Of a stretch of 64,000 nt of DNA, positions 1 through 64,000 are shown one piece after another (position 1 is the first letter of the stretch; the number at the start of each line of letters is the position of its first letter). Made by a program: the position numbers and the translations under genes. This stretch comes from an uncultured Pseudomonadales bacterium. GTDB lineage: Bacteria > Patescibacteriota > Microgenomatia > UBA1400 > UBA1449. Where the stretch lies: contig CAYLQQ010000001.1 of NCBI GenBank assembly GCA_964386355.1, forward strand, positions 76,256-140,255, in the 5' to 3' direction. The notes beneath the pieces were generated by a model. The model did not search any database. It had not been told where the DNA came from and worked only from the letters and a program-made list of their open reading frames with translations.

Positions 1-3000
1 AATAATCATAAGTAAACTTGCGACCTTGGTATTCTCCTGATTGAACTTCCAATCCGCTTCCTATTGAACCATTTTCACCCAGCGAAGGAGCATTTCCTTC
101 ATTCCAACTGGCTGCACCCCCGCCTGTAATAAAACTTTCCCCAGAAGGGAGTATACTTTGAATCGAAGCAGAACCTAAAGTCGTATCAGTATGTACATTA
201 CCAGACCCAATCTGCCACCAAGGAACAGCTGGGGTGGGTGGAGGAAAAGCGCTGACTCCAAAATCAGCTCTGCCTGAACCTGCAGATGACGCCCATGCAG
301 TCTTATGTGGTAGTTCTGATAATGTATAAGCTGTGGTTTGGTTGTAAGCTATTGCTGTCTTTGGACTTGTAGAATAATACGGACTTATACTTCTTACGTA
401 GGCACTATGATTTTCAAATAAATCAAATTTTAGATATACCTCATAGTTACCATATGATCCACTCGGAAGTGGTAAGACATAGTACCCACCATACCCAGTG
501 TGATCACTACTGATTCCACTATCCGTTGATAAGTAAAACTTCCATGAATCAGTATCGATTCTTTCATCTGCCTCGAAAGTTCCATTTTTATTAATGTCAA
601 CTTGGTAAGGCCAGCAACATTCTGACATCCCGCTATCCAAAGGATAGGACTTACAAGTTCCTATGGGATTTGTACCGCAATCACAACCACCTGTTGATCC
701 CCGACGGCAATCCTGGAAGCCATTCTGGTTTCGATCGTACCAGACGTAGCCGACAATTTGAGCTGGAGTTACCCCAACAGCTACATCCTTACTGATCTCA
801 CTAGCCGCACATCCTATCTTATCGACTTTAAGGGTAACTTTCTTTGTCCCTTCAGTACTGTACCGTTTAGAGCTATTTTGGGTTGTAGCATCCACTGTCC
901 CGTCCGTTTCAAAATCCCACCACCATTTCTCAGGCCCATTTGTCGAAGTATCAGTAAATATAAACGTAGTAGACGTAGTACCAGATGCAGATACAGGTTC
1001 GATGGAAAAATCAGCTACAGGACAAGCTATAGCCGAAGTTATAGCCATATCTTTTGTACACGTTGCTGTTAAGCCATTTGAAACTACATCAAGTGATATC
1101 GTCCACGTGCCTGTATTGGGGAAATTGACGTCAGTGAATGGATTGGCATTGTAGGTGGCTGGAGTTCCATAGGGGTTTTGCCAATTTAATATATATGTCC
1201 CATTACCTCCTCCAAGAATAGCATTAAAGGTGAATATTGTATTAGTGTTTCCTGATGACGGAGTACTGGTAATTTGACAATATGGGGCTTCTGCCACACA
1301 TGCAGTCCCAACTCGCTTGTATCCAAGTTTGCATCCATATTCACACTTTGCGCTTGTATCTGTATCTTGGTAATTCCATTGAGTTCCCTCTAGCACTGGT
1401 ACCGTATTCTCATCAGCACCATACACTTCATATGTGCCCTCAGCCTCACCATATTTTGGGAGAACACCTCCGCATGTAACCGGAACACACGCAGATCCGT
1501 CCCACAAGTAACCATCCAGACACTCGTATTCACACTTAGTAGTGGTACAGTCTGTTTTTACTGACCAGTTTGTTACTCCAGTGAGGCCGGTATCATCTCC
1601 ACTGCATTGCTGAGCATATGGGTCTGTAGACGGCGTCCCACCGCAGATGTACTTGTACTGGCATTTAGTGGCAGTATCAGATACTGATAATGTCCAATCT
1701 GTAGCTGAAGTCAGATCGTTTGATTCTTCAGTGTCATACGCCTGTGCTCCTGAGGGGATTGTCCCACCACAGACGTACTTGTACTGGCATTTAGTGGCAG
1801 TATCAGTAGCTGAGAATGTCCAGTCCGTGCCCAACGGAGGATCTTCAGACTCTTCGCGATCGTGAGCTTGCGCCCCCCAAGGGATCGTGTCACCGCACGT
1901 AGGAATGATACATGCAGACCCATCCCAAACGTACCCAGTTTTACACTTGAAATGCCACCATAGATCTACGTACCCTGATGCTGGGGTTGTAAAGGTAGCA
2001 CTGGAACTATTTACCAGATAAGGAGCATAATTAGTTTCAGTTGTTCCTCCATTACTATGACAAGCAATCGAATTATCCGGGCATTTACTATACCAAACGT
2101 CCATATTCAAGTTAGCAGGAACCGCAACTGAACACGTTGTAGATGAATTTGCTTTTAAGGTAGTGAACGCATAACTGTTGGCTGTAGAAGTAAGGCTGCT
2201 CGTACCATCCTCACACGTTACCGTTAATCCACTAATGGGAGAACCGCGATGTCCAATCGGATCACGCATCTGTTTGAAACCCTGAACAGTGATCGCGTTA
2301 ACACAGGTACATGTACAGTTGGGACTTACACAAGCTGTACCGTTCCAATACGGCGGACCCCCCGGTTCACATACCCCGCTTGCGATACCCTTTGCTCTGG
2401 TACACGCTATTGAACCAGCCCACATTTTACCAGCCCCACAAGAGCTTATAATCCCAGCACTTACCTGACTGTTGCAGTATAAGTTTATTGCATCTTTATT
2501 AGATTCAGTATAATTGCACGCATCACCACACCTGCGTACGTACTCACATTTTGCTGCTGTACAGGAAGTAACTTCAGTATAGTTTTTATCAGTGGTCACA
2601 TCAGTGGCGTCAGCTGTATCACCAGCATCCTTACACAGGACGTACTTAGCAGTATCTCCGGGCGGATTTTGACACGACGCCTCTCTCCCCATCGTAAATC
2701 CCAAGCCGAACATAATGTCATACGGACAGCCATCACATTGCTCATGTGTAAACGTTGCACTACACCCAGATCCACTTATGTCAGTATTCGTTTTGTAATT
2801 ATGTAAATTCCAGGTAGTATTTGAACAATGATACCCACATCCTGAGGGGATAGATAATGTAGCTGTAGTTTCACCGGTAAATTTATTACTCTCAAAGTAC
2901 GGCCCTTCTGAAGGTGTTTGCCAATTTACGCCTCCTTTCGTATGAGATATATTTACTCCTATTCTGTTTGCACAGCTTACCGTGCCGGGACCCCAGCGTA

Positions 3001-3449
3001 ACGTACCGGTGTTATATGCAAATACTGTACCGTTAAATGCTGTATCAACTAGTTTATTGTGCACCGCAACACCCTCGGCAAAGAAGGTTTTGTTTGAGTC
3101 AACTGAAATATTATAAACCTGGGTTGGTTTGAGAACTTTCTCTATAGATGTGACTATATCAGGGACAAGCGTTTTATCTTGCTGTATGTAGATCCGGTCG
3201 CCAATCAATATATTTTGTGCCTGGGTGAAGTTTGTATACTCTGATTCTACTTGTACCGAATTGGTTTGTGTGCGGTTTCCAATTAAACCAAGACCCACAA
3301 CAACAAACCCCGCAATGAATACTAAAGCGAGTATGATAAAACCTGGATTAACATGCGTACGGTTTTTATCCAACATAAGAGGTAGATTATGCTTGTTTGT
3401 TGAAGTTTGTCTCGTACTCATACTGGTCTTTTTGAGATTGGGTAGCATA
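1..3449 (-). CDS. Giant secreted Cys-rich surface protein, 5' partial (runs off window start); >1149 aa. N-terminal signal anchor, tandem ~47-aa Cys repeats (KCQYKYxCGG), PKD-like domain (WWDFETDGT), C-terminal domain paralogous to that of 6036..10823.
   Basis: Hand translation of the minus strand from ATG at 3449 stays open to position 1. The ORF track shows only short spurious plus-strand ORFs here. TM helix GFIILALVFIAGFVVVGLGLIG near the N-terminus. Motifs WWQIGSGNV and IQSILPSGESFITGGGAASWNEG match WWQVGIGNV and IQSIVPSGESLIESGGSATWNEG in the 1595-aa protein. Confidence 0.6.
1620..1870 (-). repeat. Intragenic tandem DNA repeat (2 near-identical ~140-bp units) encoding the repeated Cys module ...TDWT(F/L)S(A/V)(T/S)DTATKCQYKY(V/I)CGGT...
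   Basis: gtacttgtactggcatttagtggcagtatcag occurs at ~1651 and ~1783, with extended flanking similarity. Confidence 0.7.
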
Positions 3450-3572
3450 TTTTTTAGTCAATCAGCGATTGGGATGTGTTATCATATTATGTACCTGTTC
3501 CATATAAGCTCAAAATGGCAACAAAGCTGGTAATACCCCAGTTTCTGTCACAGCAAGATTTTTCAAATAGTA

Positions 3573-4232
3573 TTACCTCAACCCAATATCAATCTTAAAC
3601 TCTTTCCACCCATACTTCACATATGTCGTATAGCGATACCAAAGATTCTTAAGTTTTTGGGACATTGTTTTTGGAGGTTGGGGATTTGTACCGGTAAAAA
3701 TTGGGTGTTCCGCAGTAACGTTAATCTCTTTTCCTGAGGCAGTTTTGATAGTGAAGTATCCTTCGCTCGTAACAGAATATCGTTGTGTTACTGTATCAGC
3801 GCTTACTGAACCTGTTTTATCGTCAAAACTCATTACCTGATCTCCTATCTTTAATGCTTCAATCGCAAGCTCTCCACCCGGAGTTGCTACCTTGGTACCG
3901 GGGAGGAAACAACCACCGCCACAACAAGGAGCCCCTCCTGTATTAACATGCCAATAACGATATCTGCCCCAATGCCCTAACACGCCTCCTACAGAGCGTA
4001 GTTCACAAGGTCTATCCCAGAACATGTCTATGAGGGAATAAGCTGTCACTGACCCTGTGGGGTGTGCCATACAACCAGAATTATCATCTGCATAACACCT
4101 ATCTTCATCTGTAATTAGATTACATGTCTCTTGCGCATGTATAGCATGAACAAATTGATTGAAAAACCACAACCATAATATGACAATAAAACCAAAACGC
4201 AAACATTTACGTTTCATATTTATCAATATCAA
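3573..4232 (-). CDS. Secreted Hint/Hog-domain protein (Hedgehog/bacterial-intein-like autoprocessing domain). Signal peptide, ~80-aa 6-Cys N-terminal module, then a GGG|CFLPGTKV...TAEHPIFT Hint core.
   Basis: Hint motif A (G-CF-x-GT-x-V) and motif B (T-x-x-H-P-x-x-T) read directly. N-terminus MKRKCLRFGFIVILWLWFFNQFVHA is signal-like. The true start may be the M at 4217. Confidence 0.6.
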   Translation of the reverse strand: MILINMKRKCLRFGFIVILWLWFFNQFVHAIHAQETCNLITDEDRCYADDNSGCMAHPTGSVTAYSLIDMFWDRPCELRSVGGVLGHWGRYRYWHVNTGGAPCCGGGCFLPGTKVATPGGELAIEALKIGDQVMSFDDKTGSVSADTVTQRYSVTSEGYFTIKTASGKEINVTAEHPIFTGTNPQPPKTMSQKLKNLWYRYTTYVKYGWKEFKIDIGLR

Positions 4233-4243
4233 ATATTACTAAG

Positions 4244-4762
4244 CTATTTAGTTACGTAGTCAGTTATGAATTTACCATGTTCTTTACTAATCTGTGATAC
4301 TATTATGGAATCACCAATTTTAAAATCATCTAGAGTTAATTGTATTATCTTGTTCTTATAAGGCATATCCGGTTCCATTGATATACTACTCTCACTCTCT
4401 TCTGGGGGTTCATAAATCGAGGTGTTAAACTCCGTCTTATTTGTAACGTATACATCAATAAAATCATTAGGTGTCTCGAAGCTGCCTAATCTAATTCTCC
4501 CCGTCTTTAAATCAATATCAATAATGATTCCTTTTAAAATAGTATATATTCTATTATCTGTACCAATAGTAAATTGATATATTCTGCCATTTTTAATATT
4601 CTGGGTATTGACAGGACCGGTTTGAACCTCAACTCCGTTAATCGGTTGTGCATTATTTTTTGTACTATTTAAGCTAGTCACCATTTTATATCCAATATAA
4701 ATAAAAAATGTTATCGTAATTACTAGAAGTATTATAAAAATAGTAGATAAAAGATTTCTCAT
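4244..4762 (-). CDS. Membrane-anchored hypothetical protein (N-terminal TM, extracytoplasmic domain)
   Basis: 172-aa ORF. N-terminal hydrophobic helix IFIILLVITITFFIYIGY. Confidence 0.45.
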   Translation of the reverse strand: MRNLLSTIFIILLVITITFFIYIGYKMVTSLNSTKNNAQPINGVEVQTGPVNTQNIKNGRIYQFTIGTDNRIYTILKGIIIDIDLKTGRIRLGSFETPNDFIDVYVTNKTEFNTSIYEPPEESESSISMEPDMPYKNKIIQLTLDDFKIGDSIIVSQISKEHGKFITDYVTK

Positions 4763-4868
4763 TGATAAATAATCCTACGTTTTATATATAACATCCAGTA
4801 TACAATAATTAATACTTGGAAGTTCTATGAAGTTATAATGGAGCAATCAGCTATTAAACTAGCTCCTG

Positions 4869-5138
4869 TTATTGATAGACATTAATTGAAAGATTGCCTT
4901 CCAATTTAGATATTTCGTGGATTTCACCCATAATAAACTTACTTTCTGGCTTGTTTTTATCAAGCTGATATACCTGATTTTGGTCAATAAATTCCTGAAT
5001 TGTTTTTGAAGATTCTGATGTTTGCTCTGCTGATCTTGATTTAGAGCCAATCAATGTAAGGATAGTAATGGTCAGTACTATTCCCGCTATAAGAATAGCG
5101 ATCGCGGTCAATAGTTTCATGACACTATCGTAGCACAC
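4869..5138 (-). CDS. Small membrane-anchored hypothetical protein
   Basis: 89-aa ORF with TM LLTAIAILIAGIVLTITILTLIG. The overlapping ORF 4859..5050 in another frame is taken as spurious. Confidence 0.35.
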   Translation of the reverse strand: MCYDSVMKLLTAIAILIAGIVLTITILTLIGSKSRSAEQTSESSKTIQEFIDQNQVYQLDKNKPESKFIMGEIHEISKLEGNLSINVYQ

Positions 5139-5194
5139 TCACTGTATATTTTCTGGGTGGTTTATTGCATGCCCGGTGGGTCTTTTCCTTGAGA

Positions 5195-5779
5195 CTATCT
5201 ATTAGCTATCGCCAATTGAAGGGTACTTTCCAAACGGCACAAATTTCTTGCATCTACATTACGGGCATCTACATGTACCTGTTCAAAGACCCATTCTTTA
5301 CCCCGATTGACTTTACCAGTAAAATCAGCACTGGTTAAGCTTCGACTGGCAGCATCATACCTAAATTGACAGATCATAGTGCCATCTCTACCAAGAAACC
5401 TGCTCATATAATACTGCCCCATTGCGTCATTTCCTGTAGGTCCATCCATATAAGATACCGTTGTTTCTGATCCATCTTTCCTTACAACTCTAACGTCAGT
5501 AGGGAATTGTGAACCTGATTCTCCAGCTACAGTCACAGGCAAGAATTTTTCCTCTATTTGGGTACCATCAGAATCTACGACACATACCTGATACCCTAAA
5601 CTGGCGCCTCCTTTACCCCTTATAACTGAACAACTCACCCGCTCTTTCGTTCTGCCAGCCTCTGCATTCTTGGGTTCAGTCAAAGCGTTAAAACCTACAG
5701 CAGCCAAACTGGCTTTACAAGCTACCCGGCCAGCATCGATAAAAAATTGTCTTCTACTTTTTGCTTCTGTTTGTGACAT
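5195..5779 (-). CDS. Secreted hypothetical protein with twin-arginine (Tat)-like signal peptide
   Basis: N-terminus SRRQFFIDAGRVACKASLAAVGFNALTEPKNAEA: RRxFF motif, hydrophobic h-region, AxA-like site. Flanked by AT-rich intergenic DNA. Confidence 0.5.
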   Translation of the reverse strand: MSQTEAKSRRQFFIDAGRVACKASLAAVGFNALTEPKNAEAGRTKERVSCSVIRGKGGASLGYQVCVVDSDGTQIEEKFLPVTVAGESGSQFPTDVRVVRKDGSETTVSYMDGPTGNDAMGQYYMSRFLGRDGTMICQFRYDAASRSLTSADFTGKVNRGKEWVFEQVHVDARNVDARNLCRLESTLQLAIANR

Positions 5780-6035
5780 ATGGATAAATAATTTTTATAA
5801 CCTATATCATTGTCCTATATAAAGTATAGCACAAGCTGTCAAGAGTATACATACATATATGGATTCCATTAAATTAATCCATATTTATTAGTCTTTCTTC
5901 TATTATTGTTATTGTAAATATGCCATAACATCAAAATCATCTTAATCCGATAGTAAGTCAGTATGCACTTTTGATACAGAAAAGTATGGGAAAATTTATT
6001 TGCTTTTGTTGAATTAGAATTGTAATGGTTTTAGT

Positions 6036-9000
6036 TTAGTGGTTGACTTCACTCCAGACATACTGGTAGATTTTGAAGGCTTTGAGGTCTGACTCGGTAG
6101 TCTTGAGCGTATAGATCATATCTGCGTTGTGTTCAAACTTTTCCGCCGGTGTCTGGTTGTCAGCTCCCTGCATATGCCTCCAGAGATTCACCCCTCTCCA
6201 GCCGATCAACCCACCACGGATAAGTAGACGGTTGGCATCAACATCATCTTTGTATGAGCTTGTTGTAATATACTCATCCGCAATATAAAAGCCATCAAGT
6301 TGTGCTACTCCATCGCTTATGTAGATATTACCCTTCTGCCCTCCCGTACTATCCTGATTTCCCGATATAAGGACAAAGATGCCTCCTTTGTCAGTTATGA
6401 TGTCACCTAAGATATCCACCCTACCGCGGTACAGGATCGCTATTTGGCGAGAACCCAAATTAGTTACGCCGCTCGTGCTCCCGATTACCAGGGGAAATTG
6501 GTCAGCTTCAATCTCATAGATCCCGTTTGGCCACGATGCGATGTTTGCAACATCAGCTTTACTTTTCCCATACGTCGTATAGTCAGCCAGTTTATCCTGC
6601 CAAAACGCATAATTATAGGTATCCTTTTTGACATAGGTTCCTGCCTGAGCCTCCAGAGCATAGTCACCAAAATCTCCTCCCTGATCTGCATTATAATCTA
6701 TACCACCCTCGTTCCAGGTGGCTGATCCACCAGATTCAATCAGGCTCTCACCGCTGGGAACAATGCTCTGTATAGCCCTTTCTGTGCCTCCTCCGTAGTT
6801 TGAGAATACATTTCCGATACCAACCTGCCACCAAGCATCAGGGTAATTACCGCCGATAAGTTCAGAGTGGCAATTGTTAAAATTATATTCCCCGATAATC
6901 CTCCTGGTCATATAAAGGCTCAGGCCAGCTGCATCAAAATGGCAAACTTGTGTTTCAGAAGGTAAGTTTGGGTTGCCTTCAACTAATAGTTCCGGATTAG
7001 AACCGCTGCAGGTAAACCTCCGGTATTTTGTTTCTGATACATCAGCGTAGCCGGCAGCACTAAAACCAGTCACCATATCAGGAAAGGCAAATGTGACATC
7101 CAATGGATAGGTTTGCTCGGGTGGGCTGTACGTTTCTTCAGTATCACTATAGGGTGCTTGGTAAAAAATAAAGTTACAATTCTCTCCGCATCCAGACGCT
7201 TGTGATTGGTTTTCGTACTGCATTTTTTTATCCTGTGTTGCATCAGTTGCTGTTGTTAACAAGGGTTTCATATAGTAATTACCACCAATCTGTATGACAG
7301 CTCCACATACATCAGTCCCGGCATAGCTGTTGCTTTGGATACTGACTGAATATGATGAGCCTCCATTTATTGAGGTAGAGAAATACCCTGTATTATCAGT
7401 AATGAGTGGGGTAATTTTTATTGTATCATCTACAAGTACTGTAATACCCTCTATTCCGGGACCATCAGAGGAGTTACTTCGCACATAACCAGCTACAATA
7501 TAGGGTGTGACAAAGCCGATATTACAATTGGAAACTACAGGTGAAGATCGATAAACTGTTCCGCTTGCATCAGAAAAGTGCAAATTAGCTGTCAAGGGAA
7601 TCGTATAGTTTTTGTTCTCATTATATGTATGTGTTGCAATAACACTATCCATGCTAGGAGGTGGCGATACAGTTTGTGTGTCTGACCCATCTCCAAAATC
7701 AAGAGTAAGCGAGTAAACCTGTTCCCTACCGTTGACAGCCGCATTCTTAAATGTCGCGGCAAAGGGGAATGTGCTTGGAGAGATTGATACAAAATCGTTT
7801 ATACGGCAACTCGATTTTGGTAATGGGTACATTTGGAAATCACAACTGCTTGTGGCACATCCTCCAACTTGCGTTTGGTTGACATAACTCAATTTTCTGT
7901 CCAGATACGTTAAAGGAGGAAACTGGTAGCCCGATATTGACTGGCTGGGAATCGTGATTGAATAGGTATCACCTTCACATAAATCCAAAACCGTAGAATA
8001 GTTACCGCCACTGTCAGTCTTTAAACTGTACGTTTGTCCAGTTTTATCATGCTTGACCACAACATTTACATCTTTAATTACTGGTTTTGTCCCGACTAGT
8101 AACCCCTCTATATCATACCGACTACGAATATTACCTTTGATTTGCGTTTTTTGACATATAGTACCGACAGTAACTGCAGTATCACAGGTAGCTTGCCTGC
8201 CCCCATCATCGCTAACTGTAAGCACAGCTGATTTAATTCCTGAAGTTGTGTAGCTCGTTGTTACACTTGCACTAGTAAGGCTGCTATACCCTGTTGCTGA
8301 ACTATCTAATAGCCAATTAAAGCGTACAGTTCCTATTCCTCCCTGAGCGTCTCCCTGATGCGTAAAAATGTCGCTTCCAGTATTACCGCTTGTGGGATTT
8401 GAGCTTGCGTTACATGTCAAATTTGGAACAGTATTTACTGTGACTGTCGTATCACAACTGGCTTTTTTACCAGAGCTGTCTTGAATATTTAGGATTGCTT
8501 TTTTAGAACCGCCAGTTGAGTATTTTGTAGCTACACTAGAACTAGTCAGCACTCCACTCTCCAGGGCTGAATTATCAAGTGTCCAACTATACGTCACTGC
8601 GCCAATTTGGCCCGAAACCTCACTCAGGTGAGTAAATATGGTGTTGTTTGGATCACCGCTTAGTGGATTTGATGAGGCTTTGCAAGTCAATACTGCACCA
8701 TCAATCACAGTAACTGTCGTATCACAAGTAGCTTGCCGACCCAAGCTATCCCTGACTGTAAGGATGGCTTTTTTTGACCCTGAAGTTGAGTACTTTGTGC
8801 TTACATTGGATCCAGTTAGCGATCCTGGTTCTAATGCTGAACTATCAAGCGTCCAGTTATAGCTTACTGAACCAGACTGTCCTTGAACAGTGCCCTGGTG
8901 TATAAAAATTGTACTACCTGTAGTGCCTTCGATTTGATCAGAGGTGGCTGTACACGTTAATGCAGTTGCATTACACGATGAGCGTACTTCATTACTTTTT

Positions 9001-10823
9001 GTCACAAACCGGCTACATTCACCGCTTTTACCGCACACCCAAACCTGATAGTCGTATTCCTGCCCAAGACTAATAGTGGTGTCCGTATAGGTTACTGTAC
9101 TGCCAACTGCTCCTGTATATGAAACCGGAGAAAGTGAAGTATATGTAGCTGATCCAGCATTTTTTCGGTATACAACATAGCCACCTTTAGCATCAGCAGT
9201 GTGTGTCCAAGTGATAGATATTCTACTTGGATTAGATGCATCCGCTAACAAACACACAGCTGAAATAGTTATCCCCCTGGGAAGAATATCAATATCTTTC
9301 TCACACTTTTGACCAAACCACGCACCGACTTTGGGACTTTCGACAAGTGACCGCCAATACAATTTATAGGTGTTCCCAACTGTAGCAACATCAGTTGGAG
9401 CCAACATACTTACATTCCACGATACCGGATTGCCCGGCGAAATTGTCTGTGATGAAGTAAGCTCACGCCGCATTCCAGGCGAAGGAGTAAAGCAAAACAT
9501 TTGTGGCTGGCTGGAAACCCAGACACTTCCTTGCCAGCCTCCTGGAGTCCAGCCATTTCCTGTATCGCATGAAGCATTGCCCAGCTTATATCCTAACGCA
9601 CTTGTCCAATTAGATGGATTTGGAGCTCCTGAGCCTCCCGTATTGGTCAGACCAAGCGTCCCCGAAAAAATAGAGCCAAGCGTTACACTTGATGGAATCC
9701 CTGAGGAGTTACAGGTTGAGTTATCTACATTAAAATTTTCGTGACAATTGTAGTTGTAAACGGAACTATCAGGATTTGTTCCGGATGTATTTACCCCATA
9801 TTGATCTTGACCATATGCAGCTATAAGCATTTTGTTATTATTGGTAAGTGCAAAATCATAACAAGCCTTCGGAATTTGCCCTGTATAGCTAATGGTAACT
9901 GACTTAGCATTTAAACCTGTATTCGCGCTGTCTGGTATCGGAGTAAAATTGGAAACTGATGTTTGGCAGGAGAATTCACCTGAAGTAATGTTTGCTGTTG
10001 TTGAACTAAGTTGTGCTGTAAGAGTAATGGTTTGATTTGGATCAGTCCATGTAGATGGGCTGATAGATATACTTGTGTCTGTCTGATCCTCACCCACACA
10101 TACCGGAGGAGTAAATGGTTTCTTACATGTGAGAGTAAAATTGTCGGGCCGATCAGAACCATCCCACCATTTGATTAAGGATGAAGTGCTATCAACCGTA
10201 CCTGAACTATTTATCCCTTTTACTTTTGCTGTAAAACTGTGGGCAACATCATCCTGATACGAAGATGGCAGTTGCACCCGAAAGCGGTGATTAGAGTATC
10301 CGCCACAGGATACTGGTGATTCAAAATTATCATCAGCCAACACAGTACTTATAAGCTTCGCCCCTTCATATATCTCTACGCTGAGTGGCTGACTGTATTT
10401 ATCAGGATCGCACGTCCAACCAGATACGGTACAGTTGTTGGGATCTGCTTGTACCTCAAAATGGGCATCATTTCTGCCAACAGGGTTTTGTCCAGATGGC
10501 AGGCCGCTACAGTTTAAAATACCACTTCCATCATATACTGTAGTACAGGTCTTTGTACCACTGCAGCTTGGGTCACATCCGCAACTTTTTACCTCACCAC
10601 AAGTTAATCCTTCAGCCGGACAGTAGGCAGATTCAGCTGATTTGATTCCGCAGTTACTACTTGTTGGACTTGTACCACAGTCACAGGTACATGAACATGA
10701 ATACGCATACACATCTTGAGGATTTAACAGTTTGAATGTAAATAAACTTCCAATAAGTAAAATAAAACAAATGTTATTGAGTATGAAGTGATAAATAGAT
10801 TTCAAAGAATACATAGTATGCAC
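6036..10823 (-). CDS. Giant (1595 aa) secreted Cys-rich surface protein with three tandem PKD/Ig-like repeats, a PKD domain (LDFGDGSD), a carboxypeptidase-regulatory-like fold, and a C-terminal ~300-aa domain shared with the 1..3449 protein
   Basis: Long ORF. Signal anchor ICFILLIGSLFTF. N-terminal Cys cluster CSCTCDCGTSP...; three repeats ending ...ATCDTTVTV. Confidence 0.7.
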   Translation of the reverse strand: MHTMYSLKSIYHFILNNICFILLIGSLFTFKLLNPQDVYAYSCSCTCDCGTSPTSSNCGIKSAESAYCPAEGLTCGEVKSCGCDPSCSGTKTCTTVYDGSGILNCSGLPSGQNPVGRNDAHFEVQADPNNCTVSGWTCDPDKYSQPLSVEIYEGAKLISTVLADDNFESPVSCGGYSNHRFRVQLPSSYQDDVAHSFTAKVKGINSSGTVDSTSSLIKWWDGSDRPDNFTLTCKKPFTPPVCVGEDQTDTSISISPSTWTDPNQTITLTAQLSSTTANITSGEFSCQTSVSNFTPIPDSANTGLNAKSVTISYTGQIPKACYDFALTNNNKMLIAAYGQDQYGVNTSGTNPDSSVYNYNCHENFNVDNSTCNSSGIPSSVTLGSIFSGTLGLTNTGGSGAPNPSNWTSALGYKLGNASCDTGNGWTPGGWQGSVWVSSQPQMFCFTPSPGMRRELTSSQTISPGNPVSWNVSMLAPTDVATVGNTYKLYWRSLVESPKVGAWFGQKCEKDIDILPRGITISAVCLLADASNPSRISITWTHTADAKGGYVVYRKNAGSATYTSLSPVSYTGAVGSTVTYTDTTISLGQEYDYQVWVCGKSGECSRFVTKSNEVRSSCNATALTCTATSDQIEGTTGSTIFIHQGTVQGQSGSVSYNWTLDSSALEPGSLTGSNVSTKYSTSGSKKAILTVRDSLGRQATCDTTVTVIDGAVLTCKASSNPLSGDPNNTIFTHLSEVSGQIGAVTYSWTLDNSALESGVLTSSSVATKYSTGGSKKAILNIQDSSGKKASCDTTVTVNTVPNLTCNASSNPTSGNTGSDIFTHQGDAQGGIGTVRFNWLLDSSATGYSSLTSASVTTSYTTSGIKSAVLTVSDDGGRQATCDTAVTVGTICQKTQIKGNIRSRYDIEGLLVGTKPVIKDVNVVVKHDKTGQTYSLKTDSGGNYSTVLDLCEGDTYSITIPSQSISGYQFPPLTYLDRKLSYVNQTQVGGCATSSCDFQMYPLPKSSCRINDFVSISPSTFPFAATFKNAAVNGREQVYSLTLDFGDGSDTQTVSPPPSMDSVIATHTYNENKNYTIPLTANLHFSDASGTVYRSSPVVSNCNIGFVTPYIVAGYVRSNSSDGPGIEGITVLVDDTIKITPLITDNTGYFSTSINGGSSYSVSIQSNSYAGTDVCGAVIQIGGNYYMKPLLTTATDATQDKKMQYENQSQASGCGENCNFIFYQAPYSDTEETYSPPEQTYPLDVTFAFPDMVTGFSAAGYADVSETKYRRFTCSGSNPELLVEGNPNLPSETQVCHFDAAGLSLYMTRRIIGEYNFNNCHSELIGGNYPDAWWQVGIGNVFSNYGGGTERAIQSIVPSGESLIESGGSATWNEGGIDYNADQGGDFGDYALEAQAGTYVKKDTYNYAFWQDKLADYTTYGKSKADVANIASWPNGIYEIEADQFPLVIGSTSGVTNLGSRQIAILYRGRVDILGDIITDKGGIFVLISGNQDSTGGQKGNIYISDGVAQLDGFYIADEYITTSSYKDDVDANRLLIRGGLIGWRGVNLWRHMQGADNQTPAEKFEHNADMIYTLKTTESDLKAFKIYQYVWSEVNH
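8150..8990 (-). repeat. Three tandem ~280-bp intragenic repeats encoding PKD/Ig-like modules
   Basis: Repeated DNA blocks (gtcgtatcacaa... units). Protein repeats ...STKYSTSGSKKAILTVRDSLGRQATCDTTVTV occur x3. Confidence 0.65.
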
Positions 10824-10887
10824 AAATATTTATGTATTTACTATTATTGATTGGCAGAATTTTGTCAATAAGAATGCATAAATATTC

Positions 10888-11982
10888 CTAGCGCAGTCCC
10901 CCAACAACCTTTACCTTTGCAAGTAGTTTTTCATCATCTAAAACCTTACCACACCCGCGGACTACGCAGGTTAGTGGATCATCAGCCACCCATACAGGCA
11001 TTTTAGTCTCTTCTGCCAGGAGCTTATCCAAACCTGGAAGTAATGCTCCTCCGCCAGCAAGCACAATACCATTTTTAATGATATCGGCAACAAGCTCAGG
11101 TGGCGTTTCTTCCAAGGTTTCTTGTGTTGCTGAGATAATCTGGCTAACTATCGGGGCAATGGCTTCACGGATTTCCTCGCTATTAACCTTTATAGAGGAA
11201 GGCAGGCCTTTTTCCATAGATCTACCTCGAACGACATGTTGTTTTTCTTTATCAAATGGATACGCCGAACCGATAGCAAGTTTCACTTCTTCAGCTGTAA
11301 GCAATCCGATGATAAGGCCATATTTTAAGCGCATGTAGGCAATAATTGCCTCATCAAACTCATCTCCAGCAGTTCTCAAACAACGCTCAACAACGATGCC
11401 TCCCAGAGAAATAATTGAAATTTCGGTTGTACCGCCACCAATATCAATAATCAGCTGGCCTTGCGGGTCTGTGACTGCAATACCTGCTCCAATTGCTGCA
11501 GCCATTGGCTCCTCAATCAAATAAGCCTGCCGAGCACCAGCCGAAAGCGCGGCTGACTGAACAGCTCTTCGTTCAACTTCTGTCACACCAGATGGAATAC
11601 CAATCACCACCCGAGGCCGAAGGACTTTTGGAAAAACTGAGGGTATCTCGTGGATCTTGCGGATATAGTTCCTGACCATGGCAGATGTTGCATCAAAATC
11701 TGAGATCACCCCATCCCGCAAAGGCCTAACTGCTTCAATAGTTTGAGGTGTTTTGCCAAGCATTTTTTTAGCTTCGCTACCTATTGCAATAACTTTACCC
11801 ACATTACTACCTTGAACATTTACCTTTTTTTGGCGGGCTACTACTGAGGGTTCACGTATCATGATCCCCCTGCCTTTAATGTACACAAGAGTATTTGAGG
11901 TACCTAGATCGATACCCAGATCGTATGTAAAAAAATCCCAGAGATTATGTGACAAGTGTTGGGTACAAGTGGCGGGTAACAA
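10888..11982 (-). CDS. mreB: Rod-shape-determining protein MreB (actin-like ATPase), paralog 1
   Basis: GIDLGTSNTLVY phosphate-1 motif; DIGGGTTE; MreB-like length and gestalt. Confidence 0.85.
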   Translation of the reverse strand: MLPATCTQHLSHNLWDFFTYDLGIDLGTSNTLVYIKGRGIMIREPSVVARQKKVNVQGSNVGKVIAIGSEAKKMLGKTPQTIEAVRPLRDGVISDFDATSAMVRNYIRKIHEIPSVFPKVLRPRVVIGIPSGVTEVERRAVQSAALSAGARQAYLIEEPMAAAIGAGIAVTDPQGQLIIDIGGGTTEISIISLGGIVVERCLRTAGDEFDEAIIAYMRLKYGLIIGLLTAEEVKLAIGSAYPFDKEKQHVVRGRSMEKGLPSSIKVNSEEIREAIAPIVSQIISATQETLEETPPELVADIIKNGIVLAGGGALLPGLDKLLAEETKMPVWVADDPLTCVVRGCGKVLDDEKLLAKVKVVGGLR

Positions 11983-12068
11983 GATACACCGACCGTGTTT
12001 ACCCTGCCATTGTTTTACTATTCTACCATTTGGGATCTAAGTGGTGTGGGGTATACTAAAGAAATTGT

Positions 12069-14609
12069 TTGATGGTTACAAAGCGTTTATGTATAACTTT
12101 TACCATCAAGCGTCTATCCATGAAGACCTCATATATGCATCGACTGGAAAACAGTACCGAACATAATAATAGAACTGAGATTATTCCTACCCTCATCCAC
12201 TATTCGTATCTGCTCCTCTTTTTCTTAACACCTCTTCTGATCAGTCTTAAAAGTACCGAATTGTTTGAGTTTCCTAAAATGTTATTTGTATACGTCATGA
12301 CTGCATTCATAACAGGGCTATGGATACTTGATATTGGGATAAGCGGTAAGCTGGTTTGGAAAAGATCGTGGCTAGATAGTATCTTTGGTGCAGTTTTGTT
12401 AAGCCAACTGGTATCTTCTCTCTATACTATGGACCGCTATACAAGTTTTTTCGGTTATTATTCGAGGTTTCATGGAGGCTTCTGGTCAATCCTGAGTTAT
12501 ATCATTTTAGCTTGGATATTCAAGAATTATGGTAGTAAAAAATGGGTACAGGATGTCATCATAAGTATGCTGGGAAGCGCAAGTCTGGTCAGTCTGTATG
12601 CTATTGGAGAGCATTTTGGTATCGATGCCCATGTGTGGGTACAGGATGTCCAAAACCGTGTTTTTTCTACCCTGGGACAACCAAATTGGCTCGGTGCATG
12701 GCTTGGCGCTCTATTGCCATTTGCCTACCTGTGGTATTTACGACCACCAAAGTCATTTTGGCCAACGGTTATTAGCCTCAATGCTATCACCGTATCAATA
12801 GGCTATGCCCTTACATACCTTCTTACTAACAATCCTTTGCCTGTCGGAGGAGGTGACTTTCTGCTTTTTATAATCATATACGGGACTCTAAATGGACTCG
12901 TGATGTGGAAAGCTAAGTGGTTGCATGAGCGATTTGCAGGCTTGCAGCGGTTCAACTTTTTGTTTCTTATAATTCTTTTACAATTTGCGATTTTGTTTAC
13001 AAAATCCCGTTCGGGAATCATGGCATTAGCTATAAGTACCATACTATTTTTATTACATGAAGCTTTTTCAAACAAAAAAATTAAATTGCTGCTTCCTTTA
13101 TTACTTACTTCCTGCTTCCTAGTTTTGTTAATTGGTACGGAATGGACCCCATCTCTGTCAAAATTGTTAGGCAAGAGTAATCAGGTAATTAAAAATCCAT
13201 TGGTTACAACTACCAATACATTGGGTATCACAGACAGTACTGATATCCGTAAAGTGGTCTGGCAGGGAGCTACGACAGTTTGGCAAAACTATCCCCTGTT
13301 TGGCTCTGGTACAGAAACGTTTGCCTATAGCTATTACAATTTCCGCCCCAAAGAACATAACCTCAACTCAGAGTGGGACTTTTTATATAACAAAGCCCAC
13401 AATGAATATCTGAATTTGCTTGCAAATAATGGCTTGGTTGGGACTGCCGCTATGCTTTCTATAGTGGTTGCACTTGTATGGCTCTGCCTAAAATACAATA
13501 CAAGAACTTGGACATATCTCGCCCTATTTACAATGCTGTTTGCAGGTTTTGGCTACCTTTTATCCCCGCACACGATACAAACGATCATTAATAAACTTCT
13601 GATATACCCCCCGCTCATCCTACCGCTTGGCGCTAGTCTACTGGGAGCTGTGCTTCTGGTCTTTATAGCCCAAAGAATGCATACAAATGAGCAAAATGAT
13701 TCAAATAGCGGATTGGAAAGCGCTGTACTTGCTAGTATTGTCAGTATCGTCATTACAAATTTTTATGGATTTTCAGTCGTAACGGTTGCCCTTATCTTTT
13801 TTATGTTACCTGTTTTGCTTTTGTTGTATCAGCAAGAACCACTCCCCAGGCATGAACTTACCATCGCAAAGGCAAGTTCATTGGATAACCCCTCAGTCCT
13901 GTCCTGGATCGGTGGTGGAGTTGGGCTTGTGCTATTTGGCGTTGTATCAATCTATACAGTAAATTACTACAGAGCTGATCTTGCATACAACTACTCACAA
14001 AGCTATCTGCAAGCGGGGGACGTTTTACAAGCTGATACCCAAATCAGCACTGCCCTTAGGCTACACCCCGCCAATGCAAACTATTGGTTGCATAAGGGCT
14101 TAGTAGATGCCCAAACTGCATTTATGGTCAACTATAAAGATGCATCGGATAGTTCAGGACTTGTAACTCACTACACCAAATCTGCTGTTGAATTTACCCA
14201 GCAAGCACTCATACAGAATCCAGTTCATGTCAATCTCTATAAAAGCGCTGCCCGGGTATATATAACCCTTGGTTTGATCGACCCAACATATACCCAATTT
14301 GCTATCAAAACCTTAGAACTTGGCTCTAAACTATCACCTACTGATCCGCAACTTCCTACAAATACTGCACTCCTCTATCAGCAAAACGGAGACTATGATA
14401 AAGCTTTACAACTCTACCAGAAAGCTATCGAACTAAAACCGGATTATGGAATGGCTCGGTCACTTTTGGCTCAAATGTATGAAGAGAAAAAGGACTATCA
14501 AAAAGCTATCGAAGCATACCAAGAATTGTATGAAGTGATTAGACCCCAGGATCCTCGGGTGGCTTCACATGTGGCTGAATTGAGGAAGAAAATTACAAAT
14601 ACCCCTTAG
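12069..14609 (+). CDS. Polytopic membrane protein with O-antigen ligase-like (Wzy_C) domain and C-terminal TPR repeats
   Basis: Many TM helices; FTKSRSGIMALAISTILF (Wzy_C-like); C-terminal TPR-like ALQLYQKAIELKPDYGMARSLLAQMYEEKKDYQKAIEAYQ. True start may be downstream. Confidence 0.6.
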   Translation: MMVTKRLCITFTIKRLSMKTSYMHRLENSTEHNNRTEIIPTLIHYSYLLLFFLTPLLISLKSTELFEFPKMLFVYVMTAFITGLWILDIGISGKLVWKRSWLDSIFGAVLLSQLVSSLYTMDRYTSFFGYYSRFHGGFWSILSYIILAWIFKNYGSKKWVQDVIISMLGSASLVSLYAIGEHFGIDAHVWVQDVQNRVFSTLGQPNWLGAWLGALLPFAYLWYLRPPKSFWPTVISLNAITVSIGYALTYLLTNNPLPVGGGDFLLFIIIYGTLNGLVMWKAKWLHERFAGLQRFNFLFLIILLQFAILFTKSRSGIMALAISTILFLLHEAFSNKKIKLLLPLLLTSCFLVLLIGTEWTPSLSKLLGKSNQVIKNPLVTTTNTLGITDSTDIRKVVWQGATTVWQNYPLFGSGTETFAYSYYNFRPKEHNLNSEWDFLYNKAHNEYLNLLANNGLVGTAAMLSIVVALVWLCLKYNTRTWTYLALFTMLFAGFGYLLSPHTIQTIINKLLIYPPLILPLGASLLGAVLLVFIAQRMHTNEQNDSNSGLESAVLASIVSIVITNFYGFSVVTVALIFFMLPVLLLLYQQEPLPRHELTIAKASSLDNPSVLSWIGGGVGLVLFGVVSIYTVNYYRADLAYNYSQSYLQAGDVLQADTQISTALRLHPANANYWLHKGLVDAQTAFMVNYKDASDSSGLVTHYTKSAVEFTQQALIQNPVHVNLYKSAARVYITLGLIDPTYTQFAIKTLELGSKLSPTDPQLPTNTALLYQQNGDYDKALQLYQKAIELKPDYGMARSLLAQMYEEKKDYQKAIEAYQELYEVIRPQDPRVASHVAELRKKITNTP

Positions 14610-14658
14610 TATCCAGTGCCTGTACAGAATGCTATAGATATACGGTAGAGAAAATCAC

Positions 14659-14940
14659 CTATTTTGAAACTATTGGCTTCTTGGAGGGTTTTGCTGATTT
14701 TGTCAGTTCAGTTGCAGCGTACTGTTTGACCATGCGTAGGCATTTGGTACACAAAAGCATCTTAAGCGAACTGCCGTCAGCTTGTTTTATTTTGGCACTG
14801 TGCAGGTTTGGTTTAAAGGCTTTTGGGCTACGGTACAATAGCTCCTGACGAGCCCTAGCAACTTTGTTGCCCATCATAACACCTTTGCCACAGTTATCAC
14901 ATATTCTTGCCATAGGAATACCTTTATCGATTAAATACAA
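14659..14940 (-). CDS. rpmB: 50S ribosomal protein L28 (zinc-ribbon type)
   Basis: MARICDNCGKGVMMGNKV...PNLHS...CTKCLR matches the L28 pattern MAR-C-x-GK-x-GN-x-S...NLQ, with CxxC pairs. Confidence 0.65.
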   Translation of the reverse strand: MYLIDKGIPMARICDNCGKGVMMGNKVARARQELLYRSPKAFKPNLHSAKIKQADGSSLKMLLCTKCLRMVKQYAATELTKSAKPSKKPIVSK

Positions 14941-15063
14941 ATGAATATTTTACTAGAGAATTGAGATTTATCAATTGGTAAAACAGTATCAATGCCATGC
15001 TATACTCAATCATCACAGTATTTTCATGATTGTACAGTTTAATAAATAGACTAACTCGAAATT

Positions 15064-15678
15064 ATGTTGGAACTTTTATACCAAAACCCTACCCTATTCG
15101 TACTCTGGGCAATTTCACTTGTTGTGGCTGTAACTATCCATGAGTTTGCCCATGCATATGTAGCCGATAAGCTCGGAGACCCAACCCCAAGGGCTTACGG
15201 TAGGGTTACTTTAAATCCATTATCTCATCTTGACCCGCTGGGTACGATTGCAATTCTTGTGGCTAGCATTGGCTGGGGCAAACCTGTACCTGTTGATTCG
15301 TATAATTTTGAAAATCCCCGTAGAGATACGCTCTTGGTTTCGTTTGCAGGCCCAGGAAGTAACCTAATACTTGCAGGACTTTTAGCTATACTGATACGTA
15401 TCGTGCCTGCTATTACAATTTTTGCTATCCCTATGATCATTCTCAATGTTGGATTGGCAATATTTAACCTTCTACCAATCCCTCCCCTAGATGGTTCCAA
15501 GATTTTGCCAGGGCTAGTTTCAAAACAGGCTGCATATGCTTGGGAACAATTTATGGACCGGATCGGAGTTGTGGGGTTGATTTTCCTAGTATTACCACTT
15601 TTTGGTGGCAGATCTATCATTTCGATACTAATTTCTCCAATTATCTCAGCCCTAACAAGAATACTGATTTCCTCATAG
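15064..15678 (+). CDS. Site-2-protease-like M50 family zinc metalloprotease (membrane)
   Basis: HEFAH (HExxH) inside a TM segment; multiple TM helices; ~204 aa. Confidence 0.7.
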   Translation: MLELLYQNPTLFVLWAISLVVAVTIHEFAHAYVADKLGDPTPRAYGRVTLNPLSHLDPLGTIAILVASIGWGKPVPVDSYNFENPRRDTLLVSFAGPGSNLILAGLLAILIRIVPAITIFAIPMIILNVGLAIFNLLPIPPLDGSKILPGLVSKQAAYAWEQFMDRIGVVGLIFLVLPLFGGRSIISILISPIISALTRILISS

Positions 15679-16037
15679 TGTATATCATGTTTCTTTCATT
15701 AATCTTTCATGCCACCTAAGTACACTGTATGTACTGCTCTTCATACAACGGCATGTGCGGGAAACGATTTTCTCCACATACCAAATTGCTTTGGGAAACA
15801 GTAAACTTTCAGGCTGCTGAAAGTGTGTCTTTAGACCTGTGGGTTTTTTGACTAGTTTCCCCCCTAATTTATTGGGGAGCGCAAATCCCGTACAACCGTT
15901 TACATGAGGAGCAGTTTTTTTATGCTTTCTGCTTCCTCTACCTCTTTGTCTAGTTTTCCTGTAAAATATCCTGTGTTCTTTGATGCATCTTAAGGTAGTC
16001 CAGATTTTCTGGATCAGCTAGATAGAGCGCCTGTGGC

Positions 16038-16170
16038 GCTTGTCTCTTAAAATGCCGAGATGGCTCAGTGGTAGACCTGTCCACCGAAGTTTTCGACTTT
16101 TCAAATGACTTAATAGTCAAATTGAAAAGATCGGTAAACGCAGTGTGGAGCGCCTGTTTTGTCCTAAGCT
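16038..16170 (+). pseudogene. tRNA-derived fragments (tRNA 5'-half-like GCCGAGATGGCTCAGTGGTAGA plus a partial copy of the tRNA-Thr anticodon arm) without a matching 3' acceptor strand
   Basis: ggagcgcctgttttgt at ~16148 duplicates agagcgcctgttttgt of tRNA-Thr(TGT) at 16245. No TCTCGGC acceptor complement follows. Confidence 0.3.
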
Positions 16171-16220
16171 CTAGAAAAATTAAAAATTTTTCGTAGAGAT
16201 TGGGATACTGATATAAATTT

Positions 16221-16294
16221 GCCTTCCTAGCTCAGTTGGTTAGAGCGCCTGTTTTGTAAACAGGAGGTCCCGGGTTCGAATCCCGGGGAAGGCT
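16221..16294 (+). tRNA. tRNA-Thr (anticodon TGT)
   Basis: Cloverleaf by eye: acceptor GCCTTCC/GGAAGGC; D arm AGCTCAGTTGGTTAGAGC; anticodon loop TTTGTAA; T arm CCGGGTTCGAATCCCGG. Confidence 0.85.
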
Positions 16295-16419
16295 CAAATC
16301 AGGCAAATTTAATCAGTGTAAACACAGCCAAGGCATAACTCGGCTAGGGTGCCGAGTTCGGAGTCTCGGGGACAGCTCATATTATTGACTAGTTACCAAG
16401 GAGAATATATAGTGGGAAT

Positions 16420-17055
16420 ATGGAGGTTGATGAAGTCTCAAAATTGTACTTTCAAGAAGGACTAAGTTGTAGAGAAATTGGTGATAGATTACAGGTTTCA
16501 ATCTGGAAAGTTATCACGTTCATGAGAAAACATGATATCAAAAGAAGAAGTTTTAGTCAGACTCGAAATTTACAATACCAACGACAAGCCCTTTCATATA
16601 ATAAGAAAAATTCTTTAACATTATATGAACAGCAGTTATATATGGCTGGACTCATGATCTATTGGGGAGAAGGTGCTAAAGTTGATCATGGTGTGGTTGA
16701 TTTTGCTAATAGTGATAAACACATGGTTTTAATTTTTTTAGAAATGTTAAGAGTCATTTATAGAGTTAAACATGAACGTCTAAGAGTTTTACTGTATTGT
16801 TATGCAAATCAGAATAAAAGCAAATTACAAAATTATTGGATTGATTTACTGAGGATTCCCCGGGAACAATTTACCAAGCCATACGTTCGTTTTGATTATA
16901 ATTCTAGTAAGTTAGACAAAATGCCATATGGATTAGTTCATATTCGTTACAATGATAAAAAATTACTTAAACAGATCAAAGAAGATATTGTTATAATAGC
17001 AAGCAAACTAAATAGCGGTAAATGCTGGGGTGGTGGAGCGGTCAATCATACCTGA
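16420..17055 (+). CDS. Free-standing HTH plus LAGLIDADG-like (single-motif homing-endonuclease-like) protein; 3' end overlaps tRNA-Tyr by 32 nt
   Basis: N-terminal HTH-like GLSCREIGDRLQVSIWKVITFMRK. LYMAGLMIYWGEGAK resembles LAGLIDGDG, with E replacing D. The family call is tentative. Confidence 0.4.
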   Translation: MEVDEVSKLYFQEGLSCREIGDRLQVSIWKVITFMRKHDIKRRSFSQTRNLQYQRQALSYNKKNSLTLYEQQLYMAGLMIYWGEGAKVDHGVVDFANSDKHMVLIFLEMLRVIYRVKHERLRVLLYCYANQNKSKLQNYWIDLLRIPREQFTKPYVRFDYNSSKLDKMPYGLVHIRYNDKKLLKQIKEDIVIIASKLNSGKCWGGGAVNHT

Positions 17056-17106
17056 CTGTAAATCAGGCGCCTTCGGGCTTCGTAGGTTCGAATCCTACCC
17101 CCAGCA
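17024..17106 (+). tRNA. tRNA-Tyr (anticodon GTA), class II with long variable arm
   Basis: Acceptor GCTGGGG/CCCCAGC; anticodon loop CTGTAAA; long variable arm CGCCTTCGGGCTTCG; T arm GTAGGTTCGAATCCTAC. Confidence 0.85.
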
Positions 17107-17149
17107 CTCATATAAAAAAACGGGGTTCAAACTCTGTTTTTTTATATGC

Positions 17150-17240
17150 AAGGGTGGTGATGAAGAGAACCTATTCGAATCTCGTAGCGAACGAAGTGAG
17201 CGAAGATCCAGCTCTGCTGGACTTACCCCCAGCACTAGTT
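17150..17240 (+). repeat. Degenerate copy of the tRNA-Tyr 3' half (TTCGAATC ... TACCCCCAGCACT) interrupted by a ~40-nt GCGAAG-rich hairpin insert; member of the dispersed repeat family
   Basis: 13-mer tacccccagcact is identical at 17096..17108 and 17224..17236. cctattcgaatc resembles the T arm. Insert agcgaacgaagtgagcgaagatccagctctgctggac contains the hairpin GTCCAGC-TCT-GCTGGAC. Confidence 0.6.
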
Positions 17241-18254
17241 CGTAAACAGATATCCCCGCTTACGTACGGTATGAATCAGTTCCCGGTACAACCCTAAGTC
17301 ATGTAATTTTTTACGGATATTCTCAATCACCTTGGCAATTGCATACAATGAAAACTTATCTTCAGTAGCTTTACCCCACAAAGCCATTCCAATCTGGTCG
17401 TAATCAATAATCTCGTTTGGTTGGGTAATCATGAGGCTCAGCACCTGTTGCTCCTGAGCTGTCAAATAATTCTCCAAACCAGTACCATCTGATAACACCA
17501 GTCCTTTGGCAGTTAGTCTGATAGCAGGATCTAGGTCAAAACCCAGTTTTTTAAGATACGTACTACTATCTCTTGCAAGCGTTTCAATACTGATGGTTTT
17601 GGGCGTGGGTTCTGCTGGTGCCAAGGTTGAAAATACAGTATTGTGCATCAAAAATTCTATGGTCGCCATTTTATTGAGCCAGTGGTACTGATAAATTTCA
17701 GCCCGTTTCCTGGTTTGCCTTGTCCAGAAAGCCATCAGTAGCAATTCAATCAATCTAGATACGGTCGTATCTGACCTCATTACAATCATAAGTATCTCTC
17801 CTGAGCCTTCTTTTTTATAATCATAACTTCCGCTGGTGCCATAGGGACTGACATATAGTTCTATCCGCTGTAAGCTGGATATACACTCATGGAGGATCAA
17901 AAAGTCAAGACAGTAGCTAAAAAAACGGGCTTCAATCGCTTGCCACTGAGTTTGAAGATCTGCGTAATCTGTTTGCATGTTTGCCAAACGTTGGATAGCC
18001 TCTTGGACTGCTTTGGCAGGATAGGGTTTGCACAAATCCAGATTGCTTGTTTTTTTAATAATTCGCCAGTATTCGGGACTATACTCAAAATCCGGAAAAA
18101 AGACTGCCTTAACAACATCGGGTACCAGATACGGTAAAACCCAGTATCCGCCTTTTTGAAAGCCGCCCTGCTCTATGGTTTTAGCCAGAAAACACAGGTG
18201 CTGGGCTTGGATTGTTGAGTTTGGCTCAAGCCAGGTGATTGAAGGATATTTCAT
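17235..18254 (-). CDS. Orphan OmpR/PhoB-type winged-helix (trans_reg_C) DNA-binding regulator lacking a receiver domain
   Basis: C-terminal LTAQEQQVLSLMITQPNEIIDYDQIGMALWGKATEDKFSLYAIAKVIENIRKKL...IHTVRKRGYLF matches the OmpR C-terminal wHTH consensus. N-terminal 240 aa unassigned. Confidence 0.6.
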   Translation of the reverse strand: MKYPSITWLEPNSTIQAQHLCFLAKTIEQGGFQKGGYWVLPYLVPDVVKAVFFPDFEYSPEYWRIIKKTSNLDLCKPYPAKAVQEAIQRLANMQTDYADLQTQWQAIEARFFSYCLDFLILHECISSLQRIELYVSPYGTSGSYDYKKEGSGEILMIVMRSDTTVSRLIELLLMAFWTRQTRKRAEIYQYHWLNKMATIEFLMHNTVFSTLAPAEPTPKTISIETLARDSSTYLKKLGFDLDPAIRLTAKGLVLSDGTGLENYLTAQEQQVLSLMITQPNEIIDYDQIGMALWGKATEDKFSLYAIAKVIENIRKKLHDLGLYRELIHTVRKRGYLFTN

Positions 18255-18314
18255 AAAACATTACTTACATTTATCATAGCAAACTCCTGACTATTTGACC
18301 TAGCTACTATCCCC

Positions 18315-18333
18315 ACTCAAACTAAACTCAAGA
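18315..18333 (+). promoter_or_regulatory. Conserved 19-bp box ACTCAAACTAAACTCAAGA (direct repeat ACTCAA-N5-ACTCAA) 34 bp upstream of the 18367 start; candidate operator for the adjacent OmpR-type regulator
   Basis: Identical 19-mer recurs at 19339..19357 upstream of the next gene. The 11-bp repeat periodicity is typical of winged-helix response-regulator sites. Confidence 0.45.
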
Positions 18334-18366
18334 TAATTATTATAGGTCTATTATCCTATTTTAATT

Positions 18367-19323
18367 ATGTGTTGTCCAGAAAGTCCCTTATCTAACCCAA
18401 TTATTAGACTGCCCACATATGCAGGAATGCATCCGGCTAGTCCTAATTCTGAGAGTAACAGGGCAAGAGACGGTATTCAATGGTATGACACTTCCTTAAC
18501 CATCCCATATCCGTTGGCAGAAAAAATCCATATATCTCGCTTTCCTGTTCCCAATAATACGACTGATAAAGAATTTATTTCAAAATATGCCAAAGCACTT
18601 GGTATAGCTTTTGATATGCAAGGCAGGGACTGGCACAGCCAAATAAACCCAATCCAAGATGTTTTAGTCTATGGGGTGGGATCAGGTTTGGATGCCGGAT
18701 ATTTATATGGAGTATGGGGTAGACATAATCAGACTTTTCACATGACAGGAACTCAAGCCAGTAATGAAGAATGGGATATGCTCGATCGGCGGTTCCCAGA
18801 ATTTGCTGCCCAGTTTCATCGAGAAGTTGGAGGACTTGAATGCATGGAACGCTTATATAAAGAAGGTTCAACATTTGACATCATCTCTGCAATGCGGGGG
18901 GTCAGTGGTATCTGGACGGGGACAGCAAGTGATGGTAATAGATACACTCTCAATGATGCCCTATATTATTTTCATAAACTTTCAAAACCAGGCACCATCC
19001 TTATTATGGATGTATTTACGGAAGGCATGGAACAGGTGATGCGCAGGCTTCATGGCCTCTTAGATGAACGATTACCGTTTGAGTTCTACTCTTTCACTCA
19101 AGGAAATAAAGGAGATAAGACAATTACTGGACTAACGGTGTATGAGCTTTTGAACGCTCACAATTTTTTTGTTTTTGACGCTCTACCCTATTGCCACGGT
19201 AGAGCGATGAGAGAGTATATAAATCAAACTGTACCTGAATATGAAGATATGGATGAAATTGTCACTCACTACATCATAACAGCCGTGAAATCACCTCGGA
19301 GACTGCCAAAACTGCCTGACTGA
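18367..19323 (+). CDS. Hypothetical protein, possible class I SAM-dependent methyltransferase fold
   Basis: DVLVYGVGSGLDAGY (motif I-like GxGxG) and ILIMDVF (motif II-like). Weak call. Confidence 0.45.
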   Translation: MCCPESPLSNPIIRLPTYAGMHPASPNSESNRARDGIQWYDTSLTIPYPLAEKIHISRFPVPNNTTDKEFISKYAKALGIAFDMQGRDWHSQINPIQDVLVYGVGSGLDAGYLYGVWGRHNQTFHMTGTQASNEEWDMLDRRFPEFAAQFHREVGGLECMERLYKEGSTFDIISAMRGVSGIWTGTASDGNRYTLNDALYYFHKLSKPGTILIMDVFTEGMEQVMRRLHGLLDERLPFEFYSFTQGNKGDKTITGLTVYELLNAHNFFVFDALPYCHGRAMREYINQTVPEYEDMDEIVTHYIITAVKSPRRLPKLPD

Positions 19324-19338
19324 TAACTTTAGAAATAT

Positions 19339-19357
19339 ACTCAAACTAAACTCAAGA
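19339..19357 (+). promoter_or_regulatory. Second copy of the ACTCAAACTAAACTCAAGA box, 58 bp upstream of the 19415 start
   Basis: Exact 19/19 match to 18315..18333. A weaker third variant cttcaaacaagaactcg lies at ~19977 upstream of 20016. Confidence 0.45.
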
Positions 19358-19414
19358 ATAATATTTATTAAGTAATAAAATTCATTTTTATTGAAGTAAC
19401 ATAATAACTATTTT

Positions 19415-19918
19415 ATGACTCGAGAACGGACTGAACCTAATTTGTTTGTAGATCCATCTCAGTGTAGTGTTGCTATTCGTGAATGGATTACTCAAACTAC
19501 AAAAGGCAAGCAAAGAGAAAGCTTTGAAGTATTATTGGGCTTGACTGATCCTGGAATAGTCATAGCAGCTCTAGGAAGGCTTAAACCAGGAACAACTAAC
19601 TTATTACTAAGTGGTGATATAAGTCTTCAACAGCACTTTGCAACACAACTAGCAAGGAGAATTCTGTTGGTCGGTATGGAAAACAGAGGCATTGTATTAC
19701 CAGGGACTAATGACCCATTGGTAGATAAAGATAGATGCGGAATATGGTTAAATGCGATAGATAGAAGAATTAATAATCGTGAAGAATATTACGAAAAAAT
19801 AAAACATTTTTTAGAATATTTATCTTTCACTCAATTGCCAAATACAAGGAATGTTGATGAATTAAATTTCATGGATTTTTTACAGAAATTAGGATCAAAC
19901 ATTGCTAAGGAAGATTAA
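19415..19918 (+). CDS. Hypothetical protein (167 aa)
   Basis: ORF with AT-rich upstream region carrying the conserved box. No recognisable motif. Confidence 0.45.
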   Translation: MTRERTEPNLFVDPSQCSVAIREWITQTTKGKQRESFEVLLGLTDPGIVIAALGRLKPGTTNLLLSGDISLQQHFATQLARRILLVGMENRGIVLPGTNDPLVDKDRCGIWLNAIDRRINNREEYYEKIKHFLEYLSFTQLPNTRNVDELNFMDFLQKLGSNIAKED

Positions 19919-20015
19919 TATATATTTTTTAAGATAAAACAAAATGATTAGTGAGTAAATAACTGTTAAATTCTAACTTCAAACAAGAACTCGTTACTAA
20001 TTATTTATAAAAAAT

Positions 20016-20351
20016 ATGCCAAATTGCAAAAAAAAAGGGTGTAGCACGTATACATATAGGTTAGTTTTGCCTAAAAAGTTCGTTGAGAATGCTGCTCAAA
20101 ACAGAAGATATAGACTTGATAACAATTTGCCGACACAAATAAGACTATCAGAACTACCCATATATTTATTAGATGCAATGAAAGTACCTGAAGTTGTCCG
20201 CCAGTGTGAGGGTGGTGAGAAATGTTTAGTTAGGCAAATTAAAGAAGGTACTTATCCGTTAGATTCGGATGAATACCTCGCTCAGAATTGTAATAATGGT
20301 GAGCATGTATTTGGACACGAAGCCCCTCGTTCTGATTTTGCAGATCCCTAA
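20016..20351 (+). CDS. Hypothetical protein (111 aa)
   Basis: ORF only. The 3' end would overlap the extended zupT ORF; the zupT start is taken downstream instead. Confidence 0.3.
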   Translation: MPNCKKKGCSTYTYRLVLPKKFVENAAQNRRYRLDNNLPTQIRLSELPIYLLDAMKVPEVVRQCEGGEKCLVRQIKEGTYPLDSDEYLAQNCNNGEHVFGHEAPRSDFADP

Positions 20352-20385
20352 TGCTAGTTTAGTTAGCAGTGTTATAATATCCTCC

Positions 20386-21132
20386 ATGCATGAGTTATTT
20401 TTCATCCTTTTGGCAACGATAAGCGTCAGCTTGTTATCTCTTATCGGCGCCCTCACTACTTCTTTTAACCACAAATCTCTCGACAGATTTTTGCACCTGC
20501 TGGTAGCCTTGGCTGCCGGGACTCTCTTGGGAAATGCTTTTTTTCACCTCCTGCCGGAGGGTCTGGAGCACTCCCCTTCTGTGGAGACCTTTACCCTGAC
20601 TGTCGTGCTGGCGTACTGTGCCTTTTTCCTCATGGAAAAAATCCTGCACTGGCGTCACTGCCATACCCATAACTGCGATACCCACCAGTATGGGACCCTG
20701 AGCCTTGTCGGTGACTCTATTCATAATTTTTTAGACGGCATGATCATCGCTGCAGCCTTTTTACAAAGCCCCAGTTTGGGGGTAGGTACAACGCTGGCAA
20801 TTGCCCTGCACGAACTGCCTCAGGAGATCGGAGATTTTGCCGTTTTACTGCACGCCGGCTACTCGCGCAGCAAAGCCATCCTAGCCAATCTCACAGTGGC
20901 TGCTACGGCCATCCTGGGAGGCTTGATCGGTTATCTTGTCGGAACAGTATCAGATCAATTTAATAGCATCCTGATCGCCCTAGCTTTGGGAGGCTTTATC
21001 TATATTTCAACCTCTGACTTAATTCCTGAAATCCGTAAAGAACCATCTCTTAAAAAATGGCTGACCTCGTTTGGGATGTTTATTGTGGGACTTGGGATTA
21101 TGTGGGGGTCAAAGGTGATAAGTGAACATTAG
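20386..21132 (+). CDS. zupT: ZIP-family metal transporter ZupT
   Basis: HNFLDG and HELPQEIGDFAVLLHAG signature; 8 TM helices. Start chosen at MHELFF to avoid the upstream overlap; the ORF track opens at 20269. Confidence 0.75.
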   Translation: MHELFFILLATISVSLLSLIGALTTSFNHKSLDRFLHLLVALAAGTLLGNAFFHLLPEGLEHSPSVETFTLTVVLAYCAFFLMEKILHWRHCHTHNCDTHQYGTLSLVGDSIHNFLDGMIIAAAFLQSPSLGVGTTLAIALHELPQEIGDFAVLLHAGYSRSKAILANLTVAATAILGGLIGYLVGTVSDQFNSILIALALGGFIYISTSDLIPEIRKEPSLKKWLTSFGMFIVGLGIMWGSKVISEH

Positions 21133-21203
21133 ATTGTGACTTGCTTCCCCATCCTTTGACAGTATAAAATACCTTGTTCTTTATCATGAAGTCACAATTG
21201 TTA

Positions 21204-21460
21204 ATAGCCCGGTAGCTTAAGCGTTAGCGAAATCCAGTAAGCGTAGCGCACTGGGTCAGTTGACGCGAAGCGAAAAGTCTTAGTTTTAAAATATAATATA
21301 GTAGAAAAAAGTCTACTTAATGCCCGGTAGCTTGAGCGTAAGCGAAGTCCAGCTCTGCTGGACAAGCGTAGCGACGTACTTAAGATACAATCTTAAGTAT
21401 CAGTTGGTTCCGAAGTTGAGCATAGCGAAATCCAGTGAATGGAATGAACTGGAGAAAATA
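21204..21460 (+). repeat. Tandem degenerate partial copies of the tRNA-Thr(GGT) 5' end (GCCCGGTAGCT...) fused to AGCGTAGCGAA..TCCAG-type repeat units with hairpins
   Basis: aatagcccggtagcttaagcgttagcgaaatccag at 21204 and aatgcccggtagcttgagcgtaagcgaagtccagctctgctggac at 21318, compared with the tRNA start gcccggatagctcag at 21508. Hairpin TACTTAAGAT-aca-ATCTTAAGTA. Confidence 0.6.
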
Positions 21461-21507
21461 TAAATATTGACAAGGCGATACAAAGGAAGTAATAGTTTGA
21501 GATTATT

Positions 21508-21583
21508 GCCCGGATAGCTCAGTTGGTAGAGCGCATTCTTGGTAAGAATGAGGTCTTGGGTTCGATTCCCAATTCGGGCTCCA
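21508..21583 (+). tRNA. tRNA-Thr (anticodon GGT), CCA encoded
   Basis: Acceptor GCCCGGA/TTCGGGC; anticodon stem-loop CATTC-TTGGTAA-GAATG; T loop GGTTCGATTCC; 3' CCA present. Confidence 0.85.
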
Positions 21584-21647
21584 ATTACCTGCTTAATAGG
21601 GACGAATACTATTCGCCTCTACAAGCCCCCTTTGCTATACTATTTCC

Positions 21648-22955
21648 ATGCCCACCAATCTGCTCACCGATCCCCATACCCTGATTATCTTTACCACCGC
21701 CCCAGCGGGCTTAGGCCATCTGCGGGTTACTCAAGCACTTTGGGAAGGTCTGCCAAAGGGATCACATAGTTTTATTCTGGGCTTACATGACAAAGCCATT
21801 TCTTCTATTCACAGGGCTCTCAGTAATAATCGATTCCTGTTCAATACCCAGCTCTTTGTCCAGCATAACCATAAAGCCGAATCCGTTTTTACCAATCTAT
21901 ATCGAGATAGCTTGAGAAAGCAGTCGCAGGACGTATATGACCAGTTGTACACTCTTATCACCAGCCATCAACCAAAACTAAAAGAGGTTATTATCGTGGC
22001 CACTCACTTTGGCCTGGCTCATCAGATAGCAGAGATCAGGCATCATTTGATCGGAACAACCGGTGTCCATATCAGCCTCCATGTCATTGTGACTGATGAT
22101 ACATTTCAACCCATATGGGCAGTTGAGAATGCCAACAGGCTTTGTGTCCCGAGCCAAAAAATGGCTGACCTATACAAAACATATTTTGAAGATGAAAAGA
22201 TGCGTGTACCAAAAATCGATGTTCAAGCCTACCCTGTATCACCGCAACTAGCTGTATCCAAGCCTGATGTACTCATCAAACGGCGTAAACAGTTGGATTC
22301 TCAAAAAATTCCCACTAGAATATCTATCCCCATCAGTGGTGCATCTACCCAACTCGACTACCTGATGATGTTTGTTCATCACATCACTCAAGATGATACT
22401 GGAAAGTTCCAGGTCAATGCAATCGCTTCACAAAACCCCCTGACTTCATCGTTTGGAAATATTGTCAAACACCTGCCCAATACCCGTATTGCATTTGGAG
22501 CAACAAATCAGGAAACAGTAGAAAAATATACTCAGATGCTGACTGAAGATGAACCGATCACTATTGAAGTCACCAAACCGTCTGAACAAGCCTACAAATG
22601 CCTGTACACACCCAAACAACGAGGTGGCCTACTACTCCTCTTCACTCCCCCTGTTGGCAAACAGGAGGAAGATAACCTGCAATTTCTTAGTAGGCATAAT
22701 CTACTTCCCAACCCCCAGCTATCACAGCAACTCGCGCGTCTTGGAAAACTTACTAAACTAGAAATACATAGTCTTCTCATTGACGCAAAAAAGTGGCGGG
22801 CAATCTGTCTACCCAAACATCCTAGAGAGGCTGCCTCCCAGGTTTACATGCTCAAATCGAGCGGAATACTAAAGGCAATGCTGGAATACAAACGCCCGAA
22901 AGATCTTGAACTGTCTGACAAGGGTGTAGAGATGTTCTGGAAAGGAATATGTTAA
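21648..22955 (+). CDS. Putative GT28-type glycosyltransferase (MGDG-synthase/MurG-like N-terminal G-loop)
   Basis: IIFTTAPAGLGHLRVTQAL resembles the MGDG synthase/MurG N-terminal motif. Tentative. Confidence 0.4.
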   Translation: MPTNLLTDPHTLIIFTTAPAGLGHLRVTQALWEGLPKGSHSFILGLHDKAISSIHRALSNNRFLFNTQLFVQHNHKAESVFTNLYRDSLRKQSQDVYDQLYTLITSHQPKLKEVIIVATHFGLAHQIAEIRHHLIGTTGVHISLHVIVTDDTFQPIWAVENANRLCVPSQKMADLYKTYFEDEKMRVPKIDVQAYPVSPQLAVSKPDVLIKRRKQLDSQKIPTRISIPISGASTQLDYLMMFVHHITQDDTGKFQVNAIASQNPLTSSFGNIVKHLPNTRIAFGATNQETVEKYTQMLTEDEPITIEVTKPSEQAYKCLYTPKQRGGLLLLFTPPVGKQEEDNLQFLSRHNLLPNPQLSQQLARLGKLTKLEIHSLLIDAKKWRAICLPKHPREAASQVYMLKSSGILKAMLEYKRPKDLELSDKGVEMFWKGIC

Positions 22956-22959
22956 GTGT

Positions 22960-23712
22960 ATGTTTAGTCTTTCTCATATTTACATTACCTCACAAGTAAC
23001 TAGATCCAATGATAACTTGCTCCTGTTAGGAAGTATTTTGCCGGATGCAGCTTGGGTTGGACCAGAAGGTCAGGATTTACGTCCGCTACATAGTTCTCCC
23101 ATGGATTTCTACCACTATGTTGAGAAAGAGCATCCTGACATGCTTAATATGGCAGTTGGGTTTGTTTTGCACAGCGATTTTGAAAAAGGGGCTGACTTTT
23201 TCAGTCATGATGAGACTACAGGTTACGCAATGACAGAGGGAGCCATTCTTAGACCTCAGATCGAGCTCGTATCCCATATTCATGATCAAAAGGAGTTGCG
23301 TGTTATTGGTCATACATGTATTGAAATTGCTGTTGATCTCCATCTGAACAAATCTCAACCTTCTGTACTGGATACATACCGCCAACTTATAAAAGGTGCT
23401 AATATTCACAAAATTGCCCAACTATTCAGTGATTTTTTCCAAAAAGATAATTCAATTTATGCTACAGCATTAGAGAAGCTGTTTTCTTATACAAACCCTC
23501 TTCATTTTCAATCAGTTGATAATGCAGTTCTAGGTATGCTTATTCCCTATTTTGATTTTAAGTATGGTAAAAAACTTACCGTAGAACTAACTACTCCCAT
23601 CATTGAAGCTGCTCTGGATATTACCCATCCAACTTGGCAAGTATTTTTAGGAGATACCATCGAATCCATCCGCAAAAGCCATGCTGAACTTATAAAACTC
23701 ATATCCGTATAG
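22960..23712 (+). CDS. Hypothetical protein (250 aa), possible metal-dependent hydrolase; likely co-transcribed with 21648..22955
   Basis: ORF 5 bp downstream of the preceding gene. LLGSILPD and His-rich patches. No firm family. Confidence 0.45.
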   Translation: MFSLSHIYITSQVTRSNDNLLLLGSILPDAAWVGPEGQDLRPLHSSPMDFYHYVEKEHPDMLNMAVGFVLHSDFEKGADFFSHDETTGYAMTEGAILRPQIELVSHIHDQKELRVIGHTCIEIAVDLHLNKSQPSVLDTYRQLIKGANIHKIAQLFSDFFQKDNSIYATALEKLFSYTNPLHFQSVDNAVLGMLIPYFDFKYGKKLTVELTTPIIEAALDITHPTWQVFLGDTIESIRKSHAELIKLISV

Positions 23713-23843
23713 ACTATCGCAGCATTGGCTGGTAAAATAACATCTTGTTTTAAATATCAGAATATATTTTTATTGGAGTAATATTTAAAAACATCCAGAT
23801 CCTCATTGGATTTTGGATTTGTTATTTTGAATTTACTGATTTT

Positions 23844-24020
23844 ATGGCAAAAAAAGGCGGAGCGCGGGTTATGGTTGGCCTGCAATGTACCAAATGCAAA
23901 TCCAGAAACTATGTAACTGAGCGAAACAAGCTCAATACTGAAGAAAAGTTAAAGCTTGAGAAGTACTGTGCTCAATGCAAAGCTAAAACAGCACATAAGG
24001 AGGTAGCAAAATTAAAATAA
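23844..24020 (+). CDS. rpmG: 50S ribosomal protein L33
   Basis: Not in the ORF track (58 aa). Hand translation MAKKGGARVMVGLQCTKCKSRNYVTERNKLNTEEKLKLEKYCAQCKAKTAHKEVAKLK matches the L33 zinc-ribbon pattern (CTKC...RNY...KYCxxC..H.E). Confidence 0.8.
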   Translation: MAKKGGARVMVGLQCTKCKSRNYVTERNKLNTEEKLKLEKYCAQCKAKTAHKEVAKLK

Positions 24021-24035
24021 TACAATTATTTTAAT

Positions 24036-24200
24036 TTTGCATCCCGAGTATCCCTTTGATCTTCAAGATCCTATATACGAGGGATCGTCATCATTAAAAA
24101 TAGAATTTTAATTTAGCACCCTGAGTGTAACCTTGTTTATTCAAGATAATAATCATACGAAGGGTCGCATTATTGGAGCTTAATAAACCTAAGATATTGC
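24036..24200 (+). repeat. Two tandem diverged ~80-bp hairpin-containing units downstream of rpmG (candidate structured RNA or repeat element)
   Basis: ttaattttgcatcccgagtatccc...atacgagggatcgtcatcatt and ttaatttagcaccctgagtgtaacc...atacgaagggtcgcattatt. Internal stems ATCCC...GGGAT and GATCTT-c-AAGATC. Confidence 0.4.
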
Positions 24201-24381
24201 TAGGTCATTTGTTCTGATACACAATCGCAGGTATGAAGTCCAAACTCCCACCCCAACTCCAGCAAAAAATCAAACAGTTCAAGCAAAACAATCCCAAGCA
24301 GAACTTCAATAAATCTTTTGGGATGCAGTCTCGTGTGGGAATCATGCAAAATATCCAGAGAGCATCAGGTCGTAGGGGAAA

Positions 24382-25101
24382 TTAAATCTGCATGTGATTG
24401 ATCAAATCCATCCGCTTAACATTTATCTTTTTATCCCGAGTCAACATAAACGTAATCGCCTCAACTGACTCCTGGGGATCAAACATCCATGGCTCATGAA
24501 CTTTGTATTCTAAACCCGCCTTTTTAAATAGATCTGTTTCCATACCTCCCGGATAGTAACCCATAACCCGAATATTCTTGTTTTCGAACTCTTTGGCCAT
24601 TGCTTCACTAAATGCCTGAACTCCAAATTTGGTTGCAGAATATATGGTATGGAAGAAACCTGAAGGAATCTCAACTCCTGCAATACTGCTCACATTTAGT
24701 ATTTGAGCAAAAGGAGCTTTTATTAAAGTTGGTATTAGTGTTCGGGTTACCAGTAGTGGGGCTAGGAGGTTGACATGAACCAACTCCTCAATTTTGGAAT
24801 CTGTGGCTTCAATCGTATCTCCTTCAAGCCATACACCTGCATTGTTTACCAAGACATCCAGATGAGTTATAGCTTTAAATGCACTAGCAATGGTTTTAGG
24901 TTGATTTAGATCACATATAATTGCTTGAACTGAAACGGCCGGATACTTGCTTGTAAGCATGTTTAGTATCTCGGCTACTTTTTTCTCATCACGACCATGC
25001 ACGATGGGATTAGCACCCTGCTTTGCCAACTCAAATACTAGCTTTTTTCCTAATCCATCGGTTGAACCTGTAACTAGCACGTATTTGTTTTTTAGAATCA
25101 T
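24382..25101 (-). CDS. Short-chain dehydrogenase/reductase (SDR) family oxidoreductase
   Basis: KYVLVTGSTDGLGKKL (TGxxxGxG Rossmann motif). Start set at the internal M (MILKNK) to avoid overlapping the stop of the MFS gene. Confidence 0.8.
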   Translation of the reverse strand: MILKNKYVLVTGSTDGLGKKLVFELAKQGANPIVHGRDEKKVAEILNMLTSKYPAVSVQAIICDLNQPKTIASAFKAITHLDVLVNNAGVWLEGDTIEATDSKIEELVHVNLLAPLLVTRTLIPTLIKAPFAQILNVSSIAGVEIPSGFFHTIYSATKFGVQAFSEAMAKEFENKNIRVMGYYPGGMETDLFKKAGLEYKVHEPWMFDPQESVEAITFMLTRDKKINVKRMDLINHMQI

Positions 25102-25127
25102 CATATATCTATATAATAAACATAAGA

Positions 25128-26357
25128 TTATATATTGTAGTACCTCTTCACCCAAAACCCCACCCCCACCATTCCATACAGTACCCCCAAAATCGCAAAA
25201 GCCGGACCATATCCTCCCAATATTGTCACCAGTAAGCCAGTTAAACCCGCTCCTATCATAAAACCGCCATTGTAGATCATACCGCTCTCCCCCTCTGCCT
25301 CTGTTTCCTGGCTGTGGTGTTTTTCGACATATTTGCCCATCTCAGCCTCGAGTGCTGGTACATATAGACTGTACCCAATACCAATCAGAAATGATCCAGC
25401 AATAGCTACTAATGGATTTGTGGTAAACCCAAAGAAGAATAAGGCTACAGCTGAAAGCAGGAGGCCAAAGACTATAAACCGCTGTCTACCCAGACGGTCT
25501 GCCAAAGACCCGAAATATCCACTGACAAATGCGGTCGGCAAAGATAATCCGGCTACAATAAAACCACCATAGATCTTAAGTTCACTAGTAACGGCTACAA
25601 ATATCGGCACAAAACTGGTCAAAACCCCGTCTGCCACTCCTCTGACAAAATAGACCCACAGGTATGCAGACATGGTTTTGCCTATAGCTGACCAGATACG
25701 GATGTGCTCTGTCAGAGTCCTGCGTCTGATTTTGGCAATCTGCGGTTTGGGTAGTTTGTTCTGCCACAGCTGCAGCCAGAACAGAACCAACATACAAATT
25801 GAAAAGAACAAACCGGTGAAAATAGCTAAATCGCGGCTCTCAACCAGAGCCAGTCCAATCATGACCGGAGCCAGAGCAAAACCAAGACTGCGGAAATTGC
25901 TGATCAGGCCAAAATGCCCTGCCCTATCTGTTTCTGTAGAAGTTTTAACCACAAAGTCAAAACTGGCAAAGGTAAACAGCTCGGTATACACCCCCCATAA
26001 AACCGTAGCAATAATCAAGGTCACCGTATGCAAATGTAACCCGATCATGGCAAACAAAGCGAACATGATCATCCCCACCACCTGTGTCAAACGACGGTAC
26101 GACGGATTGAGCCGAGTCATACCAAGTATAAAATCAGTGGTGATATTCCAAACAGAAGATGAAGCAAGTATCAGACCCACAATAGTCAGAGATGAAACTG
26201 TTTCTTCTAAGAATACGGGTAGTAAAAAGCTGACCATACCATTTACTAGAGAATAGAGAAACACCACCATGGCATAGCGGTAGAGATAGTGGTCAGCATG
26301 TTTCCAGTGTTTGAAGATGTGATACAAAAGCTGCAAAATGCAAAGATGAAAGATCAA
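25128..26357 (-). CDS. MFS transporter
   Basis: About 12 TM helices; the GRxxDRxGR-like loop LADRLGRQR; 409 aa. Confidence 0.8.
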   Translation of the reverse strand: MIFHLCILQLLYHIFKHWKHADHYLYRYAMVVFLYSLVNGMVSFLLPVFLEETVSSLTIVGLILASSSVWNITTDFILGMTRLNPSYRRLTQVVGMIMFALFAMIGLHLHTVTLIIATVLWGVYTELFTFASFDFVVKTSTETDRAGHFGLISNFRSLGFALAPVMIGLALVESRDLAIFTGLFFSICMLVLFWLQLWQNKLPKPQIAKIRRRTLTEHIRIWSAIGKTMSAYLWVYFVRGVADGVLTSFVPIFVAVTSELKIYGGFIVAGLSLPTAFVSGYFGSLADRLGRQRFIVFGLLLSAVALFFFGFTTNPLVAIAGSFLIGIGYSLYVPALEAEMGKYVEKHHSQETEAEGESGMIYNGGFMIGAGLTGLLVTILGGYGPAFAILGVLYGMVGVGFWVKRYYNI

Positions 26358-26539
26358 AATGCAAAACCTAAAAAAATCAAAAATTGTACAATTTACTACT
26401 TATTACCTATAAATTAGGTTTTGGTCTTTGGCTTTTGCTCTTTGCACTAAAATATCATATCCAATTCTCTACCCTTTTGGCTAGCATGGAAAAGTTTGGT
26501 ATTGGAATACTGGCGGGATTTTTATATAATCATCTGGTT

Positions 26540-26640
26540 AAAGATGGGCCCGCTGAAGCATAGCGACGTCCCTTGAGTGTAACGAAAGGGATAGCCGAGC
26601 GAGTAAAACGAGCGAAGTACTTACCATTTCATGGTAAGTA
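26540..26640 (+). repeat. Repeat-family element (partial tRNA-Ala 5' copy GGGCCCGCTGAAGCATAGCGAC plus hairpins) ~145 bp upstream of tRNA-Ala
   Basis: gggcccgctgaagcatagcg compared with the tRNA start gggcccgtagctcac. Hairpins CCCTT..AAGGG and TACTTACCAT-ttc-ATGGTAAGTA. gagcgagtaaaacgagcgaag. Confidence 0.55.
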
Positions 26641-26697
26641 TCACTTTAATCAGTAACTTTGCAAACTAGTAGGGCTTTGAAATTTACAATCAAACTT

Positions 26698-26770
26698 GGG
26701 CCCGTAGCTCACTTGGTAGAGCGCTTGTATGGCATACAAGAGGTAAGGAGTTCGATCCTCCTCGGGTCCA
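26698..26770 (+). tRNA. tRNA-Ala (anticodon GGC) with G3:U70
   Basis: Acceptor GGGCCCG/CGGGTCC giving G3-U70; anticodon loop ATGGCAT; T arm AGGAGTTCGATCCTCCT. Confidence 0.85.
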
Positions 26771-26851
26771 CAAATGACACCATTTTAAAGAATGGTCTCC
26801 AATTTCACATTAAGCTATTTTTGAGTTTAAATTATTGATACTATATATTTA

Positions 26852-27907
26852 ATGAATAGTTCTGATGTGATAATACCACCCTTTAATGAAGATAGCTCTG
26901 AATCTTCAAATGCCCAAACTGATGTTTATGTAACGGCTGATGGTACGATGTATCCCCTAAAACAATCATTTTTAACCAAACATAAAATTGCAATCATGGG
27001 AAGCTTACTTGTTCTGGTTACGACCAGCACTGGCACGCTAGCTTATAAAGGCGTTATATTCTCACCTAAGATTACCAAGGATGCAACCGTATATTCTCCT
27101 AACCCAGCTATAAATAATGATAATCCTTCGGCAACAATTTCAACCACTCCAATTGCCTTTATACAACCCTCGCTGAAAACAGATGAGGCTAACCCAAAAC
27201 CCACAAAAACTACTGTATTTACTAACTCCAATCCTAAACCAACTCTTGCTCCAACACCTCAACCACGGATACCTAATCCTCCTCAAGTTAGTATTTATCA
27301 TCCCTACATAGGTGAGCAGTTTAACTTGACTGGAGACAGATACTTTACGATTAATGATCAGTTCTCGGGTAATAGTTCAGGGGGAATAAAACGTAAATAC
27401 AGACTAAATGACGGTAATTGGTCCGATTATTCAGAAGCTAATGAACTATCTCGTATTTTCCCATCAGAAGGCAATAATATCCTGCAGGTGAGATACAAGA
27501 ATCGTGACGGCGACGAGTCGCAAATCTATACAATATCTTTTAGTGCACATTTTATACAGGTTTTAGATATAACAATAAATGGTGAAATATATGAAGATAA
27601 GAACTGCAATAATATAAAGGACTATAATGAGGGCAATACAACAGTACCTGCAACAGTTAACCTTATTCAACTTCCAGAATATTCACTAATGAAAACCGTA
27701 TCTTCAGATACAAACGGACGGTACACAACAACCTTTCAGATGCTTGAATCAGAAACAAAGACTATTACAGCTAGCATAGTTGCTCCCGACGGTTATAAGA
27801 TTGTGCATACATCCGAACAACAAGTGTTGTTCAGCAAAGACTCACAGAGTTTCACATTTATTTCAAATATTACCTCCATACCTGATCTAAATCAATGTCA
27901 GCTCTAG
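26852..27907 (+). CDS. Secreted/membrane-anchored hypothetical protein with Pro/Thr-rich linker
   Basis: TM IAIMGSLLVLVTTSTGTLAY after a ~45-aa N-terminal segment; PT-rich segment; 351 aa. Confidence 0.55.
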   Translation: MNSSDVIIPPFNEDSSESSNAQTDVYVTADGTMYPLKQSFLTKHKIAIMGSLLVLVTTSTGTLAYKGVIFSPKITKDATVYSPNPAINNDNPSATISTTPIAFIQPSLKTDEANPKPTKTTVFTNSNPKPTLAPTPQPRIPNPPQVSIYHPYIGEQFNLTGDRYFTINDQFSGNSSGGIKRKYRLNDGNWSDYSEANELSRIFPSEGNNILQVRYKNRDGDESQIYTISFSAHFIQVLDITINGEIYEDKNCNNIKDYNEGNTTVPATVNLIQLPEYSLMKTVSSDTNGRYTTTFQMLESETKTITASIVAPDGYKIVHTSEQQVLFSKDSQSFTFISNITSIPDLNQCQL

Positions 27908-28002
27908 TGGTTTAAAATTTCAACAAGCATATCTCTATATATAGAGTGGATATAAAGGGTGCTTTAGAATCCCCTATTGTAATGTTAAAATATCTAACTG
28001 AT

Positions 28003-28074
28003 AGGGCTATGATGTCAACGGTAGCATGGGGGTCTCCAAAACCTCTCGTCCAGGTTCGAATCCTGGTAGCCCTG
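28003..28074 (+). tRNA. tRNA-Trp (anticodon CCA)
   Basis: Starts with A1 as in bacterial tRNA-Trp: AGGGCTA/TAGCCCT acceptor; anticodon loop CTCCAAA; T arm CCAGGTTCGAATCCTGG; discriminator G. Confidence 0.8.
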
Positions 28075-28167
28075 CAACAATTGTTATATATTCTCCTTTA
28101 ATATATTTTTAATTATCAGTAATGGCATAGAACGTGATTATTTTAATCTAAAACCCAACTCTATTAC

Positions 28168-28605
28168 TTACCATATCCGCGCAAGTTCTTTTAGAAACAA
28201 CATTGAAAATACCACCAACACATAAAACAGGTACGCTCCACTTGAATAACCCAAGTAATGGATAAACAGTATTGCTTCTTTTGACCGGAAATAACCCATG
28301 TCGCTTTTAAAGAACTTAAATAGCATAAATTTTGTAAGTTCGTATCCAAAACCCAAACAAAAAATACTTATAAGACTCGTTTCAAACGGTTCAAAGTTTT
28401 CAGCAATTGCTTTGTTGGCAAATATGGTACCTCTGTATAGTTGAAAAGATAAATATAAAAATATACTTAGAGCAGTAGCAAAGACTATTTTATCAATCTT
28501 TTCTTTGCCCACATATAACTTGAGCATACGGTACACATCAAAACTAGTTCTTAAAAAAATGAACGCAATCGGTAACAGATTAAAAATTGTATGTTCCATA
28601 TCCAA
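28168..28605 (-). CDS. Hypothetical 4-TM membrane protein
   Basis: 145-aa ORF with four hydrophobic helices. Confidence 0.45.
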   Translation of the reverse strand: MDMEHTIFNLLPIAFIFLRTSFDVYRMLKLYVGKEKIDKIVFATALSIFLYLSFQLYRGTIFANKAIAENFEPFETSLISIFCLGFGYELTKFMLFKFFKSDMGYFRSKEAILFIHYLGYSSGAYLFYVLVVFSMLFLKELARIW

Positions 28606-28936
28606 ATCTCTATTAATATATTATATAAAGCACTGAATGAACCTCAAGTATTAAGTATTTAAAACGTATTCCATTCATAGTATTTATATTTAAATAACTA
28701 TTCAGACCATTCTCATGATAATAGATCAACGGTATGCAGCGTTAATTATATTTATATACTAGTATAGAGTTTGTAATTTATATTGTCTGGCAGCTTTTCT
28801 CTGTTGTAAATATATACATTCTCACATCTTTAACTATTCCTTCCTCTTCAAGCTTGAAAATAAAGCATATAGAACTATACTACTCCATTAGTGTGATTAT
28901 TCTGCATACATCTCATCATTACCATAATTCATTACA

Positions 28937-29446
28937 TTGCCTGAAAAAGTACTAATTATGGAACCAATCATTTTAAGCAAAGTAACCATACGAATAGCTA
29001 CTGCCAAAGACTGTGAAGAGCTTATTAATTTATTTGACGAGATCACGACATCAATACAAAACGTCGGAGGAAAATGGGAGAATTACACAAACAACTCTAC
29101 ATTTCTTCAAAAGAAAAAAGTACTCAATGATATTCTTCTAAGTGACAGTAAGGTATTTATTGCCGAATATTTGGGCAAGATTATCGGAGCTATAAATTTG
29201 CAAATTATTAATAACATTAGGCATGGATGGAAAAGAGCCCACCTGGAGGAAGTGATTATTGAAAATAATTATAGAGGAAAAGGTGTGGGTAGTATGCTTA
29301 TGCTGCACATAAAAGACTACTGCCAAATGAATAACATAAAATCAATAAAGTTGATGTGTGGTAAACAGCTTGTAAATTCCCAAGAATTTTACGAAAAAAA
29401 TGGATTTATATTTACAGATAAGGGATATCGTTTTGAACTTACATAA
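28937..29446 (+). CDS. GNAT family N-acetyltransferase
   Basis: Motif A NYRGKGVGSMLMLHI (R-x-x-G-x-G); ~165 aa. Confidence 0.75.
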   Translation: MPEKVLIMEPIILSKVTIRIATAKDCEELINLFDEITTSIQNVGGKWENYTNNSTFLQKKKVLNDILLSDSKVFIAEYLGKIIGAINLQIINNIRHGWKRAHLEEVIIENNYRGKGVGSMLMLHIKDYCQMNNIKSIKLMCGKQLVNSQEFYEKNGFIFTDKGYRFELT

Positions 29447-29496
29447 CTCTTCGTTTTATATACAAATCTATGCAAAAGCTTAGATTTCCCAATACA

Positions 29497-30351
29497 TTAG
29501 ACTAGAAAATACACTCCGACTAATGCCAAACATCCTGCAACTAGTTTTCTGATTAGGTTATCTCTCTCCTTAAGAACAAATATTCCAGCAATAATTATAA
29601 ACAATGTTGATGTTTGCATCAGTGGCATCGCTTGGGTAACTTCTGTAAGCGTAAAGGCTTTAAGTGAAAAAAGGTAGCCTAGCACATTTAGGGCTGCTAT
29701 GAGTACTATTTTCCATGATCCTATCCTTATAGCTTGCTGTAAGTCAGAGATTTTAACTGAAGGGAATATTATTACCACAAGAGGCAGCACCCAAACAAAA
29801 ATACTGTATGTTTCGGGAGAAAAATAGAGCGCTCCCCGTTTATCCAGTACTTGAGCCAAGCCAAGTGCTGTACTAATGAGGATACCGATTGCCAGTCCCT
29901 TGACCGAAATCTTGTTTGTTCCCCTTTTTACATAAGAAACAATACATAAGGCTGACATGATAAAAAATACTCCTAGGATTTTTTGCATGGTTACGGTTTC
30001 AGAATACAAAACCAAAGAACCGAGTAAAGCAATAACCAGACTAATGTTAAAGACAGTTGTGAGCACTGAAGCCTCCAGTAGTTTGGCTGCATAAAACCTT
30101 CCCCTTTCAAACAGGCCATAGCACACAACTGCCATCCCCATTGAAATCCAGGCAACATAATTGGTGGGAAATATTAGATTTGAAGTTTTCCCGCTCAGAA
30201 CAAATATGGTCAATGCAATCAGGGCAGCAGTAGCATTAAAAACCACGGCAGTAGCTCTTGGATTTGTACTCTCTACTGCCAACACACGCTGCAGCAAGCC
30301 AAGCATGGTAAAACAGAAAACGGAAAGTAATGCAAATAAAATCCAATCCAT
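29497..30351 (-). CDS. EamA/DMT family transporter
   Basis: 10 TM helices in two 5-TM halves; 284 aa. Confidence 0.7.
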   Translation of the reverse strand: MDWILFALLSVFCFTMLGLLQRVLAVESTNPRATAVVFNATAALIALTIFVLSGKTSNLIFPTNYVAWISMGMAVVCYGLFERGRFYAAKLLEASVLTTVFNISLVIALLGSLVLYSETVTMQKILGVFFIMSALCIVSYVKRGTNKISVKGLAIGILISTALGLAQVLDKRGALYFSPETYSIFVWVLPLVVIIFPSVKISDLQQAIRIGSWKIVLIAALNVLGYLFSLKAFTLTEVTQAMPLMQTSTLFIIIAGIFVLKERDNLIRKLVAGCLALVGVYFLV

Positions 30352-30630
30352 TATAAAAGTATAGCAATATTGAGAACCAAAGTAGTGTTGTCATACAGAT
30401 AAAGAAACTTTAGCCAAAGGTGAGGCCTGTTTCATATTTTCTCCCAATCCCCAAAAAAAACCTAGCAACCAAATCTTTAATTTTTTAAAGGACTAATTAT
30501 TAAATAAATATCTGTACTACTAAATTTATAGTACTACACAATGAAATAACAGGGCTTTTCCCAAAGTTTTCCTTATAATCTCTTACCATTTACCTGGCGT
30601 TTTCTTGAATAGGTACTCTACAAATATCTT

Positions 30631-31164
30631 ATGAAATCAAATAGTGGTGCAGTATTGCCATGGCTCATTATCATTGGTGCAATTGTGATCATACTTATCG
30701 GTTTCTGGGGGTGGCGGGGGGTTGTTGGCTCAACGCAAGTAGCTCCCTCAACGACTGTAGCTCCCCAGCTGCAAGGCCAAAGCCCTTCTGCTGTCCTATC
30801 AATAGCTGCCGTAACCCAAGACTTTAATATTTTCCTGGATAAAACAGTATCGCTACGAGGATCCCTATCTGAATGGGTGACTGACAGGTCATTTACCATA
30901 TCAGATGTGCAAAGTGGCTGGCTACCCAGCACTAGTCAAGGAATTCTTGTTTTATCATCGAATCAGTTCGATGTACCCCTGCAAACTCCAGATGATCAGA
31001 TCGCCTTAGGTGAAAAACCCCAAGTATTTGTCAGGGGACCTATACAGATATTTAATGCAGATGAGTTTGCCAACCAGTTTAATTTACGCCTAGAAGATAG
31101 AAATGAGTTAGAGGCATACGATGGCCGAGCAGTAATAGTAGCCGAACAGCTCCAAAAAGAATAA
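30631..31164 (+). CDS. Membrane-anchored hypothetical protein
   Basis: N-terminal TM LPWLIIIGAIVIILIGFWGW; 177 aa. Confidence 0.5.
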   Translation: MKSNSGAVLPWLIIIGAIVIILIGFWGWRGVVGSTQVAPSTTVAPQLQGQSPSAVLSIAAVTQDFNIFLDKTVSLRGSLSEWVTDRSFTISDVQSGWLPSTSQGILVLSSNQFDVPLQTPDDQIALGEKPQVFVRGPIQIFNADEFANQFNLRLEDRNELEAYDGRAVIVAEQLQKE

Positions 31165-31395
31165 TTCAGCTCCTTACCCATAAAAATTCATACTATATTA
31201 ATCCAGGTATAATACTATTACATGGTAAGTCCCGCAGCGGAAGAGTTGTTCTTTAAATAGTAGTATCCGCTGCGAAGGTCGGAATGGAATCGGTTGTCAG
31301 CCACCCATGAAAAAGTCCGCTATCCGGTAATCCGACTGCTTACTCTTAAAGATATGCGAGAAGTAAATATATTCCATTACTAATTAATAAGTTAT

Positions 31396-32175
31396 ATGCC
31401 TCAACTTATCAAATTAATTTCTCTTAATCTTTGGGAAGGTGGTATTTTATTTCCAAAAATTGTTGACTATCTTATTCACGAACAAGCTGATTTGTTGCTT
31501 CTCCAAGAAGTATATGACGGAGCCGATTCATCTTTGGATATCCGTTTTAGAGCCAAGTCTGCTCTTGGGCAACATTTGGGGTATAAATATATGCATTTTG
31601 CCCCAACCTTTATGGAGTCTGTAGGAGAAACTGAAATATTGCAGGGAAATCTCATTCTCAGCCAGTTCCCTCTCACGGAAATGTCTATCCGATTTTATGA
31701 TGTCCCGTTTGGAAAGCGAATAGATCATCCTGACAACTACCATCAATCGCCTCGAAATCTGCAACATGTAATTGCTTTGGTAGGAAAAACGAATCTGCAC
31801 CTGCTTAATACCCAGGGGATCTGGGGTACTGACGGAGAAGATTCAGATCGGCGGATTGAGATGAGCCAGATAATATTAGATGAAATCGGCAACCATCATC
31901 CCCTTGTATTAGCTGGAGATTTCAATGTCCGCCCTCATACCAAAACTATGAGTCAAATAAGAGAAAAATTGACTGATGTGTTTTATAAAGAAATTCCGAC
32001 AACATTTAATCTAAAACGAAAGGATCTGAAAAAATTTCCTGAATTTGCCGATGCGATTGTGGATATGATGTTTGTCAGCCATGATATTGAGATATATGAA
32101 AAGTCTATTCCACAGGTTGATATCTCTGATCATTTACCATTGGTGTCTGGGATTAAAATAAACACAAAAGAGTGA
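31396..32175 (+). CDS. Endonuclease/exonuclease/phosphatase (EEP) family protein
   Basis: LLLLQEV, AGDFNVRPHT, ISDHLPL catalytic motifs. Confidence 0.75.
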   Translation: MPQLIKLISLNLWEGGILFPKIVDYLIHEQADLLLLQEVYDGADSSLDIRFRAKSALGQHLGYKYMHFAPTFMESVGETEILQGNLILSQFPLTEMSIRFYDVPFGKRIDHPDNYHQSPRNLQHVIALVGKTNLHLLNTQGIWGTDGEDSDRRIEMSQIILDEIGNHHPLVLAGDFNVRPHTKTMSQIREKLTDVFYKEIPTTFNLKRKDLKKFPEFADAIVDMMFVSHDIEIYEKSIPQVDISDHLPLVSGIKINTKE

Positions 32176-32207
32176 TTACTATTCGCCACAAAATACTTTA
32201 GGATTTT

Positions 32208-34157
32208 TTACCGAGCAATATGTATCGTAATTTCCTTCTCCCCTATCACATTTCCATTCTTATCCTTGGCTACAAACTTGATTTTGTATGGACCAGTACC
32301 GTTCCATGTCCATGGTCCCACATCAACCCAAGACTCTTTGTGAGGATAGTCCTGCTGAGAATCTCCCATTTCATTCAAATTTCCTCCATCGACCTGCCAG
32401 TACATCTTGTAGTCACCTAAGCTCAAAGCATATATAACGGCTTTAAACGGTTGAGTACCCGAAACACTTACCCCATCGCCCGGCCACCAGACATCTATTG
32501 TTTGATTGGTTGAAGGAGGATTGGAAGGATTCCCCGTTGGGGAAGGAGTTGGAGTCGGGCTTACCGTTGGACTCACCGTTGGAGAGGGTGTGGGAGTTAC
32601 AGTAGGTAAAGGCGTGGTTGTTGGTGTCGGGCTTGGAGTCACTGTTGGTTGCGCCGTAGGCGTAGGTGAAGGACTAACTGTCGGTGTGGGAGTTGGTGCA
32701 ACTACATTCTGCACAGTGAAGGTGAAATCCTGATTCCAGACCAAATTGCTTGACCAGTTCGATGTAAATATACCCACCGCAAACATATAGTTTCCGGTTT
32801 GGGTTGGAGTATACATCTGACTGTACTGCTTGGTTTGGTTAGCTGAGAAGTTCTCGTTCTCATAATAGTGCTGAAACACTTTTTGCCCGTCTTTATAGAC
32901 CTCAAGGTCAATAATGTAGCCATTTTGCTGACCTATTGTGTTATTTTTGACAGATGCTTGTAAAGTAATAGTCTTGTTGACCGCAACAGGATCAGGTGTA
33001 ACTGATGGAGTCACTGTGAAACTGGCTGGCACTACAGGCACTGACGTGGGTGTCGGTGATGGGCTTGGAGTGGGGGTTGGACTACCAGATGGTGTTGGGG
33101 TCGGTGAGGGATTGCCATTAAAATATGATGCCAGTACTCCCTCTGCGATCTTGTTCTGGGGTGTATAGCCTGTATCACCTGCTCCACCAGCATTAGGATT
33201 GACACTCCAGTCCCAAATGTGTAAACCTCCAAAATATCCTTTGTCCTGCCAGTATGAGAGTAAGGCCTCATATGCCATAGCCTGGTCTTCCTGACTGACT
33301 GCCCCGCCAGAACCATAGTCCCAGGGACGATTGTATGAATTATCTACACTTCTGTAGCCTATCTCAGTAAATACCAACGGTTTGTTGTACTGAGCTTGCC
33401 ACCAGGATAGGTACGTCGTATTTATGTAGTCCCACTTGTCTTTGAGTTCGGCAACGGTATTCCCCTGCAAATTGTAATATCCAGATACTCCTAATATGTC
33501 CAGATCATTCCAAAACTGAATATTCTCCATCTCAGCTTCCCATCCCCCACCCTCATTCCGCTGAGCCGAATATGTTAATTTTCCACTATATACTTGCCGT
33601 ACTCCCCCAATGATATTTTGCCAGTTTGTCGTATTGGTCGGGTTCCAAGTGCCTGAAGCCATTTTGATCAACTCTGCACCCAATGTCATTTCCTCGGCAT
33701 TGCCAGCAGCAGCCACTACCGCAAAACGCTGGACATGGGAATTGTAATTATTAAACCAGGTCATTCTGTCAGAAGGATCAATATGGGCCCGCCACTCTCC
33801 GGTATAAGACTCAACATGCATCTTGACGTTAACTCCCATTCCCTGCGAGTGAGCGTAAGCAATACCGTCAGCCAAACTCTGCTCTGTCGGCGTATTCCAG
33901 CCTGAATGTACATCAGTAGAATAAAGATTTGACTGATATACAGGTACAATAAGAGTTACGTAGTTAACTCCAATGGCTTTGGCGTCCTGTATTGACTGCT
34001 TAAAAGAGTTGGAAGAAAAATCAGTGGTTGAGTTGGGGACAACTGATATTGACTTGGTCCAGGTAGATATCTCTGCTCGTGCCCCCGATATTGGGATGAG
34101 AGCAAAGATAAACAGAATTATAAAAAGGGTAAAAGAGATGTGCAATGTGTGTTTCAT
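32208..34157 (-). CDS. Secreted clan GH-A glycoside hydrolase (GH5/GH26/GH113-like, possibly mannanase) with Pro/Thr linkers and C-terminal beta-sandwich domains
   Basis: Signal peptide MKHTLHISFTLFIILFIFALIPISGARA; catalytic-like QRNEGG (acid/base) and VFTEIGY (nucleophile); PSPTPTPSGSPTPTPSPSPTPTS linkers. Start placed at MKHTL (34157). Confidence 0.65.
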   Translation of the reverse strand: MKHTLHISFTLFIILFIFALIPISGARAEISTWTKSISVVPNSTTDFSSNSFKQSIQDAKAIGVNYVTLIVPVYQSNLYSTDVHSGWNTPTEQSLADGIAYAHSQGMGVNVKMHVESYTGEWRAHIDPSDRMTWFNNYNSHVQRFAVVAAAGNAEEMTLGAELIKMASGTWNPTNTTNWQNIIGGVRQVYSGKLTYSAQRNEGGGWEAEMENIQFWNDLDILGVSGYYNLQGNTVAELKDKWDYINTTYLSWWQAQYNKPLVFTEIGYRSVDNSYNRPWDYGSGGAVSQEDQAMAYEALLSYWQDKGYFGGLHIWDWSVNPNAGGAGDTGYTPQNKIAEGVLASYFNGNPSPTPTPSGSPTPTPSPSPTPTSVPVVPASFTVTPSVTPDPVAVNKTITLQASVKNNTIGQQNGYIIDLEVYKDGQKVFQHYYENENFSANQTKQYSQMYTPTQTGNYMFAVGIFTSNWSSNLVWNQDFTFTVQNVVAPTPTPTVSPSPTPTAQPTVTPSPTPTTTPLPTVTPTPSPTVSPTVSPTPTPSPTGNPSNPPSTNQTIDVWWPGDGVSVSGTQPFKAVIYALSLGDYKMYWQVDGGNLNEMGDSQQDYPHKESWVDVGPWTWNGTGPYKIKFVAKDKNGNVIGEKEITIHIAR

Positions 34158-34238
34158 AGTAGAACCAGAGTAGAGTTCCAGTACGAAAACCACACACGAG
34201 TTACTTAAGAGAAGAATGATAGATATTGAAGAGTTACA

Positions 34239-35120
34239 TTAAATTTTACTTTTTTGTACTAACTTAGTTAGATCAGATAGTGATGCTGATAGTAACAGTA
34301 GTAAACTGCCGATAACAAACTGGATAGTTACCAGCTCTCCAAATAGTACAATCCCAAACAAAGCCGCAAAGATTACTTCCAAAAGCCCCAAAACGCCACC
34401 AATACTTGGCTCCAGGTATTTAAAGCCGGCAATCACCAAGGCATTGGCAGTAACCAAAGATAGTGAGTATGTTACTTCGGCTGCCCAAGGGATTACTAAA
34501 GAGAAGCTCGGCACAACTTCTCCAAATGCCATGCTTAAGGGAACGTTTACCACCAGCATGGCAAGCATGATAGCGGTCAAAATTTGTGTCTCACTATAGA
34601 TAGACGATAATTTCTTTGAGAAAACTACTGCACCTGCACCCATAAGCCCTGCCAGCATGGTCAAAAATGCCGGAACGATTTGGTTTGCACTCAGCGTAAA
34701 CTGGTAAATCACAAAAAGACCCAATACCGCTAGCCCCAATGCCATATATTTTATTTTGGTGATCGTTTCATTAAAAAACAGTTTTCCTATAACGTACGAG
34801 CCTACAGTCAGCGTGAGATAAAACAAGAGTGTAGCTGTACCAACAGGCAAGTGCTTGAAGCCAAAGAAATACGGAGCCTGATTAAATCCTCCACACAGGG
34901 CAATGATCAGAAACCACTTGAAGTCAGTTTTAGTAATTTTTGTATAGCCTCTAGTAATAAAACCAAACGGCACAAGCAAACCAAGTAGTATCAGCGCCCT
35001 CACCCATGCCTGGTTAAACTCACCAAAACTACCGCTCATTAGTTTCGACCAAATCCCGTAGGTCCCGAAAAATAGAGCGGAAGTAGTTATAAGGATAGAA
35101 CCCCGAAGATTATTGTTCAT
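34239..35120 (-). CDS. EamA/DMT family transporter
   Basis: 10 TM helices. Start placed at MNNNLRGS to avoid overlap with the divergent TrmB gene; the ORF track extends to 35180. Confidence 0.65.
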   Translation of the reverse strand: MNNNLRGSILITTSALFFGTYGIWSKLMSGSFGEFNQAWVRALILLGLLVPFGFITRGYTKITKTDFKWFLIIALCGGFNQAPYFFGFKHLPVGTATLLFYLTLTVGSYVIGKLFFNETITKIKYMALGLAVLGLFVIYQFTLSANQIVPAFLTMLAGLMGAGAVVFSKKLSSIYSETQILTAIMLAMLVVNVPLSMAFGEVVPSFSLVIPWAAEVTYSLSLVTANALVIAGFKYLEPSIGGVLGLLEVIFAALFGIVLFGELVTIQFVIGSLLLLLSASLSDLTKLVQKSKI

Positions 35121-35160
35121 ATATCGAAAGTGTACGCCTACTCTGCTATAATACAAGCTG

Positions 35161-35973
35161 ATGTCCGAACAAACAGACAATATTACTAATCTATTATTAC
35201 CCTATGGTTTGTCCACTGATGAGAGCAGGGTATATTTGTTTCTCTTAACACACTCTAGCAGTACTGCCCTATCTATAAGTAGAGAGCTAAAAGTGGGAAG
35301 AACTAAAGTATACAGGTGCTTAGACAAACTCAAACATGCACAGCTCGTCCAGTTCCAACTAGATAGCCGTGGTTTGCGTTTTCTGGCTACCCATCCCGCC
35401 AAATTGGAACAGCTAGTCATTGATAAAGAGCAAGAAGTATTGTCTCTTAAAAAGTCCCTGCCCTCACTCATTCAACATCTGACTAAAATTTCGAGCCAGT
35501 CATCTAATATAGGTTCCAAGGTACTGTACTATGAGGGAATTGAGGGTCTGCAACAGGTCAGTTGGAACTGCCTCAAGGCTAAAAAGGAAATCAGGGTATT
35601 TGAGAAGGAACATATATCAGACTTTTTACCTTTAGACTTTTCAGAAAGATTCAGAACTGAGCTAGTGCAACGAAAAATTACGACGCTTGATCTGACAAAT
35701 AAACCTAAATTTGATGGTTTCACTGATGTAACTGAGCTTATAGAACAATTTAGCTTGTTCCGCTATATCGATCCTGACAAACTGCGAATCGATTTTGAGG
35801 CGTTAATATACGATGACGTCTATGCCACTTACACCTATCATGGAAGTGAGGTGTTTTGTGTTGAGATCCACAATGCACAGCTAGCACACATGCAGAGGCA
35901 GCTGTTTGATTTTATCTGGAATGAGGCTGTACCGATGAAGTTTACTGATAAACGAGGGGGAGCAAGTATTTAA
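35161..35973 (+). CDS. TrmB-family winged-helix transcriptional regulator
   Basis: N-terminal LGLSTDESRVYLFLL...ISRELKVGRTKVYRCLDKLKHAQLV matches the TrmB HTH pattern; ~270 aa. Confidence 0.65.
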   Translation: MSEQTDNITNLLLPYGLSTDESRVYLFLLTHSSSTALSISRELKVGRTKVYRCLDKLKHAQLVQFQLDSRGLRFLATHPAKLEQLVIDKEQEVLSLKKSLPSLIQHLTKISSQSSNIGSKVLYYEGIEGLQQVSWNCLKAKKEIRVFEKEHISDFLPLDFSERFRTELVQRKITTLDLTNKPKFDGFTDVTELIEQFSLFRYIDPDKLRIDFEALIYDDVYATYTYHGSEVFCVEIHNAQLAHMQRQLFDFIWNEAVPMKFTDKRGGASI

Positions 35974-35977
35974 TGCG

Positions 35978-36763
35978 TTATGCTACCTTTACATCATCAG
36001 GTTTTAGTGCCTGACTCCACACCATCTCAAACAGACTTTTCATGAGATTGACATAGCCCTGGTTAATGATTTCAATACCCGAGACTTCATCTGGTGTAAT
36101 ACTGTAGATATAAAAAGCATCCGGAGATATGACAAGCTCATTCTCGATCGGAAATTTGTCTTTTGAAATGTAGCGCTCCTGATACAGGCTTTCCAAACCC
36201 GTTACTTGTGTCCATTCACCCGTGATGTACTTTTCTTTATTTAAAATTTCTCTCAGATGAATGTTCTGCTCTATATGCCGCTGCCTGATTTTTTCTGCCG
36301 TCTCATGTCCGATAACGCGCCACCATTCATCAATCCCAAACACCAATAACTCGCTATTCGATTGCCTGGCCATTTTCCACTCTATTGCTTCAATACCTTT
36401 AGCTCCCCTATAAAAATGTACACCAGTAGATGAAGGGTCAATCTGTGTTAAAAGCGTTAGTTGAGAGACAAGGTTACTCAAACTTTTGCGCATATCCAGC
36501 GCTTTTTGTTCCTGCCGTGTAACAAGACTTTCAAAAACTGAAGGGTCAGCGGCTTTATAGTAAGTTGTTTTATCATCAACTTTCATCTCCACCAAACCCT
36601 TTATCATCAAGGAGTCGATGACACGATAAAGACTGCTGCGTTTGATCGAGCTTTTCTTAGAAATAGTTAAAACTGTTGACCATGGATACTTTAGCAATAA
36701 CAAGTAAGTTTCCTGTTCATGATGACTAAGAGAAAAGGTTTCAAGAAGTGAAGTAAGGATCAT
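35978..36763 (-). CDS. TrmB-family transcriptional regulator (divergent paralog, convergent with 35161..35973)
   Basis: LSHHEQETYLLLL...ISKKSSIKRSSLYRVIDSLMIKGLV. Confidence 0.6.
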   Translation of the reverse strand: MILTSLLETFSLSHHEQETYLLLLKYPWSTVLTISKKSSIKRSSLYRVIDSLMIKGLVEMKVDDKTTYYKAADPSVFESLVTRQEQKALDMRKSLSNLVSQLTLLTQIDPSSTGVHFYRGAKGIEAIEWKMARQSNSELLVFGIDEWWRVIGHETAEKIRQRHIEQNIHLREILNKEKYITGEWTQVTGLESLYQERYISKDKFPIENELVISPDAFYIYSITPDEVSGIEIINQGYVNLMKSLFEMVWSQALKPDDVKVA

Positions 36764-36835
36764 ATATTATATGTTGTCATTTTTGGACAACTAATTTACA
36801 TATTATATATCTGTATTTATGATTGTGCAATATTC

Positions 36836-37798
36836 TTGTCCATTTTTATGAACAATTATCTTTGTTTACTTAGCCCAAAAGATGAGTTTAGCAAAGCTCA
36901 AATAAATCAACTTGAAAAAGTCGGTGCGCTTAAGTTTGTTCCATCAAGAGATGAATTGCCAATCGATAAACTTATTCAGATAGCTAAACATGCTACCGTA
37001 CTAGGTGTAGATCCTGACTGCCTTGGCGGTTTTGAGAAAGCACCAATGGTTTTAATGAAACTCATCCCTACCCTACGATATTTAAAAGGTATCGCATTAG
37101 ATACGACTGCATATCACTATATAGACTTGGATTATTGCTCAAAACATCATATTCACGTCACTAACACTCCTCACTACTCGACTGAATCAGTGGCTGAGCA
37201 TACGTTTGGGTTCCTACTTGGAGCAGCAAAACGAATCTTTGTGTCCGACCGTCTGACTCAAAAAGGTGCGTACAAACTCATTGAAGGCATTGAGCTCAAA
37301 GGGAAAACGCTTGGGATTATTGGGCTTGGATCGATCGGGACTCGTCTGTCAGAGATTGCCTATGCCTTTGGGATGAAGGTTATTGCCTACAACCGAACAC
37401 CAAAACAGATTACCCATGTGCAAATGCTAGATTTGGATAAGCTTTTAGAGACAAGTGACGCAATTTCAATTCACCTAGCATTAAACAGTGAAACAAGAAA
37501 CTTTATTTCTAAAGAAAAGATAGAGCTTATAAAACAAGGAGCTATTATTGTAAACACTGCAGACAGAGAGCTTGTGGATGAAAAGGTTATGGCTAAGGCT
37601 TTGGCAACAGATGTGGTTGACAGTTATGTTCTTGAGGCAGAGGACCTCACCCAAACTCCCCTTGCCGTACAAACTAATGCTTTTTTGTTTAAAGGCTTTG
37701 GCTGGTTTACAAAGGAAGCCCTCGAGCGGAATAAGCAGATGTGGGTGGAGAGTATAATCGGGTTAACTTCTGGAAAATCGGGTTATCACGTCGTATAA
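36836..37798 (+). CDS. D-isomer-specific 2-hydroxyacid dehydrogenase family (NAD-binding)
   Basis: GKTLGIIGLGSIGTRLSEIAYAFGMKVIAYNR (GxGxxG plus acidic residue); ~320 aa. Confidence 0.8.
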   Translation: MSIFMNNYLCLLSPKDEFSKAQINQLEKVGALKFVPSRDELPIDKLIQIAKHATVLGVDPDCLGGFEKAPMVLMKLIPTLRYLKGIALDTTAYHYIDLDYCSKHHIHVTNTPHYSTESVAEHTFGFLLGAAKRIFVSDRLTQKGAYKLIEGIELKGKTLGIIGLGSIGTRLSEIAYAFGMKVIAYNRTPKQITHVQMLDLDKLLETSDAISIHLALNSETRNFISKEKIELIKQGAIIVNTADRELVDEKVMAKALATDVVDSYVLEAEDLTQTPLAVQTNAFLFKGFGWFTKEALERNKQMWVESIIGLTSGKSGYHVV

Positions 37799-37877
37799 CT
37801 TGAATAATTAAGCTTCTAATTAAATTGTCTGCAAATGCTAGTGTTCTTTCTAGCTAGTTCTCATACAATAGTCAGGT

Positions 37878-39512
37878 ATGCCAGTAATTGATTCAGAGAT
37901 AGTAAAACAACAACGTATCAGTGAGCTTCCGGCCTTAGAAGCCAAAAATTCATGGAACCCTGTATATGCGCCGGAAAAGATTGATATCAGCAAACCTCCT
38001 GAAAATTTGACCTCAGCAAAAGTTCAGGCTCATTTACGTGATTTGGAGCAGCAACAACCAGACCGTTATAAAGAAGTAATTCGAGGTCACGAGTCTTTGC
38101 TTTTTGAAGTATTGATGATGACAGATGAGCTTGGCAGACCTTACCCTGTTGATATACCTTCTTTAAGAGCAATACTTAATGCAGTTGATACAAAACACCC
38201 AAACAAATGGCTTCAGAGTGGAACTTTCACCAGAGCAATTCATGGACTATACAATAGGTTAAATTCAGGCTTAAGAGACGATCGTTCGTCCCAATATTAT
38301 CAAAATCGTGTTAAAGAACATATTGAGCACCATCATGGGTTTTATAAAGATGGGTCATATAGTCTTGCTACTTTTATCCATTTTGGGGGTCCCCGTTTTG
38401 AAAACGCTAACCAACCCGATCGATATGTAACCATGTTCAATGGCAGAGCCCAAGATGCCGAAAAGTTGAGACGACTTAGTCCGCTCTTACCCCCAAGAGA
38501 TCCTGATGAATGGTACGGTTACATTTCTGAAACAATCTCGACACCACACATTGTTCATCCAGAATCAGTATCAACCTTGCATGATGCAGAAATACAAGCC
38601 GGAGGAGAACTCTTTGTTGAGCTTGAAGATATATATGGGATAACAGATGATGAAAAAAGGCACGATAATCTTTTAATTTGTGTTGATATGAGAGATCTTC
38701 CATTTTATATTACACTAGAAAATTCAAGTATTCATAGACATTCAGGAATCCCAGGAGAGACAATAAAATACGATATTTCTAAAGATCTACCTGACAGGTA
38801 TCATTTTTGTTTACAAATTGCCCGAATGTGTCAACTAACGCCTGATCAACAACCCAAAGAGTTGGCTGCTTGGGTATCAACTCTTGTTGAACTAATAACT
38901 GAGGATCCTAAACAGCTTGATGATAGATTACAAGACGTAATTGAATGGGTAGCCTATGAGGGTGGGGATGATGATGTACCTTCTTGGTTTTTTAAAGCGC
39001 ATGAAAATAGAGTTTCGGAATCTCCCACGGTTGCTCTAGTACAATCTGGCGAACGCCCAATTTATCAATATTTTACAGAACAGTTTCCCATAAAACCCAA
39101 TAGAAGTATATACTACCTAGAAAATATCCAAGCACTACCCAATCCAGAAGATCCCGAATTTACCAAGATAATACAAATGATGTTAGAAAATAATAAATTA
39201 AGATTTCTACCTTTAACCAATATCGAGGTATTAAATGAAACACTTAATGATATTTTTACTAACCCAACAGATAATACCCACGTTGGTGAAACTACGGCTA
39301 ATGCTCTTCCTAAACTTGCACAATATGATTGGGACACAATCATAACTCGCTCTCCAAGTATTAATGAACTACATAAAATTCCACCATGGACTAGAAAATT
39401 CATCGCATCAAAGAGAAGAGTTGGTATATGTGGCGTGGCTAAAAAAATTAATGGTGATGAGATATTGATTATTACTCCACTCTTTAAAAAAGATGTAAGA
39501 AGATCAGATTAA
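37878..39512 (+). CDS. Large cytoplasmic hypothetical protein (544 aa)
   Basis: Long ORF with no signal peptide and no recognised motif. Confidence 0.5.
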   Translation: MPVIDSEIVKQQRISELPALEAKNSWNPVYAPEKIDISKPPENLTSAKVQAHLRDLEQQQPDRYKEVIRGHESLLFEVLMMTDELGRPYPVDIPSLRAILNAVDTKHPNKWLQSGTFTRAIHGLYNRLNSGLRDDRSSQYYQNRVKEHIEHHHGFYKDGSYSLATFIHFGGPRFENANQPDRYVTMFNGRAQDAEKLRRLSPLLPPRDPDEWYGYISETISTPHIVHPESVSTLHDAEIQAGGELFVELEDIYGITDDEKRHDNLLICVDMRDLPFYITLENSSIHRHSGIPGETIKYDISKDLPDRYHFCLQIARMCQLTPDQQPKELAAWVSTLVELITEDPKQLDDRLQDVIEWVAYEGGDDDVPSWFFKAHENRVSESPTVALVQSGERPIYQYFTEQFPIKPNRSIYYLENIQALPNPEDPEFTKIIQMMLENNKLRFLPLTNIEVLNETLNDIFTNPTDNTHVGETTANALPKLAQYDWDTIITRSPSINELHKIPPWTRKFIASKRRVGICGVAKKINGDEILIITPLFKKDVRRSD

Positions 39513-39547
39513 ATATAGCAACTATCTCTTCACAAAATATAATTGTA

Positions 39548-40792
39548 TTGGACATTACCCCCACGCGTTCTGACTTTGTACCTTCATCAAGACAGCCCAA
39601 TCTTCATAACCTAAATTACATAAGTTTTATTGCTCTCATTTCATTAAACTCAATAAGATTGCCCTTCCATAGTACAATTACCAGTATGACTAGCCCAGAA
39701 GAACACAGACATTTGTTGAATATAATAGAATCTCAGCACGTAGTCAGTCTTGAGAGGGGTAAGACTGCCAAAGTAACGACAGTCACCTTCCCGCCTACAT
39801 CGAGAATTTCACTCGTTTGGGATGAGGCTTTGACCGAGCATGGTATAAAAACTGAGCCGGGAAGCTTGCTCATTGATCAAAAAGCTACTGCAACACTGAT
39901 TGGCCGTCCTGCCGGTATACATCCCAGTACTGCTATGACTGAATACGAAAATTCCTATGTTTTCCCAGGTAATCACTTTGGATGGCAGTATGGGGCGTAT
40001 TTTATAAATGATGGGCACTTGATTGGCTTACCAGATGATCCTACAAATAGAATCCTCAATTTTCTTATCCGCAACCAGCAGGGTGAGTGGGATGACAGAC
40101 ATCTCGAGCTCCGGAATGGTTCTCTAGCTAGAGAAACTGATATATCAGATATCGCACATGGATTAAGCGGCCCATTTATTGTCAGAAATGGTGAAGAGCA
40201 ACCTGTCAGAGAGTTGTTGAGTAATCCCCGCCTGTTAGCTGATCCCCGCAATGTGCTTGATTTTTCCAACACTAACCAGTTTAATTTTGTTAATGCTGAG
40301 GAAAAGCGAGAGTTTTGGCAACTGATCCGAAAAGCTTTACCATACAACCCTTCCCTGTTGAGTTGGCTTTGGGATAGAGAAATACCAGTTGAGTATAATC
40401 TTCAGAGTATCAGTGATGTTGAGTATGCAAAGCTGCGGTACCTAATTGCCAAGTCAAGAATGGATCACCTAACTCTGGATAGAGATGATGAGCAAATACT
40501 TATGGAGATAAGTCGTACTCTACCTTATCAACGCATGCCTCTCATGGCTATCGGAATAAATAAAGATAACTCTTGGTTTGTCATAGCTGCAGACGGAAGA
40601 TCATCGGATAGTGCAGGGCTGACTATCACAGAATTAGCACAGCAATGTGTCTTAAAAGGAGCTTATCATGCCATATTAACTGCGGGTGGTGGAGATGTAT
40701 TTATTGGAAATAAAACGAAAGGAAAATTTAAAACAGTAAACTCTCCATCTAATCAGTTACGACCGTATCCATTGTGGATAAAAGTATATTAA
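39548..40792 (+). CDS. Phosphodiester glycosidase (NAGPA/DUF2233)-domain protein
   Basis: C-terminal AIGINKDNSWFVIAADGRSSDSAGLTITELAQQCVLKGAYHAILTAGGGDVFIG. Probable start at the internal MTSPEE (~39686). Confidence 0.5.
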   Translation: MDITPTRSDFVPSSRQPNLHNLNYISFIALISLNSIRLPFHSTITSMTSPEEHRHLLNIIESQHVVSLERGKTAKVTTVTFPPTSRISLVWDEALTEHGIKTEPGSLLIDQKATATLIGRPAGIHPSTAMTEYENSYVFPGNHFGWQYGAYFINDGHLIGLPDDPTNRILNFLIRNQQGEWDDRHLELRNGSLARETDISDIAHGLSGPFIVRNGEEQPVRELLSNPRLLADPRNVLDFSNTNQFNFVNAEEKREFWQLIRKALPYNPSLLSWLWDREIPVEYNLQSISDVEYAKLRYLIAKSRMDHLTLDRDDEQILMEISRTLPYQRMPLMAIGINKDNSWFVIAADGRSSDSAGLTITELAQQCVLKGAYHAILTAGGGDVFIGNKTKGKFKTVNSPSNQLRPYPLWIKVY

Positions 40793-40813
40793 TGCAATTA
40801 ATACATTACAGGA

Positions 40814-42055
40814 TTACCTCCTAACAAATAAAATTGCATTAGGAATTGCCCTGCCCGGACCGGCTTTATATCCCCCGTACCACAGAGCGGTTGAGCCACC
40901 GCTATCCAAATTCAAGGCGTCTTCAAACCCAAGTGCCTTGTGGGCATACGCAGCCTCGGCAACCGTGGCATTGTAAACCACCCCAATATAGACAGTGTTT
41001 CCCTTGTGGGAAACAAAACTGCGGGTGCCTTTACTTCCTTTTTTGGGGTCTCCATCGCCCCCAAATGCAATATTTCCTCCCGATAGCGTCATCGGCTGGT
41101 TGGCGATCATACTATCAATGCCAGTATCTCTGCCCCAGTCTAAAGATCTACCGACAAACCGTACCCATGAACCGCCAAATACAACCGCCGGAACTGTACT
41201 ATAGACATTATTATCTGAGTTGAAGTAGGCTTTATTTTTGTTCATCAACAAGGTATCAAACGAGTTGGTCTTACCCGCACAAGAGGGGTATGAAGCCGGG
41301 CAAAAGTATGATCCGTTTATGCCTGCATATGCTCCATTTCTCGATACGTAATCACCAAGCGCTAGCACAGGACAATTATCCCTACAGTCGGAATCTGAAG
41401 CTGTATCTACGATTACCTTAGTTGAGCTCAAATCGCCTGCCACCATCGAAACCAGAAATTCGCCCACTTCCGTGCTCACTTTTTGGCTGGAATAGCCTGA
41501 TCCGGGAGGTGTATTTGAACTGGGAGCTGATGCCGGGATGTTGAAGCTGGCTACCAGCCTATCCTGTTCAGTCTGAATTTTTTTAGATAAATTAGTCAGC
41601 TCAGCTGATGCAGTAGAGTAGTCACGTTTTGCAAGTATTGTCAATGTTTTACTAAATGCTGCATCCAATTCCGCGGTTTTTGATGTCCCCTCTCTCAGTT
41701 TAACCAGCTTTTCGTAGACTGTAACCGCCTGCTGATACGTATTTTCAATTTCTGTGATAGTTGACTGTAGCTTGTCATTACGTATTTTCTGATCCTCATT
41801 CTCAAGTATTTCAAGCTGGGCAGATACTGAGGCGATTTGCGCTGACATTGAGGCAATCTGCAGTTGTAATATACCCTTATCCTCAGTAAGCTGCTTGACC
41901 TGTAGGTAGTTACGCATTATTTCCTTCTGTTGAGACCTTCCAAGAAACAACACATAATATGACCCAAATCCAAGCAGCATGGTTACTGCCAATATCGAAA
42001 TTGCAAAGATAAGATGATTTCGTATTGCATGTGCTATGGGCAGCGAAAGCTTCAT
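40814..42055 (-). CDS. Membrane-anchored coiled-coil protein with C-terminal phosphodiester glycosidase (NAGPA-like) domain
   Basis: TM LIFAISILAVTMLLGFGSYYVLFL; heptad-rich segment; C-terminal ALNLDSGGSTALWYGGY. Confidence 0.55.
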   Translation of the reverse strand: MKLSLPIAHAIRNHLIFAISILAVTMLLGFGSYYVLFLGRSQQKEIMRNYLQVKQLTEDKGILQLQIASMSAQIASVSAQLEILENEDQKIRNDKLQSTITEIENTYQQAVTVYEKLVKLREGTSKTAELDAAFSKTLTILAKRDYSTASAELTNLSKKIQTEQDRLVASFNIPASAPSSNTPPGSGYSSQKVSTEVGEFLVSMVAGDLSSTKVIVDTASDSDCRDNCPVLALGDYVSRNGAYAGINGSYFCPASYPSCAGKTNSFDTLLMNKNKAYFNSDNNVYSTVPAVVFGGSWVRFVGRSLDWGRDTGIDSMIANQPMTLSGGNIAFGGDGDPKKGSKGTRSFVSHKGNTVYIGVVYNATVAEAAYAHKALGFEDALNLDSGGSTALWYGGYKAGPGRAIPNAILFVRR

Positions 42056-42175
42056 ATAACGAACCAAAGTAGAGTACGTTTGTTTTATTTATTAAATGTA
42101 GCATATTTTTAATCAGTTTCTGTGTTATACTCTTGGCCATGTATAAATAATATTAATTAAAATTTAATTGTATAT

Positions 42176-42883
42176 ATGAAAAAAACCAGTTCTAAACCTT
42201 CAAAAGCCACTAAAACTAACGTAACAACACCCGTCACAGATACCCCAGTAGAGACTACAGAAGTTGTACAGGAACAAAGCTCAACAGCCACCCTTGTCGG
42301 CAAACCATCTGTCAAAAACTCAAGATATATTGTGCTGGGTATTTTACTGATTGCCTTAGCTACCCTTTTATACTACTTCAGGGCTAGTTTTATCGCTGCT
42401 ACCGTCAATGGTCAACCCATCTGGAGAAAAACAGTAAATGAAAAGCTCTACAAACAGTATGGCCAGCAAACAGTGGATATGCTCATCACTGAGGCTCTTA
42501 TTGAGCAGCAAGCCAAAGTCAATGGAGTAGATATTACTCCGGATAAAGTTGCATCCGAAACAGCTAAGATCGACGAAACCTTAAAAGCTCAGGGCCAATC
42601 GCTTGACCAGGTTCTTCTTTTGCAGGGCATGGACCGAGCCGAGCTGGAACGCCAGCTGAAACTAAACCTTATGGTCGAACAATTAGCCGGCGCTGCAGCC
42701 AGCCCGAGTGCTCAGGAAATACAGGCTTACATCACTGCTAACGAAGAGGTTTTACCTGCCGATCTCAAAGGCGACCAGCTCAATGCGTATGTAACTGAAA
42801 TGCTAACCAGCCAGAAAAAGAATGAATCAATCCAGAGCTGGCTTGGTAATCTCAAGCAAGGAGCAAAAATCCAAACCTTCTAA
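42176..42883 (+). CDS. Membrane-anchored SurA/PrsA N-terminal-domain-like chaperone protein
   Basis: TM YIVLGILLIALATLLYYF followed by a SurA_N-like helical segment. Confidence 0.5.
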   Translation: MKKTSSKPSKATKTNVTTPVTDTPVETTEVVQEQSSTATLVGKPSVKNSRYIVLGILLIALATLLYYFRASFIAATVNGQPIWRKTVNEKLYKQYGQQTVDMLITEALIEQQAKVNGVDITPDKVASETAKIDETLKAQGQSLDQVLLLQGMDRAELERQLKLNLMVEQLAGAAASPSAQEIQAYITANEEVLPADLKGDQLNAYVTEMLTSQKKNESIQSWLGNLKQGAKIQTF

Positions 42884-42911
42884 TATATTTTGCAATCCTA
42901 AGAACAATAAA

Positions 42912-42938
42912 GGGCGCATCATCGATGCGCCCTTTTTA
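42912..42938 (+). terminator. Rho-independent terminator
   Basis: GGGCGCATC..GATGCGCCC stem followed by TTTTT. Confidence 0.8.
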
Positions 42939-43432
42939 TTAAACTTATCTTTAGCAGTACTATATGTAATGTCCTATTTTACCTAATCCCCATACTCGCC
43001 ATCCAGACAATTAGCAAATCTCTTACTCCTTGTAGTGTTGTTTCGTGCTTATGCGAAGCCATTTTTAAATGCTCTGTTGGATCAGCTGATACAACAAATA
43101 TGCCCCTTGAAAAATCTGACTCAAGAGCATCATACCTTATTGTTGGTTCTTGTGAACCTTGAGATCCATGGTTTAGTTCAGGATGCATCATACTTGATAT
43201 CTAATTTTATAACAAAACGTGAATTGTACTCATCTTTACTATGCAGTCAATATGCATAAAAAATATCCTTTCTTGACTTCACTCCCCTGTCCTGCTTGAA
43301 TGAGTATACTCACATTTTTAAATATGAATAAAAATACTTAGCATAGCTTTGATTTTAATACGCATAAGTTGATTCCTGTCCATTTAAAAATCAAAGCCAG
43401 GCAAGTACAATTACAAAATATCAATAGTACAT

Positions 43433-43789
43433 ATGCTGAAAAAAATTTTCAAGGGTTTTGTACATGCCTTTGCCGGCATTGGCTCAGCTTTTAGATCCCA
43501 GCTCAATTTCCAGATCCACATTTTAGCTGTTACCTTTGTAACTCTGGTTTCTTGGCTGCTCAACCTGTCGCTGACAGACTTTTTTATTGTACTGCTTCTC
43601 TTTGCTATGGTAATTGCAGCGGAATTGTTTAATACCTGTATTGAAGAACTGGCAAATTTTATCCGGGATCTGCATAAGCTCAACTACAAGGCCACAAAAA
43701 ATGTACGGGATATGGCAGCAGGAGCGGTCCTGGTCAATGCAATCATTGCAGCCGTTATAGGAATTCTAATCTTTTTGAAATATATATAA
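43433..43789 (+). CDS. dgkA: Diacylglycerol/undecaprenol kinase (DgkA family)
   Basis: 3 TM helices; AAELFNTCIEELANFI...KNVRDMAAGAVLVNA matches the DgkA signature. Confidence 0.8.
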   Translation: MLKKIFKGFVHAFAGIGSAFRSQLNFQIHILAVTFVTLVSWLLNLSLTDFFIVLLLFAMVIAAELFNTCIEELANFIRDLHKLNYKATKNVRDMAAGAVLVNAIIAAVIGILIFLKYI

Positions 43790-43818
43790 AAAAGGTGAGC
43801 CTTGACCCACCTTTTTAA
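43788..43818. terminator. Bidirectional hairpin terminator between dgkA (+) and galU (-)
   Basis: AAAAAAGGTG-agccttgac-CCACCTTTTT. Confidence 0.55.
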
Positions 43819-43839
43819 ACCTATCTGTTTTTTTCAGAA

Positions 43840-44730
43840 TTAGAACGGAAGTCCCTGGAGGTACTTCTTAAAGTCCTCTCCCATCTCCTCATTGCGCAAT
43901 CCAAACTCAACAACCGTTTTTAAGTACTCAAGCTTGTTCCCTGTATCGTAGTATTTGCCGTCTTTGATCTCAGCTGCTAAAACCCGCTTTTTATCCCGCA
44001 ACATGAGCTTGAGCGCATCATTATAATATAGTTCACCTCCGGGAGATAAATTTGCCTGTACCTCATCCAGGTAGTCAAAGATATCGGGAGTCATGATAAA
44101 ACCGGATACATTTGCCAAGTTGGAAGGAGCTTTAGCTTTTCCTGGTTTTTCAATGATCGTATCGCAGTCAATAATCCCAGGCTCAATTTCTTTTCCGCCT
44201 GCAACTCCGTACCGATCATACTCTTCGTCTTTGGTCAGTCTGATAGAGGCCAGAACTGAACAGTTGTACTTTTCATATATAGCTAATAGCTGTTTAAAGC
44301 GGGAAGGTGTTGCATAAATAAAATCATCGCTCCACGTGTAAATAAAGGGCTCATCGCCAATAATCGAACGGACATTGATCAGCGGTGTTCCATTACCATA
44401 GGGGCCCTTTTGGCGTACGTACACAAAATTTGCCATGTTTGAGATCTTTTCTACTTGTTCAAGAAGCGGTTTCTTTTTCTCTCCTCCCATGCGTAAGTTC
44501 TCAATCAGGTCCAGATTAGGTGCGTCAAAGTGATCTTCAATGGTTCGTTTATGATATCCAGTTACTAGGATAATATCTTTAATACCTGCATCCACCAGTT
44601 CTTCAACTATGTACTGAATAATAGGCTTGTCTACAATTGGTAGCATTTCCTTGGGCATTGCCTTCGTTTGGGGTAAAAAGCGGGTACCGAAACCTGCTGC
44701 AGGAATAACTGCCTTGGTGATTTTTTTCAT
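43840..44730 (-). CDS. galU: UTP--glucose-1-phosphate uridylyltransferase
   Basis: KAVIPAAGFGTRFLPQTKAMPKEMLPIVDKP is a canonical GalU N-terminus. Start at MKKITKAV. Confidence 0.85.
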   Translation of the reverse strand: MKKITKAVIPAAGFGTRFLPQTKAMPKEMLPIVDKPIIQYIVEELVDAGIKDIILVTGYHKRTIEDHFDAPNLDLIENLRMGGEKKKPLLEQVEKISNMANFVYVRQKGPYGNGTPLINVRSIIGDEPFIYTWSDDFIYATPSRFKQLLAIYEKYNCSVLASIRLTKDEEYDRYGVAGGKEIEPGIIDCDTIIEKPGKAKAPSNLANVSGFIMTPDIFDYLDEVQANLSPGGELYYNDALKLMLRDKKRVLAAEIKDGKYYDTGNKLEYLKTVVEFGLRNEEMGEDFKKYLQGLPF

Positions 44731-44847
44731 AAACTCAACTCCTTTCACTTTGTGGATTTTAATTATGTAGTAATTTACAGGCAAATATACATCTTAATCG
44801 TACGCATAAAAACCCCTAAGTTTCGATTTTATTCTTTTTTCCCTTAC

Positions 44848-44876
44848 TTGCAAAGAGCCTGAAAATACCGTATAAT
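44848..44876 (+). promoter_or_regulatory. Sigma70-like promoter (TTGCAA-17-TATAAT) followed 10 nt later by a hairpin plus T-run (44888..44910); possible leader/attenuator upstream of secE-nusG
   Basis: ttgcaaagagcctgaaaataccgtataat, then accgctatcatagcggtttttt. Confidence 0.45.
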
Positions 44877-45007
44877 ACTTGACATAGACCGCTATCATAG
44901 CGGTTTTTTCATTTAGTACACTGGTGTACTAATGACTTAAAAATACAGTATACTAGAGCATTACTCTGCAAGCAAAGAAAGGCCGACAAGGCTTTTCCTA
45001 AAAACAA

Positions 45008-45220
45008 ATGGCTGAATTTACCTTTACCACCCCAGATTTTGGCTCAAGCCCTAAACAATATCTGCAGGAGGTGAAGGCAGAGCTTAAAAAAGTTTCATGG
45101 CCATCCAGAGAAACTCTGACTCGGTCAACAACGCTGGTTATTATCATAAGCGTAGCCGTAGGTCTATTCTTAGGAGGCTTGGATTACCTTTTTACAAGTT
45201 TGCTCTCTGCAATATTGTAA
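45008..45220 (+). CDS. secE: Preprotein translocase subunit SecE
   Basis: AELKKVSWPSRETLTRSTTLVIIISVAVGLFLGGLD matches the SecE C-terminal TM pattern. Directly upstream of nusG. Confidence 0.85.
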   Translation: MAEFTFTTPDFGSSPKQYLQEVKAELKKVSWPSRETLTRSTTLVIIISVAVGLFLGGLDYLFTSLLSAIL

Positions 45221-45291
45221 GTATCCTTTTATTAAGAAATGGTTAAAAACGGCATATAATCTCAATAGAAGCCCGTCTTTAACTCAAAATC

Positions 45292-45975
45292 ATGGCAAAA
45301 AAAGCAGACAAAACACCGAAAGTAAAAAAAGTAAAAGATGTTGAGGAAGCACCTCAAGCCTCCCCGACTCACGTAGCCATCGAGTCAGCTGCTGATTTGA
45401 TCGAAAAGCCGGTTGAAGGCAATCATGTAGTCATATCAAAAACTGAAGATTCCCGTGCTCGCTGGTACGTTGTCCATACCTACTCAGGTCACGAGAATAA
45501 GGTTGCAGCAGCCCTCAAACAAAGAGTTGAATCAATGGATCAGACTGATTTGATTTTTGAAATCCTGATCCCCACTCAAAACAAAATCAAGATTACTAAA
45601 GGTAAAAAACAAACCATCGCTGAAAAGATATTCCCAGGATATATCATCGTCAAAATGATTTTAACTGATGAATCATGGTTAACGGTCAGGACTACGAGCG
45701 GAGTTACAGCCTTTATCGGTGTAGGCAACAAGCCAACACCAATCTCTGAAAAAGAAGTTGAAGTTATCATGAAATTCATGCAGCAGGCTGCACCCAAGTA
45801 CAAAGCCACCTTTACCCCAGGAGAGGCTGTCAAAATTGTTGACGGTCCATTTAATGATTTCTTGGGAACGATTGAGTCCATCGATCAGGATAAAGGAAAA
45901 GTCCGCGTGCTGGTTTCAATTTTTGGTCGGGAAACACCGGTAGAACTGGATTTCCTGCAGGTAGCCAAGATATAA
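45292..45975 (+). CDS. nusG: Transcription termination/antitermination factor NusG with ~55-aa Lys-rich N-terminal extension
   Basis: NGN domain WYVVHTYSGHENKV; KOW GEAVKIVDGPFNDFLGTIESID; conserved operon position. Confidence 0.9.
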   Translation: MAKKADKTPKVKKVKDVEEAPQASPTHVAIESAADLIEKPVEGNHVVISKTEDSRARWYVVHTYSGHENKVAAALKQRVESMDQTDLIFEILIPTQNKIKITKGKKQTIAEKIFPGYIIVKMILTDESWLTVRTTSGVTAFIGVGNKPTPISEKEVEVIMKFMQQAAPKYKATFTPGEAVKIVDGPFNDFLGTIESIDQDKGKVRVLVSIFGRETPVELDFLQVAKI

Positions 45976-46069
45976 ATTATGAAGATCGTGCTTTAGCATG
46001 GTCGTCAGAATTTATTCCTGGCAATCCCAACCGAAGGTTGTGGATAGCAAAGATCTGACTTATCAGACT

Positions 46070-46110
46070 ATGGCCCTAACGGCTTAAGCGTAGCGAACGG
46101 GATAACAAAG
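46070..46110 (+). repeat. Repeat-family element (ggcttaagcgtagcgaacggg) between nusG and rplK
   Basis: Shares cttaagcg(t)tagcgaa with 21216. Confidence 0.45.
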
Positions 46111-46233
46111 ATTTAGGTTTCCTAAATCTAGGAATGATAGATTGGGGAGACTATACTGTATCTTGTAAGCAGAATCGGATTGAATATCATTTATATTTAG
46201 GTATAATAGCAGTTTGTTATTAGTCTTAATCAT

Positions 46234-46659
46234 ATGGCAAAAAAAGTAAAAATTATTCTCAAACTAAATATTGCAGGTGGCAAAGCTAATCCTACACCCC
46301 CTATCGGACCAGCTCTTGGTCAGCATGGGGTGGCTATCATGGAGTTTTGCAAACAATACAACGAAGCCACAAAAGACCGCATGGGTGAAGTCATCCCCGC
46401 TCTTGTAACGATATACGAAGATCGTACGTTTACATTTGTCCTTAAAAAGCCACCTGTATCAGAATTGATTAAAAAAGCGCTGAAAGTTGACAAAGGCTCT
46501 GGTAAAGCGGGTAAAGAGATGCTTAAAGTTACATTAAGCCAGGAACAGGCAGAAGCAATTGCTAAAGATAAAATGGAAGATCTTAATACCAAAGATATTG
46601 AGGCAGCCAAAAAAATTGTTTTCGGTACTGCCCGATCAATGGGAATAAAAAGTGCATAA
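46234..46659 (+). CDS. rplK: 50S ribosomal protein L11
   Basis: [43 protein letters not shown] is a canonical L11. Confidence 0.95.
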
Positions 46660-46668
46660 AGGAAACAT

Positions 46669-47496
46669 ATGGGTAAAAAACGTAATATAACCATGGACGA
46701 AAATCAGGAACAGATGGTACAGCAAGGTTCCTATAACAAGTATTCACAACGATCTTCAGATCCATTTGATTTACCAGAAGAGTTTGCAATGATTGCAGCC
46801 CAAGATGAGGCTCGCAAGCAGGCAGCCAAACTTGCAGATGGTGAGATGCCCTCTACAGATGAAACTTCAGATAAAAAAGTTAAGGTTCGTGTGGCTAAGG
46901 TTAGATCCAAGCATTATAAGAGTCTTAAATCTAAAACCGATCCCAAACAAAAACTAAACCTTACAGATGCTGTAAATAAAGTACTTGAACTTTCTAAAGA
47001 AAAGTTTGACTCTTCTGTTGAATTGAATATTGTGAGTAAAAAAGATGCTCTTTCCGGATCCATAGACCTTCCCCACGGCACCGGTAAACAAAAAAAGGTT
47101 GTCATTTTTTCAGATGAAATATTAAAACAAATTGAGAATAAACAAATTGAATTTGATGTATTAATTGCCAAACCTGAAGACATGGGCAAGCTCGCTAAAC
47201 ATGCCAAACTACTTGGTCCCCGCGGTCTCATGCCAAATCCTAAAAACGGTACAGTCACCAAAGATACAGAGAAGGCGGCCAAAGATCTAGGTGGAAACAA
47301 ACTACAGTATAAAACAGAGAAAAAAGCTCCCCTGATTCATCTTACAGTGGGTAAACGCTCATTTGGTGAAGCTAAGCTTGTCGAAAATCTTAAAGCAGTA
47401 ATGAAAGCTATAGATCCACGCATAATCCGCTCCGCTACATTGTGTACGTCTATGAGTCCTACTGTCAAACTCGACATTGAACACTTAGGATTGTAA
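46669..47496 (+). CDS. rplA: 50S ribosomal protein L1 with ~60-75-aa N-terminal extension
   Basis: Core LPHGTGKQKKVVIF...LGPRGLMPNPKNGTVT. ATG at 46669 has an AAGGAA RBS 9 nt after the rplK stop. The alternative internal start MPSTDE would give a canonical-length L1. Confidence 0.9.
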   Translation: MGKKRNITMDENQEQMVQQGSYNKYSQRSSDPFDLPEEFAMIAAQDEARKQAAKLADGEMPSTDETSDKKVKVRVAKVRSKHYKSLKSKTDPKQKLNLTDAVNKVLELSKEKFDSSVELNIVSKKDALSGSIDLPHGTGKQKKVVIFSDEILKQIENKQIEFDVLIAKPEDMGKLAKHAKLLGPRGLMPNPKNGTVTKDTEKAAKDLGGNKLQYKTEKKAPLIHLTVGKRSFGEAKLVENLKAVMKAIDPRIIRSATLCTSMSPTVKLDIEHLGL

Positions 47497-48995
47497 GTCT
47501 CTATCCTTCCTATTTCTATTGTGCATATTCCAGCGAATTCTGTATTTATGTTCATTTTCCTTATCATTCTTTGATATATTTATTTACTCATTTTACGTTT
47601 CTTAGTATATTAAATTTTTTAATTAGAGGTATTGATACCCAGTAGCTTCTTACCACTCGTATTATCAGTTATTGCTTTCACTAGGCTCTTATGTCTTTCT
47701 TTATACTGTATTTATATGGTTTTCCTCATTAATATTATTTTATATGACTGTATTCTTACTATCATAATCTCAATATTTTTCCATAATTTCTTTACTATAT
47801 GAAATAAAAGATTCTAATATATGGTTCTTTTTAGTATGTATGATCTACTACCATGGTTTTAATGTGATGTATAACCTAAATAAATAAAGAACCTGTATTT
47901 TCTATTTATAAACGTATGTTTACATACCTTTATTTATTTTTTTGTATACCACCGTCTTCATAGGCATTGATTATGTAAAAGTCGTAATGTTTCACGAACT
48001 ATATATTTTCGTAATATTTCCTTAACTTTATATAGTTGAATTATATTTCTTATCTTCCACCACTTATTGTTCTTTGTCTGTTTTATTGTTGGTGTCTTAT
48101 TATTATTCCACATTTGCTATCATTTATATTATCAAAACATGCTCATATTTGCCAATTTCAATCTCATTCAAAATGACGTTATCTGATGTAACAATCAACA
48201 ATAACTATACTATGTCGTTTATTTTTTAATAGAAAATATAATAATTTATGTCTACTCATTTGTAGCTAGCACTATGTGTAACAGTTTGCTTTTGTTATGT
48301 ATTAGGTGCCATTCAATAATCCTCTATGTATTACTATTAGGATTACATTTTTAGATTAGTTATTATATTCTTACATTCGTTGTAGGTAGACCTAAGGGTA
48401 ATGTGTTAAATTTAAACCTAACGCGTTCTATAGAGGTATTAAAATGCTTTCAGTGACTAGCAAATCAAAGTAATATTTGCCAGCCTATGTAAGGTTATGG
48501 TTATAGATTGATTAAACAGTAATAATAGCATCATAACTAATTAGCACATAAATTCTCATGTATAAATAAAATTTATGAATAATTGGCTATTACTATCTAT
48601 GGATCTATATACACAGATAACGACTTAGAGATACATTAATATGTAATGTCATCAGTCGTAAAGAGGAATATTAATAACTGTTGGTGACGTATAACTGTGA
48701 CACCAGTATAAACAATACTAAACTTAATGAATTTAACTATTTATATTCTATTTATGGATTATCCAGTTGAAATAGATATAAAAAATTATGAAGAAGGTAT
48801 TAATGCACATTTATAAATAGACTATAGGAATAACTATCATATAGCATACCTTTTGAAGACAATTATTAGCCAATAATTATGCATTGACTATAATTAATCA
48901 AAAACTATTGACACGTAAATCATGATTATTACTATCAATGTATGAAGGTAGACTCTTGCAATTTCATATGTATATTGTATACTAAGCTGTTTCCA
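47497..48995. other. ~1.5-kb AT-rich (~25-30% GC) ORF-free spacer separating rplA from the rplJ leader
   Basis: No ORF of 60 aa or more in any frame. Base composition is sharply lower than the flanking genes. Confidence 0.6.
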
Positions 48996-48997
48996 TA

Positions 48998-49175
48998 GAC
49001 AGTGTGGCCGTGTCGAGTGATTTGCAAAATTCACACGACCATCTCAATCAAGTCACAAGACCTGATTGAGATGTGAAATCGACATGTAAGACCCACCGAG
49101 GAGCAAAACAAGTTGAGATATAGTCTTGTATTATGTTAGCTTGTTATATGCGCCTCTAGATAGGCGCTTTTTTAT
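48998..49175 (+). promoter_or_regulatory. Structured rplJ leader (long nested inverted repeats) ending in an attenuator-like hairpin plus T-run; candidate L10(L12)-binding autoregulatory leader
   Basis: CTCAATCA..TGATTGAG 8-bp stem; GTCGAGTGA..GAAATCGAC; terminator gcgcctctagataggcgctttttt at 49150..49175, ~115 nt before the rplJ ATG. Confidence 0.4.
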
Positions 49176-49289
49176 TTTTAAATATAGAAAATAAAGTTAG
49201 TGAATGTAAAAATACTTCGTTACAGGCTCTGTATATATAGTCAGAGATAATAAGGATAGAGGTAACTTACATCTATTAACCAATCCGCT

Positions 49290-49802
49290 ATGCCAAGTAA
49301 AAAGAACATTGTAGATCTTACAGACTTACAGACAAAACGAGATAACTCTAAAGCAGTTGTTTTTGCCCATTACCACGGCTTAAAATCTAACCAAATCAAT
49401 CAGCTGCGCGATAAAGTACGCGATGCAGGTGGTGAGATGGTTGTAGCTAAAAACACACTACTCCGCATTGCCTTTGGTAAATCAGACGAAATAAACTCAA
49501 CCCTAACTGGACCGACTGCTGCCATATTTGCATATGAAGACGAGATTGCACCCTTGAAAGTAGTGTCAGAATTTGCAAAAGAAAACGAATTACCTAAGTT
49601 AACTGCTGGCTTTTTTAATAATCAGGTTATCAACGCTGATCAGGTTACCAAGCTTTCAGCACTACCTGGAAAAAAAGAGCTCAGAGGTCAGGTGGTTGGT
49701 ACATTGTCAGCACCTTTGTATGGGTTAGTGAATGTCATGCAGGGAAATCTTAGAAACTTGGTATACGCTCTTAAGGCAATTGGTGACAAAAAGTCCGAAT
49801 AA
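49290..49802 (+). CDS. rplJ: 50S ribosomal protein L10
   Basis: L10 gestalt (KAVVFAHYHGLKSNQINQLRDKVRDAGGEMVVAKNTLL); precedes rplL. Confidence 0.9.
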   Translation: MPSKKNIVDLTDLQTKRDNSKAVVFAHYHGLKSNQINQLRDKVRDAGGEMVVAKNTLLRIAFGKSDEINSTLTGPTAAIFAYEDEIAPLKVVSEFAKENELPKLTAGFFNNQVINADQVTKLSALPGKKELRGQVVGTLSAPLYGLVNVMQGNLRNLVYALKAIGDKKSE

Positions 49803-49930
49803 ACATTATTAACAGAGGTAACATTAATCTTAGGCTTAGTAAGCGATTATAAACACAGTTCATAACAAGTAACTACATCTTTTGTTATTTGTTTACTGAA
49901 TTTTGAACAATTTAAAGGAGGTGAGCAATC

Positions 49931-50338
49931 ATGGCAGACGAACAAGTAAAAGTAAGTGAAAAACTTACAAAAATCATGGAGTCAATCGAAACATTAACTG
50001 TTTTGGAACTCGCAGATCTGGTTAAAGCATTGGAAGACAAATTTGGTGTCAGTGCTGCCGCCCCAGTTGCCGTGGCTGCCGCCCCGGTCGCAGGTGCCGC
50101 CAGTGCTGCTCCAGTTGAAGAAAAAACAGAGTTTGACGTCATCCTGACTGCTGCTGGTGCTAATAAAATTGGCGTCATTAAAGCAGTTCGTACACTCAAA
50201 CCTGATCTTGGTTTGAAAGAAGCTAAGGACTTAGTCGAAGGCGCTCCCAAACCAGTGTTGGAAGCTGCTAAGAAAGAAGATGCTGAAAAAGCAAAAGCTA
50301 TCTTAGTTGAAGCCGGCGCACAAGTCGAGCTTAAATAA
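49931..50338 (+). CDS. rplL: 50S ribosomal protein L7/L12
   Basis: Ala-rich hinge; C-terminal [52 protein letters not shown]. Confidence 0.95.
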
Positions 50339-50830
50339 GCTTTAGATTTGCTATAAACCTAAAACCTTGGGAGCAATCTCAAGGTTTTTTGTAGAGTAAC
50401 TGCTTGACCTGTAAGTCCAGTCGAGTAAGACCGCATAGTTAGATTAAAATAGAAATATAACTTGTGGCCCTAAAAAGGTAAAAGTTATAGACTGGGCGCA
50501 CAAGTCGAATTGAAATAATTCGACCTGTAAGTACTGAGTAGCGCAAGCTACTCATGTAAGCGCAAGTTGAGTTGAAGTAATATTCTCTCATATGCAAAGA
50601 CAAAACCCTAGGTATCCCCTAGGGTTTTTTGTAAGGATGCCTATACTCAACTGGCCATCCCATCAAAGCATTAATTAATAAACAAAAATACGTGTGGAAT
50701 TCAACTTACGACCCTAATATGATATAAAGCTACCGATGGGGCGCGCAAGTTGAACTTAAGTTAGCTTTAGATTTGCTATAAACCTAAAACCTCTGGACTT
50801 TCAGTTTCGGGGTTTTTTGTTGGCAATAAA
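50320..50830 (+). repeat. Three degenerate copies of the rplL 3' end (GAQVELK-stop) each followed by a hairpin terminator; mosaic repeats
   Basis: ggcgcacaagtcgagcttaaataa (50320), gggcgcacaagtcgaattgaaataa (50495), gggcgcgcaagttgaacttaagttag (50742). Shared agctttagatttgctataaacctaaaacc at 50344 and 50768. Terminators ccttggg..ctcaaggtttttt and ccctagg..cctagggtttttt. Confidence 0.7.
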
Positions 50831-51077
50831 GTTCTTTATTTATCATTACCATTTCTGAATAACATCAGGAACGGGTAATTATTTTGAAAAAATACTATAA
50901 TTGTAGTCTTCTAGCTATACCTGTTATGTAAAGCATGCTACATGCATAGGATCCCTCATTCTTGATTCCCATTCAGAAAAGGAGATAGCAAACAGAAAGC
51001 CATACTTGACACACTACACATCTTTTTGTTATTTTGAGTAGTAGTAATGTAGTATTTGTATCACAAGGAGGTACTCT

Positions 51078-51320
51078 ATGATGGATCTTAATATATCAAA
51101 CAATAAACTTAGTGATAAAAAAAGGGTAAAGATGGATGATCTACCTGACCTTCTCACCGTTAAAGAAGTAGCAGAACTTCTCAGGGTTGCTCCGCTCACC
51201 ATAAAACGCTGGGGTAAAAGAGGCAAGCTCCCTCCTATCCGTATCAATGCCCGAGGTGATCGTCGCTATAAAAAAGAGTCAGTACTATGGCTTCTGGGTA
51301 TCACGCCGAAAGAGAATTAG
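51078..51320 (+). CDS. Excisionase-family (MerR-like HTH_17) DNA-binding protein, orphan
   Basis: LLTVKEVAELLRVAPLTIKRWGKRGKLPPIRI..RGDRRYKKESVLWL is the classic Xis/HTH_17 pattern. Strong RBS AAGGAGG. Confidence 0.6.
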   Translation: MMDLNISNNKLSDKKRVKMDDLPDLLTVKEVAELLRVAPLTIKRWGKRGKLPPIRINARGDRRYKKESVLWLLGITPKEN

Positions 51321-52051
51321 TTCTTAGTTCTTAGTATTCTCCACACAAACTCTACTAATTTGAGTTGACGCTTCCAACGTGATGGTTCTTGGATTAGGCG
51401 GTATAGCCACTCCAAGTTTAGCTTTTGCAACCACAATGGCGGCCGACTTAAATTGCCCGCATAAACATCAAACGCTCCACCAACTCCTATTGCCAATCTT
51501 ACATGTGGCATTTTATTGAGATACTTTGATATAAATAGTTCTTGTTTTGGAGCACCCAAAGCTACAAAGAGTATCTCCACTTTCTCATCCTGTATTTTTT
51601 GGACAATCTCTGTATCCGCTTTACCATATTCATAGTATGGCAAAGCAATAATATCTACATTTGGAATCAGTTTGCGAAGTCTGTCAGCAGCTTTTGAAGC
51701 TACCCCATCAAGACCACCTAACAAACCTACTTTCATATGTGCGCCATACGTTTTACAAAGATACAGCATCAAGTCTATACCTGTTACGCGCTCTATTGGT
51801 CTGAATACGCCCTGTTTGGCTAGGATTCTTTTTGCTGCCCAAACCAAACCTATCCCGTCAGGTACGTTAAGGTCGGTATGTTGTAGAACAGTAAAATAAT
51901 TGTGTTGCTTTTGAGCGAGTATGATGTGTTCAGGATTGGGGGTAGCAATAAATACCTGTTTTTTTTCTTCAAGCAAGCGCAAAACGGCACTATCAATGCT
52001 TTTCCAGGTAACACAATCTATTGGTATTCCTAACACAGTAATCTTATCCAT
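51317..52051 (-). CDS. WecB/TagA/CpsF family glycosyltransferase (N-acetylmannosaminyltransferase-like)
   Basis: TPNPEHI, VPDGIGLVWA, GAPKQE, GVGGAFD, LEWLYRLIQEPSRWKR. Start at MDKITVLGIPID. Confidence 0.8.
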   Translation of the reverse strand: MDKITVLGIPIDCVTWKSIDSAVLRLLEEKKQVFIATPNPEHIILAQKQHNYFTVLQHTDLNVPDGIGLVWAAKRILAKQGVFRPIERVTGIDLMLYLCKTYGAHMKVGLLGGLDGVASKAADRLRKLIPNVDIIALPYYEYGKADTEIVQKIQDEKVEILFVALGAPKQELFISKYLNKMPHVRLAIGVGGAFDVYAGNLSRPPLWLQKLNLEWLYRLIQEPSRWKRQLKLVEFVWRILRTKN

Positions 52052-52056
52052 AGAAA

Positions 52057-52797
52057 TTATGGTAACGGATTTTGGCACGCAATTTTTGAGCGCAAATCTT
52101 CCTCAAATCGCAAAATCTGTGCAAAGCCTCGCTTATAGAGCTTTACAGCTGATTTGGTATAGAGAGGATCCACCTCCACGCCTGTATTTTTTTGCTTGTT
52201 AGTTCCATAATACCAGTCGTTGAAAAAACTCACTTTCTCAAGTGCTAGTTCAAGTTTACCTTCCCGCTCAAGCTGGGTAAGCAGTTGAGGCAGTCCTTTT
52301 CTTGCTTTTTCGATCGTAAATACGGGATCAAGCTTAGTAACATGCAAATACGAAAGCATTGTGTAAATGCCGATGGGATTAAGACCCGCACCCCGATCAG
52401 CATCAACTAATAATCTTCCGACAATATTATCAGAATGCAGCAGTTGTGGTTTGTTATGCTCCCGTACAGCCTGCAACACCTTGTATATGCCTTCACGGCC
52501 TAATTGTTTTTGAAAGGGGGCTACTATTGATTTACTTTTCTGATAAGAGATTTCTGCATGATTTGACTTAGTAAATTCCAACCCTGTCTCCTCACCTACC
52601 CTACCAATATCGTGTAACCAGCATGCAATTTCAACAAGTACAGTATTTAATGAACTTAAGTGTTCTTTTTTCGATAATAACCTGCCATTTTTTACAACCC
52701 GCCGAATGTGGTGAATATCATGAACCCAGTCAGTAATTTGACTGTACTGTGCAATGCATTGGTGTTTGATCTGGTCAATAATCAGTGAACGAGTCAA
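52057..52797 (-). CDS. HD-domain phosphohydrolase
   Basis: HDIHHIRRV ... LHDIGR (H...HD...D pattern). Confidence 0.6.
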   Translation of the reverse strand: MTRSLIIDQIKHQCIAQYSQITDWVHDIHHIRRVVKNGRLLSKKEHLSSLNTVLVEIACWLHDIGRVGEETGLEFTKSNHAEISYQKSKSIVAPFQKQLGREGIYKVLQAVREHNKPQLLHSDNIVGRLLVDADRGAGLNPIGIYTMLSYLHVTKLDPVFTIEKARKGLPQLLTQLEREGKLELALEKVSFFNDWYYGTNKQKNTGVEVDPLYTKSAVKLYKRGFAQILRFEEDLRSKIACQNPLP

Positions 52798-52931
52798 TAG
52801 AATTAATGGTCAATTTACAATTATCAATTTCCAATATATGTTTTACTGTTTATTTTCACTATGTACACGTTAGATCATACTAGTTCATTGAAAATTGTAT
52901 TTTGAAAATTAGTTTCTATTATACCAATTAT

Positions 52932-53939
52932 TTATCTCCTCGATAAACTCTTTTTATACATATCCAAGTGTTCTAAAACCACACCTGTTCCTTTGGCAAC
53001 GCAGAAAAGCGCATCTTCAGCTACATAACAGGGAATTCCCGTCTCTTGGGATAAGAGAGAGTCAAAATTTGCCAACATGCTTGTCCCCCCTGTCATAACT
53101 AATCCCTTATCAATAATATCTGAAGCAAGTTCCGGGGGAACTTCCTCAAGAACTTTCTTTACCATTGTTACTATTTGAGAAAGTGGATGGCTAAACGCTT
53201 CAACAACATCATTGCTGCTTATCTGGAGGCGCTTAGGTAAGCCGGATACTACATCCCTACCTTTAACCATCATTGTTTTTTCCTGTTTCAATTTCAGGGC
53301 TGAACCGATACGTAATTTAACTTCTTCTGCAGTTGTTTCTCCAATGATCAGACCATAACGCTTGCGTACCCATGCTATAAGGCCATCATCAAGCCTGCTT
53401 CCTGCTACACGCACTGAGCGATGAACAACTACTCCTCCTAGAGAAATGACTGCAGATTCTGCTGCTCCACCACCAATATCTAAAACCATATTTCCTGAAG
53501 GTTCGCCAATGGGTACCCCTGCGCCTATAGCAGCAGCTAATGGCTCCTGAATAATGTAAACCGATGATGCCCCGGCAGCTATGGTGGCATCCTCTACAGA
53601 CCGTTTCTCAACTTGTGTTGCTCCAGCAGGTATGCAAATGAGCACCTCAGGTCTAAAAAACATAGATCGCCCTACTGCTTTTTGGATAAAGTAACGCAGC
53701 ATTGCCTCAGTTATAGAGTAATCGGCAATGACTCCATCGCGCATCGGACGCTTTGCAAGAATATTTCCCGGTGTTCTACCGAGCATTTCTTTAGCTTCAT
53801 GACCAACTGCAACCACTTTCTTATCGTATACAGACACAGCTACAACTGTCGGTTCATTGAGGACAATACCTTTACCCGCCACATATACAAGCGAATTTGC
53901 AGTTCCTAAATCGATGCCAATACGAGAGCGAAAAGACAT
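52932..53939 (-). CDS. mreB: Rod-shape-determining protein MreB, paralog 2
   Basis: IGIDLGTANSLVYV, DIGGGAAE. Start at MSFRSRIGIDLG. Confidence 0.85.
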   Translation of the reverse strand: MSFRSRIGIDLGTANSLVYVAGKGIVLNEPTVVAVSVYDKKVVAVGHEAKEMLGRTPGNILAKRPMRDGVIADYSITEAMLRYFIQKAVGRSMFFRPEVLICIPAGATQVEKRSVEDATIAAGASSVYIIQEPLAAAIGAGVPIGEPSGNMVLDIGGGAAESAVISLGGVVVHRSVRVAGSRLDDGLIAWVRKRYGLIIGETTAEEVKLRIGSALKLKQEKTMMVKGRDVVSGLPKRLQISSNDVVEAFSHPLSQIVTMVKKVLEEVPPELASDIIDKGLVMTGGTSMLANFDSLLSQETGIPCYVAEDALFCVAKGTGVVLEHLDMYKKSLSRR

Positions 53940-54183
53940 TATAAATGTACCAATTTCCAATGATCAATTTATAATTAGCCCTTAAATATGCTATTTTAAA
54001 AATAAATATAAGCCTCACGAACTACATTGAGAATTGGTTTTGTAAATTATGTTTTTCCTATACAAACCCATCTTTAGGCATTATAATCTACCCATATCGG
54101 GAAAACAAAACAAAATGGAATAGTTTTCTCTCTCTGTTCACTACGGAAACTATACTATAATAATTTTAAATATAAATTAAAAC

Positions 54184-55560
54184 ATGAATCAACGGCTTCT
54201 CATTACTTTAGCTATTGCCATTTTCCTTGTTGGGGGAACTATTTTTGCAATCCGGTGGGCTCAAGGGTATCGATATAATGTAAAAAACCAAACTCTTGAG
54301 GGAAATGGCTTATTGGTAGTTAATTCCCTACCCAAGGGAGCAACCGTATACATTGATGATGAACTTTCTACTGCCACCGATGATACGCTACATATGTCAC
54401 CGGGTGAGTATGCAATCCGCATAGAAAAAGACGGATATAATACTTGGAATAAAAAGTTAAAACTTGAAAAAGAGCTTGTTACCCAAACTAATGCCCGCCT
54501 ATTTCCCTCTGTTCCGAACCTGGCAGCACTCACTGTTAATGGAGCAAGTAATATAACACCTTCTCCAAATGGACAAATGCTTGCTTTCCAAATTGCCACA
54601 GGCTCAGCCCAAATAAAGTACGGTATTTGGGTGCTCAATATGAGCGAAGGTATGCTGCGCGGTGGGGGTAGTGCTGTGCAGGTTATCAAAGATACTGCTA
54701 ACTTGGAATTTTCGAAAGCGCGACTCTTCTGGAATCCAAACTCAAGTGAAATTTTAGCCTACTTTTCCGAAACACAAAGCTATCTTTTGCCTACAAACGC
54801 AGAACAGAAACCCCAAAACCTAATCAATGTTGCACTTCAGTTGCCCCTTATCATTGAAGATTGGCAAAAACAGATAGCCTTGCAGCAGCAAAAACGCTTA
54901 GCGAAACTACCTATACAGATGCAAGAGATCGCAACCCAGTCTGCTACCCTCCTCTATTTCTCACCAAATGAGAAAAAGCTACTCTACGTTGCTACACAGT
55001 CTGCCCAACTTGATGAAAATCTTATTCCGCCCCTACCAGCAATCAACTGCCAACCACAGGAACGCACCCTACATACCGGAACTGTCTATTTGTATGACAG
55101 TGAAGAAGATACTAATTTTGCGATAGCCCGTGATATGTTTGACCAAACACAACTACTTCAGATTGTGGATCAGTTTATGCTTCCTACTGTAACAGATGAT
55201 GAGATTGCAAATTTTCCCTCTACCAGCCCGTCACCCAGAATACCCACTAAAAAAACAGTTACCACCAAACAGTCGCCAACCAGTTTACAATTATTAACGA
55301 ACATTCATACCCATTATTCGCCAGTATATAGTCCCCTGACCTATCAGTGGTTCCCTGATTCATACCACTTAATATTGACTGGTAAAGACAAAGTAAGTTT
55401 GGTTGAATATGATGGGTCAAATGAAACTGAAGTCTACGGTGGTATGTTCCTTGAAGGTTTCTCCTATCCGTGGCCTAACGGTCAGAAGCTGGTCATTCTA
55501 ACATCTTTAACTACCAACCCCCTTACCTTTGCAAATCTGTACGGACTCAATCTAGAGTAG
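54184..55560 (+). CDS. Membrane-anchored PEGA-domain protein with a large C-terminal extracytoplasmic region (beta-propeller-like)
   Basis: TM LLITLAIAIFLVGGTIFAI. PEGA-like LPKGATVYIDDELSTATDDTLHMSPGEYAIRIEKDGYNTWNKKLKLEKE. Confidence 0.6.
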   Translation: MNQRLLITLAIAIFLVGGTIFAIRWAQGYRYNVKNQTLEGNGLLVVNSLPKGATVYIDDELSTATDDTLHMSPGEYAIRIEKDGYNTWNKKLKLEKELVTQTNARLFPSVPNLAALTVNGASNITPSPNGQMLAFQIATGSAQIKYGIWVLNMSEGMLRGGGSAVQVIKDTANLEFSKARLFWNPNSSEILAYFSETQSYLLPTNAEQKPQNLINVALQLPLIIEDWQKQIALQQQKRLAKLPIQMQEIATQSATLLYFSPNEKKLLYVATQSAQLDENLIPPLPAINCQPQERTLHTGTVYLYDSEEDTNFAIARDMFDQTQLLQIVDQFMLPTVTDDEIANFPSTSPSPRIPTKKTVTTKQSPTSLQLLTNIHTHYSPVYSPLTYQWFPDSYHLILTGKDKVSLVEYDGSNETEVYGGMFLEGFSYPWPNGQKLVILTSLTTNPLTFANLYGLNLE

Positions 55561-55568
55561 TATGTTTG

Positions 55569-55640
55569 TGCCCCCAGGGGGAATTGAACCACCATTTAAG
55601 GTTTAGGAAACCTCCGTTCTATCCGTTGAACTATGAGGGC
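55569..55640 (-). tRNA. tRNA-Arg (anticodon CCT)
   Basis: Reverse-complement cloverleaf: acceptor GCCCTCA/TGGGGGC; anticodon loop TTCCTAA; T loop TTCAATT. Confidence 0.65.
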
Positions 55641-55771
55641 AATAGCAATTTTCAAATTCCAATTTTCAATCAATTAGAGTAAAATTCTATCGTATTGTAG
55701 CAAAAGAATTGGCTTTTCGGGATGTTGTGTGGTCATATACATGCAGGAAACAAGCGATTCCTTTTTTATTT

Positions 55772-55842
55772 CGGGGTATGGTCTAGTGGTATGATACGCG
55801 GTTCGGGATCGCGTGACGCCAGTCCGATTCTGGCTACCCCGA
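55772..55842 (+). tRNA. tRNA-Pro (anticodon CGG) with non-canonical T loop (C at position 55) and short D stem
   Basis: Acceptor CGGGGTA/TACCCCG; anticodon loop TTCGGGA (as in E. coli proK); T arm GCCAG-TCCGATT-CTGGC. Confidence 0.5.
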
Positions 55843-55849
55843 CAAATAG

Positions 55850-55935
55850 TACTGGGCAATTGTAACGGCGTACCAGTCCTCCCTTTCGCTTCGCTCAAGG
55901 GATTTCGCTCCTAACGTCGCTCAAGATTCTGATTA
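55850..55935 (-). repeat. Repeat-family elements in reverse orientation (gagcgaagcgaaaggg, gagcgaaatccc, tgagcgacg) downstream of tRNA-Pro
   Basis: Plus strand reads ctttcgcttcgctcaagggatttcgctcctaacgtcgctcaag. Confidence 0.5.
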
Positions 55936-55993
55936 CCCTGACAAATATAAAAGGCAAGCTAAGAAGCTCGCCTTTTAATTATCAGATAAAAAT

Positions 55994-56461
55994 CTACAAC
56001 CCCCGCTCCTCCTCAGAATATACCTGTAAATAATCGTCTTTATCATACTCGAATATTTCAGAAGGTTGGAACACAAGGTCCCGCTCTTTTTTAGCACTTT
56101 CCGTGCTATCTGAGGCGTGTATAAGGTTGTTGGACTGGCTCATAGCAAAGTCACCACGAATCGATCCAAGTTCAGCCTCACGGCCTTTAGTGATACCTAC
56201 AATTTTACGAACAGTATCGACACACTCCACACCATCCCAAAGCATTGCCACAATTGGAGAGCTTTCCATAAATTTTTTCAAATTACCAAAAAACGGCTTT
56301 TCCTTATGATGTGCGTACCAGTTATCCAAAATCTCATCGTTGAGATACATCATCTTCAGACCAACTAACTTTAAACCTTTACGTTCAAAACGGTGGATGA
56401 TCTCACCTATTAAACCCCTCTGTACTCCATCCGGCTTGACCAAAACGACACTATATTGCAT
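55994..56461 (-). CDS. ndk: Nucleoside diphosphate kinase
   Basis: VVLVKPDGVQRGLIGEII; NLIHASDS active-site region (H of the NxxH motif). Confidence 0.9.
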   Translation of the reverse strand: MQYSVVLVKPDGVQRGLIGEIIHRFERKGLKLVGLKMMYLNDEILDNWYAHHKEKPFFGNLKKFMESSPIVAMLWDGVECVDTVRKIVGITKGREAELGSIRGDFAMSQSNNLIHASDSTESAKKERDLVFQPSEIFEYDKDDYLQVYSEEERGL

Positions 56462-56584
56462 AAGGATAATTCGTAACCCCTACCGACTTAGTAAACAACT
56501 AAACGTGTAGGCATTACTGATTTAATACATAATTATTTTAGAACTAACGCTACAGAAGCCATTTTATATCAACATAAATATTTA

Positions 56585-57850
56585 TTATAATGCGAGTTTG
56601 CTTACCCATTTATCCGGACCAATTGCAGCTAAATTCTCGGCTTTAGGTTCAAATAGCTGGATAGCCAAGCGTTTTACATCTTCACTTGTAACCGCATCTA
56701 TACCCGTGATTACTTGGGAAATTGACCTGGTTTTACCCTCCAAAAGCATATCTTCCCCATAAAAACTGGCAACCTCGCTTGAGTCTTCCAAGCCTAAGAG
56801 CAAGTGCCCTTTCAGGTACTCTTTACCTTTATCAAGTTCTTTATCAGAAATGCTTTTTTGCTTGAGCTTATCAAACTCAGCTTGAGCCAGTTTGACTACT
56901 TCAGAGGCTGATTCTGGCTTGGTTCCCGCACGCATAATAAAATACCCTGTTTCTGTAAAGGCATCTGCCATGGAGCCCACGTAGTAAGCAAGTCCCCGTT
57001 TTTCTCTGATCTCAGTAAATAATCTTGAGCTCATTCCACCACCTAAAACCGCATTTAACACAGATAGTACGTAGCGGTCCTTATTTCCTTTACCAAACGA
57101 CCTAAAGCCATAGACAAGATGACACTGTTCTGTATCTTTAGAAATTTGGCGTACAATTGGCTTTGTTTGCTCATAGGTATAGGTTACTGGATCAAACTCA
57201 GTTCTCTGGTGAACACTACCAAAGCTATTTGCAATTTTTGTATCCAAATCGTGTATATGATTAATACCTCCCGCTACTGCAAGCACCATCCTGTTGGGTG
57301 TGTACAAATAGCTATAATAATCCATAAAATCATCCCGCTTTAGTTTACGAACAATATCGCTTTTCCCAAGTGTATCCCATCCAAGGGTGCTCTTAAAAAA
57401 CATCAGGTTAAAAAATTCCCGGATTACTTTGTTTTGCGGCTGGTCTTCATACATCCGAATCTCTTCCAATATTACACCCCGCTCAATTTCCAGCTCAGCC
57501 TCAGGTATCGTAGGGTGAAACATAAGCTGGGAAACAACTTCAAAAGCAACGTCAGCTGATTCAACTGAGGATTTTACGTAATACCCGGTATATTCTTTAT
57601 CAGTAAAGGCATTTAGTACACCCCCGACTTGGTCAACGGTAGCTGAAATATCCATGGCGGTCTTGTACTTTTGGGTTCCTTTAAACACCATGTGCTCTAA
57701 AAAGTGGGAAATACCGTTATTAACCCGTGTCTCATAGCGGGTTCCTGCTTTGACAAGACCTAATACGGTCACTGATTGCAATCCTTCAACAGGAACAAGG
57801 ACGCACGTTAAACCATTTGATAATTGGGTGATTTTGGGAGGGTTATTCAT
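56585..57850 (-). CDS. M16 family (pitrilysin/insulinase-like) zinc peptidase
   Basis: HFLEHMVFKGT (inverted HxxEH zinc motif); ~420 aa. Confidence 0.8.
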   Translation of the reverse strand: MNNPPKITQLSNGLTCVLVPVEGLQSVTVLGLVKAGTRYETRVNNGISHFLEHMVFKGTQKYKTAMDISATVDQVGGVLNAFTDKEYTGYYVKSSVESADVAFEVVSQLMFHPTIPEAELEIERGVILEEIRMYEDQPQNKVIREFFNLMFFKSTLGWDTLGKSDIVRKLKRDDFMDYYSYLYTPNRMVLAVAGGINHIHDLDTKIANSFGSVHQRTEFDPVTYTYEQTKPIVRQISKDTEQCHLVYGFRSFGKGNKDRYVLSVLNAVLGGGMSSRLFTEIREKRGLAYYVGSMADAFTETGYFIMRAGTKPESASEVVKLAQAEFDKLKQKSISDKELDKGKEYLKGHLLLGLEDSSEVASFYGEDMLLEGKTRSISQVITGIDAVTSEDVKRLAIQLFEPKAENLAAIGPDKWVSKLAL

Positions 57851-57941
57851 AACCTGAGATTATAGCTAATCAAGTGTAAGATAGGAATTAGGAAATTAAA
57901 AAAAGCAAGCCTAAAAAATAAGTACAGACAGTATTGGGCTG

Positions 57942-58586
57942 TTATTTTATAAATAAACTCCTGATCCAGTTAATAACTCGACTAAAGAAGTTTTTTTCGT
58001 TCAGTGCTTCTGTAGTCATCGCAGGTTCAGTAGTTGCGTGTGGACTGCTTATTTGCCCGAAACTGTCATAAGTTCCTGATACGGTAGGCTCTGTCGGATT
58101 ATGTACCCTACTTATGAGCCTAATGGAAAATAAGTCAGTTCTACCTTGAGAGACTGTAATGCTTCCACCCTGTATCAGAGGTATGTATGCAACTGCAGCT
58201 GTCCCGGTGGAAGGATTGATGCTTTGAACAGGAGAAAGGCTATGATTGCCCTGCCTGAGGCCATACGCTTGGTCAAAATCGTACTGAACCGGATCCCAAG
58301 TGATCTTAGCCGCCATTGTTTGCGTAGTACCGCCCTGAGACTCCATGACTACCGTTACTATTGTTCCGCTTTTGGCCACCAACGTAGAGGATGCTGGGTT
58401 ACTAATAAGTGAGAATACTGGATTATTTTGGTTTTTATCAACATAGTTTATTGCCTGAACTTCTCTGTCAATAAGAAGTAATCCACCAGTACCCATACCT
58501 AAAGCAATAATTATTAGAGCCAGAAAATTCAATTTGTACAGAAATTGCTTGGGAAATTTAAAAATACAGTTTCGAGCAAGTTTCAT
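57942..58586 (-). CDS. Membrane-anchored surface protein with one cohesin-like beta-sandwich module
   Basis: TM FLALIIIALGMGTGGLLLI. Module ...KITWDPVQYDFDQAYGLRQGNHSLSPVQSINPSTGTAAVAYIPLIQGGSITV... is homologous to the repeats in 60043..62118. Confidence 0.55.
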   Translation of the reverse strand: MKLARNCIFKFPKQFLYKLNFLALIIIALGMGTGGLLLIDREVQAINYVDKNQNNPVFSLISNPASSTLVAKSGTIVTVVMESQGGTTQTMAAKITWDPVQYDFDQAYGLRQGNHSLSPVQSINPSTGTAAVAYIPLIQGGSITVSQGRTDLFSIRLISRVHNPTEPTVSGTYDSFGQISSPHATTEPAMTTEALNEKNFFSRVINWIRSLFIK

Positions 58587-58591
58587 AAGGA

Positions 58592-60022
58592 TTACTGCCT
58601 AAATGGCGGTGCCAAAGGATCTTGTGGCGACTGCTGTGGTTCTTGCGGCTGCACATATCCCTGCATGTCTTGTGGCGCTTGCGGAACCTGCGGATCTTGG
58701 ACCATTTGCTCACCTTCTGCATTAAAATTTTGCTGAAGAGGCGGTAGTTCCTGATCATTTCCACCTCTAATAAATCTAACAAGCATAATACCTAAGATCA
58801 CCAGGACTACAAGTCCAATCCATGGCAGTATCTTGGCTAAGGTGAGCAGCAAACTCCCACCTCCTTGCTCGCTTGGCGCAATGGTAGCAACAGGCTCAAC
58901 TGTAGGTGTTGGCTGATTCCAGCTTTCTGTATCCCAATCATCATACAAACCAGAAGAAGTGGCCTGCGGTGGGGTTTCAAGAATAAAGGGTGTAGAAGTT
59001 GGAGCGAGCGTAGCTCGTGGAGCAACTGTTGGACGAGGAGTAGTACGTACTGTTGAGCCAGTACCACCGGAATATGTGGCTTTACCCGCAACTGCCTTTG
59101 CACCGTCTGAATATCCCGAAGACGCACAATCATTTACGGAAGTAACTACAAAATAGTACAAGACACCAGGTCTTAATCCTGTGACGAGAAACTGGTCAGT
59201 ATTGCCTATATTGGGACTGCCGTATTTAAAATCCATCCATTTTTCTCCAAATGTAACGGTGTAATGTGTCGTATTTTCTGTCCTAGTCCAGGTCAGTTTG
59301 ACCGTGCCCGGTTTTACTCCGGTTGTAGCAACCAGGTTAGTTGGTCTAGATGGATATTCTTTTGTACACCAGGGACCCCGGTATGGTTCTGATCCGGTGG
59401 TTGGTATGCTTGGACTACCTCCACCTGTACCGTCAGATATGTTTGTGTATAACGCCCCTTCTGAACCGCGACAAGTAAATACATTATCACCTCGCTTGTA
59501 AATACCACTGTTTGCACAATCAATCGTGAACTGGATCTCGTCTTTACTAAGAGGTGTAAACTCAATATTGGCAAAGTACCCAGTCCCGTTATACGTTTGC
59601 TCTAAACTGGTAAACAAACCGCTGACCCGGATAATCCCGTTAGAATTGTCTGCATAGGTATTTACGTATTTGTTAAAAACCACTCCATCAGTTTTTGGAT
59701 TTCCATCTACTCTAACCCGATTTTTATCATACTTAATCACAATATCAGCAGAATCAACAGCGTGACTGGCTGTATTTATCTCAATTCTAAATGTACTTTT
59801 TGTATCTTTTCGTAAAGCAGTTTCATTTTGTATGAGCCTAAATATTGCATTTGCTGTTTCTCCCACAAACACCTCAGGTATTGCATCTGATGAGGTAGTC
59901 ACATCCCGCTTGTCAGGCACACCGTATATAGATATTCCTATAATCACTATCCCAAAAAGCAGAAGTAACGCCATGGATATAAACGAAATAAGCCGGGAAT
60001 GTTTGTTAGCAGCAGGTTTCAT
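58592..60022 (-). CDS. Type I membrane surface protein: N-terminal signal anchor, cohesin-like module, FN3 domain, Pro-rich linker, C-terminal TM plus Pro/Gln-rich cytoplasmic tail
   Basis: DIVIKYDKNRVRV...ANIEFTPLSKDEIQFTID (cohesin-like); TVKLTWTRTENTTHYTVTF...LRPGVLYYFVVTSV (FN3); C-terminal TM LPWIGLVVLVILGIMLV. Confidence 0.6.
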   Translation of the reverse strand: MKPAANKHSRLISFISMALLLLFGIVIIGISIYGVPDKRDVTTSSDAIPEVFVGETANAIFRLIQNETALRKDTKSTFRIEINTASHAVDSADIVIKYDKNRVRVDGNPKTDGVVFNKYVNTYADNSNGIIRVSGLFTSLEQTYNGTGYFANIEFTPLSKDEIQFTIDCANSGIYKRGDNVFTCRGSEGALYTNISDGTGGGSPSIPTTGSEPYRGPWCTKEYPSRPTNLVATTGVKPGTVKLTWTRTENTTHYTVTFGEKWMDFKYGSPNIGNTDQFLVTGLRPGVLYYFVVTSVNDCASSGYSDGAKAVAGKATYSGGTGSTVRTTPRPTVAPRATLAPTSTPFILETPPQATSSGLYDDWDTESWNQPTPTVEPVATIAPSEQGGGSLLLTLAKILPWIGLVVLVILGIMLVRFIRGGNDQELPPLQQNFNAEGEQMVQDPQVPQAPQDMQGYVQPQEPQQSPQDPLAPPFRQ

Positions 60023-60042
60023 ATCAAACTTTTGATCAATAC

Positions 60043-62118
60043 TTAATTATCATCAGGCCTGCTCAGCAGAACCTCACGGACGATTGAGTAGTCCAATAAA
60101 TTGACCACTCCATCATAGTTCACATCAGCAATATTAAGCTTGGATGCTTCGGGAGCTGTCAAAGAGGTGATATTGTTGAATATGGCTGAAAGATCATATT
60201 CGTTAGCCAAACCATCCTGAGCTGTCTGATTCCATGGCAGATCTCCGGGCATAAGCGGATAGGCAGTAAGGTCAATATTTGTGTTTGTACCTGGAATACT
60301 ATTCACCCTTCTTCTCAGGTGTTTTGGACCTTTGATACGAATAGCCAAATCTCCAGTATAATTTCCCAGGTCAAAAACAATAGGACCTGCAGTAAAGGTT
60401 CCACTAGTTACCGTTCCGCTGCGGAATACACCATTTGTATCAGATTCAAATGTTACAGTTTTTGTTTGTAAAGGAGTATTCCCACCGGAAGGAAGAACAT
60501 CAACTACAGCCTGAATAGACACACCCGGCTTGCTAACTTTGTAGAGCTTTGCCTTGATATTCAATCCTTGGGATGGGTCAGGATCGGTGCTAGACGTTAC
60601 TTGAATGGAATTTACGTAGCTGCAAGCACCACTAACAGATCCAAGTGTTGTAAGAATACGGTACTTAGGAGTAAATGTACCTGTTTGAGTGTATGTATGC
60701 GTAATATATCCATTGGGGGATGGATCAAAATAATCAGTATCCCAAGTCCCATCACCCTCAAAATCAACCTGGTACCCTTGTATTCCGCCTGTACCATCCA
60801 CTCCTCCACCAACATAGATGTATGCAGAAAGTGGCGCCGCACCGACAACTGTTTCCCGGTACTCATATTCTCCTTTGGAAATATAAATATTAGCTGAGCA
60901 TCTTGGAACTGAATTTACACATCTTCCATCTACACACCCTTGTCCGGTACCACAGGTAACGTTGCTACATGCATCACTTGTTTTACATGTCTTTGAAGTA
61001 GCATCCCAGCACCCGTTAGGACAGTCACAGCTCGTAGTAAACGCTTGGGTGCATGCTGATCCCCTATTGCAGAGATCTGCACAGCCATCACTAAACTCTC
61101 TCCAAGTTCCACCTGCAGCAGCACATGCTTGCTGTTCACTAGGGTTGGTATCACCAACATATTCAATTTGGCCAGTACCTACAGGCATGCTTGGATTGGA
61201 AACCTTACTGATTAGTTTAATAGAAAAAAGGTCAATGTTACCTGAAACTACAGTTATATCTCCACCCTGGACCATGGGAATGTAAGCTACTGAGGCAAAG
61301 CCTTCACTGGTATTGATAGTCTGTACGGGATTGAAACCGTGCGAAGCCTGCCGTAACCCATAGGTCTGGTCAAAGGTGTACTTGGCTGGGTCCCAGCTGA
61401 TTTTAGCAGCTATGGTTTGTGCCTTGCCTGCTGTGCTGCTCATTTTCATGGTGACCACCGTGCTGGCATTGGCTGCTATGCTTGTAGCTGTAGGATTTGT
61501 GGAAATTGAAAAGGCAGAAGACTGCTCACAATCCACTGCACAGCTGGTAGCTGTCTCTCCACTCTCACAAACGTTGTTGCCACAGCTTGAGCTAGCTACA
61601 AAGCCATCATAGGTCCCTGTTGCAGCAGGGGTTGTGGGGTTAGCTACTTTGGCAGTCAGCTTAATGGTAAACAGGTCTACATTTCCTCCAGGCAGAGTTA
61701 TATCTCCACCCTGGACCATGGGAATGTAAGCTACTGAGGCAAAGCCTTCACTGGTATTGATAGTCTGTACGGGATTGAAACCGTGCGAAGCCTGCCGTAA
61801 CCCATAGGTCTGGTCAAAGGTGTACTTGGCTGGGTCCCAGCTGATTTTAGCAGCTATGGTTTGCACTGTACCAACACCACTAGACATTTTCATATTGACC
61901 ACAGTACTAGCGTTAGCTGATAGAGTAGTTGCCGAGGGGTTAGACGAGAGAGAGAAAGTAGGCTCACCAGTGGTCCCTCCGACAAATATATCGGGTTGAG
62001 TTTGCTGCTTATGCTGAATAAGATACTGTATTACCAGAGATAAGGGAGCTAAAATCATAATCGCAACTGCGATTATGATTTTAGAATTTACTTGAGTGGT
62101 TTTGGGTGTCTGTTTCAT
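60043..62118 (-). CDS. Secreted surface protein with two near-identical cohesin-like modules, Cys-rich CExGET..C..DC linker, beta-sandwich region and C-terminal dockerin-like Ca-binding loop
   Basis: Signal anchor; repeats ...KISWDPAKYTFDQTYGLRQASHGFNPVQTINTSEGFASVAYIPMVQGGDIT... x2. C-terminal DVNYDGVVNLLDYSIV (D-x-N-x-D-G-x-x-N-x-x-D). Confidence 0.65.
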   Translation of the reverse strand: MKQTPKTTQVNSKIIIAVAIMILAPLSLVIQYLIQHKQQTQPDIFVGGTTGEPTFSLSSNPSATTLSANASTVVNMKMSSGVGTVQTIAAKISWDPAKYTFDQTYGLRQASHGFNPVQTINTSEGFASVAYIPMVQGGDITLPGGNVDLFTIKLTAKVANPTTPAATGTYDGFVASSSCGNNVCESGETATSCAVDCEQSSAFSISTNPTATSIAANASTVVTMKMSSTAGKAQTIAAKISWDPAKYTFDQTYGLRQASHGFNPVQTINTSEGFASVAYIPMVQGGDITVVSGNIDLFSIKLISKVSNPSMPVGTGQIEYVGDTNPSEQQACAAAGGTWREFSDGCADLCNRGSACTQAFTTSCDCPNGCWDATSKTCKTSDACSNVTCGTGQGCVDGRCVNSVPRCSANIYISKGEYEYRETVVGAAPLSAYIYVGGGVDGTGGIQGYQVDFEGDGTWDTDYFDPSPNGYITHTYTQTGTFTPKYRILTTLGSVSGACSYVNSIQVTSSTDPDPSQGLNIKAKLYKVSKPGVSIQAVVDVLPSGGNTPLQTKTVTFESDTNGVFRSGTVTSGTFTAGPIVFDLGNYTGDLAIRIKGPKHLRRRVNSIPGTNTNIDLTAYPLMPGDLPWNQTAQDGLANEYDLSAIFNNITSLTAPEASKLNIADVNYDGVVNLLDYSIVREVLLSRPDDN
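61254..61869 (-). repeat. Recent intragenic duplication: ~165-bp identical blocks at ~61254..61419 and ~61706..61869 encoding the cohesin-like module core
   Basis: atatctccaccctggaccatgggaatgtaagctactgaggcaaagccttcactgg...cagctatggtttg is identical in both places. Confidence 0.8.
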
Positions 62119-62138
62119 GATTCAGAATAGCAAATTTG

Positions 62139-63890
62139 TTACCACTGCATTGTATTAAGTACGATTATGATGGCCGGACCAATCTGAGCATCGGTAAACT
62201 CTGTCCCCCATTTATTGAGGATATATACAATATCCTGTATCGTTACCGTGCCATTCCGGTCGTAGTCGCCCTTGATCTGACACGTGTTTGCATGCCACAT
62301 GCAGTCAGTTCTACCAGTGCAGGTAGTTTGAGATGTGACCCCAGAACACGTTGTTCCTCCACAGTCTGCTGCACAGTTTGCTGTTGTTTCACCTGCTTCA
62401 CAATAGCCGTTTAGTTCACACTTACTTACGGGGGTTATACAAGCAGAACCATTCCAGCATTTCCCGATTCCACACTGACAACTGTACTTTGTCAAATCTA
62501 CTACATCAATATTTGTTGATCCGGCACATAAGCTTGCAGCCAAAGTTTGACGTGTTGAATATTTGGCAGGCTCTCCTCCCTGCTCTCGGCAGGTCGTGCC
62601 ACCCTGGATATTTGTTAAAGGAATACAACTGCTTACATCCCAGAAACAGTCATTACGGGCTTGACAATTAGTTTGACTTAAGCCTGGGCATGACAGCGAG
62701 CTAACGGTAAATGTGCCTGGTCCAAATAGATTATTTTCATCAGACTCCATAACAGTATTAGTTGAATCAACTAATACATACATCTTATGCTCACCTACGC
62801 TAAGTGTATTTGCAGCAAACGTATGGGTCGCTTCAGCAGTACCACCAGGGTTAAGAGTCGCGCTGGTAAAGGTTTTAGTACTGGCTGTTGAGTTGGTTGG
62901 TGGAACAGTAGCCGGATCTACAAATAGCTTGTACGTGAATCCATTGGCTGATGCATCACCTATATTTTTGACTGTAACTTTTATCGAGACTGTGTCAGTG
63001 GTTTTGGGCTGTGTTGGAGTAACTACCACTGAATGTGAGATCAGGTTGGGCTTATTTGTACCAGGAGGGTTAACGCAGGCTGTTCGTGCATCATTGAGCA
63101 CCATTCCGGCCGGACAACAGTCATAAATATTGTCAATAGCAGATTTGGAAAGACATTTTATTGTATTAGGATCAGCATTCTGTAAAGATTTAAATGTACA
63201 GGATCTTCCGCTTGGACACAAAGGATTATTGCATGTATTAGGATCAAATTTGCCATATGAATTACAATATTGAAGAGCTGGAGTGCTACCTGCTAATGTA
63301 AAATCATTTGCCAGAGCTACCTGATTAGCTGATGAGTCTTCAAGGGATATAACGTTATTGGGGCTGATAGCTACAAGCTTAGTTTCATTAGTATTCTTTC
63401 GGAAAAATTTAAATGTATACAGTTTTAAAGGAGTTGTGCCCGTCTGCTGCAAAGCTGCAGTGGCATTTGATGCTAAAAATGACATGGTTATTTTACCTGT
63501 CGTGTACGACTGTGTCCTAACGGTACCTCCATCAGGGACATCCGTCATAATATTTGTAATTGCATCACCACGAGTAAAGCCTCTCAACTCAAGATCTGCA
63601 GTCGGAAACGAGTAATCAATATCAATACCAACTATTTTTTTAGTCGCAGTACCAGTTTTTTGCTTGATCATAAGATCCAGAACCTGTAGACCTGTATTAT
63701 CAACACCGCCATTTACAAAGTACAGTTCCATCTGTGCGCTTGTTGGGCCTTCCTGTACGAACTGTTCTGACCCCTTTTGTACAGGAGCCATTGATTTTGT
63801 ACGTACTAAAATGAGAGATCCGATAATAACTAAGGCTAAAACACTCAGCATTGATATGATATATATTTTATGAAGGGACGTTTGGTTCAT
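62139..63890 (-). CDS. Secreted surface protein: cohesin-like module, CARDB domain, multiple Cys-rich modules, C-terminal dockerin-like loop
   Basis: Signal anchor. CARDB-like VSIKVTVKNIGDASANGFTYKLFVD...VLVDSTNTVMESDENNLF. CELNGYCEAGETTANCAADCGG. C-terminal GDYDRNGTVTIQDIVYIL. Confidence 0.6.
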   Translation of the reverse strand: MNQTSLHKIYIISMLSVLALVIIGSLILVRTKSMAPVQKGSEQFVQEGPTSAQMELYFVNGGVDNTGLQVLDLMIKQKTGTATKKIVGIDIDYSFPTADLELRGFTRGDAITNIMTDVPDGGTVRTQSYTTGKITMSFLASNATAALQQTGTTPLKLYTFKFFRKNTNETKLVAISPNNVISLEDSSANQVALANDFTLAGSTPALQYCNSYGKFDPNTCNNPLCPSGRSCTFKSLQNADPNTIKCLSKSAIDNIYDCCPAGMVLNDARTACVNPPGTNKPNLISHSVVVTPTQPKTTDTVSIKVTVKNIGDASANGFTYKLFVDPATVPPTNSTASTKTFTSATLNPGGTAEATHTFAANTLSVGEHKMYVLVDSTNTVMESDENNLFGPGTFTVSSLSCPGLSQTNCQARNDCFWDVSSCIPLTNIQGGTTCREQGGEPAKYSTRQTLAASLCAGSTNIDVVDLTKYSCQCGIGKCWNGSACITPVSKCELNGYCEAGETTANCAADCGGTTCSGVTSQTTCTGRTDCMWHANTCQIKGDYDRNGTVTIQDIVYILNKWGTEFTDAQIGPAIIIVLNTMQW

Positions 63891-63904
63891 ATAGGTACCT
63901 CTAG

Positions 63905-64000
63905 TTATTTAGTATATTCAAATACAGCTTTTTTAAGTTCTCTGTAGTCAAGAGCATTAATTTTCTCATCTTTATTAAAATCTTTGCTGGCATCAAATGT
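63905..64000 (-). CDS. 3' end of a further surface-protein gene (runs off window) ending in a dockerin-like loop
   Basis: Hand translation ...TFDASKDFNKDEKINALDYRELKKAVFEYTK-stop; DFNKDEKINALD fits D-x-N-x-D-x-x-x-N-x-x-D. Confidence 0.45.
   Translation of the reverse strand, partial: TFDASKDFNKDEKINALDYRELKKAVFEYTK

Follow-up and report, generated by a model that had tools for sequence, protein, structure and literature searches.

Do the two giant Cys-rich proteins encoded by this locus (A and B) and the four small ORFs between them (P2–P5) constitute a dedicated surface system, as suggested in a preliminary description of the sequence, or does a closer connection exist between particular genes? 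The window, i.e. the whole stretch of 64,000 nt that was analysed, carries six minus-strand ORFs within its positions 1–10823, all at the positions given in that description (Table 1). All long ORFs are clean in translation table 11, and an alternative genetic code was therefore rejected. The scan of the region for promoters and terminators revealed nothing above chance, with one promoter-like site in the P2–A spacer (3513–3486).

Table 1. Positions, in the window, of the genes, domains and predicted sites discussed in the text.
Feature	Positions	Strand	Description	Basis
Gene A	2..3448	-	cut by window edge; open frame from 3457, ATG 3448	
A CTD start	2..253	-	first 84 aa (from aa 1066); remainder beyond window edge	
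Cys modules of A	1635..1885	-	126 nt (42 aa), two tandem copies	TRF, 76% matches, score 286
Predicted scissile bond of A	3058-3056 / 3055-3053	-	between Asn131 (first codon) and Lys132 (second codon)	
Hint-C half	3056..3247	-	A aa 68-131, SEYTNFTQAQNILIGD...VYNISVDSNKTFFAEGVAVHN	PT-HINT, intein_Cterm, local Hint HMM
A TM anchor	3278..3343	-	aa 36-57, GFIILALVFIAGFVVVGLGLIG	mean Kyte-Doolittle hydropathy 3.05
P2-A spacer	3449..3572	-	124 nt, P2 stop codon to A start	
Gene P2	3573..4232	-	219 aa from TTG; 214 aa as called from ATG 4217	
P2 C-terminal tail	3576..3677	-	PPKTMSQKLKNLWYRYTTYVKYGWKEFKIDIGLR	kept in second lineage, L005
Hint-N half	3678..3911	-	P2 aa 108-185	starts Cys108 (CFLPGTKV); block B T-A-E-H-P
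P2 Cys-rich head	3912..4133	-	aa 34-107, 7 Cys, predicted N-extein	sequence
Gene P3	4244..4762	-	172 aa, N-terminal TM anchor; directly upstream of P2	
Gene P4	4869..5138	-	89 aa, N-terminal TM anchor	
Gene P5	5195..5779	-	194 aa, twin-arginine signal	
Gene B	6036..10823	-	1595 aa from GTG; 1592 aa from ATG 10814 (gene caller)	
B CTD	6039..6881	-	aa 1315-1595, Cys-free, ends WSEVNH	phmmer, local HMM, AF2, fold search

The two giants were described as paralogous, Cys-rich, PKD-bearing, secreted or anchored proteins of a small-genome lineage, and this is borne out by the similarity of their C-terminal domains (CTDs), the PKD_4 matches and the N-terminal hydrophobic segments. BLASTP aligns the shared motif of A and B with 49% identity over 78 aa (E=5e-13; the window includes only 78–84 aa of the copy in A), and with full-length A (P0006, 1336 aa, of which 1149 aa are visible in the window) the identity is 42% over the whole domain. 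The motif noted previously is thus real, but the domain, taken there to span ~300 aa, measures about 265–283 aa (~275 aa). B comprises a signal peptide, a Cys-rich head, a body with PKD and CarboxypepD_reg-like domains, and the CTD; its hydrophobic N-terminal segment covers aa 9–33, it lacks a C-terminal hydrophobic segment, contains 47 Cys (2.9%), matches PKD_4 in Pfam (E=6.7e-15) and shows no Hint domain in Pfam. Its head and body recur in P0005 and P0007, which are, like B, Hint-free head-body-CTD proteins; heads and bodies vary too much for a conserved insertion point to be recognised.

The exhaustive HMMER/phmmer search, by which alone the CTD family becomes visible, revealed at least 200 clusters (at 50% identity) of secreted proteins, every source name seen being that of a member of Patescibacteria. 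Word-index searches returned nothing with the CTD of B and six fragments only with the CTD profile, and a sequence-profile search of the PDB gave no match. For locus finding, the broad CTD alignment proved too diverse, while a tighter set led to two loci. The CTD always forms the extreme C-terminus, with a family consensus ending in W-x-E-V-A-P, and is nearly devoid of Cys (0.3% vs 5.6% outside the CTD in the family). The AF2 model of the B CTD is a β-solenoid with a flanking helix (pLDDT 84.7). Its fold matches are weak (TM 0.33–0.44), with DUF3494 ice-binding proteins at the top (E=9e-4), followed by the pilin ComZ (E=0.087) and tapirins (E=1.2 and above); DUF7305, for which the literature search found no mention, matches 6 of 26 CTDs below threshold (best E=0.004; 15.3 bits for P0013, with a gathering threshold of 27) and does not match B. 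At the level of sequence, the CTD belongs to none of these four groups. A pilin-type identity was rejected, as the prepilin motif occurs in 0 of 150 family representatives. The suspicion that the CTD might be a common sorting domain agrees with its terminal position throughout the family, but full-length A and B match no NCBIfam or Pfam sorting model (LPXTG, PEP-CTERM, exosortase/archaeosortase, T9SS); known signals of this kind consist of a motif, a TM segment and a basic tail, or of a ~80-aa β-sandwich, whereas the CTD is a ~275-aa solenoid. A and B are members of a large family of secreted, adhesin-like, Patescibacteria-named proteins with a conserved terminal CTD, built from a signal peptide, a Cys-rich head, a variable body of Ig-, PKD- or VWA-type domains and the CTD; a minority of them also have a type-A bacterial intein-like (BIL) Hint domain, placed where the head adjoins the body. 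The CTD β-solenoid, as a large unnamed family, merits a family definition of its own.

P2 was previously taken for a Hint/Hog autoprocessing protein, a view that has to be corrected: it contains the N-terminal half of a Hint domain only, which follows a signal peptide and a 74-aa Cys-rich head and precedes a 34-aa basic tail. This half covers the whole TIGR01445 intein_Nterm profile of NCBIfam (30.8 bits, cut-off 24.5) and positions 2–71 of the 137 of PT-HINT, matches Hint (PF01079) in Pfam (E=2e-9), and is 42% identical to the contiguous Hint of P0075. In alignment, Cys108 falls on Cys1 of the contiguous relatives and on the first position of intein_Nterm, and the head occupies the place of the Cys-rich peptide that precedes the contiguous Hints of P0075, P0117, P0039, P0086 and P0142.

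The complementary half was found in A, which is composed of a cytoplasmic tail, a TM anchor, the Hint-C half, a Cys-rich body with PKD repeats and the CTD. Pfam identified PKD_4 (E=2.4e-7), PT-HINT and Intein_splicing; a weak EAD10 match was rejected as merely an IGDRIYIQ string. The Hint-C half corresponds to positions 65–136 of the 137 of PT-HINT, to TIGR01443 intein_Cterm (17.1 bits, cut-off 15.6; NCBIfam) and to positions 75–135 of a local Hint HMM, and carries the C-terminal His130-Asn131 of the domain. The 35 residues before the TM anchor are basic (net +5 over aa 1–33), which, by the positive-inside rule, suggests an N-in, C-out orientation. The visible 1149 aa contain 50 Cys (4.4%), and at the tandem Cys modules an independent Logan assembly of the region breaks.

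P2 and A lie in different frames, and their PT-HINT coordinates are complementary. When joined, the two halves align end to end with the BIL domain 2lwy (E=1.2e-8), the gap falling exactly at the junction, and the AF2 model of the fused halves adopts the HINT fold (pLDDT 89.7), with 2lwy as its best match in the PDB (TM 0.81/0.88, rmsd 2.3). They also run colinear with the contiguous Hints of eight family members; T69, H72, P73, G-D and H-N-K are invariant in the 10 aligned Hints, and the +1 residue is Lys in 10/10. P2/A displays the features of type-A BILs, namely Cys1, T-x-x-H, His-Asn and the absence of Cys, Ser or Thr at +1. The halves are thus complementary, colinear with unbroken relatives and intact in their catalytic residues. 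Since P2 and A each hold half of one Hint, they probably form one functional unit rather than a giant with an independent Hog-like neighbour. The split occurs in two of the ten Hint-bearing family representatives and the other eight are contiguous; P0026 and P0044, considered as cases of another split near the Hint N-terminus, were rejected because an in-frame Cys1 and a signal peptide lie upstream of their mis-called starts.

The second split case comes from another lineage (locus L005 of a JGI metagenome). Its CTD protein, P0008, begins like A with a tail, a TM segment at the position equivalent to A's anchor and Hint-C (about 40% identity between the N-termini), and positions 3–323 of the locus encode a P2 homologue (58% identity) with the same tail and stop; the P2-type tails end in LWFNFQTNIKYGWEEVRGAVGI and, in a second copy, in WFDFQTNIKYGWEEAKKAVGIVQLF, each followed by a stop codon, and the second copy ends 56 nt before P0008. 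The sequences GTGACAGARAC and CATAAT of the P2–A spacer are also present in the equivalent L005 spacer. Between the Hint halves, adjoining the break, L005 carries an AAA_14-DUF4143 gene; a contig end and a scaffold gap cut into its Hint-N gene, leaving Cys1 unseen and the gene order there partly scaffold-dependent. The same two-gene split in a second lineage indicates that the split is conserved, and is neither a pseudogene nor an assembly error. Further searches with the N-termini of A and P0008 retrieved nothing from genome contigs and, from metagenome contigs, only an unrelated EAD10/NTPase locus (L002), and no record matched full-length A in an exact look-up.

We conclude that a Hint-bearing gene of the family has probably been broken within its Hint domain into P2 and A, whose products would reassemble the domain outside the cell and process A. 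P2 comprises the signal peptide, head and Hint-N, and A the tail, a new TM anchor, Hint-C, body and CTD. Judging from the signal peptide and topology predicted from sequence, the Sec pathway would export both halves, which would come together again on the external side of the membrane, where Cys108 of P2 would form a thioester and Asn131 of A would cyclise, cutting the 1205-aa ectodomain of A from its anchor. As happens when type-A BILs splice, the freed amine of Lys132 may then attack the thioester and ligate the P2 head to the ectodomain, and a protein with the head-body-CTD layout native to B would result. Type-A BILs need no +1 nucleophile for cleavage, nor for the splicing of which they are capable (PMC4031507); in published work, cleavage dominates over ligation. 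That we are dealing with a naturally split extracellular BIL-type Hint which both releases the adhesin and moves the Cys-rich head onto a new N-terminal Lys is a tentative proposal, and a somewhat doubtful one. In such a BIL-type Hint reaction the acyl group may be accepted by the α- or ε-amine of the invariant Lys+1; if so, the gene pair would constitute a nucleophile-independent ligation switch by which an ultra-small (Patescibacteria/CPR-type) bacterium controls the tethering or shedding of a surface protein.

Or perhaps the halves bind to each other with catalysis lost, P2 being a non-covalent head subunit and A remaining anchored? Where the contiguous relatives have the His of block F (T-H-T-Y-F), both split lineages have another residue, Lys in the window and Gln in L005, which could weaken Asn cyclisation in the split forms, and the TM anchor gained by A is conserved in P0008, which would be odd if the only fate of the anchor were removal. 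However, no change affects Cys1, Thr and His of block B, the penultimate His, the terminal Asn or the +1 Lys, and loss of the block-F His has no diagnostic value, since this residue varies also among contiguous members (Asn in P0026). We regard docking without chemistry as rather unlikely.

The dedicated attachment or polymorphic-toxin-like system envisaged in the preliminary description, in which two giants would cooperate with four small secreted proteins, is unlikely. The four ORFs are indeed there, P5 with a twin-arginine motif (S-R-R-Q-F-F) followed by a hydrophobic stretch and P3 and P4 with TM segments, and gene types do recur near family members: all five twin-arginine ORFs in the 197 kb examined lie 0.3–5 kb upstream of a same-strand CTD gene, small TM-anchored genes abut CTD genes in four loci (L004, L006, L009 and L010), which the position of P3 matches, and L005 also has paired CTD paralogues. 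Yet the neighbours of CTD genes share no sequence similarity beyond signal peptides, P3–P5 have no significant Pfam or NCBIfam match, and their candidacy as conserved partners by homology was rejected, as no sequence relatives were detectable in the related loci. The gene immediately upstream of B is mreB rather than a partner gene, and no toxin or immunity domain was found; in polymorphic toxins with PT-HINT, the Hint domain lies just upstream of a variable C-terminal toxin, whereas in A it occupies about aa 62–131 of 1336 and the C-terminus is conserved. With a CTD that is family-wide and neighbours that are not conserved with it, the idea of a system private to this locus largely falls away. 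P3–P5 are accessory envelope proteins, not demonstrably part of a conserved system, and the recurrence of Tat-signal and small bitopic neighbours hints at a dedicated maturation or anchoring route for CTD proteins.

It appears improbable that P2 and the Hint-C stub are relics of a disrupted contiguous adhesin gene, with A being an ordinary anchored protein. P2 has no close relatives in the word-index homologue search (P2 itself was the sole match), split forms account for two of the ten Hint-bearing representatives, and the AAA_14-DUF4143 gene adjoins the break in L005, all of which could be expected of a decaying gene. Against this, two lineages that have diverged to 58% (P2) and about 40% identity (A N-terminus) agree in the break, in the tail and stop of P2 and in the tail-TM-Hint-C start of the giant; no ORF is disrupted, and wherever the sequence is visible (i.e. 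except Cys1 of L005) the catalytic residues are retained. An assembly or sequencing artefact mimicking the split by a frameshift or chimera is hardly credible, even though the contig is metagenome-derived and repeats in the region break assemblies, as 124 nt that no single frameshift explains separate the halves, A starts independently and bears a tail and TM segment of its own, the separate Logan assembly is identical over 12.4 kb, with 100% identity across the P2–A junction, and an unrelated JGI metagenome shows the same architecture.

Among known systems, Hedgehog/Hog proteins resemble P2 in the Hint fold, the N-terminal Cys, secretion and the match to PF01079. However, this match covers positions 9–98 of 213 only, P2 ends 34 aa after block B and lacks a sterol-recognition region, and the nearest relatives of the P2+A Hint are BILs and inteins, not Hog domains. 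The giants of CPR Peribacteria, which have signal peptides, are often clustered, are very Cys-rich and were proposed to serve in attachment, are similar to A and B in size, Cys content and signal peptides; the paper on them (Anantharaman et al. 2016, PMC4736985) defines no shared CTD, and its cysteine-related passages describe no Hint processing.

Closer parallels are offered by split inteins and fractured genes (DnaE, gp41-1, NrdJ-1; Dassa et al. 2009, PMC2677866), in which the two Hint halves are likewise encoded by neighbouring but separate genes, the loop that follows block B is the site of the break, and a free-standing gene may lie between the halves, as in L005. There are several differences: split-intein hosts are cytoplasmic enzymes of DNA metabolism, while P2 and A are exported envelope proteins; the contiguous homologues here keep the Hint rather than lack it; a TM anchor precedes the C-half in A; the intervening AAA_14-DUF4143 gene of L005 is no known homing endonuclease; and the canonical branched-ester route is impossible for P2/A because Lys132 is no +1 nucleophile. 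Naturally split Hints in the literature consulted are classical inteins of cytoplasmic enzymes that need Cys, Ser or Thr at the ligation site, and outside these no report was found of a Hint split between a secreted and a membrane-anchored protein. If our reading is true, Hint trans-reactions would serve extracellularly in the processing or release of surface proteins, P2/A would be a model from nature for cleaving or ligating in trans with no +1 nucleophile, useful for protein engineering, and the way in which ultra-small, probably host-dependent bacteria mount, mature or shed giant Cys-rich adhesins would become accessible to testing.

The closest likeness is to type-A BILs (Amitai 2003; Dassa 2004), and the BIL 2LWY from C. 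thermocellum is the best match of the P2+A Hint in both sequence and fold. The split BIL used in the study from which 2LWY derives was reportedly engineered. The subject of that paper, by its title, is trans-splicing by this domain (Aranko 2013). Literature searches found no naturally split BIL, which constitutes weak negative evidence. Type-A BILs share with P2/A the Cys1, T-x-x-H and His-Asn motifs and the lack of Cys, Ser or Thr at +1, and occur in variable secreted proteins of bacteria (PMC4031507, PMC7765530), but the known ones are contiguous, whereas here two genes encode the domain, one half carrying a signal peptide and the other a TM anchor, and the +1 residue is invariably Lys. The second-best fold match, BIL2 of the Tetrahymena BUBL (PDB 6Y75, 6TMM; TM 0.81), is eukaryotic, cytoplasmic, contiguous and flanked by ubiquitin-like domains, in contrast to P2/A; it resolves its thioester via the ε-amine of a lysine to form an isopeptide (PMC8616854), and by analogy it offers a precedent for the putative role of the invariant Lys+1.

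The six minus-strand genes that the preliminary description had placed within positions 1–10823 of the window are all present (see the table): the giant Cys-rich paralogs A and B and, between them, the four small genes P2–P5. A is cut by the window edge, and its full product was returned by the exhaustive protein search as P0006 (1336 aa). The motif quoted as common to the C-termini of A and B is indeed found (49% identity over 78 aa, E=5e-13), and their C-terminal domains (CTDs) are 42% identical across the full domain. A Logan assembly made separately from run SRR11845627 is 100% identical over positions 1777–14217; it stops at 1777, inside a 126-nt tandem duplication in A (1635–1885, 76% identity) that codes for a 42-aa Cys module. 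Elsewhere in the window (39548–42067 and the 58592–63890 region) there are two NAGPA (phosphodiester glycosidase) paralogs in divergent orientation and a series of large genes on the minus strand whose products carry fn3 and CARDB domains and may be additional surface proteins. The window also has seven dispersed tRNA genes.

P2 had been described as a Hint/Hog protein; it does match Hint profiles, but contains only the N-terminal half of the domain (Hint-N), while the C-terminal half (Hint-C) resides in A, which lies 124 nt away in a different frame. In the 137-position Pfam profile PT-HINT, aa 115–180 of P2 cover positions 2–71 and aa 69–134 of A cover positions 65–136. NCBIfam intein_Nterm matches aa 108–180 of P2 over its entire 83 positions (30.8 bits, cut-off 24.5) and intein_Cterm matches aa 111–131 of A (17.1, cut-off 15.6). 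P2 has a signal-like N-terminal segment, and its Hint-N exhibits Cys108-Phe-Leu-Pro-Gly-Thr and the block B motif Thr-Ala-Glu-His-Pro; in A, which starts separately, a basic tail of 35 aa and a TM helix of 22 aa as anchor precede a Hint-C that terminates in Val-His-Asn131, with Lys132 as the next (+1) residue. The joined halves align full-length to the solved structure of a bacterial intein-like (BIL) domain, 2lwy (E=1.2e-8), with the sole large gap at the junction, and the AlphaFold2 model of the fusion (pLDDT 89.7) identified 2lwy as the best match in the PDB (TM 0.81/0.88, rmsd 2.3 Å), followed by Tetrahymena BIL2 and mini-inteins. The halves are complementary and keep the catalytic residues. 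As Cys1, T-x-x-H and a C-terminal His-Asn without a +1 nucleophile define type-A BILs (PMC4031507, PMC7765530) and all are seen here, the P2+A domain is assigned to this type by its sequence features. We regard the existence of a conserved split Hint as highly probable.

The full mechanism that we propose for P2 and A has, in our judgment, slightly better than even chances. P2 would be exported by Sec and lose its signal peptide, and A would insert N-in/C-out, so that Hint-C would lie ~10 residues outside the membrane, where the halves would come together as a HINT fold. Cys108 would then make an N-S acyl shift and Asn131 would cyclize, cutting off the anchor and leaving a 1205-aa ectodomain of A with Lys132 as its first residue. 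In the type-A BIL route the freed amine attacks the thioester and ligation results (PMC4031507); here the amine of Lys132 would join the 74-aa Cys-rich head of P2 to the ectodomain, restoring the head-body-CTD order that B and the family proteins P0005 and P0007 exhibit without any Hint. Since cleavage predominates over splicing in published BILs (PMC4031507, PMC7765530), the main result may be release of the ectodomain. In Tetrahymena BIL2 it is a lysine side chain that resolves the thioester (PMC8616854), which for the invariant Lys at +1 is a precedent rather than evidence. Or perhaps the halves of P2 and A merely dock, associating without chemistry? The block-F His of the unbroken relatives is replaced by Lys or Gln in both split forms, which keeps this model alive beside the processing mechanism.

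Besides that of A, the 150 CTD matches listed include ten Hint domains in nine proteins, of which eight are unbroken (in P0075, P0117, P0039, P0142, P0026, P0044 and, as a tandem pair, P0086) and placed right behind a signal peptide and a 25–45-aa Cys-rich peptide. A start inside the Hint was rejected for P0026 and P0044, whose contigs carry an in-frame Cys1 and an upstream signal peptide, and both are therefore contiguous. When fused, the window halves run colinear with the unbroken Hints (42% identity to P0075). Every aligned family Hint has the block B residues T, H and P as well as G-D and H-N-K, and +1 is Lys in 10/10. The contiguous Hint is predicted to be the ancestral form. In P0086, from a Logan contig, the two complete Hints (aa 65–211 and 248–395) both end in HNK and lie ~36 residues apart.

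A second lineage has the split arrangement, too. P0008 (1562 aa), encoded on the JGI metagenome contig L005, has an A-like N-terminus, with a basic tail, a TM helix and YPNFTQVKNVKIGDKLYIQKD...VFNLSVDNTQTYFAESLAVHN followed by K. Positions 3–323 of this contig code for the C-terminal 107 aa of a P2 homolog (58% identity, E=2e-39) with the same tail after block B (...LWFNFQTNIKYGWEEVRGAVGI) and a stop; downstream lie an AAA_14-DUF4143 gene and a gap of 52 nt (N) in the scaffold, and a second tail copy, WFDFQTNIKYGWEEAKKAVGIVQLF with a stop, terminates 56 nt upstream of the P0008 ATG, the evidence from L005 being limited by the contig end and this gap. Despite these limits, a Hint-N gene with a KYGW-E tail and a stop precedes a TM + Hint-C + body + CTD gene in two lineages at 40–58% identity, with ORFs intact throughout. 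A fresh pseudogene, in which the break would be recent decay, is unlikely given such divergence and intact frames, and the same recurrence rules out an assembly error. The two tail-coding copies of L005 (within 3–1661) match at 38/40 nt and diverge beyond; the arrangement may stem from a mobile element that inserted at the break point, a situation resembling "fractured genes", or from scaffolding that joined strain variants. The two spacers between Hint-N and Hint-C that were compared (window 3486–3560, L005 1606–1661) share GTGACAGARAC and a CATAAT hexamer, possibly a conserved promoter or regulatory element of the downstream gene.

The CTD family was not detected by word-index searches. Exhaustive phmmer with the last 283 aa of B against 1.84 billion cluster representatives identified at least 200 proteins at E≤1e-3, including 16 at E≤1e-10. 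Among the 150 matches listed, a local profile delineated 117 complete CTDs (251–309 aa, mean 276), all ending 0–9 residues from the C-terminus and 104 carrying a terminal W-x-E-V-x-P. The CTD is thus the terminal domain of a whole family and is not peculiar to this locus. It contains 0.3% Cys, vs a mean of 5.6% in the remainder of the same proteins; of the 105 members that are full-length, 80 show a hydrophobic signal at the N-terminus, followed in 67 of the 80 by at least 6 Cys within the next 100 residues, and the bodies carry VWA, PKD, Big_2, fn3 or CarboxypepD_reg modules. All source names seen (L004, P0030, P0158) are Patescibacteria group bacterium. The 3.2-kb contig CAYXFC010000127.1 is probably mis-binned, since it carries a B-like CTD gene in a record labelled uncultured Pseudomonadales MAG.

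The CTD of B matched no Pfam or NCBIfam model (DUF7305 gave sub-threshold matches in some members) and the CTD matched no PDB sequence; the family appears to be unnamed. The AlphaFold2 model from 26 family sequences (pLDDT 84.7, pTM 0.84) predicts a β-solenoid with flanking helices, for which Foldseek returned only loose matches, the best being DUF3494 ice-binding solenoids (E=9e-4, TM 0.33–0.44), followed by ComZ (E=0.087) and tapirins (E=1.2 and above). Lacking a C-terminal TM helix and any match to sortase-, exosortase- or T9SS-type models, the CTD is not a known sorting tag; our guess is that it anchors or docks to an envelope component.

P3, P4 and P5 matched no Pfam or NCBIfam family and no gene of the related loci, so the proposed multi-gene system including the small secreted neighbors cannot be claimed by homology. 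Recurrences of gene type around CTD genes are leads only. Small TM-anchored genes (147–200 aa) lie immediately upstream of CTD genes, often overlapping the CTD gene start by 4–13 nt, with no mutual homology detected; P3 fills this position if P2 and A are taken together as a single ancestral gene. Across the 197 kb of the window and related loci there are exactly five twin-arginine ORFs, all on the same strand as a CTD gene and 0.3–5 kb upstream of it, with no common sequence outside the signal peptide. Other neighbors of CTD genes are LysM-M23 peptidase genes (flanking, in L010 and L011), mreB (adjoining B), a PBP2-like gene (after the CTD pair of L005) and PilM/PilO genes (divergently upstream, in L009).

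Genes of the locus and recurrent gene types near CTD genes (L004–L011, related loci on other contigs)
Feature	Position	Strand	Description
A	open from 3457, ATG at 3448	minus	truncated by window edge after 1149 aa
P2		minus	219 aa from TTG, 214 aa from ATG
P3	4244–4762	minus	172 aa; N-terminal TM segment
P4		minus	89 aa; N-terminal TM segment
P5	5195–5779	minus	194 aa; SRRQFF twin-arginine motif
B	6036–10823	minus	1595 aa; N-terminal hydrophobic signal (aa 9–33), Cys-dense head, PKD and CarboxypepD_reg-like modules, CTD
Small TM-anchored genes	L004 8136–8675; L006 6297–6899; L009 7570–8013; L010 7468–8004; window, P3		adjoining CTD gene
Twin-arginine ORFs	window, P5; L004 6625–8088; L006 2069–3652, 5553–6233; L011 4647–6143
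Wzy_C + TPR genes	window 12069–14609; L010 14177–16192; L011 11844–13805		O-antigen-ligase-like membrane protein, few kb from CTD genes
Prepilin-like genes	L004 11311–14256		three after CTD gene in a Patescibacteria genome, N_methyl motif, one with PA14 domain; plus VWA protein

Giant Cys-rich extracellular proteins are already known from CPR genomes (PMC4736985), and at that level the locus is ordinary. The main new result is the split of the Hint domain across P2 and A. Our literature searches turned up no naturally split BIL, which is weak evidence given their incomplete coverage. The split Hint of P2 and A is chemically closest to type-A BILs, whereas its gene layout comes closest to that of split inteins and "fractured genes" (PMC2677866). 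Inteins are defined by a +1 nucleophile, in place of which the P2+A Hint has Lys132, and, unlike BILs, split inteins and fractured genes, the P2+A Hint is predicted to be exported and membrane-tethered.

Follow-up and report, generated by a model that had tools for sequence, protein, structure and literature searches.

We analyzed a stretch of DNA of 64 000 nt (here called the window) in which two adjacent genes on the minus strand each encode one half of a Hint domain. The first gene (ORF1 or ORF_N) lies in an open frame of 219 aa counted from a TTG (positions 3573–4232). Its likely start is the ATG at 4217, which gives 214 aa plus the stop (3573–4217), as does the call for this gene on an independent Logan contig. 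The protein opens with a predicted Sec signal peptide (aa 1–28, MKRKCLRFGFIVILWLWFFNQFVHAIHA, 4134–4217, with the cut before QE); a basic n-region, a hydrophobic core and an A-x-A-like site can be read from its sequence, and an equivalent N-terminus is found in every member of the ORF1 family. Signal peptides and anchors are, here and in the second gene, predictions made by eye and with a hydrophobicity scan. The next 74 aa form the N-extein, a module with exactly six cysteines that ends in CCGGG (aa 29–102, 3912–4133). It is followed by the N-terminal half of the Hint domain (HintN, 3690–3911), assigned by HMM and Pfam/TIGR matches, which comprises blocks A and B and reaches from C103 (codon 3911–3909) to TAEHPIFTG176. 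Block A reads GGG/C103-FLPGT and block B is TAEHP at aa 168–172 (T168-AEH171). The last 38 aa (TNPQPPKTMSQKLKNLWYRYTTYVKYGWKEFKIDIGLR, 3576–3689) form a C-terminal tail which is absent from contiguous Hint units and lies outside the Hint fold; possibly it is a docking or membrane-association segment.

The original prediction had taken the GGG/CF junction and the TAEHP motif for Hint blocks A and B and had proposed an HMM profile search as a check. This search bears out the assignment: ORF1 matches Pfam Hint PF01079 with 37.8 bits (cut-off 29.7, profile positions 9–98 of 213), which is its best single-family match, Hint_2 with 30.9 bits (cut-off 28.4) and TIGR01445 intein_Nterm with 30.8 bits (cut-off 24.5). 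PT-HINT gave 26.3 bits (positions 2–71 of 137), which is under its cut-off of 27.7, and a home-made HintN HMM trained on complete Hint units gave 81.5 bits over positions 1–71 of 71. The Hint match of ORF1 is far above chance. All its Pfam and TIGR matches are confined to the N-terminal part of each profile, and ORF1 stops 38 aa past block B with no blocks F and G, as had been predicted. The view of ORF1 as a secreted protein, and not as an intein of the classical kind, likewise agrees with its predicted signal-peptide-like N-terminus. Either an N-terminal half of a bacterial intein-like (BIL) domain or a truncated copy had been suggested, and the first was right. The missing half has not been lost: the following gene, on the same strand, begins with it, behind a membrane anchor of its own.

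This second gene (ORF2 or ORF_C) is separated from ORF1 by a spacer of 124 nt (3449–3572) that contains a weak sigma-70-like match (3513–3486). A continuation of ORF1 by frameshift or read-through was rejected, as frame inspection shows stops in all three frames of the spacer and both spacing and frame vary among loci. ORF2 starts at the ATG at 3448, the same ATG as in the gene call on Logan contig L001, and runs for more than 1149 aa off the start of the window (2–3448). A scan against Rfam gave only tRNAs, so we regard the ORF-poor stretch 1–3500 as ORF2 leaving the window. A TM-anchored leader is followed in this protein by the Hint C-half, and the remainder is a giant surface protein with Cys-rich and PKD parts. 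Its leader has a basic N-terminus followed by a predicted hydrophobic signal-anchor helix (GFIILALVFIAGFVVVGLGLI, aa 36–56, 3281–3343). The Hint part (HintC, aa 73–131, 3056–3232) comprises blocks F and G (NFTQAQNILIGD...VYNISV...TFFAEGVAVHN) and ends with His130-Asn131; ORF2 matches the HintC HMM with 65.3 bits and TIGR01443 intein_Cterm with 22.5 bits (cut-off 15.6), while aa 57–131 match PT-HINT with 22.4 bits (positions 56–136 of 137), again under the 27.7 cut-off. From Lys132 (the +1 position) onwards follows the C-extein (2–3055) with Cys-rich repeats and PKD domains (PKD_4, 31.2 bits), of which 1018 residues lie inside the window and the last ~190 aa beyond it. From +6 it is 40% identical over 171 aa (E = 9e-24) to the C-extein of an unsplit homologue from Saccharibacteria (L005), and ORF2 has a C-terminal region in common with a Hint-less neighbour at 6036–10823.

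An HMM scan of the 64-kb window found exactly one HintN and one HintC, adjacent and on the same strand. When the two halves were joined in silico (137 aa), the match to PT-HINT rose to 57.8 bits and extended over positions 2–136 of 137, and the joined sequence matched the 'bacterial intein-like domain' of Clostridium thermocellum (2LWY) with E = 4.8e-12, collinear across the junction. AlphaFold, given an alignment of 21 sequences, modeled the join with a pLDDT of 95.1 and a pTM of 0.88, and the top Foldseek match of this model in the PDB was again 2LWY (TM 0.89, rmsd 1.7 Å). Since the modeled chain is an artificial join and contiguous Hint domains dominate its alignment, the model speaks for the compatibility of the halves and not for their association; the single-sequence prediction was uninformative (pLDDT 31.8). 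Complementary and collinear, the two halves jointly make up a complete BIL-like Hint. A complete Hint fold, with blocks F and G and the horseshoe beta-fold, is predicted for ORF1 and ORF2 together and never for ORF1 by itself.

For this reason the proposal that ORF1 by itself is a Hedgehog-like autoprocessor, which releases or esterifies its Cys-rich N-terminal peptide, seems to us very unlikely. The Hedgehog-type Pfam Hint is indeed its best single-family match, ORF_N homologues without a nearby HintC retain Cys1 and TxEHP, and a homodimer of N-halves is conceivable given the pseudo-symmetry of Hint and the weak cross-match of the C-half model to the N-half sequence. However, ORF1 covers less than half of the Hint profile and lacks blocks F and G, while the missing half lies in the next gene and is conserved along with ORF1. 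As the C-half with blocks F/G and the His-Asn sits in ORF2, ORF1 is no self-sufficient autoprocessor, contrary to what had been predicted, and release or transfer of the Cys-rich peptide should need ORF2. The suggested likeness to Hedgehog holds for the architecture but not for a specific kinship: a sterol-recognition-like region is absent, and the best matches of the joined domain are PT-HINT and 2LWY. The structural comparison with the Hedgehog Hint, which had also been proposed as a check, points the same way, since the join is predicted to have the Hint fold but BIL domains and mini-inteins rank first and the Hedgehog structures 6tyy and 1at0 only 20th and 27th.

With PT-HINT (PF07591) as the best Pfam family for the join, and with one distant relative named 'YD repeat protein', ORF2 could also be read as a polymorphic-toxin-type protein whose PT-HINT releases a C-terminal toxin. 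We consider this highly improbable, as the Hint lies at the extreme N-terminus of ORF2 instead of preceding a toxin tip at the C-terminus, no toxin family was found in the part of the C-extein inside the window (1018 residues), and five complete partner C-exteins show only Big_7. Moreover, the partner proteins end in a conserved non-toxin motif that is common to Hint-less surface proteins, and no immunity-like gene is evident.

Relatives of ORF1 were recovered only by exhaustive HMMER search: a word-indexed homologue search matched ORF1 to itself only and the first 400 aa of ORF2 to nothing, whereas phmmer with ORF1 as query against 1.84 billion representatives gave 2282 matches at E ≤ 1e-3. 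The family of N-half-only proteins forms about 46 clusters (50% identity) with lengths of 120–290 aa; tails of 20–45 aa are found on these proteins and on none of the contiguous Hint units. We observed the split arrangement of the window sequence in two assemblies (NCBI and Logan) and a two-gene split in at least eight other contigs, Patescibacteria among them, at 25–53% HintN identity to the window (L002/L083, L082, L090 with two pairs, L093, L107, L164 and L015, the last a Patescibacteria single-cell genome). At these loci a short ORF_N is directly followed by an ORF_C which opens with a signal anchor or signal peptide and HintC, and the spacers are at most 14 nt long, with a 1-nt overlap at the other extreme, compared to 124 nt in the window. 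In every partner ORF_C a predicted TM anchor or cleavable-looking signal peptide lies directly 5' of HintC. Unsplit (cis) forms of the same layout occur as well (L005, L089, L091, L092, L094, L150); in L005 the C-extein homologous to that of ORF2 begins right past HNK, and L091 and L094 carry unrelated N-exteins on a near-identical Hint and C-extein. Adjacency of ORF_N and ORF_C is not obligatory, because some stand without a neighboring partner: ORF_N without a HintC gene within 4–6 kb was found at L003/L085–87 (WWE3), L004/L088, L084, L101 and L007, with WWE3 GW2011_GWC2_44_9 among the N-half-only genomes, and ORF_C without a nearby ORF_N at L162 (tandem ORF_C-only genes) and L165.

Both Hint halves are subject to strong purifying selection and the tail to purifying selection as well, and the flanking modules are hypervariable. 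HintN, tail and HintC show 68–81% identity between loci with pN of 0.10–0.19 versus pS of 0.5–0.9, while the Cys-rich N-exteins reach only 27–33% identity at the same loci. The ORF1-type tail has a dN/dS of 0.1–0.2 between loci of one subfamily (L002, L082, L090b), and in subfamily a the dN/dS is near 0.1 for both halves and the tail, with saturated synonymous sites. The family alignment shows no variation in HintN at Cys1 or at the residues T, E, H and P; in HintC, nine partner genes all have GD, YN, F, A and HNK, the +1 Lys included. The subtypes of the N-half and C-half co-vary (Mantel r = 0.71, p = 2e-4), the tail co-varies with HintC at r = 0.81 and tracks the subtype of the partner HintC and leader, and one contig carries two pairs of differing subtypes.

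These data bear on whether the split is the result of decay or an artefact (mutation, insertion or mis-assembly) with ORF1 as a truncated remnant. Contiguous versions of the architecture are known, as listed above, and decay does happen in this family: at L095, HintN fragments lie between an ORF_N and an ORF_C, and L024 looks like a Hint with an internal deletion. However, the arrangement recurs in two assemblies and in at least eight further, strongly diverged contigs, the low dN/dS of subfamily a applies to the tail as well as to the two halves, the catalytic residues do not vary and the spacers are operon-like. In addition, ORF_C always opens with a basic-then-hydrophobic export signal, which is sensible only at a true N-terminus. 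We therefore regard decay or artefact as a most improbable origin of the split.

Taken together, our findings suggest that ORF1 and ORF2 probably form a naturally split type-A bacterial intein-like domain, encoded by two cistrons and cut in the loop after block B, whose halves would be exported separately and reassemble outside the cell in order to cleave and perhaps ligate. ORF1 would then be composed of signal peptide, 6-Cys module, GGG/Cys1-HintN and 38-aa tail, and ORF2 of signal anchor, HintC ending in His-Asn, and the giant surface protein beginning with Lys. We infer that the halves may associate, cleave and ligate as follows. Sec would export both products as unfolded chains, and the Hint halves would meet on the outer face of the membrane, where the tail may help docking. 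In the folded Hint an N-S acyl shift at Gly102-Cys103 would give a thioester, and cyclization of Asn131 would detach the giant protein from the anchored HintC. Water could resolve the thioester, which would free the Cys-rich peptide; in some fraction of cases the new amino group of Lys132 could do so instead, which would ligate the Cys-rich module to the giant protein by the route published for type-A BILs. Cleavage at both junctions is expected to be the robust outcome, whereas we give ligation roughly one chance in three. Support for ligation comes from the Hint-less neighbor at 6036–10823, in which a Cys-rich N-module is fused directly to a paralogous giant body and which resembles the expected ligated product. 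The catalytic Cys thiol would have to stay reduced in extracellular, disulfide-rich surroundings, which is a difficulty for this chemistry.

The halves might also be a non-covalent docking pair or a purely trans-acting release switch with no ligation chemistry, which we consider unlikely. Halves of split inteins are tight binders, Lys occupies the +1 position in place of Cys, Ser or Thr, BIL domains yield mainly cleavage products according to reviews (PMC7664689, PMC4031507), and the ORF_C-only tandems of L162 together with the ORF_N-only loci suggest that one half may serve several partners. Docking without any chemistry is at odds with the conservation pattern: Cys1, the block-B Thr and His and the final His-Asn do not vary even among strongly diverged pairs, which speaks for selection on catalysis. 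On present data a cleavage-only version and the split BIL domain look the same; they differ only in what resolves the thioester.

The furthest-reaching version of the split BIL domain is tentative and in our view rather doubtful: natural extracellular trans-splicing or ligation, in which separately exported halves would join hypervariable Cys-rich modules to giant surface proteins via an amide bond to the invariant +1 Lys, and in which N-half-only and C-half-only loci would allow a combinatorial post-translational mixing of modules in Patescibacteria-like episymbionts.

Type-A BIL domains were reportedly treated by Amitai et al. in 2003 and Dassa et al. in 2004. They have a His-Asn end and no +1 nucleophile, occur in hypervariable secreted proteins and mostly cleave but sometimes splice; their published chemistry comprises N- and C-terminal cleavage and some ligation via a freed amino group (PMC4031507, PMC7765530). 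Protein trans-splicing by a BIL domain is announced in the title of Aranko et al. (2013, FEBS J 280:3256). ORF1 and ORF2 share with type-A BILs the Cys1 nucleophile, the block-B TxxH, the C-terminal His-Asn and the lack of a Cys, Ser or Thr at +1, their Hint is also flanked by hypervariable modules in proteins that are secreted or on the surface (by predicted export), and 2LWY is the best PDB match of the joined Hint in both sequence and fold. In contrast, the described BILs are single chains, whereas here two cistrons with stops in all frames between them encode the domain; each half has an export signal of its own, the N-half carries a conserved tail of 20–45 aa, and the +1 Lys is invariant. 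Since it is divided between two cistrons and this division is conserved, we class the domain as a variant of the type-A BIL and not as a plain member.

The arrangement of two genes, each encoding a protein part and half a Hint, with the cut in the loop that separates block B from block F and with halves that co-evolve as cognate pairs, is that of split inteins. To our knowledge, every natural split intein known to date is a cytoplasmic selfish element that resides in a conserved housekeeping gene and needs Cys, Ser or Thr at +1, whereas here both halves are predicted to be secreted, the exteins are hypervariable and the +1 residue is Lys. No homing endonuclease gene was found between the ORF1 and ORF2 halves. 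Moreover, unsplit homologues of split-intein hosts are without intein, in contrast to the unsplit homologues found here, which retain the Hint. For comparison we used the cyanobacterial DnaE and the gp41-1, NrdJ-1 and IMPDH-1 inteins of 'fractured genes' (Dassa et al. 2009, PMC2677866).

With Hedgehog/Hog proteins ORF1 has in common the secreted N-terminal module followed by Gly/Cys-Phe and a Hint fold, the PF01079 match of its N-half, and a thioester that could in principle be passed to a non-protein nucleophile. The differences are that block B is followed by only the 38-aa tail in place of a sterol-recognition region, that the Hint continues in trans into a giant protein (>1000 aa past the C-half) and that the intein-type terminal His-Asn is retained. 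The closest sequence relatives of both halves are tandem-Hint Tim44-like membrane proteins, which are uncharacterized (P0002, P0008 and L070/L072/L078 of Legionella) and share the motifs GG(G)CFLPGT...TAEHPF...VYNLxV...TFFANxFAVHNK, in which the +1 Lys is likewise invariant. These proteins differ in that they consist of one to seven contiguous Hint units head to tail, followed by a TM segment and a Tim44-like domain, and have neither the Cys-rich N-module nor the giant surface protein nor the split. A literature search, which was not exhaustive, found no prior description of a naturally split BIL or Hint domain, and the present one seems to be the first BIL domain found to be split in nature, probably with a function outside the cell.

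If this is true, the pair would be a host-domesticated, trans-acting autoprocessing module outside the cell, with an export signal on each half and a +1 Lys, which joins hypervariable surface modules. It would be relevant to the question of how ultra-small bacteria that live attached to a host assemble and diversify their giant surface proteins, and would show how BIL domains produce protein variability. Such pairs might also be put to use as orthogonal, naturally split tools for ligation or cleavage that are compatible with secretion; they come in at least three subtypes that co-vary and would not need a +1 nucleophile.

Among the large neighboring ORFs, seven of ten had no match in NCBIfam, and a Patescibacteria affiliation is suggested by the relatives only. 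Directly upstream of ORF1 lies a gene for a 172-aa protein with one predicted N-terminal TM helix (4244–4762, minus strand), and its membership in the split-Hint system is uncertain. We dropped it as a conserved third component, since conservation is limited to its position and shape; comparisons of this protein with the upstream proteins of other loci by phmmer and hhalign were negative. Sequence homology of the upstream TM proteins is detectable within subfamilies only, and genes of like shape (140–200 aa, N-terminal TM) are found directly upstream of ORF_N at L002, L082, L090, L107, L015, L004, L095 and L164.

The ORF at 3573..4232 on the minus strand (ORF1) is real: its probable start is the ATG at 4217, which gives a protein of 214 aa, and the gene call on an independent Logan contig yields an identical protein. 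Its N-terminus resembles a signal peptide; next come a 74-aa module containing six cysteines, GGG/C103-FLPGT (the slash marks the junction before Cys1), TAEHP and a 38-aa tail. ORF1 exceeds the curated thresholds for Pfam Hint (37.8 versus 29.7), Hint_2 and TIGR01445 intein_Nterm (30.8 versus 24.5), but all profile matches end half-way (e.g. PT-HINT positions 2–71 of 137). Therefore, the original prediction of a secreted six-Cys module followed by GGG/CFLPGT and TAEHP of a Hint domain is confirmed, including its remark that blocks F and G are missing. In nearly all members of the ORF1 family (ORF_N) another cysteine occurs 3–9 residues ahead of Cys1, before the Gly-rich linker (CCGGG/C in the window); it could be a domain-boundary mark or a redox trap.

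Blocks F and G are encoded by the next gene, ORF2, which starts at ATG 3448 on the minus strand, 124 nt past the ORF1 stop, and runs off the window; the spacer contains stops in all three frames. The stretch 1–3500 appeared ORF-poor because this long ORF exits the window and hence was not listed. The N-terminus of the ORF2 product is basic and leads into a hydrophobic helix of 21 residues; a HintC segment (...NFTQAQNILIGDRIYIQQDKTLVPDIVTSIEKVLKPTQVYNISVDSNKTFFAEGVAVHN, then K) comes next, followed by a Cys-rich stretch of more than 1000 aa that contains PKD. HintC covers PT-HINT positions 56–136 of 137, and ORF2 exceeds the TIGR01443 intein_Cterm cut-off (22.5 versus 15.6). A sub-threshold match to Pfam EAD10 (effector-associated domain 10; 3146–3277, ORF2 aa 58–101; 23.0 bits, cut-off 24.1) overlaps the beginning of HintC and probably reflects a shared small beta-subdomain.

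We trained N-half and C-half HMMs on the complete Hint units (133 aa) found in the closest relatives; they scored ORF1 with 81.5 bits and ORF2 with 65.3 bits, respectively, and detected exactly one HintN and one HintC within the 64-kb window. We joined ORF1 aa 100–176 and ORF2 aa 73–132 in silico. The resulting 137 aa match PT-HINT with 57.8 bits over positions 2–136 of 137 (separate halves 26.3 and 22.4) and are collinear across the junction with PDB 2LWY, the bacterial intein-like (BIL) domain of Clostridium thermocellum (E = 4.8e-12). AlphaFold modelled the join with pLDDT 95.1 and pTM 0.88 from a 21-sequence alignment and with pLDDT 31.8 from the single sequence; as the join is artificial and the alignment rich in contiguous Hint domains, the model shows compatibility of the halves, not binding. 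Its top Foldseek match was again 2LWY (TM 0.89, rmsd 1.7 Å), with Tetrahymena BIL2 and mini-inteins next; Hint structures from Hedgehog proteins came in at about 20th and 27th place. Of the proposed Hedgehog-like architecture, only the secreted N-module before Gly/Cys-Phe stands. The split point falls within the loop that follows block B, the classical site of endonuclease insertion and of split-intein breaks.

An exhaustive search returned 2282 relatives of ORF1. Among the best 150 of these, 111 proteins contain both halves, mostly as 1–7 tandem complete Hint units, and another 50 contain the N-half only; about 46 of the 50 are 120–290 aa long with the ORF1 layout and a 20–45 aa tail. In the fetched genomic and metagenomic loci the two-gene arrangement recurs in L002/L083, L082, L093, L107 and L164, as two tandem pairs in L090, and in L015, a Patescibacteria single-cell genome. 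Each split locus consists of a short ORF_N with the ORF2 counterpart (ORF_C) directly next, separated in the other loci by between a 1-nt overlap and 14 nt. Every ORF_C has a predicted signal anchor or cleavable-looking signal peptide, HintC beginning at residue 43–76 and a large Cys-rich protein thereafter. GD, YN, F, A and His-Asn-Lys are invariant in 9 of 9 ORF_C N-termini, and T, E, H and P of block B in 24 of 24 ORF_N proteins. Cys1 is nearly invariant in the latter, with one Ser (P0044, GPSSFTPET). Within 4–6 kb of ORF_N no HintC partner was found in WWE3 L003/L085–87, L004/L088, L084, L101 and L007, and no nearby ORF_N was found for the ORF_C of L162 and L165; in L162 (2983–4347) two ORF_C genes, each encoding a signal peptide and HintC, lie in tandem, and no ORF_N occurs within 3 kb of them. 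Such halves may have unlinked partners, shared partners or stand-alone roles. L095 (3809–8372) contains an intact ORF_N, two short HintN fragments at 5037–5255 and 6027–6224 and then ORF_C, an arrangement suggestive of partial duplication or of decay in this family.

Selection was compared among three split loci of one subtype. HintN is 68–80% identical (pN 0.10–0.19 versus pS 0.55–0.92, dN/dS about 0.1), the ORF1 tail 69–81% (dN/dS 0.1–0.2) and HintC 77–81% (pN 0.11–0.13 versus pS at least 0.75), while identity is 27–33% in the N-extein (pN about 0.5) and 30–64% in the C-extein. These substitution patterns rule out that the split halves are pseudogenes and show that selection maintains the tail as a component of the device. 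They also reproduce the hallmark of BIL domains, a joint that is conserved although the modules on either side are hypervariable. The subtypes of N-half, tail and C-half co-vary across pairs (Mantel r 0.71–0.81, p ≤ 6e-4), for which linked inheritance alone could suffice; the two adjacent L090 pairs belong to different subtypes.

In L005 (Saccharibacteria), L089, L091, L092, L094 and L150 we observed an unsplit layout of signal peptide, Cys-rich N-module, complete Hint, HNK and large Cys-rich protein. Since, in addition, the C-exteins of L005 and ORF2 share 40% identity over 171 aa from residue +6 (E = 9e-24), ORF1/ORF2 represents in trans a design already known in cis. In L091 (896–3097) and L094 (903–3155), Hint and C-extein are near-identical and the Cys-rich N-exteins are unrelated; L089 shares this Hint but differs on both sides of it. 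The Hint seems to serve here as a joint at which modules are exchanged by recombination. The nearest complete relatives are secreted and consist of 1–7 Hint units arranged head to tail (GGCFLPGT...AVHNK, with KGG as the link), followed by a TM segment and then a Tim44-like domain (P0002–P0009 and similar; L006, L017, L034, L064; Legionella L070/L072/L078). This architecture, which appears to be uncharacterised so far, ranges over Legionella, deltaproteobacteria, Planctomycetota and DPANN archaea.

Both products carry predicted export signals, judged by sequence and a hydrophobicity scan, so the Hint domain could form only outside the cytoplasmic membrane. There the halves would associate, Cys1 and block B would generate a Gly102-Cys103 thioester, and cyclisation at His130-Asn131 would free the giant protein from both HintC and the anchor. 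Type-A BIL domains are reported mostly to cleave, with some ligation when the freed alpha-amino group attacks the thioester (PMC4031507, PMC7664689); the title of Aranko et al. 2013, cited in that literature, refers to trans-splicing by a BIL domain. For ORF1/ORF2 we predict cleavage at both junctions. A ligation that places the Cys-rich module on Lys132 would be the less likely outcome; it is supported by the invariant Lys at +1 and by a Hint-less ORF2 paralogue at 6036–10823 (minus strand, 1595 aa), in which a signal peptide precedes a Cys-rich N-module joined directly to a related giant body with PKD repeats. This paralogue and ORF2 have the 'WWQxGxGNV...SGES' region in common (49% over 78 aa) and a similar C-terminal end, and the paralogue looks like the expected product of an ORF1–ORF2 ligation. 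The giant surface proteins of L082, L083, L090 (two genes), L015 and L150 end in a conserved motif of ~50 aa (...TPxEHFxYRPDLxxNSPxxLWxAPxxWQELPP; looser in window 6036–6300), which has no Pfam match except a faint DUF7305 and may be a sorting or anchoring domain.

In sequence and context the ORF1/ORF2 domain corresponds to type-A BIL domains, but it is not a single chain. With natural split inteins it shares gene layout and split site, whereas it lacks their +1 nucleophile, conserved host protein and selfish-element character. We found no description of a naturally split BIL or Hint domain in the literature searched, and a split BIL-like domain is of real specialist interest.

Directly upstream of ORF1 lies a gene (4244–4762, minus strand) for a protein of the type always found immediately ahead of ORF_N (140–200 aa, one N-terminal TM helix), also present at L002 2618–3154, L082 1489–2025, L090 3240–3779, L107 2174–2596, L015 4088–4666, L004 5414–5974, L095 3319–3822 and L164 935–1540. 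Similarity is visible within subtypes only, and the window protein matched none of the copies at other loci. Among ten large window ORFs tested, seven have no NCBIfam match at E ≤ 1e-10 (large ORFs include 21648–22955, 37878–39512, 54184–55560 and 58592–63890); only MreB (10888–11982) and a weak TPR match (12069–14609; Pfam families listed, Wzy_C and TPR) were recognised. The source genome belongs to a poorly characterised lineage. The G+C content, about 0.41 overall, dips at 28001–30000 (0.33), at 48001–50000 (0.32) and at 4001–6000 (0.35), the last spanning the genes for small TM proteins that immediately precede ORF1.

Follow-up and report, generated by a model that had tools for sequence, protein, structure and literature searches.

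Features of the window

The window, a 64-kb stretch of DNA from a Beckwithbacteria-like (CPR) genome, analysed at its full length, carries seven tRNA genes and a family of very short repeats. Eleven units at five loci (A to E) have in common a 15-nt box, TTGAGCGTAGCGAAA or a variant of it, followed by a hairpin. All of them are intergenic and can be folded as hairpins, and the element measures 31-46 nt. At four of the five loci a tRNA gene is found at a distance of 37-291 nt, in keeping with the proximity to tRNA genes reported in the first-pass annotation; the exception is unit D, whose nearest tRNA gene is 9.4 kb away. The features are listed in Table 1.

Table 1. Repeat units, tRNA fragments and associated features of the window
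Feature	Position	Strand	Remark
Hairpin GTCCAGATTTTCTGGAT, TCCAG..CTGGA stem type, without box, upstream of tRNA-Thr(tgt)	15998..16014	+	
Exact 12-nt copy of tRNA-Thr(tgt) 16241-16252 (TAGAGCGCCTGT)	16023..16034	+	
tRNA-like 5' fragment GCCGAGATGGCTCAGTGGTAGACC, acceptor strand and D arm	16054..16077	+	read from the sequence
Exact 15-nt copy of tRNA-Thr(tgt) 16243-16257	16148..16162	+	
Near-palindrome, 40 nt, terminator-like, between tRNA-Tyr and its decayed copy	17109..17148	.	
Decayed tRNA-Tyr copy, 5' part through T loop (GGGTGGTG...CCTATTCGAATC)	17152..17181	+	
Unit A: double box and hairpin TCCAGC-tct-GCTGGA	17182..17221	+	after GAATC
Decayed tRNA-Tyr copy, 3' end	17222..17236	+	17224-17236 repeats the 13 nt of 17096-17108 exactly
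tRNA-Thr(ggt) 5' fragment, copy 1 (GCCCGGTAGC)	21207..21216	+	
Unit B1: box and hairpin TCCAGT/ACTGGG	21217..21255	+	second box as loop
tRNA-Thr fragment, continuation (TCAGTTGAC)	21256..21264	+	
Partial box GCGAAGCGAAAAGTC	21265..21279	+	
tRNA-Thr(ggt) 5' fragment, copy 2	21322..21331	+	
Unit B2a: box and TCCAGC-tct-GCTGGA	21332..21362	+	16-nt hairpin is that of unit A
Unit B2b: box AAGCGTAGCGAC and 10-bp hairpin TACTTAAGAT/ATCTTAAGTA	21364..21399	+	second subtype
tRNA-Thr continuation (TCAGTTGGT, 9 nt exact) and possible T-loop remnant TCCGAAG	21400..21415	+	
Unit B3: canonical box TTGAGCATAGCGAAA and TCCAGT-11 nt-ACTGGA	21416..21453	+	36.7 bits
tRNA-Ala 5' acceptor fragment GGGCCCG	26546..26552	+	
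Unit C1: box and TCCCTT-GAGTGTAACGA-AAGGGA	26553..26591	+	
TAGC, the following four tRNA-Ala bases	26592..26595	+	
Unit C2: boxes and hairpin TACTTACCAT/ATGGTAAGTA	26596..26640	+	at TAGC^TCA
TCACTT, the following six tRNA-Ala bases	26641..26646	+	
183-nt block in the nusG-rplK gap	45981..46163	+	
Degenerate box-in-loop hairpin	46024..46045	+	L008 counterpart is ATCCCCGAGCGAAGCGAGCGGGAT
Unit D: box TTAAGCGTAGCGAAC and 9-bp hairpin AGATTTAGG/CCTAAATCT	46084..46129	+	
Decayed tRNA-Pro T-arm fragment (GTACCAGTCC)	55870..55879	+	
Unit E: box and TCCCTT-GAGCGAAGCGA-AAGGGA	55880..55924	-	after GAATC, on the fragment's antisense strand
Decayed tRNA-Pro 3' end	55925..55947	+	20/23 identical to 55826-55848

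The dispersed family proposed in the first-pass annotation is genuine, its positions agree with the unit coordinates to a few bases, and the perfect stems quoted there fold as described. Allowing at most one mismatch, TAGCGAARTCCAG occurs three times in the window against 0.12 expected (0 of 100 shuffles), and the 29-nt box-stem-box-stem pattern occurs three times against 0.00 expected. A covariance model of the hairpin, which had been proposed as a check, was seeded mostly with sequences of other organisms. Its best match in the window is 21416-21453 (36.7 bits), followed by 21332-21362 (33.6) and 21217-21255 (19.6); lower scores were obtained at 55891-55924 on the minus strand (15.2) and 17206-17221 (14.6), and the lowest at 26573-26587 (12.9) and 46084-46097 (11.7). 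The top score in 828 kb of unrelated loci, used as a control, was 16.8 bits.

The stem-loop lies directly 3' of the box. Its outer pairs are conserved as TCC...GGA or, in a second subtype, as TACTTA...TAAGTA, while the inner pairs are variable in sequence yet complementary. In the hairpin, 98.5% of cells are paired, with 47 double changes against 13.3 in shuffles (0 of 500), and the covariation score is 0.193, whereas sliding the partners yields no score above 0.02. G-T wobbles are found only on the box strand, with UG at the basal pair in 29 of 77. Variants of the box core (GCGTAGC, GCGAAGC, GCGTTAGC and GCGTAAGC) fit GCG(N)NAGC, a DNA-specific rule for unusually stable mini-hairpins (PMC13037366). 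No RNA family of Rfam 15 matches the units: at the gathering score only tRNAs were found in the window, and a search of 15 loci returned only tRNAs, one LSU rRNA and two riboswitches, all apart from the elements. A CRISPR-like array was dropped as an explanation given the lack of repeat-spacer regularity and of cas genes, and a homing spacer of a type V-K CAST given the lack of cas and tns genes.

Insertion into decayed tRNA copies

The first-pass annotation had described the repeats as joined to degenerate copies of the ends of the neighboring tRNA. The fragments do belong to the adjacent tRNA, but the units interrupt them and are not simply fused to their ends. Each tRNA piece matches the adjacent gene, lies outside the repeated unit and is collinear with the gene. 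For example, GCCCGGATAGCTCAGTTGG of tRNA-Thr is collinear with GCCCGGTAGC, B1 and TCAGTTG, and in the second copy with B2 followed by TCAGTTGG; GGGCCCGTAGCTCACTT of tRNA-Ala is collinear with GGGCCCG, C1, TAGC, C2 and TCACTT, in that order. The same holds for tRNA-Tyr with TTCGAATC, unit A and CTTACCCCCAGCACT, and for the antisense of tRNA-Pro with CAGAATC, unit E and GGACTGG. The flanks in the window rejoin as contiguous tRNA sequence without duplicated bases, and the two ends of the unit differ. The fragments were not called as tRNA by ARAGORN at relaxed thresholds over the whole window, nor by Rfam in E-value mode over 15900-17300, where there was no sub-threshold tRNA match either. Split tRNA halves were considered and dropped: the fragments are too short and the second half is missing.

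Two interruption points recur. The Thr and Ala copies are broken in the D stem, at TAGC^TCA, and the Tyr and Pro copies in the T loop, after GAATC. B1 and B2 have 31 nt in common at 90% identity and may represent one insertion that was duplicated later, so that about two independent events at TAGC^T and two at GAATC^ remain. These few events may reflect a site preference. Units A to C point in the direction of the tRNA next to them, and unit E is antisense to the tRNA-Pro fragment. Promoter-like hexamers can be read upstream of region B.

Distribution among relatives and in other organisms

Presence of the units varies among relatives. Locus D is a 183-nt composite block rather than one unit; it is present between nusG and rplK in the window and in L008 and L009, and absent in L010, L002 and L006. 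(The NusG-based scan of genome contigs returned mainly Firmicutes; L010 and L011 were relevant and the remainder served as negative controls.) An origin of D by transposition of the tRNA-Ala composite C was considered and rejected, since the alignment past the box is not significant (z = 0.7). At tRNA-Trp, units are present in L002, where they are antisense to their tRNA, and there are none in the window. The tRNA-Tyr and tRNA-Thr loci of the relative L210 have no units. The ZIP-transporter neighborhood of region B is not syntenic in relatives, so that they offer no orthologous site without the units for comparison.

In metagenomes, an 18-mer scan found the box in at least 120 contigs with G+C contents of 0.32-0.68, from very different bacteria. 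Among the matches listed, the copies consist of the box and TCC-NNN-loop-NNN-GGA with covarying inner pairs, and 63 of 69 lie outside long ORFs. Copies are inserted cleanly into heptamer repeat arrays, without target duplication (L101, L109, L141 and L142), and both tandem arrays and nested copies occur. The base preceding the element is usually G in other phyla, among the matches listed, versus C in the window, and inverted doublets beginning with GTAG were seen only in high-GC metagenome contigs. Targeting of tRNA genes, as suggested in the first-pass annotation, is a local property: it is seen at the two recurrent positions of the window, but elsewhere only 3 of 127 copies, among the matches listed, lie within 500 nt of a tRNA, against 2.3 expected. 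The strict 29-nt double-box pattern, a narrow query, had no match in the genome contigs, a viral scan matched mainly an unrelated phage coding sequence, and plasmid searches with metagenome-type units yielded almost no matches.

Neither the 64-kb window nor about 130 kb of related CPR loci yielded a gene for a transposase, an integrase or a reverse transcriptase. Elsewhere, some copies adjoin genes for Y1 transposases. At L098 such a gene, IS200-like, is flanked by filled and empty copies of one repeat of about 130 nt, and L140 resembles a REP-associated tyrosine transposase, below the cutoff. PF01797 was matched by 2 of the 80 ORFs nearest to copies, and fragments of Y1 genes are located near copies at L127 and L150.

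Possible modes of spread

The units are probably REP-like, non-autonomous hairpin elements of single-stranded DNA, whose link to tRNA genes reflects a local site preference together with survival in dead copies. Such an element would act as folded single-stranded DNA, and an HUH-type enzyme (a Y1 or RAYT-like transposase) encoded elsewhere would cut and paste, or copy, the units in trans. Entry would take place at short specific sites and leave the target unduplicated. The sites accepted in the window genome would be TAGC^T and GAATC^, strings universal in the D stem and T loop of tRNAs. A copy landing in a functional tRNA gene or in coding sequence would kill the cell, and as a result copies would build up only in the decayed partial tRNA duplicates beside the real genes. 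The rolling-circle origin of pC194 agrees with this reading: the hairpin adjoining its nick site has the box at 15 of 15 positions, and initiation is negligible at an origin that lacks half of this hairpin (PMC7072734).

Instead of a mobile element, the units could be a signal read by the host on single-stranded DNA, either a site of the sso or ssi type, where RNA polymerase or primase would prime or initiate synthesis, or an accessory site of a rolling-circle Rep; the copies would then derive from integrated rolling-circle plasmids, phages or ICEs, or the chromosome would have co-opted the signal. In ssoA, the CS-6 hexamer sits in a terminal loop. The box sequence TAGCGA resembles this hexamer, TAGCGT, which is part of a folded region of about 160 nt that also contains the RSB (PMC4598088), and the priming sites of G4 and ssiA have mini-hairpins as well (PMC13037366). 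In the pC194 hairpin, TTGAGCGTAGCGAAA (15 of 15 bases identical) forms the loop, closed by a GGATT/AATCC stem, beside the nick site of the HUH Rep. Conservation of the box across phyla would suit a universal machinery, and the confinement of wobbles to the box strand also fits a signal of this kind. However, the units are far shorter than ssoA, the RSB is absent from the window at up to three mismatches, and no rep, mob or integrase genes were found near the units in the window and related CPR loci. A host-read signal also leaves the insertion into tRNA fragments, the tandem arrays and the nesting unexplained, and we regard it as unlikely.

The units might also have spread by reverse transcription of an RNA intermediate, the route proposed for the SDRs of Nostoc (21-27 nt). 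This would fit a size close to that of SDRs and for the nesting and heptamer-repeat insertion of the metagenome copies, but there is no reverse transcriptase in the window or beside copies, the adjacent enzymes being Y1 DNA transposases, which makes this route improbable.

tRNA genes are classic integration sites, and the fragments could be att sites left by repeated site-specific integration and excision, with the boxes as arm sites of the recombinase. Scars of this kind would be direct repeats of the 3' part of a tRNA on either side of an element with an integrase. The 3' end of tRNA-Tyr indeed has an exact 13-nt duplicate 115 nt downstream, and that of tRNA-Pro a 23-nt duplicate (87%) downstream. 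The Thr and Ala fragments, however, are 5' ends located upstream of their gene, which tRNA-targeting integrases do not make; the units lie within the fragments and not at their borders; no integrase was found in the window; and the 30-nt unit recurs far from tRNAs in many phyla. Integration scars are accordingly very improbable.

Very improbable as well is a role as structured RNA modules co-transcribed with the tRNAs, be it in processing, stability or regulation, of which the first-pass annotation had proposed processing and regulation: the orientation of units A to C, the strand-specific structure with G-U-type wobbles and the promoter-like hexamers would agree with it, but the units disrupt the D stem or T loop of fragments that are dead anyway, are antisense in unit E and at tRNA-Trp of L002, are missing from the same tRNA loci of relatives, show no orientation bias relative to flanking genes across phyla (among the matches listed), match no Rfam family and follow a mini-hairpin rule that is specific to DNA.

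Returning to the REP-like element, one of its features calls for a broader view. REP families are normally lineage-specific, and an 18-nt box found across phyla may therefore mark a signal for universal host machinery. It is conceivable, if doubtful, that TTGAGCGTAGCGAAA and TCC-NNN-loop-NNN-GGA together make up a portable module of single-stranded DNA in universal use, in which the mini-hairpin marks a site for an HUH nuclease, for host priming, or for both. If so, this would explain why CPR bacteria, contigs with G+C contents of 0.32-0.68, the origin of a Gram-positive rolling-circle plasmid and the mitochondria of gymnosperms have the same 15-18 nt in common. The module, about 30 nt long, would be among the smallest mobile DNAs known, a single family in bacteria and organelles. 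Were it common to REP-like repeats of many phyla, the rolling-circle origin and the Bpu elements described below, scattered observations would become one testable system, and one would have to ask by which enzyme the box is read, and if the enzyme recognizes it through the DNA mini-hairpin. In CPR genomes, the unusual intergenic mosaics next to tRNA genes would be decaying tRNA duplicates colonized by mobile hairpins and not new RNA genes, which bears on annotation and on the reading of small-RNA data.

Comparison with known systems

The units resemble several known systems in part. The first-pass annotation had called them MITE- or SINE-like. They are indeed small, non-autonomous intergenic insertions, with filled and empty sites, lineage-specific presence, nesting and tandem arrays. 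Strictly speaking, however, they are neither MITEs nor SINEs, since terminal inverted repeats and target-site duplications are lacking, as is a tRNA-derived body with an internal promoter. Palindrome-associated elements derived from IS200/IS605 likewise insert 3' of a short specific target without duplication, but they have two distinct ends and a total length of more than 100 nt, in contrast to a single hairpin of 31-46 nt. Elhai et al. are said to have described in 2008 the Nostoc SDRs as 21-27 nt long, nested, inserted into heptamer arrays and confined to the Nostocaceae. By description, not by sequence, the units share the tiny hairpins, nested insertions and heptamer arrays; they differ in size and in not being confined to one family. 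The pC194 hairpin is no dispersed repeat: it occurs once, as a functional part of the plasmid's origin.

Similar in sequence are the Bpu elements, 36 bp long, which occur in about 500 copies in the mitochondria of Cycas and Ginkgo (PMC8297867). In their consensus, AAGGTTATCCCTTTCCTGAGCGTAGCGAAGGGAAGG, the string TGAGCGTAGCGAA occupies the loop of a TCCCT/AGGGA hairpin, which is almost the same as in units E and C1, and the core TGAGCG(T/A)AGCGAA plus the TCCCT stem are common to the window units. Bpu elements differ in being organellar and in having terminal AAGG direct repeats and a Bpu10I site (CCTGAGC), both absent from the window units; the arrangement of a 5' box followed by a hairpin is not described for Bpu. 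The Bpu10I site is printed as CCTGAAGC, while the consensus quoted in the same paper reads CCTGAGC (PMC8297867).

REP/REPIN-RAYT systems differ from the units in three respects besides the conservation of the box across phyla. GTAG or GTGG lies 5' of the stem in REPs, whereas in the units GTAG is inside the 15-nt box, 5 nt from the stem, with the variants ATAG, GTTAG and GTAAG in window boxes; copies in high-GC contigs start directly with GTAG. The inverted doublets of REPINs, which have a counterpart in those of the high-GC contigs, are replaced in the window by single units or direct series, and no RAYT was seen in the window or related CPR loci. Other features are shared: the units are short extragenic hairpins that qualify as imperfect palindromes of 20-40 nt, they are non-autonomous, fold on one strand, insert without target duplication and carry a conserved 5' motif containing GTAG, and Y1/RAYT-like genes flank some copies in organisms other than that of the window.

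Genomic context and structure of the repeat

The window has a GC content of ~0.40, seven tRNA genes, a gene order that includes nusG-rplK-rplA...rplJ-rplL and many ORFs without a Pfam match. The nearest named homologues of its NusG belong to Candidatus Beckwithbacteria and Microgenomates, and the source organism is a CPR/Patescibacteria bacterium. The repeat motif of the first-pass annotation is real: in the window, TAGCGAARTCCAG with at most one mismatch has three matches against 0.12 expected, and a 29-nt box-stem-box-stem pattern has three against 0.00 expected. Box-like strings are concentrated in five intergenic loci, and 11 units have exact coordinates; those referred to by letter are listed in the table.

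Each unit consists of a 15-nt box, TTGAGCGTAGCGAAA (variants TTAAGCGTTAGCGAAA, TTGAGCGTAAGCGAAG, TTGAGCATAGCGAAA and CTGAAGCATAGCGAC), followed by a hairpin of the form TCC-NNN...NNN-GGA, with inner stems AGC, AGT or CTT, or TACTTA-NNNN...NNNN-TAAGTA. The hairpins quoted previously fold as described. The 11-nt loops of B1, B3, C1 and E in turn resemble a box (AAGCGTAGCGC, GAATGGAATGA, GAGTGTAACGA, GAGCGAAGCGA), with two inner pairs covarying round a GNA triloop (GC-GAA-GC, GT-GTA-AC, AT-GGA-AT). The cores GCGTAGC, GCGAAGC, GCGTTAGC and GCGTAAGC obey the GCGNAGC/GCGNNAGC rule of exceptionally stable DNA mini-hairpins (PMC13037366). The two long hairpins downstream of rpmG, CCCGAGTATCCCTT...GAGGGAT and CCTGAGTGTAACCTT...GAAGGGT, share the GAGTGTAAC mini-hairpin variant with C1 and could be degenerate members of the family that escape R1, our covariance model of the box-hairpin.

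Box-hairpin units and other features (window positions unless a locus is named)
Feature	Position	Sequence context	Reference or remark
A	17182-17221	TTCGAATC-A-CTTACCCCCAGCACT	tRNA-Tyr ...TTCGAATCCTACCCCCAGCACT
B1	21217-21255	GCCCGGTAGC-B1-TCAGTTG	tRNA-Thr GCCCGGATAGCTCAGTTGG
B2a, B2b	21332-21362, 21364-21399	GCCCGGTAGC-B2a+B2b-TCAGTTGG	tRNA-Thr GCCCGGATAGCTCAGTTGG
B3	21416-21453		
C1, C2	26553-26591, 26596-26640	GGGCCCG-C1-TAGC-C2-TCACTT	tRNA-Ala GGGCCCGTAGCTCACTT
D	46084-46129		
E	55880-55924 (minus)	CAGAATC-E-GGACTGG (antisense strand)	tRNA-Pro
211-aa ORF	16420-17055 (+)		
Two long hairpins	24040-24170		
Ribosomal protein L1	46669-47496		275 aa
AT-rich rplA-rplJ stretch	47497-49289; L003 8839-10424; L006 11487-12798; L008 2373-4129; L217 12093-12949		
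Three-copy repeat	50315-50797	GGCGCACAAGTCGAGCTTAAATAAGC...	families D8, D11
23S-rRNA-IVS/bAvd gene	L002 7944-8303		also in L003, L004, L005
Y1 transposase gene	L098 4545-5760		Cys-rich N-terminal extension
Unit arrays	L151 2197-2378; L120 141-209		five copies; two copies
Unit beside T-arm-like string	L140 87-127	GACAGGATTCGAACCAAGTC	unrelated organism

Units interrupt tRNA fragments

The reported proximity to tRNA genes holds for four of the five loci, at distances of 37-291 nt (tRNA-Tyr, Thr(ggt), Ala and Pro; p ~0.01 for four of five in tRNA-flanking intergenic DNA, a rough estimate), but not for locus D, in the nusG-rplK gap, where the nearest tRNA is 9.4 kb away. The interleaving of units with tRNA sequence, not this statistic, is decisive for the tRNA relation. 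tRNA-derived copies are present, as had been proposed, but the units split short copies of the adjacent tRNA instead of being joined to tRNA ends, and the tRNA flanks rejoin as contiguous tRNA sequence. Aligned to the tRNAs, the flanks therefore place B1, B2 and C2 at one position (TAGC^TCA, D stem) and A and E at a second common position (after GAATC, T loop). Units in tRNA fragments have no target duplication. Because B1 and B2 have 31 nt in common at 90% identity, they may descend from a single insertion that was duplicated later. The Tyr locus looks like a tandem whole-gene duplicate that later lost its middle, and upstream of tRNA-Thr(tgt) there are more box-free fragments that resemble tRNA.

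A species whose NusG is 87% identical also has the family. In the relative L002, reverse-orientation units lie just 3' of tRNA-Trp and are themselves followed by a partial tRNA-Trp 3'-end copy, and another unit is at 7260; the window's own tRNA-Trp has none. A 183-nt D block occurs in the window and L008/L009 (93%) and is missing from L010 (95%), L002 (87%) and L006 (81%). Neither fragments nor units accompany tRNA-Thr(tgt) and tRNA-Tyr in L210, and L215 and L217 hold no convincing element, the single 16.9-bit match in L215 being on a par with the best control match. The tRNA-fragment mosaics are recent and lineage-specific.

Other features of the region

The 211-aa ORF fills the tRNA-Thr(tgt)/tRNA-Tyr gap, overlaps the tRNA-Tyr start and contains a LAGLIDADG-like string, YMAGLMIYWGEGAK. 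It has no match in Pfam, NCBIfam or PDB sequence searches, and could encode a free-standing homing endonuclease next to the tRNA genes; the L210 spacer has a matching length (733 nt against 728 nt). The Pfam match of ribosomal protein L1 (265-282 aa in relatives) falls into two separate stretches, suggesting that this L1 has an insertion that typical L1 lacks. The lineage's rplA-rplJ gap is AT-rich, ORF-free and 0.9-1.8 kb long, well beyond the length of an L10 leader, without an Rfam match at gathering score. A 24-58-nt repeat occurs in a series of three copies that begins within the rplL 3' end and continues downstream (spacing 180 and 245 nt). The 23S-rRNA-IVS/bAvd gene of L002 belongs to a family with links to diversity-generating retroelements and is separated by ~650 nt from a box-hairpin unit; no window counterpart was noted.

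Distribution across metagenomes

A search of metagenome contigs with TTRAGCRTAGCGAAATCC yielded at least 120 loci with GC of 0.32-0.68. Among the matches listed, nearly all low-GC ones are the box plus TCC-NNN-loop-NNN-GGA, inner stems include CGC/GCG, GCC/GGC, AGC/GCT, CGA/TCG and TGG/CCG, and high-GC ones show a permuted form, GTAG-CCCGGA-(box)-TCCGGG, as inverted doublets. In 79 distinct aligned copies among these matches, 98.5% of cells are paired; in this alignment, which was fitted to the model, double changes number 47 against 13.3 in shuffles (0/500), and sliding the partners lowers the covariation score from 0.193 to at most 0.02. The seed of R1 comprised 15 real metagenome rows plus six idealised rows, which reuse window or metagenome stems, with some loops shortened. 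R1 recovers the window units, and 828 kb of control loci gave no match above 16.8 bits. The box-hairpin family has no Rfam match.

Among the matches listed, copies are not enriched near tRNAs: 3 of 127 lie within 500 nt of one, against 2.3 expected. Of 69 distinct low-GC copies among these matches, 63 are outside long ORFs, and orientation is even (27 same and 21 opposite to the upstream gene; 19 and 23 to the downstream gene). In L140 a unit abuts a tRNA T-arm-like string, with a RAYT-like gene 1 kb away.

Insertion behaviour and candidate enzymes

Units sit cleanly within heptamer tandem repeats in L101, L109, L141, L142 and L194. L151 and L120 carry arrays of a 31-32-nt unit with a 38-nt period and a fixed 6-7-nt linker; L151 has an additional copy upstream of an rRNA operon's tRNA-Ile/tRNA-Ala genes, at a distance of ~460 nt. 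In L098 an inverted ~130-nt repeat, which recurs in ~20 other metagenome loci, flanks a Y1 transposase gene (Pfam Y1_Tnp, 6.9e-14; NCBIfam IS200, 54.9 bits, cutoff 55). A 30-nt box-hairpin insertion is present on one flank only, one copy being filled (...caag-(30 nt)-gaaaatg) and the other empty (...caaag/aagatg). The best NCBIfam match of a 312-aa L140 protein is REP-associated tyrosine transposase (1.9e-16, below cutoff), and L127 and L150 encode protein fragments with an NHFHLLL motif. Of the 80 ORFs closest to elements among the matches listed, 2 match PF01797, far above the family's usual share of genes.

Interpretation and relation to known systems

The best-supported reading is that the repeats are a REP-like, non-autonomous hairpin element. 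It would act as single-stranded DNA, with an HUH enzyme working on it in trans; its local association with tRNAs would reflect preferred sites, TAGC^T and GAATC^, combined with survival in dead tRNA copies only.

The most interesting alternative that remains is a host-read single-strand-DNA signal, sso/ssi-like. The pC194 rolling-circle origin, TAAAGGATTTGAGCGTAGCGAAAAATCCTTTTCTTTCTTATCTTGATA, carries the box at 15/15 nt in a GGATT/AATCC hairpin, which we confirmed in NC_002013 (R1 score 20.9 bits). The stretch just downstream presumably holds the Rep nick site (CTTGATA). An origin without the 5' half of this hairpin worked as a terminator, with negligible initiation (PMC7072734). The ssoA CS-6 hexamer TAGCGT (PMC4598088) is similar to TAGCGA of the box; the ssoA RSB motif is not in the window. 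Integrase att scars, and retro-mobility as proposed for the SDRs of Nostoc, also remain; neither an integrase, a reverse transcriptase nor a Y1-type gene was found in the window or the CPR loci examined. Co-transcribed RNA signals remain as the weakest alternative.

As a hairpin element, the family belongs to an already known kind, small hairpin repeats (REP, SDR, Bpu). The Cycas mitochondrial Bpu consensus, AAGGTTATCCCTTTCCTGAGCGTAGCGAAGGGAAGG, has the box in a TCCCT/AGGGA hairpin, as in E and C1 (PMC8297867); the searchable literature gave no other context for the 15-18-nt box string. New are a repeat family of this kind in CPR bacteria, its lodging in tRNA debris at two fixed positions and, apparently unreported, a box identical across copies in many phyla, a rolling-circle origin and plant mitochondrial repeats.
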